A stretch of DNA of 64,000 bases, taken from Phoronis australis. Lineage: Eukaryota; Animalia; Phoronida. The notes under the pieces were generated by a model. The model saw only the letters and a program-made list of their open reading frames with translations. It did no database searches and had not been told where the DNA came from. Made by a program: the position numbers and the translations under genes. The stretch is from contig NMRA01000650.1 of the NCBI GenBank assembly GCA_002633005.1, positions 119,260-183,259 of the forward strand, read 5' to 3'. This document shows, one piece after another, positions 1 to 64,000 of the stretch (within the stretch, counting starts at the first letter, position 1; each line of letters begins with the position of its first letter).

Positions 1-264
1 AAAACCCACTCGAAATGTTTATTGTTAAAAGTTCTCAACAGCTGTGATTCTCTTCAACTCAATGGAGTACATTTAAAACTTGAAGAGTTACGTGTAGCGA
101 CCACTAGCAAGAATAATCATCTTCAAAACATTTTAGTGGCGTGTATTCTGCTCTTCTAGAGTAAACTAACAGGACATCACAGGATTACAACTAAATATAA
201 CCATGTGCAGAATCGGCTAGCTGTATTGTTAACGTAGCTTAAAATTTTGTCTATTTATTCTCAG

Positions 265-376
265 GAAAACGGCGATTGACAAGAAAACTTCATGAACAGC
301 TGCTTCTGGAAGTTGTTGAACGTGTCAATGGCGGTTATTTTGAAAGACTAAAGGGATTGTGTGAAGAATGGATTAA
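265..376 (+). CDS. Exon: DED1 helices 1-2 (KRRLTRKLHEQLLLEVVERVNGGYFERLKGLCEEWI)
   Basis: ttattctcag|GA...ATTAA|gtaaga. 112 nt, same length and phases as its paralog at 22699-22810. The LLLEV...F.RLK.LC pattern resembles the DED N-terminal half of FADD/caspase-8. Confidence 0.8.
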
Positions 377-3300
377 GTAAGAAAAATAACATTACATGTT
401 TATGAATTATTCATATGCTGCTCAGTGACTGCAAATAATCGCCAGCAAAATGATCGCCATTGCACCAATCTTCGTTATAAAGTTATCTAGAGCACTATTT
501 TGGTCGGTCATGAAGTGACAATTTCAAAGTGAAACAAAATGGTTAAGAAGTTGTTGATTCAGTCTAAATAGACAAAGAACTCCACTTCGATCACAAAAGC
601 ATGGAATACGACCACGTTTTTGTCAGAGGCATAAAATAAAATCACTCACCTTTGTTCTAAACGACATGTCCGAAGGTAATTGTGGAATTACTAGCTCTCA
701 GATATTAGCTTTAAAGGGCCACAATCACGAGATGTCGCTTCGAGTTGAGTTACCGAAAAACAAGTATTCATGGCACTACTGGCGCCGTTTAATGTTGAAC
801 GTGTTCCAGGTTTGTGTCGGTTCAGTTTTTCAGGAGCTTTTGGACTGCTGGTATATTTTGCCAAATATCTTCAAAATTGTATTTTTATCTAAATAATTGT
901 GAATCTTTTAAATAGAACAAATCCCGTAGAGATTGAATTGTGACCTAGTACCAAACTGTTGCTAATTGGATCACGAGAACTGTCATTTTAGCAAAAATGA
1001 ACAAAAAATAGAAAGTCACATCTGTAATACCTGTAATACCTGTCACGGACAGGATCATTGGGGATATGCTGGTGCATTATTCCTCTCCCTAGACCATCCC
1101 CGTGACAGCAGAACTCCAGGGCTGACGTCACATCTGTAACAAAACAACAGTGTCAATAACATGACTAAGTTTCCTCTTTACAAATGTTCAACATGAAATC
1201 TAAAAATGACTCACTGTTTTCAAAATTGTACTTTCGTTTTCGCGTCATACAACTTTGGATTTTTTAAGAAGTATAGTAAAAACTTTTTATAACCCCTTAA
1301 GCAAAAGTGAACATTTGCAAAAACCATTCAGAACAGCATTTTGGAGAACCTGCCATAAAAGATAATATGTTTCACAGGAATCCCAACAGTCTAGGATCTA
1401 ATGCTCTAAACTTAATCCCAAATTTGGCCATTTCCGCGGCTCCAACATAACCTTAAGCCACAATGAGCGTTGTAAAACAAAGTTTGTTTTCTCAAAATTT
1501 GGGTCTCATATATTAGCCTTCATGCTTCATGATATTAGAAATATCGTATCTTCACATCTCATTTCATGTCATTTTCCAACATGTTAAATAATTTTCATTA
1601 GGACATCAAAGATATCCCATTAGTTAAGTGCAGTTGTCAATGAAAATACATTTCCATTACAGCTGGAAGTAGTTTATTTTCTTTGAATATTAAATATGCG
1701 TCAAATTATTTGTGAATGTAATTAACACGTAATTAAGTAAGGTTAAGCACCCAATTTGGCGAACGTGTAGACTGGTATTTTTTCAATTGACCGCAAGGGC
1801 TCGCTGGTGATACAGTTTTATAAGGATGTAGCAGTAAAGATTTTTAAATTACCTTGAGGGTGAAGCTGCATCTGCTGCACTTCGTCTCAAATATAATGGT
1901 CAGTGGGTGAAAACTAACATCCCTGACTCCGTTGCACACCGAAGCCACAGGAATGTTTGCAATAAGCTAATGGCCAAGACTGGGCAACTATGGAACATGC
2001 CTAGCGATGTCCAGGTCACAACTTTAAATCATACAAACAATTTCTTCACGGAAATTGGCGATGGATGGCCTACCGCAGAACACAAGAATGAGGTGGTTTG
2101 TTATACGGACGGCTCTAAACTGGAAAATGGCCAGACAGGTGCTGGGGTCTACTTTCCAAGCCTTCCTGTTGCAGATGCAGAAAACTGGGTATCGTTGGGC
2201 AATCTTGCCACGGTGTTTCAGGCTGAGATCACTGCAATTAATAGAGCTGCTCAATTGGCACAACAATATAACACTGAACTTGGCAATCGGCCAATTATCA
2301 TCTTTTCAGATAGCCAGGCAGCAATAAAAGCCCTAAAGAAACTAAGGGTCAACTCTCGTTGTGTTAATGCTTGTATTAATGAGCTTAACAAGCTTGCAAT
2401 TGAAAGAACCGTCAATATACGCTGGGTCAGGGCCCATGTGGGAATTGATGGCAATGAGAATGCAGACAGACTCGCAAAGATAGGAGCAAGCGTTCTGCAT
2501 TTTGTGCCTGAACCTGCTATCCCGGTATCTTACGGATGTTGCAGGATGAGTATACGCAACTGGGTACATACCCAGTCAGCAGCCCAGTGGGCATCACTTA
2601 ACTCCTGCAGAGAAACCAAGGAGAATTTTCCCAACGTGATCGAACCAAAAGGTTCAAAAAGCCTTCTGAGTCTAGATAGATTGGGTATAAGACACGTCAT
2701 TCAAATTTTGACGGGCCACTGCAACCTAGCCCGACACAGACACATTACTGGGCATATGAGGAGCCCTGTGTGTCCCGAGTGTGGTACTGACGTAGAATCT
2801 CCTAAACACCTGGTAGAGTCTTGCCCAGCTTTTTATAGGCTAAGGAGCAACCTACTGGATGGCATTGTTACATGCCTACAACATATAGTGCATGGCAACA
2901 AATGGAAACGTCTGTCCGTTTTCCTAAAGGATACTGGCAGACTTGAAAACTTTCTTCACGAGGAGCCATAATTGGGGTCTCGTGCCTTTGCTCAGGTGTT
3001 TTGTGCAATGGGCCCCAACCATGAGGCCTGCGCACGTCTGATGCACCGCAAATGACATCAGACCACCTGCACTGTATTTTTTTTTTTAAAGATTTTCAAT
3101 AGCTTGTCGACACTTTTAGTTAAATAATTCTGCTCCACATGTTTGTCGAGTTTCTCATCCATGCCAGATCGTGAAAATGTATCAACCAATCAGTCAATAA
3201 TCAATTTTAGTGATCTGTAGCTACCCAGGCACAACTGAGGGTTAAATGTATTTTTCCAAACAAAACGTACAAGATAGGCAACACGTATAATGTACTAACG

Positions 3301-6300
3301 TACTAAACCGCAGATTTAACAAATTTGCATTTTTAATTCAGTTTTTGAAATTTGGAAAATATTTCCTCTGAACTCCCAATTTTGCGGAAGTTTATTGTTT
3401 TACGATGTTGCTTAATCTTTTTTTTTCGTTTTATACGCCCACATGCCTACATAGGTATTTCTTTAAGAATACTTCGCCGTCTCCTCGATTTGTTGAGAGA
3501 GAATTTACGTGCATCTTTTCTAGACCGCCTACTACATATAGTCCCCGTCTTAAACGTTTTTAAGGGTTTTTGGCGTCAGCTTTCTCCCTACCAAGCTATT
3601 TTAAGGATTGAAATATTGACATGAGATTGGCATATTCATATACGTTAAGGAAGATTGTGAACACATGCGTGGTCCTTCTGGGACGCAGACGGCTGACGAT
3701 GATTTTTTCGATGGCTCTTCACAACGGTGGCACCACCGAATGGCAAATTTGTTTTCTCGTTTTCGTCCGTAAGTAATACTTGCTTAGACGGATTGTTATG
3801 AATTTTGGCATATAGTTTGTGCCAAAGCGAATATAGCCATGACTGTGTGTATTATTGACGTATTTTAAGCCATTTAGTGCCAGTGACCATTTTTTGAATT
3901 TAGAAAATGTTTATTGGCGCACGTCTCTGTAAAGTCTCTAGTATATTTAACATTTTGAAAACTGACATATGTATTTCTACCGAGAACACCACAGCTAACG
4001 TTGACTTTCGGAAAGTTTCGACTGCTGTGGCACCTCTTTATGGCGTTTGTTTGTTTTTTCGTCTGTGGTGGTATATGGTCCTAAACGTCATGCAGGATCT
4101 TTAATAAATTTGTCTGAAATGGTTGTTTACATTTCTTAAATCCTTCACGGATTTTCATGAAACATGGTAAATGAATTCTATCCAACATACAATAACAATC
4201 TTTTAAATTGATTCAACAGATTGTGTGTTACCTTTTGGTCATTTCTAATGCAAATAAACTGTTGTGCAATTTCCCTACCTATTGGACTAACCAGTGTAAA
4301 AAAAAATCACTTATGAAAATTAACGGACGTGTTTCTACCTTGACGTGCACTATTGCCGACGGTTACATACTGTTGCGGCTCCATATTTATAACTGTGCTG
4401 TTCAATACTATTTCCCCCGTGGATCATCGTGGAATTGGACACGATTCCAATGTACATGTATCTACCAGAGATATAGTACAAGTGATGTGGACTTTGTGTC
4501 AAATGCGACTCCTGTTCAGTCACCAATTTGCGATTTTGTTTTTCTTTAAATATTGATTGATATTCCACAAATCGGTATGTGACAACGCCAGTCCTCTTTC
4601 TCAGGGATTTGACCAGTGTTGTGTAGTTTGTCGTCTGGCTCAATACTCTTGAACTTTCTTGCCTAGAGTATTATGAAGAAGGGCAGGTGTGCTCCTACCG
4701 AGGAGGGTATTCCTGACTTTGTGTCTATCCCTATCAGATTCTCATCAAGTTAACTAGAGTCACTCTATTCACTGGAAATTTTTAAAATAATGACCATGTC
4801 GGGTATCTGCGCGGTACATGCAATGCTCGCAGGGTGGTGCTCATCAACGCTTCGTGTTTCTCTTGTTTCATTCGGCAATGCCAAGATACGTTTGACGCGC
4901 CACATGCCTTAACCGCGTTTTGGAAGATTGGCCGTTATTTAAACATTCTACTCAAAATCAAATTTACATTTTCCAGTTTTCCTTTTAATGAAATCGAAAT
5001 AGCTGGGCTTTATTCTTCGCTGAATTAATCATAACTTCAACTGGCCCAGTGAGTCGAGCTAAAACATCGAATGAAAATTCTGGATATTAAATTCATGCTC
5101 GAACTTCAAATTGCAACGATAGTCTCATAAAGTATATACTGGGATTGGAAAGTCGACCACTTGAGACATTATGCATTCGAGAATAGAATGCGCATCTTAG
5201 AAATTATATATTCGATTATGGAATGTTGACCACCATAGACATAAGGTATTTGAACATAGAAAGTTGTCCACGATAGTCGCCATGTTTTCGAGCATTGAAT
5301 ATTGTCCACCTTAGACACATATACGAGCACAGTACACTAGACACGCATCTGGCGTTTCACAAAAGTGGAACAGAAAATGCCAAAAATAATTTTGAGTTGA
5401 TATCGATTGAAAAGATTAGACCACGATCCTCTTTACAACCAAGGGTGGCTAAAGCTCCCGTCACACGGGAGGTGCGGTGCCACTGCGGTGTTTGGCATAA
5501 GCCGCAGTTGCACAGACATAATTGTTGTGGTGCTGCAGTGGTTCCGCCATTGGTCACCGTATCACGACGGAAAACTGTCAAAACCGCATTCTTTCGCGGT
5601 GGAACGGCAGAAACTTTGAACATGCTCTGCGGTGGGATCGCCACTACACCGTCATGACCGCCGTGGCACCATACAGGGACCGCAGAAGCACCTCCATCAC
5701 CACCGTGCTTCCTCAGTACAACTGCGTGCAATCAGCTAAAACACAGACTGGCGACACTACGGCGATCTCGTGACGGTTCTACTGCCGTATTACCACTGAA
5801 GCACTGACGGTAAGGGGTTACCGCTGCGGAGTCAGCGAGGAATTTTATAAAGTTTGGCCGTCTAACTGCGGTGCTACTTCGTTCCTACGGCGGTGTTATT
5901 GAGCTGTTGTACGGCAATGACATTTCAACCGAGATTGCACTGAATAATAGGTCCGTTTTTCTTCTTAAATTTCAGTTTTCTAAAAATCTTCAGTTCAGAT
6001 TGACAGTCAGTATTTAAAGGTCAATGGAATGACAGATAACAACAGAATTTGATCGTCATACAGCTGTAGCTGCATCTGCAGCAACACCAGTCAAACGAGA
6101 GCGCTCGGAGGAGCGACCCCCGGCGGAATTAATCGAAAAGACGACGATGGGGAGGACGACGACGATCATGACGATGAAGGCGGCAATTATGAATAACACG
6201 ATAGTATTCATGTGACTAGCGAAGAAATCAAATAGAGAGCATACAATCAACTACAATAAAGAACAATAGATGGCGCAACATGACGGACGAGCCATGCTTT

Positions 6301-9300
6301 GTTCCCACGTTCCAAAATAGGTGGCGCTATGTGACAGTCTGCAGAGTAAAGTTGTGTTTACAATATTTGGCGTGGAATTCCACTCTACAGTAGGACAGTA
6401 CTGGTTGGGTCAGTCGGAGTCAACTAGGCATAACCAAAACAAAGTGAACTGAAAGCCAGCCAGCTTCGTGCTTGCATAGGTGACCGAAGGAACAACAGAT
6501 AATTCAAAAGTAGACGTCGTTGCGCAAAATGGAAAATATCTTCTGGAAGCCCCTTCAAAACTATATCTAAAGCGATTGTTTGGCAAAAATCAATACATTT
6601 TTCGAAAAAAATGAGAATTTGCCGTTTTTTTTTTGAAATTCAAATAACTCGAAAACGGTAAGTCTGAGAAATACGCTCTGGCAGGCTTTTTGAAAGTGCA
6701 TACTTCAAGGAATCCACATGCAAAAATTCACGTCATTTGCTCTTCCCATCAAAAACGCGACCGCAGAACGATTGAAAACCTGTGAACATGCGCCACAGCC
6801 GCCATCGTGAAAGTGACTTCCAGTTAAACAATTTTTTTTAAAAGCTTATTAACAGCAACAAACACGTGACCAGTTTGAAAGTGATTGATTCGCAAATGCG
6901 CCCTCTACAGGAGAAAACGTTTTTGGCCATATTTCGGGGTCGCATGTGCCACTTCCAATATTTCCACCATCTTTAACCGGAAGTCAACCATTTTCTGCAC
7001 ACTTGTACCACATGCCCTGTAGTATAATTTTTCTGATTTTCAGCCATGTACGCCAAAAAATACGGCCTCTACGAGCATTTGACTGTGAAATCGGATACAA
7101 AATGGCCGCCACGTCCGCAATTTCGTATCTGATCATGACCAAAAACAATAGCATTCCAGTACTTCCCGATCTACGCTTCGTGTGCACATTTCCTGAAAAT
7201 CGGACGAAAACTGCGACCTCTAGAGAGCGAACAAAAAAAATCTTGCCGTCAGACCAACATACTTGGCGGAAGACGCTGGGCCAGACCTGAGCTGGGCGAT
7301 GTGAGACGTGAGCATTTTGGCCACTACAACCAGCTTGTGGTCGAGCTCAGTAGAGAGGATTCAGCCTGGTGCCAGAATTGCCTCAGCTAGATTCAGCCCG
7401 GGATGTTTGATGAGCTACTTGCTTATCACGAAGAAGGGCAGCAACTACAAAAAGGCCTTGTACCCAGAGACGAATGTGGCGGCAACTCTTCGCCACCTGG
7501 GCTCTAATCAAGCTCGATTTCCTGATCCCAGCAAACACACTATCTATGATGGTCAAGGAAGTCTGCCAGACCATTGTTGAAGCTTTTAAAGACGAGGTGA
7601 TCCAGTTCACTACGACCCGAGACGAATGTCCTCAGTGACACCGCAGTGGTTCAGCCCTGGATCTTGAGTAGCACCGCGAAAAAAAAANGTCGAGCTCAGT
7701 AGAGAGGATTCAGCCTGGTGCCAGAATTGCCTCAGCTAGATTCAGCCCGGGATGTTTGATGAGCTACTTGCTTATCACGAAGAAGGGCAGCAACTACCAA
7801 AAGGCCTTGTACCCAGGGACGAATGTGGCGGCAACTCTTCGCCACCTGGGCTCTAATCAAGCTCGATTTCCTGATCCCAGCAAACACACTATCTATGATG
7901 GTCAAGGAAGTCTGCCAGACCATTGTTGAAGCTTTTAAAGACGAGGTGATCCAGTTCCCTACGACCCGAGACGAATGTCCTCAGTGACACCGCAGTGGTT
8001 CAGCCCTGGATCTTGAGTAGCACCGCGAAAAAAAAACGCGTGTGACGGCTTGGGGAAAAACTACTGGCGGTGTCACAAAGGTGATGTCAGTTTTGACCAA
8101 AATCCGAAGTGGCGCCGCGCCTCTAGTGTGACGGGGGCTTAAGATCGCTTCAAGCAATGTGTTTTTATCAATAGGTAATGTTAAATCTTACAGAACCTTG
8201 CCCGTGATACTCTTTCTGAGAGTCGTCACATTCCAGAAGGAATCACAGGGGCGTAACTGCTAAAAGTTTTGAGAATCCTCAATGTTTGAATTTGTATTTG
8301 AGAGCTGAGGAATCGTCCTGATTTGTTTCAAGAAGGTTTTTTATTCTCATGTACAACTTTTGCTCAGGCTTATGTAAGCAGGCGTGATTTTAGATTGACG
8401 TGATTGTTACTTTTCAGACCAGCAACACTACAGAATATGACAAACACTCGAGAACTTCTTGAACAGCTTCAGCGGCAAGCGATAATTAATGTTGGAGAAT
8501 ACAGTAAGCTAACCGACATGCTGCACCAGCTCCATCTGGAGGAACTTAAGGATCGAGTGGAAAAACTGTCAAGAGAAATAAAGGCAGCAGGTATGAGAGA
8601 TCAATTTTCTGTGAATATTCAACTGCCACTTGGATATAAGTTGGGCTTTTTGAGTCGCTGTGATTGTCACTGTTGTTTTAGCTTTGTTCTGGAAATGACG
8701 TAATTTTGTATGATAAAGATGCCATCTCTCGTTATAATCGGATTTCTAAGTTTGAAGCAAGCACCAGTTTCTGAAGAACAGTGAGTCCATGTATAATCGG
8801 GAAAAGAAAGAAGTTCCATGTAAGTTGCAAGTTTTAAGGAAACATCGTAGCTGAGACACATAAAACATGTGTGAACGTATAGGAAACCCTTTACCTGTAC
8901 TAGTGATTTCAAATAGTACGCAATCATTATTTGATAATGAAATGAACACTAATAAAAACCTTGTCTTCTTTCATTAGGGCAAGCTTGAAATATTACCATA
9001 CCCATTTACATAAAATTGTTTTACAAAACGAGACTTTTGAGAGCGAAGTTAAATGCGAGTCAAACAACATGTTGCACGGGACGTTATGGACATTAATTTA
9101 TTTCCGAAAGCATTACATATGACATTGGTGTCTGTTCGTCCGCTCTTGGAAATTGAACACGCAGTGTTCAGTAACAGTTTAAGCACACATAGATGTAACT
9201 CGCAAAGTAGATCGCATTAAAACCAAATTACGTGCAAAACGGCAAATGACACTAGATGTTACCTTAATGATGTCTTCAAACTCGCGCAACCCAAAGCACT

Positions 9301-12300
9301 TCCGACAAGTATGACAATATTCACAGGAGTGCCGAATAACCGTGGCTCGGTCTCAGCTACCTTAGGGAACTCGGTCATTTATAAACAAGTTCGCATTCAC
9401 AGAACTCAACGCGAAGGTGAATTGTATTTCTATAAAATGAACAAAGACAAGGCGATTCTCTTCTCGTTAAAGGCAGCCTGTTACCAGGTTTACAGTACCA
9501 TTTCATTTCAAGTTGTTGTGTCTTTAGATTGAGTCAGTTTCAATGGAAACAAACAAACTCGTTATCTAGAAATATAAATGTGTGTGAGAAAACCATGGAC
9601 TTCAAAATGAGGAAGTAGAGTTCTCATTTACTGCAGTTACCTGCAGTGTCTTCTGCCGAACAGTTGATTAAAAACCCGCTGATGTTTTTTGGCATTCATT
9701 ATAATCTGCTTAAAGTTAACAATTCTGGAATTAGAATTACACTGGTTGCAAACAACTTGTCGAACACCCCTAATAAATCCGCTGTGGTTTGGTGCATATC
9801 ACGTGTGTCTGCTGTTTCTTATAATTTGTAAACGTCAACAATAAGCAGACTGTATTGCTGTTTTATGTTGGAATTGATTGGGTCTACTTGTAATACTACT
9901 ATTGTCAATCTAGTGTTGACGATACTTAATAGAGTCTCAGTCAATGGAATTGCTAGTCTTGGCTCGTAAAGAGATGGATTTAACGGTGAATCACGCCTCG
10001 TTGATACATCTATTGCGGACATTATTGTCGTATTACACCACTTGGTGGCGCTCAACAAAGTCTGTTGAAACTGATTCCAGTTTAAAATTCCCATAGTTTA
10101 CGCCTACCGAGGAGCAGCCGGCTTTTCCAAAAAATACGAACAGAATGAGCTGTTTTCACCCCAAACCCACGGTTTCTATGCAATTACTACGAAGTGAAAA
10201 ATGGTGCGTTGAAACTGACAAAATACTTCACATTACAGGAATCAGGTGAGAAGTGAATGTTCACTAGCAACATGTTTTTTTTTTCAAATCCAAAATAGCT
10301 ATTCGGCTTCTGAATTGTCCTCTAAATTTCCCGTTTGCAAGCAGTAAGTGTTTTAGAAAAACCAAGACAGAGCAAAACCTGGGTTAAAAAGTGAAGAGCT
10401 AACAATCGTATACTCAGAACAAGAAAAGGCCAGTCGTAGCCATCACGAGCAACTTAAAATGTCCAGCACAGCCTGCATGCGCAAATTATTATTGAAAATG
10501 GAATTAAACCGTGACTCAATTTGTTGAGGACCAACAGGACCACCTATTACTCGAGCTATACTTCAAATCAAACGGCCGCGCCTTCTATGATGGTGAGAAC
10601 TTATATCAACCTATAGATTTGAATTAAATTAGGAATCGACATCATACTAAATAAAGGAAGGTTCCAGTTGTCACTGGATAATAAATTAGAATCCATACAG
10701 ACCCAAATTTGTTTCTAATATTCTTTGGCTTGTCTGAAATAAAATGCATAGAATCACTGTTTTCACAAAGGGAGAGCTCCTAACAGGCGTGGTCCACGCC
10801 CCTTTAGTTTAAACCTTTCCCTGCCACCTGATATGAAACACGAGCGTACAACTAGGATGAAGATCTATATCTTGTATCACTTTGATTTCTTCGCAGAAGT
10901 CTGAACTTTTAAGTTTGTATTTTGAAAATTACACGATCTTTATAGCATATCGCTTGGCTAAAATCATATTACTTTTTGCTAAATGACCTCTTTACAAAAC
11001 CGCGATTTTACCGATTTTAAAAGGCAGTAAGTGTTTTTTTTTTCTTATTTTCAAGGAAACATAGCTTCACATTTAATTATGTGACAAAATTAGTTCTGTT
11101 TGGGCGAGTCAACTCTTGACAACCTTTGGAACATAAAAAGGTGTTCCAGGATCTCTTTTTTATTTGTGTGCAGTGTTACTTGTAAATATTAAACTATTTT
11201 AAAGGAACTGTTATTACCTAAGCTAAACATAGCAAGTAACTAGAACAATACAAAGAGTTTAATTAACCACTAAATGTAGTTAATCAGCCAAAATCACGCT
11301 TCTAGAAGTGTTTATTTATATCACAGAATGGCTCCCAAGTGACGCAAAATATCTTAAACAGTCTTGGAAATCGGAATGTGTCATCATCTTTCTAATAGAC
11401 AGAGGATTACATCATTCTCCAACACTGCATGAGCAAACATAGAACACCTAATTGCCATTAGGAGACACCTCTATTGCGGACACCCAACCATGTGAATACA
11501 AATGCAAAATTTCACAAGAAGAACATAGTGTGTTTAGTGTTGGTAAGGTAGTAAGTGACTATTTTTGTATGAAATCAAAAGCCTCAAAGTAGCTCGACTT
11601 TGCACAGCACTGAAAAAAATGCCAAATGTGGAAAAAAAACTGTAGGATAGCAACAAAGTGCCACGTGATACCGACGTGTACTTGCTTGGCATTAAATATG
11701 TGTCATACGTAAAACAGTTCCAAACAATGTCACCGGTAGTGTACATGTAGGCGTTACTTCTATTTCGAATGTTAACAGGGCCAGGATTTGGCCCCTATAA
11801 CTGCAAAAAGAGAATGGCTCCTTTGGAAGATAAATTTGTTGAGTACTATAGTAGTCTGTGGTACACTTTTGACCCGGAAATATCTATTTCAACAACTCAC
11901 CCATTCTTAGTGCACGGCAGAAGATGCCATCAACCACTGGGGCTGGTGACAACGGTAACTCCTTGGACTCGAAATTAAGGGTGAAAACCATTCGTAAAAG
12001 CTAGCAGAAAGTTGAAATACCAGCTTGAAATTGGGTCATTTTCACTTGCCAAAATGGAGTTGCTGCACCTTTTTTGGAATATCACTTTTACGAGCCAAAA
12101 TCTGAAAAGACGACAGAAAATACATGCACTGTTTGCGTTCTCTCGAATTTTCCGATCGGATGTTTATCACCCAGCTTTGTACCAATGTACGTGTGGTAGA
12201 ATTGCGCTGCCAGTTCCGGTCGCAGCCATTAAATGCCCCTAGTCGTCATAAATTTCACTTGCATCAGGTTGGCACGCATATACTGAAATACAAAGAGATG

Positions 12301-15300
12301 GTCACACTTGTCACCAAGTATAGTGCATGACGAAACATGTTACGTTACCATGATCTTCATGATACAAATTAGCAAGATGATACTGTATCAAGCAAACTAC
12401 ATATTCACATACACAGACTTGTCACTAAAGTTCAACATAACCGTAAGACAGTGCCGATACATATTGGCGAGTATGATTTCCTGTTGTGTGGGATTACATT
12501 TATGTCATGCACTTTACACAGGGGAACACCACACTACGCATTACTACGCAAATTTATTCTTATATGCATAAATGTAATGAGGCCACTATAACATTCACGT
12601 TTTCGATATTTAATTGTAAATTTTATGGTCTGCACTTTTATGTTGCTCTTTTCAGTAAATTCTGTATTACAGAGCCCCACGTCAGAGGTGACATTGAAAG
12701 ACAAATCTCTGATATGTGTGTTGATGCGGATGAATTAGAGTATGACTATGGAAAGGGTCAAAAATTGGATACAACGGCAGGTCTGCATTTTATTTTAAAT
12801 TGGTGTTTTTGAAATCTGGAAATATCATGGTAAATATTCATGGAATTGAATTGTATTTCATATAAAAGGAACCATGGGATGGCAAATTACCTCTCGATGA
12901 ACGACAACTGTTGCCATGGATACAGTATCCTAACAAACCTACTCAATTAATTCTTTTGTTGCTCTTTCAAGCTTCTTTAAAGTGGGACAAAATAGGGTAA
13001 AAAACCTTGTAATCTAAAAATCAAAATTTCGATGAGAAAAGCCTAGACTTAAAAGCGAGTATGAATATTTCTCGGTTTACTTTACTTACTAACAGTGACT
13101 GCAGCCAGAGGAAAACAATTTTTGCCAAACTCAAACTTATTTTGTTGGCATTTTTACATATTTATTGCTTCTGGATTGATAGTAAACTGCTGTTCGTTTG
13201 TTCCCATTAGGACTAAAGATTGATGCAGGAAGTTCACTTCAGATGGAAAAAGAAGGTGAAGTACAAATGACTATTTCTACTCGCTTGTACGAAACTATTG
13301 TGGTATTACTACTATACAAATCAATTCATTATGGTTTCGTAGTTATCAGGTTTGTCTGTTTTTTGTACACTTTGGAAAATCAACAATACTCTCATTGCTT
13401 TAATTTGTTTTGTTGGTAATGGTTAGTGTATTGAGATGACTGAGACCATGCTGTGAACTATAAACCCTTCAATTTCTAAAGAACTTTTGTGTTGATCTAT
13501 TCAATCACTGAATGGCAGTTACAAGAACTTCTTAGAAATGCCTTTGAAATCGGCGCCCTTCCACAAATCTTTGCGACTCCCGACATTGAGCGTAGGATCA
13601 TGAAGTGAAACTTCGTGGCTATGTCATGTTCATGGTATATCCAAATATTTGTTCAACTCAACCAGTTATTTTCTCTGGTGGAGTTAAGAACACAGACGAT
13701 TACTACGGAGCAACCAAAAAGGGATGATGTTCAACAAATGAACTAACGTCATCAGTCCTGTGGCACAACATCCGACACAGCCTCGTGAACAAGCTTTTCT
13801 GAATAATGCAGTGAGCAAACTCATGTACTTAATCAATTTCAGGTTCCAAGTCAAGCAGTTCGAGCACTGAGTACGAGGTCGGCTGTCTTCAGACTCACGA
13901 TATAACTGAAAAGGCGAATGGTGCGTAATTTTATGGTTAGTCGAATGTGCATATTCACACGCTTTCAAAGGTAGTTGAAAAGCACATGTAATGATGGCGG
14001 GATTCCTTTTCGTCCGAATTGTTATTGATAGCACTAACACAAAATTACTAACACAAGGGGCAATTGTCTGATATAGCGTGCCCGAATTTTGAAAACCGGT
14101 TATCTCCACTGAATAATGGCTATGAACTGGTTCTGAAAATACGGGCACGTTATATCAGACTGATGCCACTCAACATGTGTGAAAGTTGGTACTTTGAAGT
14201 GATTGCTTGTAAGTACTAATGAGTAAAAAAACGGTGAATTTTAGTGTTCGCCGTTTCAATTCTTCCTAAGTACTGACCGATGTCATTTCTATCCCTATAG
14301 CAACCATTGATGGAGCAACTGGTGGAGTGATTCGGTGGAAGGAGGTTCAACTTAGAGTGCCGCCAAATGCAATATCCGGGCACATAACAATTGAATTTGT
14401 AGATCAGCCGTTGTTAGCGCAAGCAGTGCATGACAAAACGAAAGGCAGAGCCAATCTCCATTGTCAGGGAATATGCGTGACTTGCACAGATGATGATGCA
14501 ACATTCTCCTACCCAATCGAAATTCGTATGACTGTTCGAACAATGTTGGAAAACGCCAATGATCACCGATTAGACAGCAAAGGCTTTCGCATATTGCGTG
14601 AAAAAAATCATGAGGTGACGGACATTACTGAAGATTGCGATGTCAGGCTACACGGGGAGGAAATAGTGTTCTACTGTAAAACATTTTCAGATGTGGATCT
14701 GGCGTGGGTGAAAAATGTCCCTTCACGAGTTGTTAAATACATCTATAAGGTCATCACACATATTCTCAAATCATCGTACATCTGCAAGATATGTCCTTGT
14801 ATTAAAGGTAAACAAGAGGAAGGATTGAAAGTTAAACTGTATTGTCATGGCGAGCAAGTGGTGCCTTCTGGTGACCTTGAGCACGAGTGCATATATGACA
14901 GTGAAAAACAGCGCTTTACAAATGAAGTCACGCTCTGGTTTCAAGTTGCGTGCAGGTGCATTAAAACTGGCAAAGCGACAATACGTTCGTCTTCAAAGGA
15001 CTTGGAACTTGAAAGGAGTGTTTGCGAAAGTACGGGGAAACCATTTTCAAGACTCGTGTCTGATGTTAAAGCCCTTGTAGGTGGGGAAGTTCAACTTCAT
15101 GTTTATGGAGTAAACTACCCGAAAGCGCTCCTAAACATGTCTGTGAAGGTCCATGTAAGTACCTGCTCAACTTGTTTTGGTGTAAGTTTTCCCGTGCATA
15201 TATGTGTGTTGTCTATTGGAGCTTGAACCATGAGTCCGCGTTGTGGGCTTCACGGGTATTGCGAGTGTCTTATTAGATAAAAACAATAATGCATTACAGT

Positions 15301-18300
15301 ATTGGAATTATCAGAATGGCAATCGTTGTGCATTTTTTATCCTGCAATACAATATTGGCCAAGTATTGTATATACAATGAATGCAAGGTATATTTTTTGT
15401 CACCAAGAAATCACTCAAGACAATATTTACACAGAAGAGTTTTGTGGAAAGATGGTCACATGCGTTTTCATAATTTGTTTTCATTATACTTTGCATCAAG
15501 AACAATATCACGGGTGAGAAACAACATGACTGCCGGTCTTCTAAATGGTACTGACTCAGTCAAAACAGGGCCTCCGGCGATCAAATGTGACCTCTGCACC
15601 AGAAAATGGGACTGACGCACCTAAAAGCATGACCGCCCCACCAGAAAACAGGACCGCCGGGAACTGAACTTGACCTCCGGACAAAATATAGTTATCCAGG
15701 CCTTTGTATGATACTGCGGGTTACGACGTAACCGGTCAGCTAGTTGTGTAAAGACTATCGCCAAAATAAAGCTTGGTAGCACTGCGTTATTGATCTCCGT
15801 TACATCCCGGAAATTTCCTACAGGCCGGGAATAGTTCTGTTCGTCACATCGTCGTGAAACTTATATCAAAATGTAGAACTAGCGAGCGGAGCAGGCGCAT
15901 GCAAAATGTAGCTAGGAGTCAATCGACACTCACCTTGCAGCTTGCAGCCGCTTGAGTGAAAAACAATCTTACGAACGTCATTTCTTTGCCATTGTAACTT
16001 TACAAAAAAGTCTGTCGCGCTCGCGACATGAGCACGCGCCACTTCCTAAAATTTTGCGACATCTTTTGGAAGATGCTGACTCAACTTCGCAGCAGCACGA
16101 TTTGTTCTAAAATTCGGTTTGCTGGTTTTAAAATATTAAAATTTTTATGACGAAATGAAACCAGTTATGTCAATCTGTGCATGCAACCTGGTAGAAGAGC
16201 AAAAGAGCTGACTGAAGAATCGGTGAAAAAAGGTACGGGTCAATGTAAGCCGACCTGAAAGAACGCCTCTCAACTTTAGCATCGGAATAACATTTTTCCC
16301 GGCAAGAGCCGTTAAATAATGTAGTTTACTCAAGGAAGGGTGTCGTTCATAACACTAATTCGGTGTTTTACCCATATCGGCGCCAAGCTGTATATTTAGT
16401 ATACTGCTTTGCCGCGCAAAGGCTAGTTATGATGCTTCACCCGATAACTAGAACGCCCGTTTTTTTTTCTTGACCAAAACGTCAAATTGGAGAAAACGAT
16501 TTTCATTTTGTTCTAAAAGTTACGCAGAGGATAACGTTATAATTACAGTATTTAGCTCAAAGGCTTGCAACGTGAATGTCGGTCTGTGGTGAAAACTCAA
16601 AAGCGCCGCGTGTTATAAAGCCAAGTGTCCTGTAGTGCACAAAAGGTTCGTTGGATTAATCGGCACAAGACCTGCATACGTATATACAGGTAGCTTCATT
16701 GTATGATCTGTGTAGACCTACCGGCAATACATGTACATCTTAGCTTGTTTTTCATTGCGGTTTCAATCCCCGGCGGTCATGTCCAGTCCCCGGCGGTCCT
16801 GTTTTCTGGTGGGGCGGTCCCATTTGATCCCCGGAGGTCCTGTTTTGGGTGAGTCGGTCCGATTTAAGAGGACCGGCGGTCATGTTGTTTCTCACCCGTG
16901 AATATTACTACAAACAACACCTTCACTATAACTCTTGATTAGTGAAATGTTTGTAAATGTCAGTCCATTTGTTCCACATAATGTATATGCATTCAATCGT
17001 ATGCATTTTAAAAGCTGTTCAAAGAAAATTATTTGTTGATTTGCTTTGGACAAGGCTTGATATCCAAGATTAAAATATCCAACATGCCTCAAGACTTTTA
17101 CTGTGCTGGTGCACTTGTTCTACGGGCGTTCTGCACGCCACCTGTGAACAACTCCGGTCGAGTCTTCATTTTATTTTGCAGCAATAGATTCGCAGCACTT
17201 CCTGACAACAAAAATATTGTATTTCTAGTTTTGATGGTTTTGCTATTACCTTTGTGAATGTGCGTGTACTTTGTGTTTCGACGTTTTTTAATCAACCTTC
17301 TCATATTCAAAACTGTCCAGTCAACTACTGGAAATTGAACAGATCGTGAACTTAATAGCATAGTTTCTTGGATGTACGCAGAAAAACATCCTAGCGCCCA
17401 GGGCCAGTTGCGTGAAACATCAGTCATTCAATACATACATATTAGATTAAACGTTTCCAACTTGGAAAAAACGCCCAACATTTGTCCAAGGTGGCAGAAG
17501 AGGAGATCAAACGATGTAATCCTTTTTCCCGTTTTATTAAACCAGGTCCAGGGCACCTTGGGCTCGTTNATGCACTTTAAAAGCTGTTCAAAGAAAATTA
17601 TTTGTTGATCTGCTTTGGACAAGGCTTGATATCCAAGACTAAAATATCCAACATGCCTCAAGACTTTCCTGTGCTGGTGCACTTGTTCTACGGGCGTTCT
17701 GCACGCCACCTGTGAACAACTCCGGTCGAGTCTTCATTTTATTTTGCAGCAATAGATTCGCAGCACTTGCTGACAACAAAAATATCGTATTTCTAGTTTT
17801 GATGGTTTTGCTATTACCTATGTGAATGTGCGTGTACTTTGTGTTTCGACGTTTTTTAATCAACCTTCTCATATTCAAAACTGTCCAGTCAACTACTGGA
17901 AATTGAACAGATCGTGAACTTAATAGCATAGTTTCTTGGATGTACGCAGAAAAAACATCCTAGCGCCTAGGGTCAGTTGCGTGAAACATCAGTCATTCAA
18001 GTACATACGCATTAGATTAAACGTTTCCAACTTGGAAAAAACGCCCAGCAATTGTCCAAGGTGGCAGAAGAGGAGATCAAACGATGTAATCCTTTTTCCC
18101 GTTTTATTAAACCAGGTCCAGGGCACCTTGGGCTCGTTACTGAAATCACCCATGTACAAAGGTCTCTTAACTTGGACTTTTTACCGTGGTTCAAGTTTTG
18201 CACTGGCCATTGCGATCTTATTTCATTGTGCCTTAATTTCACGGCTGTTTAAAATTGACTGAAATTAAATCTGACGTAAAATGCTGACTGACTCAGAATT

Positions 18301-21300
18301 TTTTAACAATTCGATCAGTCATGGGGTGTTGACTATCGTATTGTTGAATCTATGCTGATGTTACCCTAGCAATCGTTCCTTTTTGCAAAATAAAAAAAAT
18401 AAAACATCACTGAAATGTATTGCATGGCAGCACGGAGGCTCTAAATTATGTTTCAGTCGTCCAGTTCTTTGAAAATTAAAAAAACAATTTAAATACAACT
18501 GTATATTTAAAGTGATTGAATTCCCAGCAAACCAATCTGGTCCTACTCGTTATTTACAATGCCGCTAAATACAATATTGAACGAAAGCAGTACCATAAAT
18601 TACTAACGAGGAAAGTTAAGAAAGTGTCTGTGAATAGGACAAGCATCAATTTTTTATAGTAATTTTGATACCTTTACCACCTCTTGTGTTGTTGAGGTTA
18701 AATTAACCTGGAAGGGATGCTACTGTACTATTTTTGTGCATTGCATTTTGTTTCGTTTTAGGAAGACTCGGCGGTCAGAAAGGAACTTGCTACACACACA
18801 ACACCGAATACAACTGGTAAGAATGACTCCATTTGCATAGCATGAATGTGACTCACCGTAGTGACGTACATGTATACCTGGAAAGTGTTTTGTAGCCCAG
18901 TTTCTCTCAAAAATCAGGATATCTGAAGACCTATTAAAGTCACTTTAGTGAAAGTCAAGTGTTTCAGAATTATACTCGGGAGATTACCAGCCGGACCTAC
19001 AGTAGAAACATGGTGATCACTGAATTAACAAATACAAAATTGAATACAATACGTTGGGATTCTTCGCCGGCAGCGCAAACAATTGTTGTTCCTACGGAAC
19101 TCAATCCGGTGTATCTTAGGCTACCAACGCACTGCAAAACATGAGCACGTAAGGAATGGAATCCGTGAGTTCTGTACCATTATATACGTACAGTATTTCA
19201 ATGTCACCTACCATTCTCTTTGAATGTAGCCCTTCACTACTTGCACGGATTCGCCATTTCGCCCGAACACGAGGTGATGTGGGTAAACTTCAACGTAGTA
19301 ATGGTTTGACATGTTTAGGAACCGTCGCTTCCACGTTTGCGGTGATAAAAGAAGCTTCGTGTAGTAAGCAACAGTCACTTTTGCAGCTTCACCTAAGTGT
19401 GAAAATATAGAATTTTACCTGGACATGCGGATACAATCTCAAGCATACTCAAAAACACTTGCACTTTTGTCTCTCGTGCTTTTTCAAGGTCTTGGTGTAC
19501 ATCTAGATTGTTGTTTCACTTGAGACTTTGTTTCTGGAACGCCTTCCTGGTCCATCTGCCTGCGCTACAAAGACGAAGACATCGTGAAACTGTAAGATGG
19601 TGAAGCAGTTCTATACACTATCTGCGAAACACGTCGAACCAAATCGCCATGTCAATTCTAGACAGCAAGCTCTAACAATCCAACCAATTTAGGATTGCCA
19701 GCTCATATGGCTATGAAATAAACTGTAAGCTGCCTGCTGAAGGGCTGAGATATGCAGTATTGGTTATCAACGTACTTTAAGTTATCTATGCTTAAAGCAA
19801 TCTGCAGCCATGTTCTAATCAGTATCATCAAAATTTCATCAATATGGAAAGGGTTCCAAGGTAAAAGCACTCGTATTATTGTGCAGTGGTGACTTTTCAG
19901 AGACCAAATATCAGTGCGACGTAGACGTAATGGTATAACGCAAGACACCAGAGTAACACGTGCACATTGCCGACAAGAAACGTTTTATTCTAATTATAGT
20001 TTATAATCAGGTTTTGAGTCCAAAGAATGGTACAAAAAAATGTGTTTTGACAAAACGTCAATTAAATGAACGGCTATTAGTAAGGCCAAGTTTCTAACAG
20101 TAATTTGAAACGGTGATGTTTTGTAAGTATATTTAAGGATAATTAAGGATATTTAAGGATATTTAAGGATATTTAAGGATATTTAAGTATATTTAAGATA
20201 TTTAAGGATATTTAAGGATATTTAAGGATATTTAAGATATTTTACACACTTATGTGTATTTAACAAAATATCGTCAATCTTCAAATTTATATAAAAATAT
20301 TTTAACTGCTGCATCGAGAAAATTTTAATTTTTGAAAATAGGTATACTACATGTAAGTTGCCATTTTTAAGGCAGTGCAACAAAAATACAGATTTGTATC
20401 TACACTTTTGCACTAGCAACATCGTACTTTTTGTTTAATGTAAATGTTCTAGATAACAAGTATCTGTGGCTATGGTACCGTTGTCTAAGTTACCCCTTCA
20501 TGTTCATCTCAAACAACGTTAAGTGTTTGTTATTAAAACATCAAAAGTCCTACATTTGATGTTTCCTCATGCTAAACTGTAAAGCTTTAAAAATAAACCA
20601 TGAGCAAATTTTCGGAGATCGATGGATAAAGCACGGTTTATGAAAGTCTTATATCCATGTGGTCATTTATTTTTGAGACATTTCCCTCAGGGTCTGAGCT
20701 CAGTCCACTGGGGTAGGTTGTTCACACAACTGTTAACTAAGAGCCAGCATGAGAACATCTGCGTGTCTGGTCACAGGCAATGGTGTTCTTCGATAGAACT
20801 ATTTTAAGTGTGCAGAGGGTGTTTGGGACATCAGTGCCGCTACTTTTTGTTGGTATAGTGATGTTTGGTGCAACAATCTTATTCATTCCACTATGAGGGG
20901 TCCCATAACAAAAAATCCAAGTATTGAACTGAAGGACTCCTTTACTTCGTCATTCGGGAAGTCGAATTGTTGCATGCTAAGTAATGCCTATTGTTTTCTG
21001 AAAAGCAGTTGGTTACACAGCTTGTTTAGACAATTAAAAAATACTTTAAACCCAACGGCATTTAAACGAAATGTAATAACAATAACTTAACGCGCTTTAT
21101 TACAATTCCACGGAAGTGTGTATCTCGTTTTAATATGGATACGTAGGCGTATCTTTAGCAAATGTGGGTCGATTTTGACAAAAAAACATACCCCTGTGGT
21201 TGATATAAGATGATTTAAAATTAAATATTAAGTTTAAATGAGAAAAATGCAACAATTGAAATACTCAGCAATATTCCAGTCACAGACCAGCAGAAAGCTT

Positions 21301-24300
21301 ATAACTGTGGTAAATCAAACGCAAAGCTGTTAACGTAAACAAAACTGCTGCACACATGTTATGTGGCCGTCTGCAGAAACCTACTCGAACATACGGACAC
21401 TCGACTTCAGACACTGAACGAAATGATAAGATGTGGCGACGTTAGACAAAAATGAACGCATTTCTCCAGTACTGCTAGACCTGCTAGGCATGGAACTCTA
21501 AAACTGCAACAATATCTACGCAATGCCGAATGCGGTCAAAGAATTCGGACTGACTACCGCTTAGATCGCCATTGTTTTGTCTACATCGAAGCTCAAAGGT
21601 CAAACGTCACATTTCCTTATAAGGGCAGTTTTTGGAGACTCCGGCACTTCGGTGGCCGGGATACAAAAACCAAGCGCACGTGCATGTTATTAAAATTGAG
21701 GTGAAGCATTATTTTGAATTCAAGAGTTGTGCTTGTTGAAAACTCAACGTACCTGGATTTTTTACCGATTTAAAATTTAACCGCCATAAAGGCCACTGTC
21801 GGTTTCTTGTCAATTCTGAACTGACCTTACCCACCGTCGGTTGGTGTGAAAGTTACCGGTCAAATTCCTCCATATCTTGATCACCGTTTCGCGATATACT
21901 CTCCAAGAAAGTTTATTTGCATTGAATGACAGGTTTTCTCTTTTAACTTATAACTACAATGGGTACATTAGCTAATTAAAAGTCGAGGCATTTCTTGCTA
22001 GCTGTGTTTCCTGAATAAACAAGCGGATGAACATTTGCAAACGAGAATCAAAATGTGAATCAAAATGTGAATCAAAAACAATGTAACAACATTTGTACAT
22101 TCAAGCAGTATACATACACTCTTAAATATAGTATGGTCAACATTCAAGAACCGTTCCTCACCGGATATACAGGGTATTCCAGTCACGGAAATGGTCAATG
22201 ATTATCTAATTTCGGCCGAGGTACCAAGAACATTGTGTTTAAGATTCGCACTTTATTATGTAACAGATAAATGCGTCGTGGTATGTTACGTATTACTTAA
22301 CTTGGTGTTCTGCATTCTGAATGCTTTCATTTGGAATAAATTTTTGTAATGAGGTCTAAAAATATAAAAAATCATGAGGTTGGACAAGACTACGCCTCGC
22401 TGTTTAGACACATCCATGTAATTCTCTTCAATTTAGTGGATTACAGCCATGCTTCACATCTGTCAAAAACTTCAACTACAGAGCGACGTGTGGCAATAAC
22501 TGTTATGAAAATCGCCGCCATATATATTGCCGGTGTTGCATCTGGTGTCTTGAGAAAAGAATTACAAAAGTGACATCACATCCTGGTATTATAAGTAAAT
22601 CAGGGGATGTTTAGGATGTCGTTGGATTATGTGTAAACTAATCAAAACGTCTATCAATACCATTAACATTCCTTATACGTGTGCCAATATATTTTCAGAA
22701 TCACCGAGAAGCCGAGCAGAACTTCATCAACTACTACTACTGGAGGTTGCTGACCAACTCATTGATCGTGATTTTCAAAGACTAAAGACATTCTGTGAAC
22801 ATTTGATTGTGTAAGAAAAAACAACCTTAATATTATTTGCGAAAGCATATAATCTAGGGTGTATCAAAGCATTTGGTCCGGTCAAAAACCACGACTTTCA
22901 ATTTTCTGATAGTAGAAATTATGCCAAATTGTGTTGAGCATATACCAATTTGTTAATAATTGGGGCACATGACGTTGTCAATTTTTTAAAGAATAGCAAA
23001 AAGAAAGGTGCATATGTAGCAAAACAACAGTGTTACATGATTAAATTTCGATGTGAACGATCAATGGCGGTTACAGTTTTCTAAATCATGAAAAGAATAT
23101 TACGTTGATATATTCGAGGCTGCAATACGGTAGCATTTTTATTTGTTGTTTTGATAGAGTGTGGACAGCATGTTAGTTTTTGAAAAGCTCACTTGATAAG
23201 GCTTTTGAATTTTGAAAATTGAACAAGGGATGTCACTTATACAGTTTGTGACTTTAACAGCCTAGCATGTTTGTTTAATGTTTCAATAGTATGTTCCGCA
23301 TTACTTCTGCTCGGTGTGTCATATAATTGGTCGAGTTACCAAACTACCAGTCAGAGTACTCTAAACTCGTGAATCTCTTACATTAGTCTACATATTTCGT
23401 GCTATGAGAAATATGTCATTTCTCCTCACATTTTCCAACGTTTTAAATAGCTCTGAATGGGTTACCACACGTGGTTAAGTTACACAATGTCTTAACAATT
23501 CACCCAAGCAGATCCCTGCTGATGCAATTTCAAAAGAAATCAGCAAGTGAAATATCCGGATTCTCGAGTATATCGTCGATGAGAGTGGTGAAATATAATA
23601 GCCAAACCACAACTTAAAAAATTGCCTTTTGTTTCTTTTTTGAAGTTTGGTTTATGAACTCCCAATTTTGCGGTAGTTCATTGTTTTACAATATTGCTTA
23701 TTTTTTCGATCTTATGCACTCACATTTTCATAAGTGACTGAATTATGCTGTCATACCCTGTCCACTATGCGTGTGTCCAGCGTCCGCTGCGGCATTTATC
23801 TCCGAATTCTCCTGATGGATGTTTATAAAATTTTGAGGTTACGATTCTTTCATAGATTAGAAGGCTTTGCCGAATGTTTGGGTGGATCTGATTAGACGGC
23901 GGTGTGCCCCTTCAGGGTAATTTTAGTTTTAAGGATTCCACTGTACGTTTGGAGTTCCGGATAAGTTTTTGACGAATAGGTATTTGTTAGAAAAAACTAT
24001 GGCCACTGCTCTTTTTGTTCGGAGACTTTCGACACATAATATTTTTTACATTTTTTATACATTTACGAAAACATAAAAAACAAGAACATAACGTAAACAC
24101 ACACACACGCACACACACACAAACACACACACAAACACACACACAAAACACACACACGCATACCCCACGCTTAATGCTCTTGACTACTAAGAAAAACAGT
24201 TTCAAAGTTACACCATCATTTTGTACAAATTCTGAACTCAAATCCTTACGAGCACTATACATTTCACTCACATAATATTGTTTGATTAAGTTAAAAAAAT

Positions 24301-27300
24301 CTACTTAGAAGTAAGGTTTTCAATCTGAACATTTGGCTACAAATAAACTGCTTACCCAATAATAAATACGTTTTTAAATTTTCCCTTTTCATCAAAAAAG
24401 CCATAATTTATATTGTTGCATGAAAAAGTGCCGACACACTGGGGATTTGCTTTGTTTAAAATTTCATTATTGTGTCCAGAATGAATTTACAGTTTCACAT
24501 TCCCAAAATGAGCGTTTCAAAGTCTCTTTTTATTGTCCACAAAAGGAACAAGTGTCGTCATTCGTAACTTGAATTATTTTTAAAAACGAGTTGCTAGTCA
24601 AAATTCTCGTCAAGAGTCTGAATAGAAGCCACCTAATTCTTGGGTCTCTTGTTATGTTACATAGAAGGGAATTGATAAACCTCTTCCCATGATTTTTTTC
24701 GTATTTACTTTAAGTTCTTTTGCCGACTTTGACCCGGCTTTTGAAACTTCGGAACTATAATTTAATTGTGTACAAATATGTTGACACCCTCTCCCACAAC
24801 TTTTCCGTTTCATTAAAATCTTTGGTACGACAGGATGATACGTATGAAAACTAACATCTGTATCAATAGAACATTTCTGCTGGTGCTTAAATATCACTGA
24901 CATTAGACTGTTATGATTCATTAAGTTCATTTGATAGTTAAAACATCCACAGTAAATCAATAGTTCAAAATATTACCGTTAGGGGAAAACAAGTCCTTTA
25001 TCATAAAGAATATGCCTCCATAGTACCAACTGCTGCACAAAATACTTTTTGCTCCTGCCTCCATTCATCTATCTGATTTTTGATTTCCAAACAATTTCCA
25101 AAGGAGATAACACATTCAAATATCTTTCCACAATCAAAATTAGGCAAATTTATCTCAAGAAAGTAAACTCCATACTTGGCAAAAATTTTAATCTCTGGAA
25201 AACTCAAATGAAACAAACTTAGACTGACCGCTTACAATTTTTTAACAAGTTAATCTTTAAAGCCCTACAGAAGGAAAATATGTTAATGCTTCTAATACCT
25301 CCTTCATTACGATTACAAACAGTTCGGTAGCGCTTAATTTTGTCACTTCCACCTTGCCAGAGGAATTCAAAGAAAATTGAGTTTAGTTTTTCTTAAATAT
25401 GTTTCGAAGACTGTGGCAAGGATACAGGGTATCTGAAGATTGACAATTTTTAAACCGCAAGCGCTTTCATTGCTGTGATCCTCCAAAAAGGTGTCAAATT
25501 TCTTTTGGAACAGTTTTTCAAAATTAATGCAATATCTTTCATTTTCGCCAAGTAATTTTGGTTTGCCAGATTGTAGTTGTAGTTGTGATTTTCTGTTCTT
25601 TATGCCTGGAAATCTATTACGTTCTTTGATGGGTGTTCCTGAAATTCTGTAAAAAGTTGCAATCCCGAGACCTGCCTCGCTTGGATTTCACCTGTCGTTT
25701 TTTTGTTTTGCTGTGCCCTACATGTTTGTTGTCTAGTTCTAGCCCTAATTTCTTAGAGGATTAATCAGAAAGGCAGGTGTGCCCCTGTTGAAGAGGGCAT
25801 TCCTGAATTGTTTTGGCCTCCTTGAAGGCTAAGCTTACTAGTGTCGCTCTATTCCCTGGTGGTGTATCAAATAATGACACTTTGGTATGCGTGGACTGGA
25901 ATCCACACAGCGGGTGTGCAAATCGACGTCCCACGATGCTGTTGTTTATCTAGTGCTGACGGAGATACCTTTAACACGACACAAATCCTGATCTCGTAAT
26001 CCAATATCTCAAGGGTTGGGATATAAGCGTTCTAGTACTCAAAATAATATTTTAAAATATGCACTTTCGTTCCCCTTTTCTGTGAATTCCGGCCAGGCAA
26101 ATGTCCATTATACTGTGCTAAAGTTCAGTTGTGCTAAAATTCAGTACCATGTGTGAAAATGGTGTTATAGTCTCAAGTTCGCTTCTCATGGGCACTAGAC
26201 TCGAGCTAAAACTAGGAATGAAAACTCGAGATTTCATGTAAAAACTCAATCTTCAAACCTCTCAATTAAGGTGATTAACTGCAAACTATTTTTATAATGT
26301 CTGAAACACGACGTACCATCCCGTTTTTTTTCGCCAAAAATTGGGTTTTGTGATGAGCAACCTTCACTCAGATTTATTTGTGCAGGTGTGATTTTATATT
26401 TAAGTGGTCGTGAATGTTTTTTTTTGTTTCCAGACCAGTAATACTACAGAACATAACAGACACTGGGCAACTTCTCAAAGAGCTTGACAAACAAGCGGTC
26501 ATTGCAGTTGGGGATTATAGGAAGTTAATCAATATGCTGGACCTGCTCAATCTGAACGCAATTAAGAGACGAGTGGAAGAACTGGCGCGTGATATAAGTG
26601 CACTTGGTATGAGAGATTATGTTGACCTACTTCCCATGAACACTCAACTGCCACCTGTATAGATGTAACTGTCACGTGATATAAGTGCACTTAAGTTGGT
26701 ATCAGAGATGATGTTGATATTCTGTACATCTATTGAACACTCAGCTCCCACTTGTACAGATGTACTCTGTAGGTTGCCATTTATCATCGAAGCTATGAAT
26801 GTTTTTTAATTTGAGCTTCGTAATTGCCACCTAATTACTCTCAGGATAACAGTACGTAAAAGTATAACCAGGGAGAGAAACTAAAATGCGATGATTTTAA
26901 AGAAAACACCCTACTGATACAGTTAAGAACAGGGGGGAATATAAACCCATAGCAATTCCAGTTATTACCTAAATACGAAACAATGTATGCTGTTTGTTTA
27001 TTGTAAACACGGATTATTACCATACTCATTTACATAAAAATAGTCTCACATAATGAGACTTTCGGTTCTCAAATGGTTTTCATAACGAGCTAGGGTGTTT
27101 GTGAATTAGAACTTCATTTTAGTATTTATAATTTAAGTTGCTTTTCATTGTAAATTCCTCATTTTATCGTGCATGAACTTTGTGCAGCAGAAAACGCTTT
27201 AAGTGTGCATGAGTGGCAGTGTCTAGTACATTGTCAAGCTGAGGTGTACCGGTTAAATGCCAAGTTTGCCTTCGCAACAGTTGTGATATATTAATGCCAT

Positions 27301-27336
27301 TTACTAAGTGTGTTGGTCATTTTTTCAGGTGTATAA
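265..27336 (+). CDS. Spliced gene model (5'-partial): DED - linker - ZU5 - UPA-like - DED death-fold adaptor, join(265-376, 8418-8590, 12673-12780, 13211-13255, 14301-15154, 18762-18816, 22699-22810, 26434-26606, 27329-27336); alternative last two exons 29749-29921 and 30659-30666
   Basis: Every exon has a pyrimidine-rich AG acceptor and every internal exon a GT donor. Intron phases 1|2|1|1|1|0|1|2|1 chain into one frame of 1640 nt (+1 upstream nt = 546 codons + TAA) with no internal stop. The first exon starts in phase 1, so the start codon is upstream of the window. Confidence 0.8.
1845..3086 (+). mobile_element. 5'-truncated non-LTR retrotransposon (R1/LOA-like, I group) with intact RNase H and CCHC zinc knuckle
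   Basis: ORF 1907-2971 (open back to ~1850) has RNase H motifs YTDGSK, FQAEI, SDSQAA and WVRAHVGIDGNENAD, plus LTGHC and CPEC-x8-H-x4-C. It is flanked by the TSD TAAAGATTTT (1835-1844 and 3087-3096). No RT core is present. Confidence 0.92.
6290..7270. mobile_element. Non-coding interspersed element nested in the Harbinger copy (possibly Helentron-associated)
   Basis: It interrupts the transposase region. It carries motifs common in invertebrate non-autonomous elements (AAAATGGCCGCC, TGCAAAAATTCA, GGTGGCGCT) and ends in a short hairpin. Boundaries are approximate. Confidence 0.4.
7340..8036. repeat. Direct duplication of ~348 bp either side of n at 7688 (probable assembly overlap)
   Basis: 7340-7687 and 7689-8036 are nearly identical and abut a single n. 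Confidence 0.9.
8418..8590 (+). CDS. Exon: DED1 helices 3-6 (PATLQNMTNTRELLEQLQRQAIINVGEYSKLTDMLHQLHLEELKDRVEKL...)
   Basis: ttttcag|ACC...GCAG|gtatga. 173 nt, phase 2-1. The ELLEQL...I....Y..L..ML..L...L...V pattern is DED-like. Confidence 0.85.
12673..12780 (+). CDS. Exon: acidic linker (EPHVRGDIERQISDMCVDADELEYDYGKGQKLDTTA)
   Basis: tattacag|AG...GCAG|gtctgc. 108 nt, symmetric phase 1-1, open in the required frame. Confidence 0.65.
13211..13255 (+). CDS. Micro-exon: linker (GLKIDAGSSLQMEKE)
   Basis: gtttgttcccattag|GA...GAAG|gtgaag. 45 nt, phase 1-1. The donor is only moderately strong. Confidence 0.55.
14066..14160. mobile_element. 95-bp hairpin / miniature inverted-repeat element
   Basis: GTCTGATATAGCGTGCCCGAATTTTGAAAACCGGTT is the near reverse complement of AACTGGTTCTGAAAATACGGGCACGTTATATCAGAC. 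Confidence 0.75.
14301..15154 (+). CDS. Exon: ZU5 domain followed by a Cys-containing beta-rich UPA-like region
   Basis: atccctatag|CA...GTCCAT|gtaagt. 854 nt, phase 1-0. It begins TIDGATGGVIRWKEVQLRVPPNAI (ZU5 signature GG.....V.L.(I/V)PP.A), contains FSYPIEIRM, and the ZU5 part ends at FYCKTFS, the position of the HFS motif. The UPA call rests on position and beta-strand character only. Confidence 0.8.
15509..16900. mobile_element. Non-autonomous TIR DNA transposon with 5-bp TSD (hAT5- or Transib-type)
   Basis: Perfect 22-bp termini CACGGGTGAGAAACAACATGAC extend to ~100 bp of imperfect TIR with subterminal repeats. AATAT is duplicated at 15504-15508 and 16901-16905. No transposase ORF. Confidence 0.85.
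17001..18138. repeat. Direct duplication of ~568 bp either side of n at 17569 (probable assembly overlap)
   Basis: 17001-17568 and 17570-18138 differ by scattered SNPs only. Confidence 0.9.
18762..18816 (+). CDS. Exon: Thr-rich linker (EDSAVRKELATHTTPNTT)
   Basis: tttcgttttag|GAA...ACTG|gtaaga. 55 nt, phase 0-1, exactly what is needed to join the ZU5 exon to the DED2 exon. Confidence 0.75.
20124..20243. repeat. 10-bp tandem repeat (ATTTAAGGAT)n, about 11 units
   Basis: Directly visible. Confidence 0.95.
22699..22810 (+). CDS. Exon: DED2 helices 1-2 (SPRSRAELHQLLLLEVADQLIDRDFQRLKTFCEHLI)
   Basis: attttcag|AA...ATTGT|gtaaga. 112 nt, phase 1-2, clear DED pattern, paralog of 265-376. Confidence 0.85.
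24096..24160. repeat. Imperfect (CA)n microsatellite
   Basis: Directly visible. It lies at the 3' side of the minus-strand Tx1 remnant. Confidence 0.95.
24200..25520 (-). mobile_element. Degenerate L1/Tx1-clade retrotransposon, ORF2 C-terminal part
   Basis: Minus-strand translation gives FFEFLWQGGSDKIKR...EGGIRSINIFSFCRALK (~25250-25380) and the zf-RVT-like TRDPRIRWLLFRLLTRIL...CSFCG..KETL..SFWEC..V.SFW (~24470-24650), with stops. Part of it is repeated at 28749-29150. Confidence 0.8.
26434..26606 (+). CDS. Exon: DED2 helices 3-6, version A (PVILQNITDTGQLLKELDKQAVIAVGDYRKLINMLDLLNLNAIKRRVEELARDISAL)
   Basis: gtttccag|ACC...CTTG|gtatga. 173 nt, phase 2-1, paralog of 8418-8590. Confidence 0.85.
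27329..27336 (+). CDS. Terminal coding exon, version A (G-V-stop), followed by presumed 3' UTR
   Basis: cattttttcag|GT GTA TAA. A phase 1 acceptor giving an immediate stop. Candidate AATAAA at 28393-28398. Confidence 0.5.
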
Positions 27337-29748
27337 ATCTCCCAACAACTGACGTCAGTCAGAGCTTTCCTAACCTTCACTGTGCTGGTGTGATTAAAAA
27401 CAGCCATACAGTGGGCGATCAAAGTCACGCGTGATATCACGCAGCGCCTTGAATACGTGATCGAATACAGTATATTCGTGTCGGTGATGTTGATTTGTAC
27501 GTGTGAATTTATCTTCGTCTGGATATCCGTTTATGTCTAGGTTGAATGCTTTGTAGTTGCTTCCACCTTCAGCTGATGTTGACAGCGTGGTGATAATCAA
27601 TTATTACCGTTATCAATTCACTTATACCTGTATTTTAGATGAAACGTACAACAGGATCTCATTTTACTGATTTAAACGTGGACTTCCCAAAAGCATCGTT
27701 TGAAAGGCTCTAAGGAGTTTAAACCTTCCACAATATTCATGAAAGTTGCTAGAAAGTTGAACTTTCCACAGATGACATCGCAAATGACTAAATTCATAAT
27801 AGGGTGAACGGATTTGAAATCATCAATGACTAAGTTCATTGTCACTGTCCATTGATGATCAAATGTCCATAACATTTCGCAACTTCGAAAATCAAAACCA
27901 TATTTCTATTTCTCGTGGAATACGTTATGGTGCAGGAATACCACGTTCAGGCAATGCTTTGAAAATATTAAAGTATTACTATTGAACTTCATTTTCACTG
28001 AACTAGAATAGTTTTAAGAATGTGTTTTTCAAACCTTTACAAAACACTTCTTGGCTCCTTTGGACTGTAATAACTATCTGTCGGACTTTTGTCGAGGTTT
28101 TGCGTCGCTACTGGTCGATAAAAATATGAATGTTTTGAAACTTTTGCGTAAAAACCTTGTCGAATTTTGAGCCAATGTTCTTAGACTAATCTGATTTTTT
28201 TGTTGTATGTAAGTCCAGCATCGTATGAATCAATTTCTCTGTTCCAGTTTGTAGTTATATCTAACACGGCCACACATGTGACGTATCATTATCCAATAAT
28301 AACTAAATGGCTTAAATGTAATAGAAATATGTGCAAATAGTGTAAAGCAGCACATGGACAATACCAGCTGCAATCCCTATTGTAAGACGTGTAATAAATG
28401 GTATTTGAATGTAAACTTTTAAAAAGTCAAAGGTAAAGATTTTCTGTTCGCAATAATTCAAGTGGAAAATACGCAGAGTGTCATTTGACGGTCTGCTATA
28501 GAGTAGTTTTTTCTCCGTCATGACAAAACAATGTAGTTCGCCAACGTCCACTCTCCTTACATGTATATGGTAGCAGAGCGTAGGACATATGGTGAAACTT
28601 ATATTTTATTTTTACGAGTTAAATAATTTTATTTGACCGTCTGATACCTGTTTTCCTTGCTTTCTGTGTCACTCCGCTCACTCATATGTCCAGTAATGTT
28701 TTTGCTCAGTTTATTTCAATGTCTGGGAATTTTGAATTTCTCATCTANTACACATTCAAAAATCTTTCCACAATCAAAATTAGGCAAATTTATCTCAAGA
28801 AACTAAACTCCATACTTGGCAAAAATTTTAATTTCTGGAAAACTCAAATGAAACAAACTTAGACTGACCGCTTACAATTTTTTAACATGTTAATCTTTAA
28901 AGCCCCACAGAAGGAAATTATGTTAATGCTTCTAATACCTCCTTCATTACGATTACAAACAGTTCGGGAGCGCTTAATTTTGTCACTTCCACCTTGCCAG
29001 AGGAATTCAAAGAAAATTGAGTTTAGTTTTTCTTAAATATGTTTCGAAGACTGTGGCAAGGATATGTGAAGATTGACAATTTTTAAACCACAAGCGCTTT
29101 CATTGATGTGATCCTCCAAAAAGGTGTCAAATTTCTTTTGGAACAGTTTTTCAAAATTAATGCAATATCTTTCATTTTCGCCAAGTAATTTTGGTTTGCC
29201 AGATTGTAGTTGTAGTTGTGGGTGTGCAAATCGACGTCCCACGATGCTGTTGTTTATCTAGTGCTGACGGAGATACCTTTAACACGACACAAATCCTGAT
29301 CTCGTAATCCAATATCTCATGGGCTAGGATATAAGCGTTCTAGTACTCAAAATAATATTTTAAAATATGCACTTTCGTTCCCCTTTTCTGTGAATTCCGG
29401 CCAGGTAAATGTCCATTATACTGTGCTAAAGTTCAGTTGTGCTAAAATTCAGTACCATGTGTGAAAATGGTGTTATAGTCTCAAGTTCGCTTCTCATGGG
29501 CACTAGACTCGAGCTAAAACTAGGAATGAAAACTCGAGATTTCATGTTAAAACTCAATCTTCAAACCTCTCAATTAAGGTGATTAAGTTCAAACTATTTT
29601 TATAATGTCATCCAACTGAAACACGACGTACCATCCCGGTTTTTTTCGCCAAAAATTGGGTTTTGTGATGAGCAACCTTCACTCAGATTTTTTTGAGCAG
29701 GTGTGATTTTATATTTAAGTGGTCGTGAATGTTTTTTTTTGTTTCCAG

Positions 29749-29921
29749 ACCAGCAATACTGCAGAACATAACAGACACTGGGCAACTTCTCAAAGAGCTT
29801 GAGAGAAAAGCGGTCATTGCAGTTGGGGATTATAGGAAGTTAATCAATATGCTGGACCTGCTCAATCTGAACGCGATTAAGGGACGAGTGGAGGCTCTTT
29901 CTCGTGAAATAAGCGAACCTG
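29749..29921 (+). CDS. Exon: DED2 helices 3-6, version B (PAILQNITDTGQLLKELERKAVIAVGDYRKLINMLDLLNLNAIKGRVEALSREISEP)
   Basis: Same splice sites and length as 26434-26606. Lies in the duplicated block after the n at 28748. Confidence 0.8.
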
Positions 29922-30658
29922 GTATGAGAGATAATGTTGACCTACTTCCCATGAACACTAAACTGCCACCTGTATAGATGTAACTGTCACGTGATACAAG
30001 TGCACTTAAGTTGGTATCAGAGATGATGTTGATATACTGTACATCTATTGAACACTCAGCTCCCACTTGTACAGATGTACTCTGTAGGTTGCCATTTCTC
30101 ATCGAAACTATGAATGTTTTTAAATTTGAGCTTCGAAATTGCCACCTAATTACTCTCAGGATAACAGTACGTAAAAGTATAACCAGGGAGAGAAACTAAA
30201 ATGCGATGATTTTAAAGAAAACACTCTACTGATACAATTAAGAACAGGGGGGAATATAAACCCATAGCAATTCCAGTTATTACCTAAATACGAAATAATG
30301 TATGCTGTTTGTTTATTGTAAACACGGATTATTACCATACTCATTTACATAAAAAAATTGTCTCACATAATGAGACTTTCGGTTCTCAAATGGTTTTCAT
30401 AACACCGAACGAGCTAGGGTTGTTTGTGAATTAGAACTTCATTTTAATATTTACAATTTAAGTAGCCTTTTCATTGTAAATTCCTCATTTTATCGTGCAT
30501 AAATGTACATTGTGCAGCAGAAAACGCTTTATGTGTGCATGAGTGGCAGTGTCTAGTACATTGTCAAGCTGAGGTGTACCGGTTAAATGCCAAGTTTGCC
30601 TTCAAAACAGTTGTGATATATTAATGCCATTTACTAAGCGTGTTGCTCATTTTTTCAG

Positions 30659-30666
30659 GTGTATAA
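30659..30666 (+). CDS. Terminal coding exon, version B (G-V-stop)
   Basis: cattttttcag|GT GTA TAA. Candidate AATAAA signals at 31723, 32299 and 32391. Confidence 0.5.
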
Positions 30667-32470
30667 ATCTCCCAACAACTGACGTCAGTCCCAGCTTTCC
30701 TAACCTTCACTGTGCTGGTGTGATTAAAAACAGCCATACAGTGGGCGATCAAAGTCACGCGTGATATCACGCAGCGCCTTGAAAACGTGATCGAATACAG
30801 TATGTTCGTGTCGGTGACGTTGATTTGTACGTGTGAATTTATCTTCGTCTGGATATCTGTTTATGTCTAGGTTGAATGCTTTGTAGTTACTTCCACGTTC
30901 AGCTGATGTTGACAGCGTGGTGATAATCAATTATTACCGTTATCAATTCACTTATACCTGTATTTTAGATGAAACGTACAACAGGATCTCATTTTACTGA
31001 TTTAAACGTGGACTTCCCAAAAGCATCGTTTGAAAGGCTCTAAGGAGTTTAAACCTTCCACAATATTCATGAAAGTTGCTAGAAAGTTGAACTTTCCACA
31101 GATGACATCGCAAATGACTAAATTCATAATAGGGTGAACGGATTTGAAATCATCAATGACTAAGTTCATTGTCACTGTCCATTGATGATCAAATGTCCAT
31201 AACATTTCGCAACTTCGAAAATCAAAACCATATTTCTATTTCTCGTGGAATACGTTATGGTGCAGGAATACCACGTTCAGGCAATGCTTTGAAAATATTA
31301 AAGTATTACTATTGAACTTCATTTTCACTGAACTAGAATAGTTTTAAGAATGTGTTTTTCAAACCTTTACAAAACACTTCTTGGCTCCTTTGGACTGTAA
31401 TAACTATCTGTCGGACTTTTGTCGAGGTTTTGCGTCGCTACTGGTCGATAAAAATATGAATGTTTTGAAACTTTTGCGTAAAAACCTTGTCGAATTTTGA
31501 GCCAATGTTCTTAGACTAATCTGATTTTTTTGTTGTATGTAAGTCCAGCATCGTATGAATCAATTTCTCTGTTCCAGTTTGTAGTTATATCTAACACGGC
31601 CACACATGTGACGTATCATTATCCAATAATAACTAAATGGCTTAAATGTAATAGAAATATGTGCAAATAGTGTAAAGCAGCACATGGACAATACCAGCTG
31701 CAATCCCTATTGTAAGACGTGTAATAAATGGTATTTGAATGTAAACTTTTAAAAAGTCAAAGGTAAAGATTTTCTGTTCGCAATAATTCAAGTGGAAAAT
31801 ACGCAGAGTGTCATTTGACGGTCTGCTATAGAGTAGTTTTTTCTCCGTCATGACAAAACAATGTAGTTCGCCAACGTCCACTCTCCTTACATGTATATGG
31901 TAGCAGAGCGTAGGACATATGGTGAAACTTCTATTTTATTTTTACGAGTTAAATAATTTTATTTGACCGTCTGATACCTGTTTTCCTTGCTTTCTGTGTC
32001 ACTCCGCTCACTCATATGTCCAGTAATGTTTTTGCTCAGTTTATTTCAATGTCTGGGAATTTTGAATTTCTCATCTATCCATTGTATCTTATGGAATGTT
32101 CTTTGTTTGTAAACTCAAATGTTCAGCACACCTTTCATGCCCACAATGAAGTGTTTATGATCAACCATTGTAATGTGTAACCGCGTACTACCGCCTCTAG
32201 TCTTATTTGAATGTATTTATCGATAAGCTTTACAAATATTATATAAATAGTGACCATGGATTATTATTAGTTGTAAATCTGTACCTTAACTCAATTATAA
32301 TAAATTAATTATTTTTTCTATTTCCAGCCTCTGTTTAGTCTCTGGAAACAGTCGTTTTGGACAAATTCACAATCGATACCTATGGTGACAAATAAAAGGC
32401 GCAGATAATACATAGTTTAAGTTGTACTGGGTATTTCAGGATCACAGCTTTAAAACTAAATATATCACAT

Positions 32471-32867
32471 AAGGAACCTATTGGTTCGTTAATTACAAAA
32501 GATAACACACACATTTACAATACCCAACGTGTAATTGAGTATCGGATACTAAGGGGCACAGGTTAGCATAGTACCAAATGGGTACATAATACCATATGAA
32601 TATTGGCCAATTGCCTGCAAAGTGGATCGAGCAAAACAGCAAATTCAATAAGACGTAGCAAATGGGTACAAACTGCCAAATGGGCAAATATCACATGTAG
32701 TACCAAGTGGGTACACCAAGCAGCCAACTGGGCTATAACAACCTGCAAAGCGGGTTCCGGACAAGCTGAGTTAGCAGACCAGCGGGAGTGTTAAAAAGAT
32801 ATATTGTAAGGAACCTGATGTTGTGGCTCAGTTTGTGCCACATGGGCAAGATTGTTCATGGATGAAC
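32471..32867 (+). repeat. ~400-bp interspersed repeat; inverted copy at 39632-40027
   Basis: Alignable by eye as reverse complements, e.g. GTAATTGAGTATCGGATACTAAG and CTTAGTATCCGATACTCAATTAC. Contains internal CAAATGGGTACA-type subrepeats. Confidence 0.85.
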
Positions 32868-33519
32868 AATCCTTTCCTCTGCCGCAACCTTACTATTAAG
32901 TGTTTGTGTAAACGTCACATTTCAGGAAAGGATTAGGAAGAACACCGTGTTCGTATTCATCGTAAATTTTGTGTTTTCATTGAGAGAATGGATAGAAAAT
33001 ACATGTAAGCAACCAGTTTTAACAACTTCACGTCAGGCAGATGTCACGTGCAGGTAAATATAATAGACCCATACCTCAGCTTGAAGGGTATTGATTATAT
33101 GGTGAGTTTCATCTATGTTGGAATGTTAGGTGACTTTTAAACAGTACGGCTAAACGCAGCGTAGCTGGCAAACTGAAACCTTGATTAAACCTACAGGCTG
33201 CAAGCTGTTGGCGAGCGGTTTACGGTACAACTTACATACCACCTTCTTAAAACTAGTGCCAGATTTGTCACTAGCATAACAAAAGAGCATTTGTTTGATT
33301 TCAACCGTTAGAAGCTCAGTCACAATTAGTTGTTTTCTTGGAACAAATTTAACGTGACCTGAGGTCTCTAATCACTTAGTTCAATCTTGCTTTGATCTCG
33401 TTCAGCAGATATGGAAGGCATAATTTGTTGTTTATCTACCAAAACAGATCTAAAAATGAAAAAAATAGCGGAGGGGAAAACTGACAACTTTTGTTTATAT
33501 AACCAACTTCGGCTGGAAG

Positions 33520-33900
33520 TTATTTTGTTGATGACGGATGGTGAGTCTGAGGAAATGAAGCGTAGGGAGAGTTTGTTCAAATCAGAATGTGTATGCAAAT
33601 CACTGAGATATAAGTTATCCCCATATTTTCGACTTCACTGAAGATTATGTAGGACCTTATTGAAGGACGTTATTTCAAAGTCAATTACCAAAATATCTAC
33701 GTCGCGTCAACCTGTTAATACATACATGTATAATGTCTGAAAGAAGAATGGTCGACGATTATAAAAATTCACTTGGAATGATACTTACGAGTCAATGTTA
33801 TCATAACCTGGACTCTCTTTTTTCGTGTAAGTCAAATTTTCATGTTTAATAAAGGTAAATTTCTAGCACAAATACTCTTGATTTTAATGAATCATTGAAA
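33520..33900 (+). pseudogene. Highly decayed Harbinger-like transposase fragment
   Basis: Broken motifs resembling YFRL...LL...ITK...SRQPV...FRVS. Many frameshifts. Confidence 0.3.
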
Positions 33901-35424
33901 TAAAAACTTACAGATGCCTCTCAAAACGTTGCTAGCAAGTACATTTAAATTTACTTCTTTAGTTAAGTTGCTATCCCCAGATTAGGTTTTTAAAATGTAT
34001 GGTCAGGTTAGGCGTTTTTGTTAAAGAACAATGGACGTGTTCGTTTATCACGCAGTTCAGTAAAATTAGGACAATAAAATTAGAAACTGCGTGTTAGAGA
34101 ATGACTGCAAAGTTATAATCAAGTACACCGTACACCGAACCGTTCTCGATAATAAATCGTTCCCGTCAGTTGAGATGAAGGTGATGTACACAAAATAGAA
34201 AGAAAAACAAGCTGCGACTCTTCTGTTAGTCTTGAAAAACTGGAATAGAAGGCTTTACCGTTTACCTGTATTGTATAATACAATTTGTTGTAACTACACG
34301 ATATCTAAACGTTCAAACCTAACACTTTATCTAACAATTGATGTCATGATGACGACCCTTTTTTAAACATTTTTACTGGACAAGAACTGCATAAAACGGT
34401 CTCCAAGAGTTTTTCTTCAAATAGCACACGGGCGTGGCAAAGTATCATACACAGTCGTAACTTCGGTACGATATTAGCGCACTGGCTTAAAATGCAATTT
34501 TCACGCGCCGGTGAAACTGAAATTATATAACCAACCACAAAACGAAAACTAAAAATCCTGCGCGCGAGATGGATACAGGGAAACGTCAAACTACTGATGA
34601 AATTCAAGGATTTTGTAGAGGATATACTTTTTTCACAGCTTGTTGTATTCGCAAGCATAAAATCAAACACGGTCACAGGGACTCTCTTTCGGTGCATTCA
34701 TTCTCAACGGCTGTAAGCACGCAGACTCACAATTCTCTCAGAGTCAAAATTACGTTTTTCTTCGTTTTCTGGGGCATCTTTCTATGGTATGAACATTTCG
34801 TTGATGGAATATTATGGCAACCCTGTGAATGAAACAACAAACTTAGGTGTGTTTAACGTAATTTCGGTGTTTTCAAATGTGATTTAAAAGGGAAATTCAT
34901 ACAGTCAACAATCCAAGTATTGTATTTTGGCTTCATCTTCAATTAACACCACTTCTGTACCGGAATACTTCATATTTGTGGCACAGAGACTCTTTGAATG
35001 TGACACCGTTTCCTTGACACTGTTCAAACTTTCAGTTTCACATGTCTACCGCTAGATGCCCTAGATGTTAGTCATTAACTGCGGTACTCTGTTGGTCAGG
35101 CCTTAATTATCCACCGTACCGAACCAAGTGAACCCGACGATGAACTTTATTTCTTGAAGATACACCGAATTGTCGAAGACAAAAAAAACGCAAATTTATC
35201 AAAAAACAACAATGATAGCATGCGGTGTAAGTTGTTTTGCACTGTCACTTTACTGTTTGTTTTCTGTGTGAAAACAATATGACGATAAAATGAACCGCGA
35301 AAGTGGCGAAATGTCCTCCGCACACAAAATTTTAATGGGTGAGAGGTATTAAAATGATGTGAGAAATCTAAAATTTTTATTGAAAATAGCGATGCTAAAA
35401 TACTTTCACTGGGTTGGATCTACA

Positions 35425-35532
35425 GTAAACCTAGATGATGACCAAACCCTACGACAGGCATTAAACCTAGAGGATGACGAGACCCTGCGACAGGCATTAA
35501 ACCTAGAGGATGACGAGACCCTGCGACAGGCA
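35425..35532 (+). repeat. 36-bp tandem repeat x3 (translates as LNLEDDETLRQA)
   Basis: Unit TTAAACCTAGAGGATGACGAGACCCTGCGACAGGCA is directly visible. Confidence 0.95.
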
Positions 35533-36062
35533 GTGTCAGGGCAATATGTAACCTGGGCTGGTACTGCGAAACCTGATGTACACGTGGATGACAGAGGGTG
35601 GGGTGAAGTTATGTTCACTGAGGGATATGGCCCCTTAATTAATCTTAGTTAATCTTTGTTTGCTAATATGTAAATGTCTTGACGAGTTTTTCATCACTGT
35701 CACTGTCCACACAGTGCGTACCTCGTGAACGACGCCGGCTGTCTATCAGAGTTGCCGAGCGCATGCACAGGGTGCGGCGATCAGGGACAGGTTGATTTTG
35801 GGATCAGTGTCGGGAGAGAGAAATTAGGGGCATAGGACGTGGAGCGGATATATGGTGGCGACCGCGATTGATCAGACGTCTCTATTGTGATAGCAATGTT
35901 CCGTATACGCCTTAATTCTATTATAATAACGTGATCGAGGTGTTTTAGTAATCAGGCACGCAGGAAGAGGTCTTAGAACTTATGCGAATGTTAATATTAC
36001 TAATTATACCACAAAAGTAGCCTCGAATGGCATATACAACCGTGTATTAACCAATAAAGTTA

Positions 36063-36168
36063 TCTCACTAGTGAGATAACGATTTGGAGGAAAACCGAGG
36101 ACAAAGTCGTACCCGGGACCTTGGAATTACTGGTCGCCGACTTTACCACTACCCCATGCAGCGACTGA
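36063..36168 (-). mobile_element. tRNA-derived SINE-like head
   Basis: The minus strand has an A-box-like TGGGGTAGTGG and a B-box-like GGTACGACT at tRNA spacing. No complete cloverleaf. Confidence 0.55.
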
Positions 36169-36826
36169 CGTCATAAAGCGTGAAAGTAGAATACTTAAAG
36201 TCCTGGTCTCACACGTTGTTAATCCTTATTACATGGTTAGAGGATGTTATAAAGCTTCAGGAAATACCTACCCCATAATAATACACGATCCGTACTCGAA
36301 AAAAAGTTTAAATGAGCGCGCCCTGATTCACGATTCGCACCCGAGGAACCTCCGCCATTTTGAACTTGCCGCGAGCCCGGGAAGTACAATTCATTCAGGA
36401 ACCCAGGGTGAGAAAACGCCGTCAGTGTGAGTGCGTGTTACCAGCCTGCAAATGGGGATAAAACAATGTACAGCGCGCCTTACTTTTAATAAAATCAAAA
36501 TACGGACAATTTTATCGAATTTGCTGAAGAGATGTGGCGAATAAATTTTGACAGAAATTATTTTGCCGGCCTATTGGACCCGAGACAAGATGCTGGCGAA
36601 AGGTAAAGGCATGCGGTTGCAAGCTATTTTGTCGAAATAAAATGTTCAAATCACATATGCCGTATATATTCAAAGGTAGTTTCAGACACTCGCATAAAAT
36701 TACGGGTTGGTTACTCCTGTTTCACACTGCCGCGGCAGCCCTTAGCTAGCCTCAGTGCTAGCTCACCAGTATGAAGACTACCGTCAAAATACAGCTAGCT
36801 TGTTAGTAGACCCATATAGCTTTGGG

Positions 36827-37238
36827 CCAAGGCTACCCTTAGGCCTACCTGGTTGCTGGCCACAGCTCTCGCTCAAACGAGGTTTACTTAGAACTTGGGT
36901 ACTTCTGGCGAACTGTGCAAAGTTGTTGTCTTTCAACAGAGGTTTTCCCGGCAGACTTTGTATGAGCGCAACAAGCTTAAAAAATGGCGGGCTGGAATTT
37001 TTGGGAATGTCTATCTTTTACTGTAAGATTCACTAGGTATGTTCGGAGTTATGAATTGCAGACGCTAAATTTTGGTACTTCCTGTCTTCTAGTGGAATAT
37101 TATCTCGTTTTGTACTTTTTTGGAGTTCGTGTTTCTTTGACTGAGGAAACCTTTTTCCATTTCTCCAAAGGGGACTCATTCGAGCACATAAGTATGACAA
37201 GTCCAATACAAAATGTTATCATTTTTTATTCATTGAGC
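36827..37238 (+). repeat. ~410-bp interspersed repeat; second direct copy at 56705-57119
   Basis: Both copies start CCAAGGCTACC.TTAGGC.TACCTGG and share CGCTCAAACGAGGTTTA.TTAGAACTTGGG and TTCGAGCACATAAGTATGA. Confidence 0.85.
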
Positions 37239-39631
37239 CAAAATAATTCAACCTTTTAACATAATAAGTAACGTATAATCCACAATACTTTACAACATTT
37301 AGCATTAGTGATTTTGTATAAGAGACGCGTATTAAGCTGAGCATCCGTCAGAGGGCACAACCACCAATACAATGCAGCGAGAGACACATTGTAGATTCGC
37401 AAATGAGATAATGCAATTTAATTTAAACGTCGCTTTCGAAACGAACTAACACAAGTCTTCAACTTTCGATGTACAATGTTTCTGATTACAGTTAATCCTC
37501 CCAATGGAATGTAACCAACTTAGATTAGTGCACATGGGTGCAATGGAGGCAATCACATTCATCCTAGCTGCATTGAATAAAAAGATTTCACAACATAATA
37601 TTTATATGTAAAACATTTATCTATATGATTCTAGAAAACATGGAATTCTAAACATTTACGTCACTTAGTATTTATCCCATACGCGTTGAAGCTGTCGAGG
37701 GAAATACGGCCATGTAATATTTTTTTATCCTTATTCACCTCCTGCACTACTTAAGTAGTGACCTCTGACATGGAATGTTCAAAAGGTAGGTCAATGTAGA
37801 CTCGACGTCTTCAGCCCGTTCGATCATCGAATAACGGTTGAAAGTAATGCAGTTGCAACAGTGTAACTAACAATCGACATGCAACCAGGCCTTAAACGTA
37901 AAATCTGCAACAGAGATGTGAATTGTAAGACATTTACATGTATGTCTCAGTTTTCAATTGCTGAATACTACATGTATATTGTCTGCGACTCAGGCGCCGA
38001 TTCCTAGGAAACTACAATATCAAAAAATTGTTTTTTAACTATCTCCAATTGTTTCAAGTTCACTGCACGGTTGGCGTTGTTTTCATCTTTGTTACCTCTT
38101 TTCAAGAAATAAATCGCTAATTTTAAAACTCTTTCTTTTACCATAGAAAACTTGCAACCTACCGCGCAAGTAAATACATATAGGATATTATCCACCATGT
38201 GAACAGTCTGGGCAAAGTATTTAAAAAATCTGCCGAAAAAACGTAAGAAATTTAGGAATTCGAAGCGTATGGGATAATTCGGTCTCAGTCGATAGGCAGA
38301 ATAACGTGTCATGGGACATTACTTCATGTACTCCACTCACGGTACGTTTTGTGTATTTACATGCAAACATTTATTTTTATGATTTTAGAAACATGGAATT
38401 CTAAATCTCTACGTCACCCGGCAATAATTTTATAGTGTAGATTCAACGCACTCTTGTCAGAAATGACATTATTGCTTAACAGGAGATGTTTGAAACGGCA
38501 TGCCCTGAATGAATTATGATTAGTGTTTACATGAAAACAATGATACTTTCAAAACAAGTAGTTGTAAATGGTAAACAATTACTCCAAAGACATGTGCAAA
38601 ATGCCTACGCTATCTACGTAAGTTAATGCTAGAAAAAAATGGATAAGACACTGGCAGGGGGGATAAAAGTGGGGCAAGGGGTCAGTCATGGCCTTCCTGA
38701 AATCCCCTGGATTCGATTTGACATCAGAGGCCGGTGCAAATATCTGACGTACAAATTCCTGGCTAATATTCTGAAATGCTCTCTTAACCCCAACCCAAAA
38801 TCATGCAGACCAGCACTGGGTGTTCACCAAATACCCTGAGTAACTCCTACATAGGCAGACGTGACTGATATAGGTACTACATGTATGTGTAACTCAGTAT
38901 GCACTTGTCAATGATATGCGCTAATGCAGGTCAGAACTGGATGTAGAACAATTATCTGATGTAACTCGGTACAGACGTGTCTGGGATTTAATGAGATTAA
39001 TGGCACTTTGACATAAATCCTATTATTTGGGCAAATAACATTCTACAGCTCTTCGTCCTTCATTTCCAACCCCTAGTTAGTTCCTACCAAATCCGATGGT
39101 AGCACTGTTTGTTCTTTCTCTCCAGCTTCTTGTTTGACCCAGCAACAGTACATTCACTCGTAAGTTTTCCCTATTAGACCACTTGAAAACTCTTAAAAGG
39201 TAGTTGAAACCAAAGGAAATGGACCGATGCCTTTCTCGGATTTCCCTCCATAATCATTGAAGCTCACCCCCCCCCCTCCAGAGGGCAGGCAGGACGTGTG
39301 ACTTGGGGCACATCACCCTAGGGACATGTTGGATACCTCACGATGTGCAGTAGAGTACCGCTCCCGGCCCACAAAGCTCACAATCCAGCCACACCCTGGG
39401 CGACCACAGAGCCGGGGTTGTGGTCGTTTTATATGACAGGCCCCTCCACTGACGCCGTACCGCACCCATCTACAATGCAGACTCAGCTATACCTTAACTA
39501 CAACGGAAATTGCACTACATGGCAATGCAGACACAGATATTCCTGGAGGACCTCAGGTAGTTCCCATACGAGCACTGCATGTTACAGGGCCACCCAACAC
39601 TCTCGGCCGTGCGCCTTCCCAGGGTGCAGCC

Positions 39632-40027
39632 GCCCAATGGACAACCCTGCCCATGTGGCACATACTGAGCCACAACACCACGTTCCTTACGATATGTTTT
39701 TTATCACTCCGGCTGGTCTGCTCACTCAGCTTGTCCGGAACCTGCTTTGCAGGTTGTTATAGCCCAGCTGGCTGTTTGACGTACCCCCTTGATACTTTAT
39801 TATATGATAGTTGCCCATTTGGCAGTTGTACCCATTTGGTATTTGTTATTGAATTTGCCGTTTTGCTAGACCCAGTTGGTAGGCAATCTGCCAATACCCA
39901 TTTGGTATTATGTACCCATTTAGTACAATGCTAACCTGTGCCACTTAGTATCCGATACTCAATTACACATTGGGTATCGTAAATGTGTGTGTTATCTCTT
40001 GTAATTAAGGAACACACCTGGTTCCTT
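39632..40027 (-). repeat. Inverted copy of the 32471-32867 repeat
   Basis: Reverse-complement alignment by eye. Confidence 0.85.
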
Positions 40028-41919
40028 CTGTAAAATAATCAATTGTAGAGCTGTGACACTGAAATTTCCAATACGACCTAGGATATTTATTACTGTTGTT
40101 GTTTTATTTATCCCCAATAAGTCCCTTTGTGTCAGGACTGGGTATTCAGCTGGTACATTGGGTGACTCTGCAAAGCCGTCGTTGGTCACGTATCATCGAT
40201 ATGAACACAGAGTACTGGTGTGTTTCTTGTAAATGCAAACTCTGTATAAGTCACATTTTGCATGATAACCACATCGCTTCCAAATTAGTATGTTGTTTTG
40301 CACACGCAAAGTCGGTAGAGCTTCTTTTAAATTTACATTTGTATACATGTGTACACTGTATGTGAATGTATTGCTGTGAACACCTACAGGCTGCATTGTT
40401 GCATTGTCTGTACATAACAGGTGTTGTGGACACAATGAGAATATGAACATGTATGCTTGGTTTATTGTGATATGTAGCTTAGCAACATTTTTTGTCTGAG
40501 CTCTTACCGCAAAATACACGCAACTTTATATTTTTTAAATTTTAATAGTCAGGCGTGGTTCGACCATACAATTGTTGTAAATGTTCAAATTCCGTTACAC
40601 TATTCCGGTAATTCCCAGCACGACCATTTGCAACTGTGAATATAAGAGAAGACGAATTAAATACACAGAGATAGATATTTGTGCTCCACGACCAACTGTA
40701 ATCATCAGCTGAGCGCCGTGCTTCCTCAAGATTTCGACATATAAAGCTCATAATCTCTCCACACGTTTGGTCCGCAACAGCTGGTCGATGTATTTGAGTT
40801 GCAGTTGGCCATAAAGTCTTAAATCAATTTTAATAAATATTGGACATGTACTTCCGCATAATCCATGTGCTGCCCTCTAGAGCCTGTGTCCACAAACTCT
40901 CACCTTGATGGAATGGTTCACACCAGCGACTTTCAGGAACCTCCTCAAAGATGAAGACGGAAAGTCTCGACACCCCACCTCAAAAGGAATAAGTTCACCG
41001 CTGTAACTATTACCCTAGACTTGTTTTGCTAGTTCTGCATATCGTAACATGTTACGCTCATGAGGTTCATATAAACCATCATCCCATTCAACACTTAGTT
41101 TACCAAGAACAGGATATGTCCTCATCTAATACAAAAGAAAGACGAGACCAAAATATAGAGAGGCAATGTTGAAAGGAAGAACATGAAGGTAAACTTGTTA
41201 TTAACCACGGGATAAAATTATTCGATCCGCTACCATAAGATGTTTACGAAAGTAGTAATTTTGGCTAAGCTGAAGATGATCTTTAATAGTATTATTAGGA
41301 ACAAATGCTCCAGTAGTATTGGGGACAAAGGAAAATGTAAAAAATTCTAACTGCATTGTTTTCGAACTTGAATGATGTGAATAATGCTTATTTCATTAAA
41401 TACTTGAGCTTCTTTTTAAAATATCATGGAAATTTAAATGTTCACACCACAGCGTATCTTCCCTGGAAAATGTAAAACTGTTCAATGGGTTTATGGGGGT
41501 TTGAAGGTTTACATTGTGTGTCAACCATCTGGGATCATGTATCAAAGTAACTTTCAATATTCTATTTCATCTATGCCATGTTAAAGCACCGTAAAGTTTT
41601 TGGAGACTTAAAAACTTAACTAGGCATTTACATTTTAGATCTTTTTTGAATTTAGCAAAATTTTAGTTTTTCATTGCAGGAGATGCATCATACATGTAGA
41701 CTTATGATTGTTAAGCCCACGTGAACTGCATCAAAGTTAAGTTCAAAGAATGTGGAAACCGCATTTCAACTGATCGCTTGGCAACTAATGAGCAATTTAA
41801 CAGCGTACTAGCTTTCTTCAATTATAAAAGTTATGGTCTATTTAAATCTGCTCGGTGAACTCGCAGCAGAGATAACCAAGTGTAACCTGTTAAGGAGCTT
41901 GTCGACCACAAACGAAGAC

Positions 41920-42265
41920 TTGGTGGGACTCTACACAACTCTCTGTTGGTTGCTCATGTCTTATGCTGGGAATTGTAAGATTCATACACGCCCTGTGGTG
42001 AAAATTGCGAGATTCTACACAGAAAGCTGGTCGTGTACGTCCATTGATGCAAGTTATGAGGTTCTACATAACTCTCAGCTGACTGTGCACGTCTTAGAAT
42101 ATGAAAAGTGACATTCTGCATTAGCCTCAGCTGGTCAAGCACGTCAGAAGGTGAGAGGTATGAGATTCTATACAACTGTCAGCTGGTGAGACACGTCCTG
42201 TGATGGAAGTTGTGAGGTCCTAAATATTCTCCCAATTGGTAGAGCGCAAGTCCTCTGGTGAGATA
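41920..42265. repeat. Degenerate ~52-bp minisatellite, about 6 units
   Basis: Recurring GAGATTCTACACAACTCTCAGCTGGT...CACGTCC...GAAGTT pattern. Confidence 0.6.
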
Positions 42266-43736
42266 TGTTCGCATTTACTTTTTTCGCTTGCTGTGAAATC
42301 GTAAGACTCGGCAGCCTTCAGAAACACTGACATACATTCGGTGTAAATATCTGGGGAACGTTACATGAGAACTGAACTAAGAAAGTAAAGAGCAAAACTT
42401 TGTCTAAATTAAAACAAATGACTAAAATGCTACAGAGTCGGACTTTTGTCTTCGACCATAACTTAGACTGAATTTAAATCGAGTTTTTATATAGATGATT
42501 ATGCAAACTTTGTCACCGGGTTGGTCTTAAGAAATTTTATGAAGCGCGATTTAACACATTTTGGTCTGAAGTTAACTCAAAGTGGTCCAAATTAAAACAG
42601 AAAATATCTTCGGAAGAATTCCATATTGCAACGTTTGAAACATGTTCAACTGCTATCTCTGCATTAAATGTAGTTGATGTATTTGCCGACAGGGACCATC
42701 TCAGTCTCTACCATATTGTGTTTTGATATAACAAAATATAGGTTATTTGAAGTTAAGGTCGCGTAATCACATAATGAACGTGTTACAGGTTAACATTCAT
42801 AAACGCTGGTAGGACATGACTTATCTGTGAGAACTATTTAAACTACATGTACTCACTCCCATAAAGCGCTGGATAGACTTTGCTTCGCCAACTTTGACTG
42901 AACCATAGGCTATGAAAGCTCAGCTTAATAGACATTTTCGGTGAAAAAAGCCGGATTTACTTTTACGTGGGTTGCAGAGTTATCGAGACAATACAAAATG
43001 TGATTGTACAAGCCAAGTCTTTGTGAAGATAATTATAAAAACAGAGCTCATTACTTTGGGTAAAAAGCTGAGCAAGTTCACCACGGCTGTAGAGAATTGC
43101 TTTGACTCTGTACCCCCCAGGCTATACATGTACTTGCACAATTTTGAAAAGGGACGCCTGGACTTTGGAGATATAGAGGGACAGTTGTACCGCTCTAAGT
43201 GTGACTGGAGAACATCAGGCAAATGTGGCAACATGACATACACGTGTTACATTATTTTGAAATATGCTATATTTTTACATCTACATGTATGTTGGGTGAT
43301 TAAACCAATGGTAAAAACTCGGGTGATTCTGTGAATGGACTTACTGAGAGGTCTATGCGAAATTTATTGTCCAAAATTCTGTGCTCACGATAAATGGCAT
43401 TCAGTGCAATTATAAGTTTGTGAATACGAGGCATAGCCTGCAACAACACGCGGCTACATAGTTCATTCTGACTCATTGCAATTGTATGTCAACACCCGTT
43501 CTGATATTTAGGGAAAAATCTGTTTAGATCTGCAAATGTCTAATCTTGATCGCCATATCATGAAACTTGTTCTAAACAAGAGCCTGAGCAACTGGCGTAC
43601 GACTCCAACACGGAGGTGTGAGCGCAGTGTCGCGTAAAACAAATCAAACCAGCTCTGATTTCACTAGTTGTACATGACTCGTTTTTAGTACAACAGTATG
43701 CTACCTTCACCTTCACCATTAATGTCTTGCATGTCA

Positions 43737-44867
43737 GGGCCCCGTGGCATAAAACTCTGTTTAACTAAGAGCTTATACGCCGGATAAAATTTATACGCCG
43801 GATAGGTAAATTTGGGTTGCACAAAGCTTTGATAAGGTTCGAATAACTATCCGGCGGATATTTATGTGTTACGGTGGACAGCCAAATTGGATACCATATA
43901 AGGCAATCCCCATAATTCCTGTTACCATGGCACAAACAAAGTGGCTGAAGCTAAGAAAGATCTTGTAATTGGACAGAGAACGAAAACAACCTTGTGACTC
44001 AGTGAAGTTGCCGAGTAAAACTTGCAAGTTCAGTCAGAAGGTGACAAAGGCCGAAAAGAAGTCTGTTTGGGAAGAGATAGCTTCCAAAATCACCAGTCTG
44101 GGAACAGCAAAGAGGACACCGTATGACGCAAAGGACCAGTGGAGACACATGGTGTCTGGGGCGAGAGCTTCACAGAATCAATTGCAAAGAGAAGTGAAGA
44201 AAACGGGAGGAGGCTCTGGCCCCAAACGCATGGAGGAGGCTGAGAAAAAAATCGTTGCATTGTTTACAGACACACCCATGCAGTTTTAGTGGATTGGAAG
44301 CTCCAATTGAATCAGGTATTAATTAATCAAGTGAGGCAAAAGAATATTCCATGGTTTATATGATACATTACCAACAACACTTGATAAGAATGCTCTCTAC
44401 TTTTCACTTTTCTTCATAATTGAAACGTACAACTCTCTTAGGTGTTCAATAATTAATTGCTACGTAGCATTCACTGCTTTGAAAAAATAGGTCAACCAAG
44501 TTTGGAATATAGGTCATAGGGTTATATACATGTATGTCAACGGAACAGACACGTTGCACGAATGTAGCTACAGCACAGGTACGTGAACCTAAAATCCCGT
44601 AGCGATAAGACACAAGTTTTTTATATTTACAAATACCAAGTTGAACATTCTCTTCCATTTCTTAAACACAGAAGCTATGGCCCTATGTTGATTGATCAAA
44701 TCCCGGGGATGGAAACATGGACAAATCCATGCATTTGATCTGTCACTGAAAACGAAATAGAAGCCAACCAAAGGGGAAGAATAAAAGAAGAAAGGAAATT
44801 GGACTTAGAAATAGAAAATCTTACACTAAAGAACAAGAAACTCAAGATGGAAATTGAAAACGTGTGA
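43737..44867 (+). mobile_element. Harbinger element remnant with pseudogenised Myb/SANT-like (NAIF1-type) DNA-binding ORF
   Basis: KFSQKVTKAEKKSVWEEIASKITSLGTAKRT...KDQW...KKTGGG matches the Harbinger Myb/SANT-like ORF pattern. Coiled-coil tail RKLDLEIENLTLKNKKLKMEIENV* ends at 44867. TIR-like start GGGCCCCGTGGCATAAAAC at 43737. Frameshifts are present and the other TIR was not found. Confidence 0.8.
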
Positions 44868-45829
44868 CTTTTTTGATCAACTGTTCCTTTTGCAAGTGTT
44901 GTGCTGTTATTTGATTATTCGTTTATTTGTTACTGTTGCCTGTATTTACTGCGTCTCGTTAAACCACAACATTTAGAAAAGATATGCGTATTTAATCAAT
45001 CAGTATCGATACCGTTTATTGTAGATTCCAATGTACATTCAGAGTATATTCACAAAGTAGTTATTCTCTTAAAGCCATAGGCTTGCAAATATACAATGCA
45101 AAGGCTTTGAATAAATTCATGACTTTTCTGATGGAATAATTAACATTCACAAGCTCTGGTGCAATTATAAAAGCGTATCCCAAATTCACCTTGAGACATA
45201 ACATATACTGAAACCTAAAACATATTTACAGAAATCAGGGGTGAATCCAGGAGTTTGAGTTAGGGGGGCCTTTGGAAGCATCTACATGTATAACGGACGG
45301 CTGGAAAGAGCACACTGATGACTTTGGCTGCGACACTCAGTGCCTTCAGAGCAAAGCTGTTCTCAAATGATTGATTAGTTAACATTCACAAGCTTTGGTG
45401 CAAAGAAAATCGTATCCCAAATTCAACGCCAGACATAACATATACTGAAACCTAGAACTTATTTACAAACCATTTGCAAAACTGATGGAACACAGGACAC
45501 TTTTCACTACTTACATTCTTTATTCCGTTAAGCTCATATGCTCGATATAAAACACAACACCAAACGGAACAGTGATGAAGTATCTGATCAAGAGACATGA
45601 ATAAAATGTGCATGATATTTCGAAACATACTTGTTTCACTCTCAAATGACGCACAATGCCACCACAGAGCATAAATTGGAGACATACATGTACACAGCGG
45701 GGCACGACAGGCTTGAAATACTCCAAAGAAAGACAAATGAAGGGGTTAACAGGTAATCCACGCAAGCAAGAGTAACGTGCGGTCTGACATTGTTTGCTGT
45801 TCATTCAAAACAGGCATTTCAAATACAAT

Positions 45830-46790
45830 GAAAGAGACTCCCAATACTTTCACTTGCAGCACATCGTGGTGTACGTACAGAATTGACGTGTTTATCACAA
45901 TTTCTTGACGGGTGGTTTTTACGTTCCTGACATTGCATAATTATATTGGATGGCGCCACTTTAACTAAACCGACGGAAAAGACTGTTAACCGCTTGACCA
46001 ATGTAACATTGTTTGACATTTTAAGGAAGACATTCGTTCATTGGGCATACAAAGTCTTTAACAATACTACACAGGGCAACGGGATCGGTTTTCCGCTTAA
46101 GAAATGATATGTTTCACGGCCAACGAACTTAGAGGACTTCCTCTTATGATAATAAATAATAACATCGATGTAATCATCGTGTTTACATACTGTAACATTA
46201 ACCCTGATGATTTTCTTGTAACATTTTTTTGTAAAATACCTGTTTGGTCAAACTGGTCCGAAGTGCAGGGACTTCACAATTACTTCAGGTCTACCAAAGC
46301 ATTGGTGTCGGTACCCGTTATTCCCCTATGTTTGTGTTCTGCGATCTACCTCTTGAACTAACAATAAGCAGTTGGCTGACACCGAATACGAACTCTTTAG
46401 GAAGTTCAGCACTTTGTGAGCAACATATCAAATGAATCCTCACGAGATTTAATGGAGTAACTCTGAATGTATGGTTTATGATGTTATCAAGATGCTTCGC
46501 TATCTTGTAAGTACATGTAGGGGTCAGGACATGGAATATTATCAGCCGTAGAGGAACAACTTTTTGTGCATAGAGATAACCTTCGGAGTAGTCACCTTCA
46601 AATTCAGACTAGAAAATTTGACGACGAGCCTCATCATTTATAGCCCGAGACGACTGAATTCATGTCTAATTTAAGCTCAATGAGGGGTGTCCGACTAATG
46701 CTTGTAAATTTTGTAGGGTCACATACTACTACTAGACTATCGGGATAGTCATCTTTGTTTAAAATATCATGATACTGAGCAGACTTCTCG
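45830..46790 (-). mobile_element. Decayed Penelope-like element (RT N-terminal region and GIY-YIG remnants)
   Basis: Broken minus-strand motifs: LNKDDY...DPTKF, GYLY...PLRLII...TPT..YKIAKHLDNII, and NV...DVIIYYHKRKSS. The last is homologous to the + strand fragment at 55215-55490. Confidence 0.65.
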
Positions 46791-46959
46791 GGGAATAACG
46801 ATATTATATAACATTAACAGTTATGCTAATAACGTTTGTGATTGCTTTGTGCTTCAAATCTGTTTTTCTCCTGAAGCTTTTATGCAGGTCGACAGTCCGA
46901 AGGGGAGTTAGTCGGGAAGACGTTTTAGGAGCAGTGGCTTTTTGAGCTGGTGAATTAAG

Positions 46960-48835
46960 GGTTGTGTTTTTTACTTTCACTTTTATAGGTTTGCGGTCTC
47001 GAGACCAAAGGACCTTTATTATGAAGAGAGTTAACTCGAAAAATTCGCGCTTTGTTTGTTCGTGAAAATTCATTCAGCTTATCTCACATTTTGGTCCATA
47101 GCGGGTGATCTTTTCCCAAAGTTACCGTGTAATTCTCTAAAGGGTAGATCGCGCTTGGCCGTTTAATAGACTTTCAAAGGTGCTTAAAATTTTCCAACTT
47201 TTCAAAGTTGTCGAAAGTTACAGGCCGTTAATTTGTTCTAGAAAATTCGATTGTAAAGTCGTTTTTGTATTTGTTTATCAGTCAAAACCGGGTTTGGCAT
47301 GTTTTTTGATTTTCTGAAGTGTCTTTGGTCGGAAGGGCCATTGGTTTGATTGGTCCACTGAGCATTACATTTTGCAATAAATCTGATTAACAGACATGAA
47401 AAAGTACCAGGTAACAACATTGTCTTGTCTACGATGGTTGGGTGCGATGGCTAGTATGGCAAGAAATCCTTGCCGAAAGAGACCTGCATTTTCAAAACAG
47501 TCATTCGTATAATTGACCTAACACCGAGATTTTGAGTGACGGCTTAACTGACCAATCAGAACGCAGCATTCTTGACACACCTTCGTTTCCAAGTCGTTAT
47601 TTAACCCGACAGACAACATGTTGTCAGGTAAAAGCTATTGTTTTTTGTCGACTTTAGGCAAGTGAGCAGAGTGTTGCGATACATGTAGGACATTTCTTAA
47701 TTGTACTCAAACGTCTCGTCTGCTCTTCAGTGAGTGGCAGATTGAACCTTTTTGTGGAAAGTTCGAGGAACCTACAAAACACAAATTTCACTAATGTCAG
47801 CAGTTTGAAAAAAACAAAGTATTTGCTAAAATATATTTCAACGTTGTACGGAGTACACTGGAAACGTGCCTTTATCAGAAAGCGAATAATAAAAAAANGG
47901 TTGTGTTTTTTACTTTCACTTTTATAGGTTTGCGGTCTCGAGACCAAATGACCTTTATTACGAAGAGAGTTAACTCGAAAAATTCGCGCTTTGTTTGTTC
48001 GTGAAAATTCATTCAGCTTATCTCAAATTTTGGTCCATAGCGGGTGATCTTTTCCCAAAGTTACCGTGTAATTCTCTAAAGCGTAGATCGCGCTTGGCCG
48101 TTTAATAGACTTTCAAAGGTGCTTAAAATTTTCTTACTTTTCAAAGTTGTCGAAAGTTACAGGCCGTTAATTTGTTCTAGAAAATTCGATTGTAAAGTCG
48201 TTTTTGTATTTGTTTATCAGTCAAAACCGGGTTTGGCATGTTTTTTGATTTTCTGAAGTGTCTTTGGTCGGAAGGGCCATTGGTTTGATTGGTCCACTGA
48301 GCATTACATTTTGCAATAAATCTGATTAACAGACATGAAAAAGTACCAGGTAACAACATTGTCTTGTCTACGATGGTTGGGTGTGATGGCTAGTATGGCA
48401 AGAAATCCTTGCCGAAAGAGACCTGCATTTTCAAAACAGTCATTCGTATAATTGACCTAACACCGAGATTTTGAATGACGGCTTAACTGACCAATCAGAA
48501 CGCAGCATTCTTGACACACCTTCGTTTCCAAGTCGTTATTTAACCCGACAGACAACATGTTGTCAGGTAAAAGTTATGTTTTTTGTCGACTTTAGGCAAG
48601 TGAGCAGAGTGTTGCGATATATGTAGGTCAATTCTTAATTGTACTCAAACGTCTCGTCTGCTCTTCAGTGAATGGCAGATTGAACCTTTTTGTGGAAAGT
48701 TCGAGGAACCTACAAAACACAAATTTCACTAATGTCAGCAGTTTGAAAAAAACAAACTATTTGCTAAAATATATTTCAACGTTGTACGGAGTACACTGGA
48801 AACGTGCCTACATCAGAAAGCGAATAATAAAAAAA
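46960..48835. repeat. Direct duplication of ~938 bp either side of n at 47898 (probable assembly overlap)
   Basis: 46960-47897 and 47899-48835 are nearly identical. Confidence 0.9.
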
Positions 48836-49101
48836 TAAAATTGTGTACTCTCACGTCACTGTACTCTCTCCCTAAGTTTAATAAATCTTGGCCGTTAGTA
48901 GGTGCTCGCTGTACTATTTTCATAACAACAATAGCGCACTCACAACGAGCTATTTCAGATAACCTTCGCACGTCCACTTTCAGTTTTCAATCACCAGAAT
49001 TGAGATAGATCATATTCGCTTTTAGGTATATCTTATGGGAAAGTGACTCAGCTAAGTAATACACAAGATGTAAAAATTGCAAAAATACCTCTATTGCCAC
49101 A

Positions 49102-49210
49102 GGTCGTGGGTCGAGGGAGTCGTGGGTCGTGTGGTTGTTTGTCGAGGGTGTCATGGATCGTGAGTCTTTAGGGGTTTGATCGTGTGGGGGTCGTGGGCGT
49201 CGAAGGGGTT
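49102..49210. repeat. G-rich degenerate (GGGTCGT)n repeat
   Basis: Directly visible. Confidence 0.7.
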
Positions 49211-49216
49211 TTAGAG

Positions 49217-49475
49217 CTATCCCGCCAATTTTTGGCCTTCCAACAAACTTTCAAAATAAGAGAATTTACTAACTTTCAGCAAACTTGGGTTGCGGTGAAT
49301 AATAGCCTGGTCATGAAATGCTTGCCATTCTTTGAAGTTACCGCTGAACGTCTGCAACAGTAACTTTGATAACGCAACCTTCTTTAAATCGTCACACGTT
49401 GACATCCGACATACTGTGTTCACCGTGGGCGTCGACATTTTGACCTTGAACTTTTGTCCTGCTCCGCACCAAAAA
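49217..49475 (-). mobile_element. BEL/Pao LTR retrotransposon gag fragment (DUF1759-like)
   Basis: LSKLLLQTFSGNFKEWQAFHD...IHRNPSL...KFSYFESLLEG matches the Pao gag motif. A possible degenerate PBS TGGTGCGGAGCAGGA lies at ~49457-49471. Confidence 0.75.
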
Positions 49476-49559
49476 TATGATTCATTAACTAATAATACAA
49501 ATTAAATGGAAAATTATAGTTGATTATAAACAAGTTTTTCAAATATAAGACTGTTATTA

Positions 49560-49770
49560 TATAAAAGCAACGGGTCCCCTTTTTAAATGTAGAAATTGCT
49601 TTGACGTTTTTCGAGTCGTCTGAAAGAATTTGGTTGGAAATGGATTGGTTAAACAAAGCACACAATGGTTCGACCAGTAGGTTAGACGATTTATTATTTT
49701 CATCGATATGCCATCATGGCCACAAGTAGGTTGAGCTGGAAATGAATTTATCACTTTCATGAGGGGAAAT
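49560..49770 (-). mobile_element. CR1/L2-group LINE reverse transcriptase fragment
   Basis: GHDGISMKII...LFNQSISNQILSDDSKNVKAISTFKRG across a frameshift. Confidence 0.6.
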
Positions 49771-51049
49771 TTGTTCCCAGTCAACTCTAGCAGCCGACTC
49801 ACAATCTAAAAAGACATGTGGGACAAAGTTGGAGAAAGTCAAGGTAGAGAACGTGAGTCAATGCTGCAAAACTAATTATCAAAATGATTTACGATCCTAC
49901 ACTTTTATGCGCGTAACCTATGCCAATGCGGTCCAAGACTTCCGACCCAATCAAAAGGTGAGTCATCTTTTGGCACAAAACTAAAATTAACACTTGTATG
50001 TGGTACATCTTCTTTTTAGCATTTAGCATTCCTTGAGCTAAATCCCAATGAGTGGATTGTTCACGAGTTTGAAACATATTCATACACTTTCTACATTCCC
50101 TTGTTGCGAAAAAGTAGAAAATTGCTTAACATTGCAAATGGGGTCAAAGACAAACGTTATATGGTCGATAATTTACGAGATACACTAGAAATAGATTCAA
50201 AAGGAGCCTGTTGCATTCGTTTCATTTTCTTTGTAATTTTCCAGGCCATTGACGGATTGTTTAGAGTGCCTTGACCTGACGCAAACGCGACCTAGTCTCT
50301 CAATCATTCTTTGTACCCGCGACTTGATATGAGCCTCTCTTAGGGGATTTAACTTCCCAGGAGATAAAATGACTCTAGTTGAGCTAGCTCAAACACGAAC
50401 TCGAGACTTGAATTCATTATTTTATACTGCTTGAATTTCTCCTATTTCATTACTACATGTAAAATTATCAAATTTAACGGATTTTCCTTTTAAGGAGTAA
50501 AAGACACGAACGATAGGAAGAAGGAGTTTGTGATATGATTTCAAATCAACAAACGCCACAAATCAACCTCTACAGTTATTGAAAGACTGGGATCGTGGGT
50601 CATTCGTAAGGAAAACCATGTTTGCATTGGAAGATGGCTGTGGTTAAGATAAACAATTTCAAAGTTCGGAATGACGAAAACTGGGTCAACCTCATCACGG
50701 AATACGACACTTGAGAAATTCCTTCAAAAAACAGGGAGTTTAAAATACCAGCAATATCTTGTAGTTAACAGACATGAAATTTGCACGATTAACGTTTTGT
50801 CGATGCAGCAATTTAAGCAGATAACACTTGAGCACCGAAAAACTTCTTCTCTACCATATCGTGTTACATGAACAAAGTAAGCATACAAACGTAAAGTTGA
50901 CCGAGAGGTAAATGTTTCAGTCGTTCTTATCCGTACTAATTATTTACTCGTCAAATTTATGATCCACGTCACTTGCACAAAATTATTTATAACACCACGT
51001 GGTACGAAATTATCAATAAAGGACACAAACAAGTTAGGGTGGCCGCACG

Positions 51050-51270
51050 GATGCCCTTAACGGGCCCAATCAAATGGGTGCGCTCCTAGGGCCCCATGCC
51101 ATGACTATGCCGCTAGGGTCCCATGCAATGGCTGTGCCTCTTGGGGCTCCATCCCCGATTTCTATGTCCCTAACTCCCTGTCAGTGTCCGTGGCCGAGGG
51201 GCTCCATTCAATGGCTGTGCCCCTAGGCTCCATCCAATAGATTGGCCCCTAGCGTGCCCCCCAATGGCTC
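51050..51270. repeat. Degenerate GC-rich ~27-bp minisatellite
   Basis: Recurring CCCTAGGGCTCCAT.CAATGGCTGTG-like units. Confidence 0.65.
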
Positions 51271-52939
51271 TAAGATAAATAAAGAAGTAAGGAGCAGTAA
51301 TCGATGATCTCTGTCATGTTATCAAAATTGATCGAGTGACTATACTAGGGGCAGATGTCTCCAATATCCCTTGCCAGATAGAGGTTATTTAAGAATGTAG
51401 GGAATAGCATTCCTAAATTGCCTGCTTGAATTTCAAAATCCCGCTTTGCAAAAGTTGTGTTTAGAAAATTTCTCGTCTTTTTCGTGATGCATGTCTGAGA
51501 ATTGAAATGAGCATTTTCAACTGCGCTTGTATCACGTTTATTGCAACCACGATCGAAAGCTTATTGGATAGGACCACTAAAAACTAAACCAAGAACTAGT
51601 AGATGACCGTGTTCCTGGACGTTCTCTCTCCTCAAATTTTTCTTGACTGCTCCCAGCCAATCGCCGCAGTTCAACCCCGGCGTCTGTAAATAAATGTGAG
51701 GAACGTTTCCTTGCTCCTGTGAGTTCACCCCCGCATTCTCCGACCTAAACGTCATACGTCTGTTCGCAGATGACAAATCACGAGTAATGTATTGGGTGTT
51801 TTAGCGGCCATTTTTTCACCAAAGACACATAGGTAATTGTGGCAAATTCAGATTTAGAACATGGCCCAGAACAAGACGTCCGGCAACGTCCTTTTAGATG
51901 AAGAAGAATTAGAAGAGGTGAGTGTATAAATTGTCTCGCCAAGCGTTGCTTCATCCTTGTAAAATGTTTGGGTCTGCCTCCGTTCCTCGTTTTGTGCTGA
52001 ATATATATCTACATCAATGTTTGTTTAGGCGCTATTCACTGTAAGTCTGCTATCACAATTTTTTAAGCAAGTGTTATGGTGTGTGAAAACAGGCGTTTTG
52101 GTTAAATATTACTGTAAGCAGAATTTGATATGCAGGCCACGTTAACGAAAACGACATTTTAAATTAGTGTTCCTTTTACCGTTGCAATGACCTCGTAAGG
52201 TCAAAATGGCGTGAGCTGGGAATTTGCCAACCTCAAAGCACCCGAGTGGCTTGGGGGTGAACTCCATTATATTGAAAGTGTTTCAGGTCTACAAACGGCA
52301 AATTTGGATTCATTCAACCTAATTTAGTTAGTTAGTAATATGAGACCAGCCCTTTTTAAATGAGAGTCAGTAGCTGTTGCACGGATTGAAAATGATCTGT
52401 TGTTGTAGAGTGCACGTCAATAACTCGGTATTCCAGAGACGGATCGACGGGGAGCGTAGGATCAAAAGTAAAAATAAAAGAGGACCCAGGAAAACTGCTA
52501 CAAAAAACAAAAAAGCACGCACAAGAGGGAAAATCCTTCCCACGACCTTGCCCCGTTTTTGCGCTACGTGCCTTGGACACGTGTGAATCGTATTCCCCTT
52601 ACTGAAAACGTACATCTGCCACTGTGGTGTCAATCGAAAAAGTCTTCTCCCAGTTAATGCACATTCATGTCACACACTTGTAAAAGTTTCTTTTTGTCTC
52701 CTATGTTAGAAAAAAAATATTTGGTTGCCATTAATTACAAAAATTATTTGTTTGTGTAGTATAGCGTCTTTTTGGTATTTTGAACACAATCATATACTTT
52801 TAAAAATGTCAAATTAAAAAAAATAAGGAAATCATGAGGTCAGTTTTTGGTAGCTCTGTCTGTTTCTCAGCATTTCGAAGATTACTAGGTGGCCATAAAT
52901 CTGGTTAATCCCAGTCGTTCGCAATTCCTGGTGAGAAGA

Positions 52940-53060
52940 GAGAGTATGGTCTAATGTGATTGTGTCCGCCTTCTTTACTCGATATCGTGGGTTCGAGTCC
53001 CATTGGGTCACACTGCTAGACCCTTAAGTGAGAGTTCTAACTCCTCTTCTCGGTTTTAAC
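52940..53060 (+). mobile_element. tRNA-derived SINE-like sequence
   Basis: A-box-like TGGTCTAATG (52947-52956) and B-box GGTTCGAGTCC (52990-53000) within a T-arm hairpin TGGGTTCGAGTCCCA. Acceptor and anticodon stems are not convincing. Confidence 0.6.
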
Positions 53061-53986
53061 TATATATTAGCAAAACTAATAAATATTTCCAGTGCAATGG
53101 GCCCAAATGCACGGCCTGTTCACGTCTGGTACAACGTGTACCAAACAGCCTGCAATTATTTTATTAATTAGTGGGGAGCAAACCATGAGTCCAAGCGCTG
53201 TCACAGCAAACTGATTATTCCAAAAGCATAACGGTGTAAAATTTAATTCGCAATTACTGATCTCCCCCGTAATAAGAAAAATGCAACACCTGCAATGCGA
53301 TTGAAAAGTTGATGACAATGTGCATTTCCTGTCCTGTTTGTGAGTCGGAACCGTGTCACCTTGGTGACAGACTATGTAGTCGTTAAACGTTGTTATTAGT
53401 TCGGTTCCTCAGCAGCCAAAAAAACCAAAACACTTACACCCTAGATTAAAACACCAAAAGAGACACGCAGATACTTTGGGGGTACGCTGAATCCCATGGT
53501 GGTCGGTTGCCTGAAATTTTTGGTCAAGGTTAAGAACAAATGAAGGTCAAATTTCATGAACTTTTTTTGAAATAGCTTGACAAAATATCTGCTTCATTAG
53601 TGTTTCAGGCTGTAAACAGGCGGCTTTTCTGTTGATTTCACAAATGTATTAACACAAAAATAATTTTCCTGAGATGGTAAATATCTTAATGAGAGCATAC
53701 ACGTATTATATTTTTTCAAGGAAAAAATAAGTCAGTTTGTTTTCTCTGGTTCAAAAAAACTGTAAAACGGGGATGAATATACATTAAGTCAACTCCAACA
53801 TCTCGAAAAGAAAATTCATTTTAAATGTCGGGGTACTTATTTGTGGTTAATTCTGTGACAAAGCGTCGCAATTAAAGGAAATCGGACATCTTGCTAAATT
53901 TTGAAAGAACATTTGTTGAAACTTTGATCAACGTTTTTAATGTTATCAGCAAAACTTTGATTTTTAAGTTATTGTTAATGCTTTCC

Positions 53987-54130
53987 AAAAACTTAAGTTT
54001 TCCGAAAACTTAAGTTGTGAGAACTTAAGTTCGTTCCAAAAAACATGTTCCAAAATACTTAAGTTTTTCCCAAAAACTTAAGTTTTTAGAACTTAAGTTG
54101 TAAGAACTTAAGTTTTCAGAACTTAAGTTT
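53987..54130. repeat. Array of 8 palindromic (A)ACTTAAGT(T) units
   Basis: Directly visible, with short variable spacers. Confidence 0.9.
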
Positions 54131-54199
54131 ACAACTTTGCAAGCTGAAAGAAAACAAGACTGAGATACAGTACAAACTATATTGCCATGAATTTAAGTA

Positions 54200-54900
54200 T
54201 CAACAAAAACAGTTCTGCTTACACTTGGGCTAACATAACTACGTTCTACATACTAACGTAATGGTTCAAGAAATATAGAGTTCTTTAAAATGAAGAATCA
54301 TGTAATAAAAGGAGTTATATATAAAATATTAGAAAATATCTTCTCTAAACTGATAAGTACGTGCTGTCTTAACATTGTGCAAAATTGATAAGGTTACAAA
54401 TACAAAAAAAATGTTATGGACTGCCTTCGTTACCAAGGAATTAACATATCTACTTTTTCCAACAAATGAAACCATGTCTTCAAAAACATTTCTGCTGACA
54501 CTTCAACTAACGTTACTAAGAACTACATACTAATGTCATGGTTCAAGAAATAAAGAATTCTTTAAAAAATGAAGCATATGTAACAAATGGAGCTATATTA
54601 AAATAGTACTAAAATCTTTTCTCAAAATATAAATACTGTGACATCTAAGATTTAACAAAATCAATAACGTTAGAAATATATAAATACAATTGGAAATGCA
54701 ATTTTTCATGGTTATGGATACCAAAAGAAATAAATGTCACAGATTGCTTTCGTTAGCAAAGGCCACATCTCATCATATATTTTCTTAACCTATGAAACCA
54801 TATTAAAAACAACACCATAAAAACTGCAAAAAAAATCGTTTCTCTAAAAACATAAATACCGCGATGTCATAACATTCAGGAAAAACAAGGCTACAAATAA
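54200..54900. repeat. Old AT-rich tandem duplication, period ~280 bp
   Basis: CTACATACTAA...ATGGTTCAAGAAATA.AG..TTCTTTAAAA occurs at ~54246 and ~54523, with further similarity downstream. Confidence 0.65.
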
Positions 54901-55214
54901 GTGTTTACGCTCAAATGCAACATTTTCAAGAGCATTGGTACTAAAAATGTGATGTAGACTGCTGAATACATGTAGATGGATATAAATAAAATCGCACAGG
55001 AGACCACATGGTGACATACACTAGACAACATGAACAATATCGGTGACATCAACTACCAGTGGGGTACATTTGTCAAGAGATAGGTCTAAACATGGACAGG
55101 TACAAAGCTACTGAAGCCTATTCAGTACAGACTTGTACTCGTGCCGCCTCCTTCAGTGGCAGAAGAAGCATTTCCTTATTGCTGAAAACGATAGTGCTGT
55201 TTTCGACCAGCAGT

Positions 55215-55490
55215 CTTTTCCTAACCCTTACTTTAAAATTATTTCGGATAACGTTAAAATTTGTAAGCCTGGTGATTACCCCGATGTTATTATTTATGAT
55301 CGGAATAGGAAGTCCTCCAACATCGTCATGAAGAACAAAGCGAATGTCCTCCCCGTTGCCCAGTGTAGTGTTGCTTATGAGTTTAGATGCCCTATGAACG
55401 GATGTCTTCATTTAAACGTCAAACAATGTTACAGTGGTCAAAATGTTTGCCGTCTTTCCAATCGGTTATCTATGCATCTTCAAAATGACG
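55215..55490 (+). mobile_element. Penelope-like GIY-YIG endonuclease fragment
   Basis: IISDNV...VIIYDRNRKSSNIVMKN...SVAYEFRCP..GC...CYSGQ...RLSNRLSMH is a degenerate GIY-YIG with the PLE-type Cys pair. Confidence 0.75.
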
Positions 55491-56467
55491 TCAATCGATT
55501 TACAACATTGTGAATACATAGACAGGAGCTAGAACAAGCAAACTAACAACGGACATTTATCAAATCTGGCCTCTGAGCGTTTGGTAGTCTGTTAGGTTCT
55601 GTACGTATATTGGCCTCTTTATCATAACATCAACAGAATTTTCATAATAATTGCTGAAATTAATAATATATCTAGTTCATGTTTGATAAGAGAATGTACA
55701 TGTATTTAGGTTTGAACAAATAAAAGTAAATGATTTTGCTAAAATTTCAGTTTCGTAGTTAAATTTAAGCGGCCATATTGGATTTAAGCAAATGAGGTGT
55801 CTTAACATTATAAGGAAAAGATGTTGCAATGTCATTTTGATAGATTTCTAGATAATAAAGTACCATTACCTAGCCTTAAATTGTGTTATCTCTCAAGCAA
55901 ACAAAGATTGTGTTACTTGGCGGCCATTTTGTTTTTCGAGATTTGACCCTGACCATAACCTTAAAATTTAGGAAATCGACCACCATGAGATTTAGCGTGT
56001 CAAAACACTAGTGTGCCAATTTTTGTGCTTTAATTCCAGGTGCAAACATTTTCGGGTTAAGGGCCTGGACTAAATATAATTTAACTCTATGAATAGTATA
56101 TGAATTCTGATAGTAAAGCTTATGCAAAATTTGTTTCATGGCATTTCAGTGATCTTTTAGCAATTGGGCACTTGACTATGCATTTGAATTAAAATTTATC
56201 AAAAATGTACATCCCGGGCACACTGACCACCAAAACAACGGTATCAATAACCTGATAATTTGTCGTATACGATATGTGAGCAATCACTTAGAAAACAGGT
56301 AATTATGGAAAAAGTCCTGAAATATTGGCGATATACACTGTATAACAACGTAAGATAAAACATCCGTTGTTTAATGCTTCTGATCAACAAAGTAAATGAG
56401 TTCAAAATAGCTGTGCCCATGGATGCAACATGTTTGCACATAACATATTCTTGAAAATTTAGCAAAA

Positions 56468-56548
56468 ATGGGGTGAGGGAGACAATAATGGTGTGAGGGA
56501 GACAATAATGGGGTGAGGGAGACAATAATGGTGTGAGGGAGACAATAA
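56468..56548. repeat. 20-bp tandem repeat x4 (G(G/T)GTGAGGGAGACAATAATG)
   Basis: Directly visible. G and T variants alternate, giving a 40-bp higher-order unit. Confidence 0.95.
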
Positions 56549-56704
56549 GAGACACAAATGATGAGTAGTTGTTTGTTTATTAATAAATGTTCTAGTTTGG
56601 GTTCATCGAGTATTTATTTTCAAATTGCATAATGTCTGTCTTACCGGTTTATAGTCATACATTTTGCTAAACACAGTGATGACATGCTTAAACGTTTGTA
56701 TGTA

Positions 56705-57119
56705 CCAAGGCTACCATTAGGCTTACCTGGTCCCTGGCCACAGCGCTCGCTCAAACGAGGTTTATTTAGAACTTGGGGTCTTTTGGCGAACTGTGCAAAG
56801 TTGCTGGCTTTCAAGAGAAATTTTCCCAGACTTTGGGCATGAGCGAACCAAGCATAAAAACTGGGCGGCTCGATTTTTTTTACGATTTCATACCTTTTAC
56901 TACAAAATTCACTGTGTATGTTCAGAGCTATGAATTGCAGACGTCAAATTTGGCACATCCTGCCTTATAGTGGACTTTGTTCTCCTTTTCTATTTTTTTC
57001 GGAGTTCTTGCTTCTCTGACTCAGGGGGGCGTTTTCCATTTCTTCAAACAGGGGGCTCGTTCGAGCACATAAGTATGAAAAGTTCAATACAAAATGTTAT
57101 TATTTTTTATTATTTAAGC
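56705..57119 (+). repeat. Second copy of the 36827-37238 repeat family
   Basis: Direct alignment by eye. Confidence 0.85.
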
Positions 57120-60100
57120 AGTGAGTACGAAGGAAGTGACTTCACAACTGAACCATATCAATAATTGTAATTTATGCGGAGGTGGCAATCCCAATGTCAG
57201 ATTTGCAAGTACCCATGGAATAAAAAACTTCTAGTAAACTTGATTTTCTGCAACAGTATGATGATTTGTTTTAAATTTCTGCATTAATAGTAAACCAAAG
57301 GCATCAAGAAATGTTGCCTGAAGATGCTAGTTCCTTTTTGCAGCAACGTTTTTCAAAATATATTTACGTTAAGTCTTCACAAATTGTAAAGTATATGATT
57401 GAACATGCCTTTCAGTTCAGCAAAAGTCGCCATGTTGTCGGTGCCGCTGGATATGAGACTAAGTATAACGGGAATTATGAGCACATTTATCCCTTAATAA
57501 GTAGCATCTGCGAGGCTGAAATTTAGTGAACACTGTTGAATCGAGAACACTTGTAAGTAATGATATGTCTCATTAAATTTCACAACAACAATTTATGCAA
57601 AGTTTTAAACTCGTAACCAGATATCCTCCAAGATGGCCGACCCAATCCAACCAAAGTGACCCAAATTTCGCCATATTAACTGTAATGACTTTGTATTGCT
57701 TGCCCCAATTTTGAAACGTTTTGATTTTAACACAGTATGATGGATTATCTTTCCGATGAAAGCAAAGTATTTTTTCAAAATGGAAAAATTCAAAACGACA
57801 AAAAATGGTTTGACCGCCCTATATAACGGGAACTAAACACATATGCTATTTTAACATAATAAGCACAAGTACGCGTAACATTCCAAAAAAAATTAACGAC
57901 CACTAACTACCAACTATGAATTCATTATATCAACAAAAAATAACAGTTAATACTAAAAAACAAAATAATGAAGTCTTTTTGTGCAAGCGGTAACACATTA
58001 AGTTTCAACGAAAAAATGGTGGCGTTCAGCACAAGTTCCTGAACTTACGAGTCGGAAATGTGGGTACGGAATAACCAATGACAGCCGGTAATTATCTGCT
58101 CACAGAAAAAGTCAAATATAGACGTTTATCGTAATGCACAATGATTAACTGCAAAATTCAATTGCCTGCGTCGAAGAGCCTCTGAGATATGGCCCATTGA
58201 AATGTTGGTGCCACTCCATTTTGCCCTTCCAAGTTGAAACTGTATTTTTTTCTGATTTTGGAGGCTCCTAACCTCAACATTAATCAATGCATTGAACTGA
58301 AATTGCTTTTATGGATTAACTGGAAACCAGGTTGTAAGGATCTGTGACCAGGGAATGCCTAAAGATTGTGACTGGTTATCCCGAATTGGAATTTGGCTAA
58401 CACCAGATTATTAACTGAAAGGAGTTAATTAAGGCACTTTACGTGTAAATACCAAACAGTGAAATCCATAATACTATTAATATTAAAAATAATAAACGAT
58501 AGATTTTGGAGATTAATGTTAAACTTCATGGCACTAAAAAGCACCTTCAGTCAAGTAAACCATTTTTACAGTCATTATTTGCTTGCAAAAATCCGTGTCT
58601 GAATATTTCAATGATAACGGTAATAGTAGTGATAAAACAATTTTAGTAGAACGAGGAGTTTGTAGGTTTCTCAAAATAAAATAAAAAGAAGGTTTGCATT
58701 CGTAATATAATCCGTTTGTCGAATAAATTTCAATGACTTAAAGAGTCAAAAGCTTTGGAAAGATGAATTAGAATGGCCACGTGGAATTTATTTTTTCCAT
58801 AGCCTTAACAATTATATCCAAAATTTCAACTAAACCAGTTCTGTAGACCTACCCCCGAGAACCATTTTCTGCATGGTGTAGCAAGTCATTTGTTTGAAAA
58901 TATTCGTAAAGTTGATTGTAAATAATTTTTTTCAAAAATATTTGAAACGAAGAAAAACCAAAGATAGGCCTGTAATTATCTAAGAACAACGGGCCTCCTT
59001 TTAAATCCAGGTTGTCCCGGCATATTTTCGTCTAACGATGACGACGACTTGGTATCACTTAATATTTAATACGCTCCAACAGGTATCACTAGTGACACAG
59101 TATTTTAAACTAAAATTCCTTATTCGGTCAATTTGAAGAACGTATGCACACTTTAATAGAACCCTGGGTTTATCCTACCCAACACGTCACGTGAAACAGC
59201 TCTCCAAGCGGGTGTTTGTGAAACTCTGATGAAAATGAGTTTCGTTAGGAATTATAGGTTCACTATTTGCCGTTGAATTACTCATGGAATTAAAAAAAAC
59301 TCGTAATGAGTATGAAAAATTAATAAAGGATAAAAAACAATTTCGTTTTAAGAGAACACTTCCCACAACGCCTGGCGGCGTTAGTGTTCAGATGGTGGAA
59401 AATGTTTTAAGCCAGTGCCTTTTTCTTTCAACCACGAGTATGTAAACCTGAAGGCGCAATTAAACAAGATATTGCAATGTACTTGAGAACACGTGGTTTT
59501 GTATAGCTACTTCTACAAGTAGCTGCTATACAGCTTGTGAACTATATCAGGCTCTCCTAAGCTCCACACAAGGGCCTTAATGGTGACCAATCTCCGGCAA
59601 CAGAGATCAAATTCCTCATACGCACGTACAAATTTCCCTCACCCCCAGTTGGATTATGTTAGTGTGTAGGCGACAATCCCAATGATAGTATTGGTATGCT
59701 TTTGCATGTGACCGATATAATGCGCCAGTGTCCGAAGGCCGCTTGCATCAAGTGACACGTCACCACAGGACAAAATCAATTTAACCCGTTTTGCTGGATG
59801 AAAATGCTGGTTCATGCTAATATTAAAACGATAAGTTTTAGCACTTTAAAAAAATAGGAGGAAACGGTAGTGAAGCTTAAATAAAAAGGCAACATTTTGG
59901 AGACCTACAAAAGATATGTTTTTCTTTCTAGAAGCGATATAAAAACCACCGTGTACCAGTCACCGCGCGATCGTCGTTATCAGATAACCGAGTTTTCTAG
60001 ATACAAAATCCACTTGCGGTCATAAAAACAAACGATTGGTGGTAATTTATTTGTCTTTTATCGCTGACTTGAGTGATCAACTTGCATCTTATCAGATAAT

Positions 60101-61772
60101 GTTTTAGGTACCGGACACATAACATGCCATCAAATTTATTCCGATGGGAAGAAGTATCGGGAGTTGACTGTTTTAATTTATTTCCCCTGTACCAGCGATG
60201 AAGCTCTTAGAAAGCACACCTTTTTCAGATCAAGACAAGTTGAATATTATGCCATTCTTGAAAATAAGCATTCACTAGTGTAGAAAGATGAATACTATTG
60301 CAGGCATCAACCAATTCGATTTCGCCTAAATTCGCGGTAGAACCCTCTCCTCATAATGCGAGCCCATCTACGCCCGAACGCCGGATAGTCACCAATTTAT
60401 ACTGGGCCACAGTCCCGTCATAGGTGGACGAGTGGGCAAACCTCGGGGTGGAAACAAACAGAAGTTGAGTGATCGTTTTCTAACTAAAAAAATCCGCGCC
60501 GCGGAGATTGAAGCCCAAGGGCCACCACTTATGGAATGCTGGGGCGAGGGTTAAGTAAACTAGTGTAGATATCTAGGACTGGAATGCGCACTTTTGCAGG
60601 TGACCTACACTGTACGTCTTTTATTATTTTATTAGAGCTTAAGACGTCAAGACTTGTACCGGGTGTTTGCAATGTGAAATTTCCGTGTGCCTGATCAAGG
60701 GTTTTAGTTATCAAATCACGCCTGATTTCAAATCTCCAATTGACATCGCCATATTTTCTCGCTTGACTAAAAAGGTGGGACGTTACATGGTTTGTGGCAC
60801 TAGCATTATTCCATTAAACTATAAAAACAACAACAAAAAGCGATGTCAAGGATTTTTGTGTCCTGTTGTAAAAAAATCTGTCTGTAAATCTGTTTATTGC
60901 AAAGAATGTCTACGCTTACGTTTTGGCTTTGACCCAGATAGCACGCTATTTATCATAAGTCCCGCTTTTCAGTACAGTTGTTCGTTTTTGTTGTCGGATG
61001 GTGACGTGAAAACTAAATTACAAGTGTTCAATACGAAATTGCCTGTTTATGTAAATAGTTTTATTTCACCTGGTCCACTTCCTTTAGTAAATTAAGAATC
61101 TTTCCAATATGTCTTGTTTATAGTATTAAGATCACAAACTATATTTTTGAGAGTTTATTTTTAAACTTTTGTAGAGAGTCCTACATCGCAGCCAGAAAGA
61201 TGACCCACGGTACATTTCAAAGTTAGAGAGAGATGTTCTTCTATCAATATCAGAAAACTTTCATCTTTAAATTTTGGATTGATACTTGAAGCATAGTTTA
61301 TCTCAACTTTCATAAACGACACCGCGTTGTGATCTTTTACTGGATAATGTAAATGTAAAGGTCCAACTATTACCTATTACACAGATTATTACATTTCTGA
61401 AATAACACTTGACTGTATAATCCAGAAAAACTTTGAGGGACATTATTTCTCTAATGGTATAAGAAATCTTTTATATAGAGTTGCCGGTTCACCTCCTTTT
61501 GGGTTGCTAGCACTAACCTTCTTTGCGGCATTTTGACACTTTGATTGAAAAATGGTAGACTTGCGAAAACTTTTGATAACCAAAAACTATTTAGCAAGTA
61601 AACCCACAAATGCAAACAACTCCCATGCATGCACAAAGCAACCTCAGCAGTCGCAAGATCAGAATTCGGACTTCAGTGCTAGAGTTCTATAGTGCCAATA
61701 TCGGAGTTGCAACGCCGCCATATTGGAAATGGGTCAGAATGTTGCATTGTGGTTAAGCCGGTTAACAAGTAC

Positions 61773-62460
61773 ATGAACGTCGGCAAGCGTGTGGGAGAAC
61801 CGGCCACAGGGAGGTTATAAGTGTTTTGTGCCTGGCTGCTATAATACCAGTGGGCGAGATAAAGAATTTAGTTACTACCTGTGTCCCAAGGATCAAGAAC
61901 TGCGTTAAACATGGGACAGACACATAGGTAGAGCTAGTAGCAAAGGCCGACTTAGTGAATTCTTTGCGACTAGAATAAAGTATGCAGCGCTCATTTTGAG
62001 GGCGGCAGGTAAACGTATCTTGGAAACTTCCCAACAATATTTCCTTTGAAAGAAACAGTAACAAATCCTCCACGGCGGATGGTAGTGAAAAAAAACTTGT
62101 TTGCGCTTGACCAGAACCAAGCCAACATGAGCAATTTTGAGGCTAACGTCTCTGCACAATCACCATTTCTGGGTCGACTCACATAACGTACGCACACTAT
62201 ATCCATTAACGCGCTAAGATAAAGCGTGCAGAATATTATTATTTACTTTCTTCAAAACTGTGGCGCATTGTTATCAAAATCCGTTGTTAAATTACGATCA
62301 TTTCTCAGAAAATTGTGCTGAAATCCCAGGTCGAAATCTCGCCTACAAATGCATAGCTGCCGGTCTCGCAATCGTCGATAGGGCTTGAATTCTTGAATAA
62401 GAATACAGCATCGACTCAACAAAGTACCTGAAATCCTCCTCAAGTTTTCCAAATAGCGTC
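61773..62460 (+). pseudogene. THAP zinc-finger transposase pseudogene (ISL2EU/Harbinger-like), missed by the ORF track
   Basis: YKCFVPGCYNTSGRDKEFSYYLCPKDQELR*TW...KVCSAHFEGG...FPTIFP (~61810-62050) is a C2CH THAP signature with stops and a frameshift. Weaker HTH-like remnants lie at ~62350-62460. Confidence 0.8.
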
Positions 62461-64000
62461 TCTAAGATTCCAAATCTGCGTTAGATTGTAGACCGCAACA
62501 CGAGAAAAATCTCTGGAGGAACACACATGTTGTTGTCACGTGACGTTTGTTTTGAAGTTTGTATGCCGTCTGTGTGTGAGAGTAAGCGTGGGTCTGTTGG
62601 CATCAGAGTTCATTTGCCAGAGTAAATGCGATGTAATGATCTAGGTGTGCATTGAATGCAAAGAAATTGACCCAAGCAGTCAAGCAGAGCGTGTTTTAAT
62701 GTTTAGCTTGGCACTTGCTGGTCTCATCTGCTAAAAAAACGTTCGAGAATTGTTTCGGTAGGCCTAAGACCGATATGTCACTTATTGAGACGCCGGGTGA
62801 GTGGGTGCTTGATCGCGAACAGCTATTTTCTTTGGCGGAGATTATCTTCCCTGTGAATCTCGCCATGACAAAGATAGAAGGCAACAGCCTTCAGAAAAGG
62901 TTCGAACGGGAACAGGGTGAACATTTACGTCGAGGACACCTGACATGTAAACCGCCCGCTTTTGTTTCAGAAGTCAACGCGAATCCTTCGAGCCTCATAG
63001 AGTTGACATCAGCGTCGACAAAAACTGCACCAATGCGGTTAAAAATAATAGTAAAAATCCTTAACGAATAACAATTTTCCCTCAAAGCAAAACGGGAGTT
63101 TTACTCAAATAATTAGGGGATATCTGTAACAGTTTAGCCGAGATTTTCGTGTCCAGTGATCGCCGATGGTCGAGCCGGCGCCGTGACAGTCAGACGTAAC
63201 GAGTCGAATTTTTGATTCCCACTGTGACCATTCAAATTAAAAATCCAAAGGTAGTGATTTTGATGAAGCAACACCAGCCTAACCCGGTCAGTACTTGAGT
63301 GTTCACCGTGGTTGTGACCTCCGATGACAGACTAAACAAAACATACTTGCCGACTGGACCTCGGAATCTTGCCTATGGATCTGTATTGTTCTTAGTTATA
63401 CACATGTACGTACACGTCAACCACTAAAACGGGCACTGCGTATTTACTCAGTACGTGCTTGCCGTTTCTTTAGTGCCACGGCGTATCTCCAAAATTGTCG
63501 GTATTTTTGGTAATTTTTGTGCATTTTTCCGATGCTCAGAATAATGTTTTCAATCCTTCGCTTTGGCATTTAATGGTATTCTTTGTCGAGAAAATAACAG
63601 TCACGAGCCAGTCGACAGGGCCGAGACTGAGGAGTTACGAAGGAATACATGTATGAATAAGCCTATAACAACACTCGCAGTCAGTATAGATTTAAGTAAT
63701 CCACCGTTTGCTCATTACAACGTCACTTTTAGGCTTTGTAAAAGGCCAAAAATTGACAGGACTTTCATCTCTGTCGGTATAACTACAACAACAACATTTC
63801 TTGGCCATTTAAAATGCACATTGTAGTTGAACGTGTTTTGTCCTACAGCCGCTAATGTTTGGTTGATAAGATGGCGACTTGAACTGCAGTCTGGAGGAAT
63901 GTCCAGAATGCATCATTCCGATTGGTCAAACACACCTGTCATTCATTTTCTGGCGTCAGGTCAATTGGAAGCTTATGCTAACTGAATGAGTAAAATTACG

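Follow-up and report, generated by a model that had tools for sequence, protein, structure and literature searches.

A candidate ZU5-UPA gene with duplicated DED-like domains in the phoronid Phoronis australis

We analysed a window of 64,000 nucleotides from Phoronis australis (contig NMRA01000650.1, positions 119,260 to 183,259), to which all coordinates below refer. Between positions 265 and 27336 of its + strand, nine exons, all with AG...GT ends and summing to 1670 nt, splice into a single frame of 555 open codons followed by TAA (Table 1). The alternative frames of the same splice contain 32 and 51 stops, and an open frame like that of exon 5 (294 codons) has a chance expectation of 0.0003 in the window. 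An earlier note had claimed nine exons in one stop-free frame of at least 546 aa, which the splice ends and the open frame bear out; its placement of the gene end at 30666 fails, that position being the copy of exon 9 in a likely second haplotype. As the acceptor of exon 1 is in phase 1, the gene starts upstream of the window. Exon 6 is the best-scoring of seven acceptor-donor pairs in 15154-22699 and provides the required phase change; the acceptor of exon 9 scores best in 26606-28747, and an ATTAAA lies at 27393. These splice scores come from approximate generic frequencies, not from a trained model. No transmembrane segment is apparent in the gene model and the protein is likely soluble. 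Rfam gave no match.

Table 1. Gene model, candidate cleavage site and repeated segments, in window coordinates
Feature	Position	Strand	Basis and remarks
Upstream copy of DED cassette	43..9037	+	Collinear with 22417-27062, intron patches included
Exon 1 in window, start of DED-like domain 1	265..376	+	Phase-1 acceptor; RNA junction to 8418
Exon 2, rest of DED-like domain 1	8418..8590	+	Pfam DED match; sense RNA
Exon 3, acidic linker, phase 1-1, inferred	12673..12780	+	Open, in phase; weak splice scores 1.3/1.5
Exon 4, short linker, phase 1-1, inferred	13211..13255	+	Open, in phase
Exon 5, ZU5-like (residues ~1-145), then UPA-like region (~146-294)	14271..15154	+	Pfam, Atlas, sense RNA
Thr-Phe-Ser, candidate F/S self-cleavage site	14681..14689	+	Exon-5 residues 137-139; sequence position
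Exon 6, linker, phase 0 to 1, inferred	18762..18816	+	Splice scoring and phase
Exon 7, start of DED-like domain 2	22699..22810	+	Duplicate of exon 1
Exon 8, rest of DED-like domain 2	26434..26606	+	51% identical to exon 2
Exon 9 coding part, inferred terminal exon (two residues, TAA)	27329..27336	+	Splice score
Likely second haplotype of 25110-28747	28750..32077	+	96-97% repeat across single N at 28748
Exon 8b / exon 9b in likely second haplotype	29749-29921 / 30659-30666	+	Repeat of exons 8, 9

Two other stretches, known from the sequence only, could be extra exons: an in-phase one at 9327-9416 (+; 90 nt, phase 1-1), which has no Pfam match, and another at 13843-13920. The former was rejected as a homologue of exon 9, its alignment score being at shuffle level. 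A further ZU5 exon within the window was also rejected, tblastn of the window giving none.

The two helical domains of the model, DED1 (exons 1 and 2) and DED2 (exons 7 and 8), lie about 360 residues apart and are, with good confidence, DEDs and not another death fold. Exon 2 matched the Pfam DED profile (PF01335) at E=0.0013, with 19.3 bits against a cut-off of 35.9 for a half-domain query, and the match takes up exactly the last 51 positions of the profile (32-82 of 82). It was the only one of five half-domains to match when scanned singly, exons 1, 7, 8 and 8b giving no Pfam DED match. In PDB sequence searches cFLIP chains ranked top for exon 2 (E=0.4), the sole match of exon 7 was an NLRP10 chain (2m5v, E=2.1), and exon 8 and the DED alignment returned chance matches only. 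The Atlas, a language-model comparison, placed exon 8 at 0.86 and 0.83 to DED clusters, a lead only, as two unnamed bacterial clusters rank above them; DED2 copies, at 50% identity, a domain whose best match is DED. The E/D-RxDL charge triad described as a DED motif (PMC4558505) is incomplete here, RxDL being absent: that of cFLIP aligns with LEEL in DED1 (exon 2), and the position in DED2 (exon 8), by alignment to exon 2, reads LNAI.

The first part of exon 5 is very likely a ZU5 domain, and the second part is likely to be a UPA. Each of three Pfam scans of the ZU5 part ranked ZU5 (PF00791) first, with E=0.064 for the whole exon and 0.017 and 0.0052 after trimming, at 14-17.5 bits against a cut-off of 21 and over profile positions 6-80 of 97. 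In the Atlas, exon 5 stood at 0.96 to ZU5/UPA clusters (recognition 2066, below the 2300 line), and nine of the ten best family-bearing matches had a family or clan in common with the top ZU5 match. The top cluster, commonest in echinoderms, is named UPA domain-containing and is 292 aa long, matching the length of exon 5; UPA names or families stand in rows 1, 4, 5 and 8, and a FIIND cluster at rank 6 (0.93). Most Atlas neighbours of exon 5 are echinoderm and sponge clusters. Pfam gave no UPA match in residues 136-294 of exon 5, and no FIIND or CARD match in the exons scanned. AlphaFold models from the single sequence, with no alignment, reached pLDDT 32 and 44. For the latter Foldseek found no match, and VIA gave unrelated sandwiches as best hits (Z 5.4), with the ankyrin ZU5 chain 3ud1 at Z 4.1 (rank 40 of 48,161) and CARD8 at Z 3.8. 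PDB sequence searches with exon 5 returned chance matches only. Of the profiles named in the earlier note, DED and ZU5 were matched, every Pfam score lying under its curated cut-off.

Phe138-Ser139 of exon 5 is present, as a motif, where the ZU5-like domain ends. Known self-cleavage sites are HF/S in PIDD and SF/S in CARD8 (PMC3210808); the His-Phe-Ser motif of PIDD1 (PMC9162469) is replaced by Thr-Phe-Ser here. The residue preceding Phe is dispensable in CARD8 and Nup98 (PMC3210808), the CARD8 substitution S295A having a small effect and S295Q none. CARD8 also has a helper histidine, His270, 27 residues before Ser297; His113 of exon 5 stands 26 residues before Ser139, which is suggestive in the unaligned sequences. 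By analogy with these proteins, the chances are about even that the phoronid protein would cut itself between Phe138 and Ser139, with both pieces staying bound.

The two DED cassettes are a single duplicated genomic unit, introns included, which extends to the window edge. Seven matches in the same order link the copies, in addition to that of 43-196 with 22417-22600 (score 55 against a shuffle maximum of 37). Exons 1+2 and 7+8 have equal lengths (112+173 nt) and phases, and 43 of 86 aligned residues are identical. The copies differ at 85 of 279 nt, yet contain no stop or indel (the probability of no stop under neutrality is 0.034); dN/dS between them is 0.43-1.31, which indicates weak constraint. 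Searches for a copy of exon 9 or of its tail beyond exon 2 scored no better than shuffled sequence, whereas intron homology can be traced in other parts of the duplicated unit. The simplest origin would be a single tandem duplication whose breakpoints fell in introns and which left two successive linker-ZU5-UPA-DED units. As the copies are collinear up to the window edge, DED1 may close a ZU5-UPA-DED unit that the window cuts off, serving as its output, and the protein may consist of ZU5-UPA-DED modules in series, not of one core with a DED on each side. The same collinearity weakens the bivalent adaptor proposed in the earlier note.

A second repeat was set apart from this duplication. The segment 28750-32077 differs from 25110-28747 by 58 substitutions in 2836 aligned nt, with the last 1.1 kb nearly identical, and since all four Ns of the window sit between direct duplicates, it is likely a second haplotype and not a further exon. 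A third DED formed by exons 8b and 9b was accordingly rejected: the repeat lies beyond a single N, as at the other three sites, and holds just the second half of the domain. Both versions of exon 8 are free of indels and stops.

The exon region is transcribed, as seen in four RNA runs chosen by species label and mapped at a likeness threshold of 88%, with sense-strand reads over exons 1, 2 and 5. Ten reads (4+6, from two of the four runs) span the GT..AG junction 376-8418, inside DED1. The joints examined covered exons 1-6, and among the 15 of 35 listed none corresponds to the four remaining junctions of these exons. Sense depths in X1, X2 and X3 were 9.7, 9.3 and 0.5 for exon 1 and 5.8, 5.0 and 1.4 for exon 5; both exons are well covered in X1 and X2 and poorly in X3 (n=3). 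At exon 2 the sense depth rose to ~33-54x in two runs. In X1 and X2 this exon had ~4-5 times the cover of exon 1, probably through reads of other loci that map there at 88%, and read-through past its donor is conceivable. Depths in three runs were 6.5, 2.3 and 0 for exon 3 (sense, back-calculated), 6.6, 1.2 and 2.3 for exon 4 (back-calculated), and 0, 3.1 and 0 for exon 6, present in one run of three; exon 5, at ~5x, falls to ~1.5x across its final 204 nt. One of the eight junctions of the earlier note is therefore seen, and the other seven lack confirmation from read placement on exons 1-6. With the DED1-ZU5 and ZU5-DED2 joins unseen, a single transcript from DED1 to DED2 is inferred, and is reasonably likely. 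Of the DED-ZU5-DED death-fold protein claimed earlier, the DED-like, ZU5-like and death-signalling character stands on weak but concordant profile and language-model matches, whereas a DED on both sides of the core is likely but lacks junction reads.

The transcript could also be divided between two tandem paralogous genes, exons 1-2 ending an upstream gene and exons 3-9 forming a CARD8-like gene with a short disordered N-terminus, ZU5-UPA and one DED. The duplicated unit does extend to the window start, no junction from exon 2 onward is among the joints listed, and RNA depth is greater over exons 1-2 than over exons 3-5; if exon 2 were left unspliced, its frame would reach a stop near 8701, ahead of an AATAAA at 8951, and in-frame Met codons are present in exons 3 and 4. 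However, the exon-2 donor and the acceptors of exons 3, 4 and 5 are all in phase 1, nothing homologous to exon 9 or to its tail was found downstream of exon 2, and 9101-12350 carries no consistent first- or last-exon depth across runs, its bins of 0-0.5 being too low to hide a separate last exon as deep as exon 1. We regard two genes as unlikely. It is more improbable still that the locus is a decaying duplicate, partly a young pseudogene with much of its RNA coming from paralogues elsewhere: the 555 codons, all 16 splice ends and the long open exon 5 are intact, neither the DED copies nor the exon 8 versions have an indel or stop, and reads are spliced from 376 to 8418. These points outweigh, in our judgement, a dN/dS near 1 between the DED copies, the excess depth of exon 2, the uneven depth of exon 5 and the threshold of only 88%.

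A single gene might instead encode an uncleaved scaffold or inhibitor, with the ZU5 folded back on a DED, or with atypical DEDs acting as decoys that damp caspase-8-type complexes, and this we consider rather doubtful. The ZU5-UPA-DD module of UNC5B and ANK2 sequesters its death domain (PMC9162469) and CARD8 isoforms inhibit caspases too (PMC11202080), which, with a Thr-Phe-Ser that lacks the PIDD histidine and with the missing RxDL, would suit such a protein. Yet Phe-Ser is kept at the expected place, CARD8 and Nup98 do without a particular residue ahead of Phe, and FADD self-association does not use RxDL as its binding surface (PMC4558505).

Among characterised proteins the closest working model is CARD8/NLRP1 (ZU5-UPA-CARD), a parallel that the earlier note overlooked, as it did the candidate self-cleavage site. 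The order ZU5-UPA, linker, C-terminal death fold and the Phe-Ser closing the ZU5 are shared, as are, with CARD8, the histidine 26-27 residues before Ser and an acidic linker before the ZU5 (12 of 49 residues acidic here). In NLRP1 death folds flank the FIIND on both sides, the N-terminal one being a PYD. The phoronid protein differs in its DED-like fold in place of CARD, in TFS in place of SFS, in giving no Pfam FIIND match, and in the extra death fold directly upstream, with no NACHT or LRR in the window. PIDD1 likewise ends in ZU5-UPA-death fold, has an F/S site corresponding to the candidate here and resembles the model in the apparent lack of a transmembrane segment, but it has two adjacent ZU5 domains, where tblastn finds one in the window, and His before Phe-Ser, a DD and LRRs, the last not seen here, where the N-terminus lies outside the window. 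UNC5 and ankyrins share the order ZU5, UPA, death fold; the window has no Ig/TSP, membrane or ankyrin-repeat part, the death fold is DED-like, and the PDB sequence search detected no similarity of exon 5 to them. Before the ZU5 the model has linker exons and a DED-like domain, with no ectodomain, membrane-span or ankyrin-repeat Pfam match in the exons scanned. FADD, caspase-8/10, cFLIP, PEA-15 and DEDD are approached through the weak DED profile match and the weak cFLIP sequence match; in contrast to them, the two DEDs here form no rigid tandem pair and lack RxDL, and the window holds no DD or protease domain.

The outputs behind ZU5-UPA are a DD in PIDD1, UNC5 and ankyrin, and a CARD in CARD8 and NLRP1. 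Exchange of the death fold is thus already known, and extends to a PYD in anole CARD8. Marine invertebrates have shuffled death-fold proteins, such as amphioxus DED-NACHT and UPA-ZU5 fused to TRADD-N (PMC2575513, PMC8195603), which resemble the present one as lineage-specific recombinations of death folds with sensor modules, and some FIIND proteins are labelled 'ded' in a figure legend (PMC3210808). In the titles and beginnings of abstracts searched, a set with most subscription journals outside its scope, we found no ZU5-UPA-DED protein. What is new here is the duplicated DED cassette and the Thr-Phe-Ser at the ZU5 end. The gene region is fast-evolving. Exon 5 had no match at E<=0.001 among 1.84 billion protein representatives, none among 1236 longer and 340 near-length candidate proteins, and the DED half alignment none among 1830 at E<=1; among pattern matches none was confirmed, out of 53 and 293 in metagenome contigs and 1 in viral contigs. 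These blank searches limit conservation tests and are not proof that the gene is unique; with no detectable relative among the 1.84 billion representatives, such genes are probably under-annotated.

We tentatively favour, at somewhat short of even confidence, a single gene whose product, a soluble signalling protein of ZU5-UPA-DED type, would work like CARD8 or PIDD1. In this protein the ZU5-UPA would cut itself at Phe-Ser and the pieces would stay associated; loss of the N-terminal piece would free UPA-DED2, the UPA would promote oligomers, as the UPA of NLRP1/CARD8 promotes CARD filament formation, and DED2 would seed a caspase-8/FADD-type DED assembly, recruiting a DED-bearing caspase. By that analogy, the release, oligomer and seeding steps could equally well hold or fail. 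A bolder version, which we think unlikely, is a 'DED inflammasome': a tandem ZU5-UPA-DED tripwire with each unit cut at Phe-Ser, from which degradation of the N-terminal piece would release UPA-DED fragments. These would activate caspase-8-type proteases with neither FADD nor a death receptor involved, and the gene would be one of an expanded, quickly evolving family that pathogens put under selection in invertebrates. The surprise is limited, as death-fold domain shuffling in marine invertebrates is well documented. If the favoured reading is true, a DED output would complete the set of death folds behind ZU5-UPA, and the switch by which inflammasome sensors cut themselves and release a fragment would be tied directly to caspase-8-type death in an invertebrate.

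The plus-strand exons of the predicted death-fold gene lie in repeat-laden, AT-rich animal DNA whose introns are long, and their model was rebuilt from splice sites (see table). All ends conform to AG/GT and the nine exons leave 555 codons open in one frame before a TAA, bearing out the stop-free frame of at least 546 aa proposed in the earlier note. Because the acceptor of exon 1 is in phase 1, the gene starts upstream of the window. The chance expectation of the open frame of exon 5 is 0.0003. Exons 3, 6 and 9 were scored with an approximate splice matrix; exon 6 provides the phase change needed by the model. Further phase 1-1 exon candidates lie at 9327-9416 and 13843-13920, and the frame is kept without exons 3 and 4.

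Predicted exons, with sense depth in RNA runs X1, X2 and X3 (back-calculated, with the whole depth of each 650-nt bin assigned to the exon), and duplicated features
Feature	Positions	Strand	Remarks	Sense depth X1; X2; X3
Exon 1 (DED1)	265-376	+	AG/GT end, phase-1 acceptor	9.7; 9.3; 0.5
Exon 2 (DED1)	8418-8590	+	AG/GT ends	39-54; 33-39; 5-12
Exon 3 (linker)	12673-12780	+	AG/GT ends; weak splice score	6.5; 2.3; 0
Exon 4 (linker)	13211-13255	+	AG/GT ends	6.6; 1.2; 2.3
Exon 5 (ZU5-like, then UPA-like)	14271-15154	+	AG/GT ends; 294 open codons	main part 5.8; 5.0; 1.4, last 204 nt 1.5; 1.5; 1.8
Exon 6 (linker)	18762-18816	+	AG/GT ends; highest score of the 7 candidate pairs within its interval	0; 3.1; 0
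Exon 7 (DED2)	22699-22810	+	AG/GT ends	
Exon 8 (DED2)	26434-26606	+	AG/GT ends	
Exon 9 (terminal)	27329-27336	+	best acceptor after exon 8; TAA	
Single Ns	7688, 17569, 28748, 47898		between direct duplicates (348 nt to ~3.3 kb, 96-99% identical)	
DED cassettes, ordered matches (upstream-downstream copy)	286-22720, 1131-23011, 1504-23374, 3305-23604, 4664-25754, 8354-26358, 8991-27015			

Profile searches gave the anticipated DED and ZU5 matches, both below the curated cut-offs: exon 2 matched the last 51 positions of the Pfam DED profile at E=0.0013, and its best PDB matches were cFLIP chains (E=0.4). Exon 8, 51% identical to exon 2, had DED as its best named clusters (0.86 and 0.83) in Atlas, a protein-cluster comparison by language model. 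The RxDL of cFLIP aligns to LEEL in exon 2 and LNAI in exon 8, so the triad is absent from both copies; PMC4558505 ascribes binding by FADD and murine FLIP to a hydrophobic patch, not to RxDL. ZU5 was the top Pfam family for exon 5 (three nested stretches scored E=0.064, 0.017 and 0.0052, the trimming chosen after the first ZU5 match), and the Atlas score against ZU5/UPA clusters was 0.96, with recognition below the tool's line. The nearest Atlas clusters are mostly echinoderm and sponge, no more than a hint of taxonomic affinity. The UPA after ZU5 is predicted from Atlas and position. A wide fold search of 48,161 chains with an alignment-free exon 5 model placed ankyrin ZU5 at rank 40 (Z 4.1) and CARD8 at rank 49 (Z 3.8), with unrelated beta sandwiches above them. 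No sequence relatives were found in any collection searched.

All four Ns in the window sit between direct duplicates. The block 28750-32077 repeats 25110-28747 at 96-97% identity across a single N, and the three other pairs differ by 0.9-2.3%. Because this block is likely a haplotype overlap in the assembly, we place the gene end at 27336, not at 30666 as the earlier note had it, and count two DEDs in the window; a third, formed by the copies of exons 8 and 9 inside the block (exons 8b and 9b), was rejected on the same ground. The duplicates around the four Ns are likely false and haplotype-derived, and may have a bearing on further findings from this assembly. Of 173 nt, 17 are different between exon 8 and exon 8b (29749-29921), where the background rate is 1.5% (P ~2e-9), as are 10 of 57 residues; this divergence is far above that of the flanks and lies mostly toward the 3' end. 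Exon 8 has a tandem copy of this end, 75% alike, immediately downstream (26580-26764), so balancing selection or gene conversion acting locally is a possible source of the divergence.

The two DED cassettes are one duplicated unit, collinear through the introns. Their homology reaches position 43, the window edge. Its other limit, 9037/27062, is some 270 nt short of exon 9. Downstream of exon 2 no counterpart of exon 9 was found, nor was one of exon 5 downstream of exon 8. A single tandem duplication with intronic breakpoints would explain this pattern, by parsimony and not as proof, and predicts linker-ZU5-UPA-DED twice over, the first ZU5-UPA then lying upstream, outside the window. On the same parsimony, a DED-first protein would need either an insertion that was not in tandem or one more deletion. 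The DED-ZU5-UPA-DED protein of the earlier note is fairly probable as an architecture, but a ZU5-UPA-DED module, perhaps repeated, is the better reading. Between the DED copies dN/dS is 1.31 (exons 1 and 7), 0.82 (exon 2 versus 8) and 0.43 (exon 2 versus 8b), with no stop or indel; they have changed rapidly with the frame retained.

Several repeats occur in and beyond the gene. Within intron 1, a 377-codon frame at 1838-2968 (+), with an RNase H match (E=7.7e-16), a C-terminal CCHC-type Cys/His pattern and RNA depth on both strands, probably represents the 3'-terminal part of a non-LTR retrotransposon, and a highly transcribed repeat at 5850-7240 (depth >100x, mostly antisense to the gene) has reads 90-95% alike and one loose poly-A end at 7240. 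Inverted repeats in the intron after exon 5 (15504-15680 and 16770-16906; 85-92%, ~1.1 kb apart) are possibly a non-autonomous DNA transposon. A Myb/SANT-like DNA-binding domain at 43969-44286 (+; PF13873, E=1e-07) presumably derives from a Harbinger-type transposon. Dispersed repeats of 420-460 nt pair 32406-32859 with 39637-40092 and 36827-37238 with 56705-57119 (81-84%), and an open-frame tandem repeat of 36 nt at 35426-35532 yielded no family.

Three raw-read RNA runs (about 18% of each was read) and one contig set were mapped to positions 1-19500 at 88% likeness. Two of the runs confirmed the exon 1-2 junction (376-8418), with 4 and 6 reads; the remaining four junctions of this interval were not among the joints listed (15 of 35, most from repeats), which decides nothing because the weakest listed read joints had about 10 reads. 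Strand-specific depth over exon 2 was about 4-5 times that over exon 1 in X1 and X2, which suggests close paralogues elsewhere, with a near-identical DED exon in other genes. The lower depth over the last part of exon 5 and over exon 6 either argues against one clean transcript or stems from divergent alleles. Two separate genes, exons 1-2 and exons 3 onward, would call for a terminal exon downstream of exon 2 and a promoter upstream of exon 3; neither was found, though exon 2 may be read through.

The predicted protein, taken as one gene, belongs to neither the CARD8 nor the PIDD1 family, tests for HFS, the FIIND profile, CARD and DD being negative, and is at best similar to them in working. 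Death folds swapped behind ZU5-UPA are already known, including PYD in anole CARD8 (PMC11258412), and related hybrids include DED-NACHT and similar proteins in amphioxus (PMC2575513), invertebrate expansions of UPA-ZU5 fused with TRADD-N (PMC8195603) and NACHT-ZU5 in sponge (PMC12909245). No description of a ZU5-UPA-DED protein was found in the literature searched; some FIIND proteins carry the label 'ded' in a figure legend of PMC3210808, and this may bear on novelty.

Exon 5 carries Thr-Phe-Ser at residues 137-139, the end of its ZU5-like part. PIDD1 is cut at HF/S and CARD8 and NLRP1 at SF/S. Cleavage of CARD8 requires His270 and depends little on the residue preceding Phe, and the cleaved pieces remain bound (PMC3210808). 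His113 of exon 5 lies 26 residues before the Ser and the CARD8 His 27, a spacing compared without alignment. The protein would self-cleave at this candidate Phe-Ser site, and UPA-DED2 would then be held in check. The main rival is an uncleaved, autoinhibited module, of the kind known from UNC5B and ANK2 (PMC9162469), or a decoy. For the cleaved form, whose every step we infer, the models are CARD8 and NLRP1, in which the effector fragment is set free once the N-terminal piece has been degraded (PMC11202080) and UPA favours filament formation (PMC11874512). The locus is real, transcribed, fast-evolving and death-fold, and the released UPA-DED2 would recruit a DED caspase.
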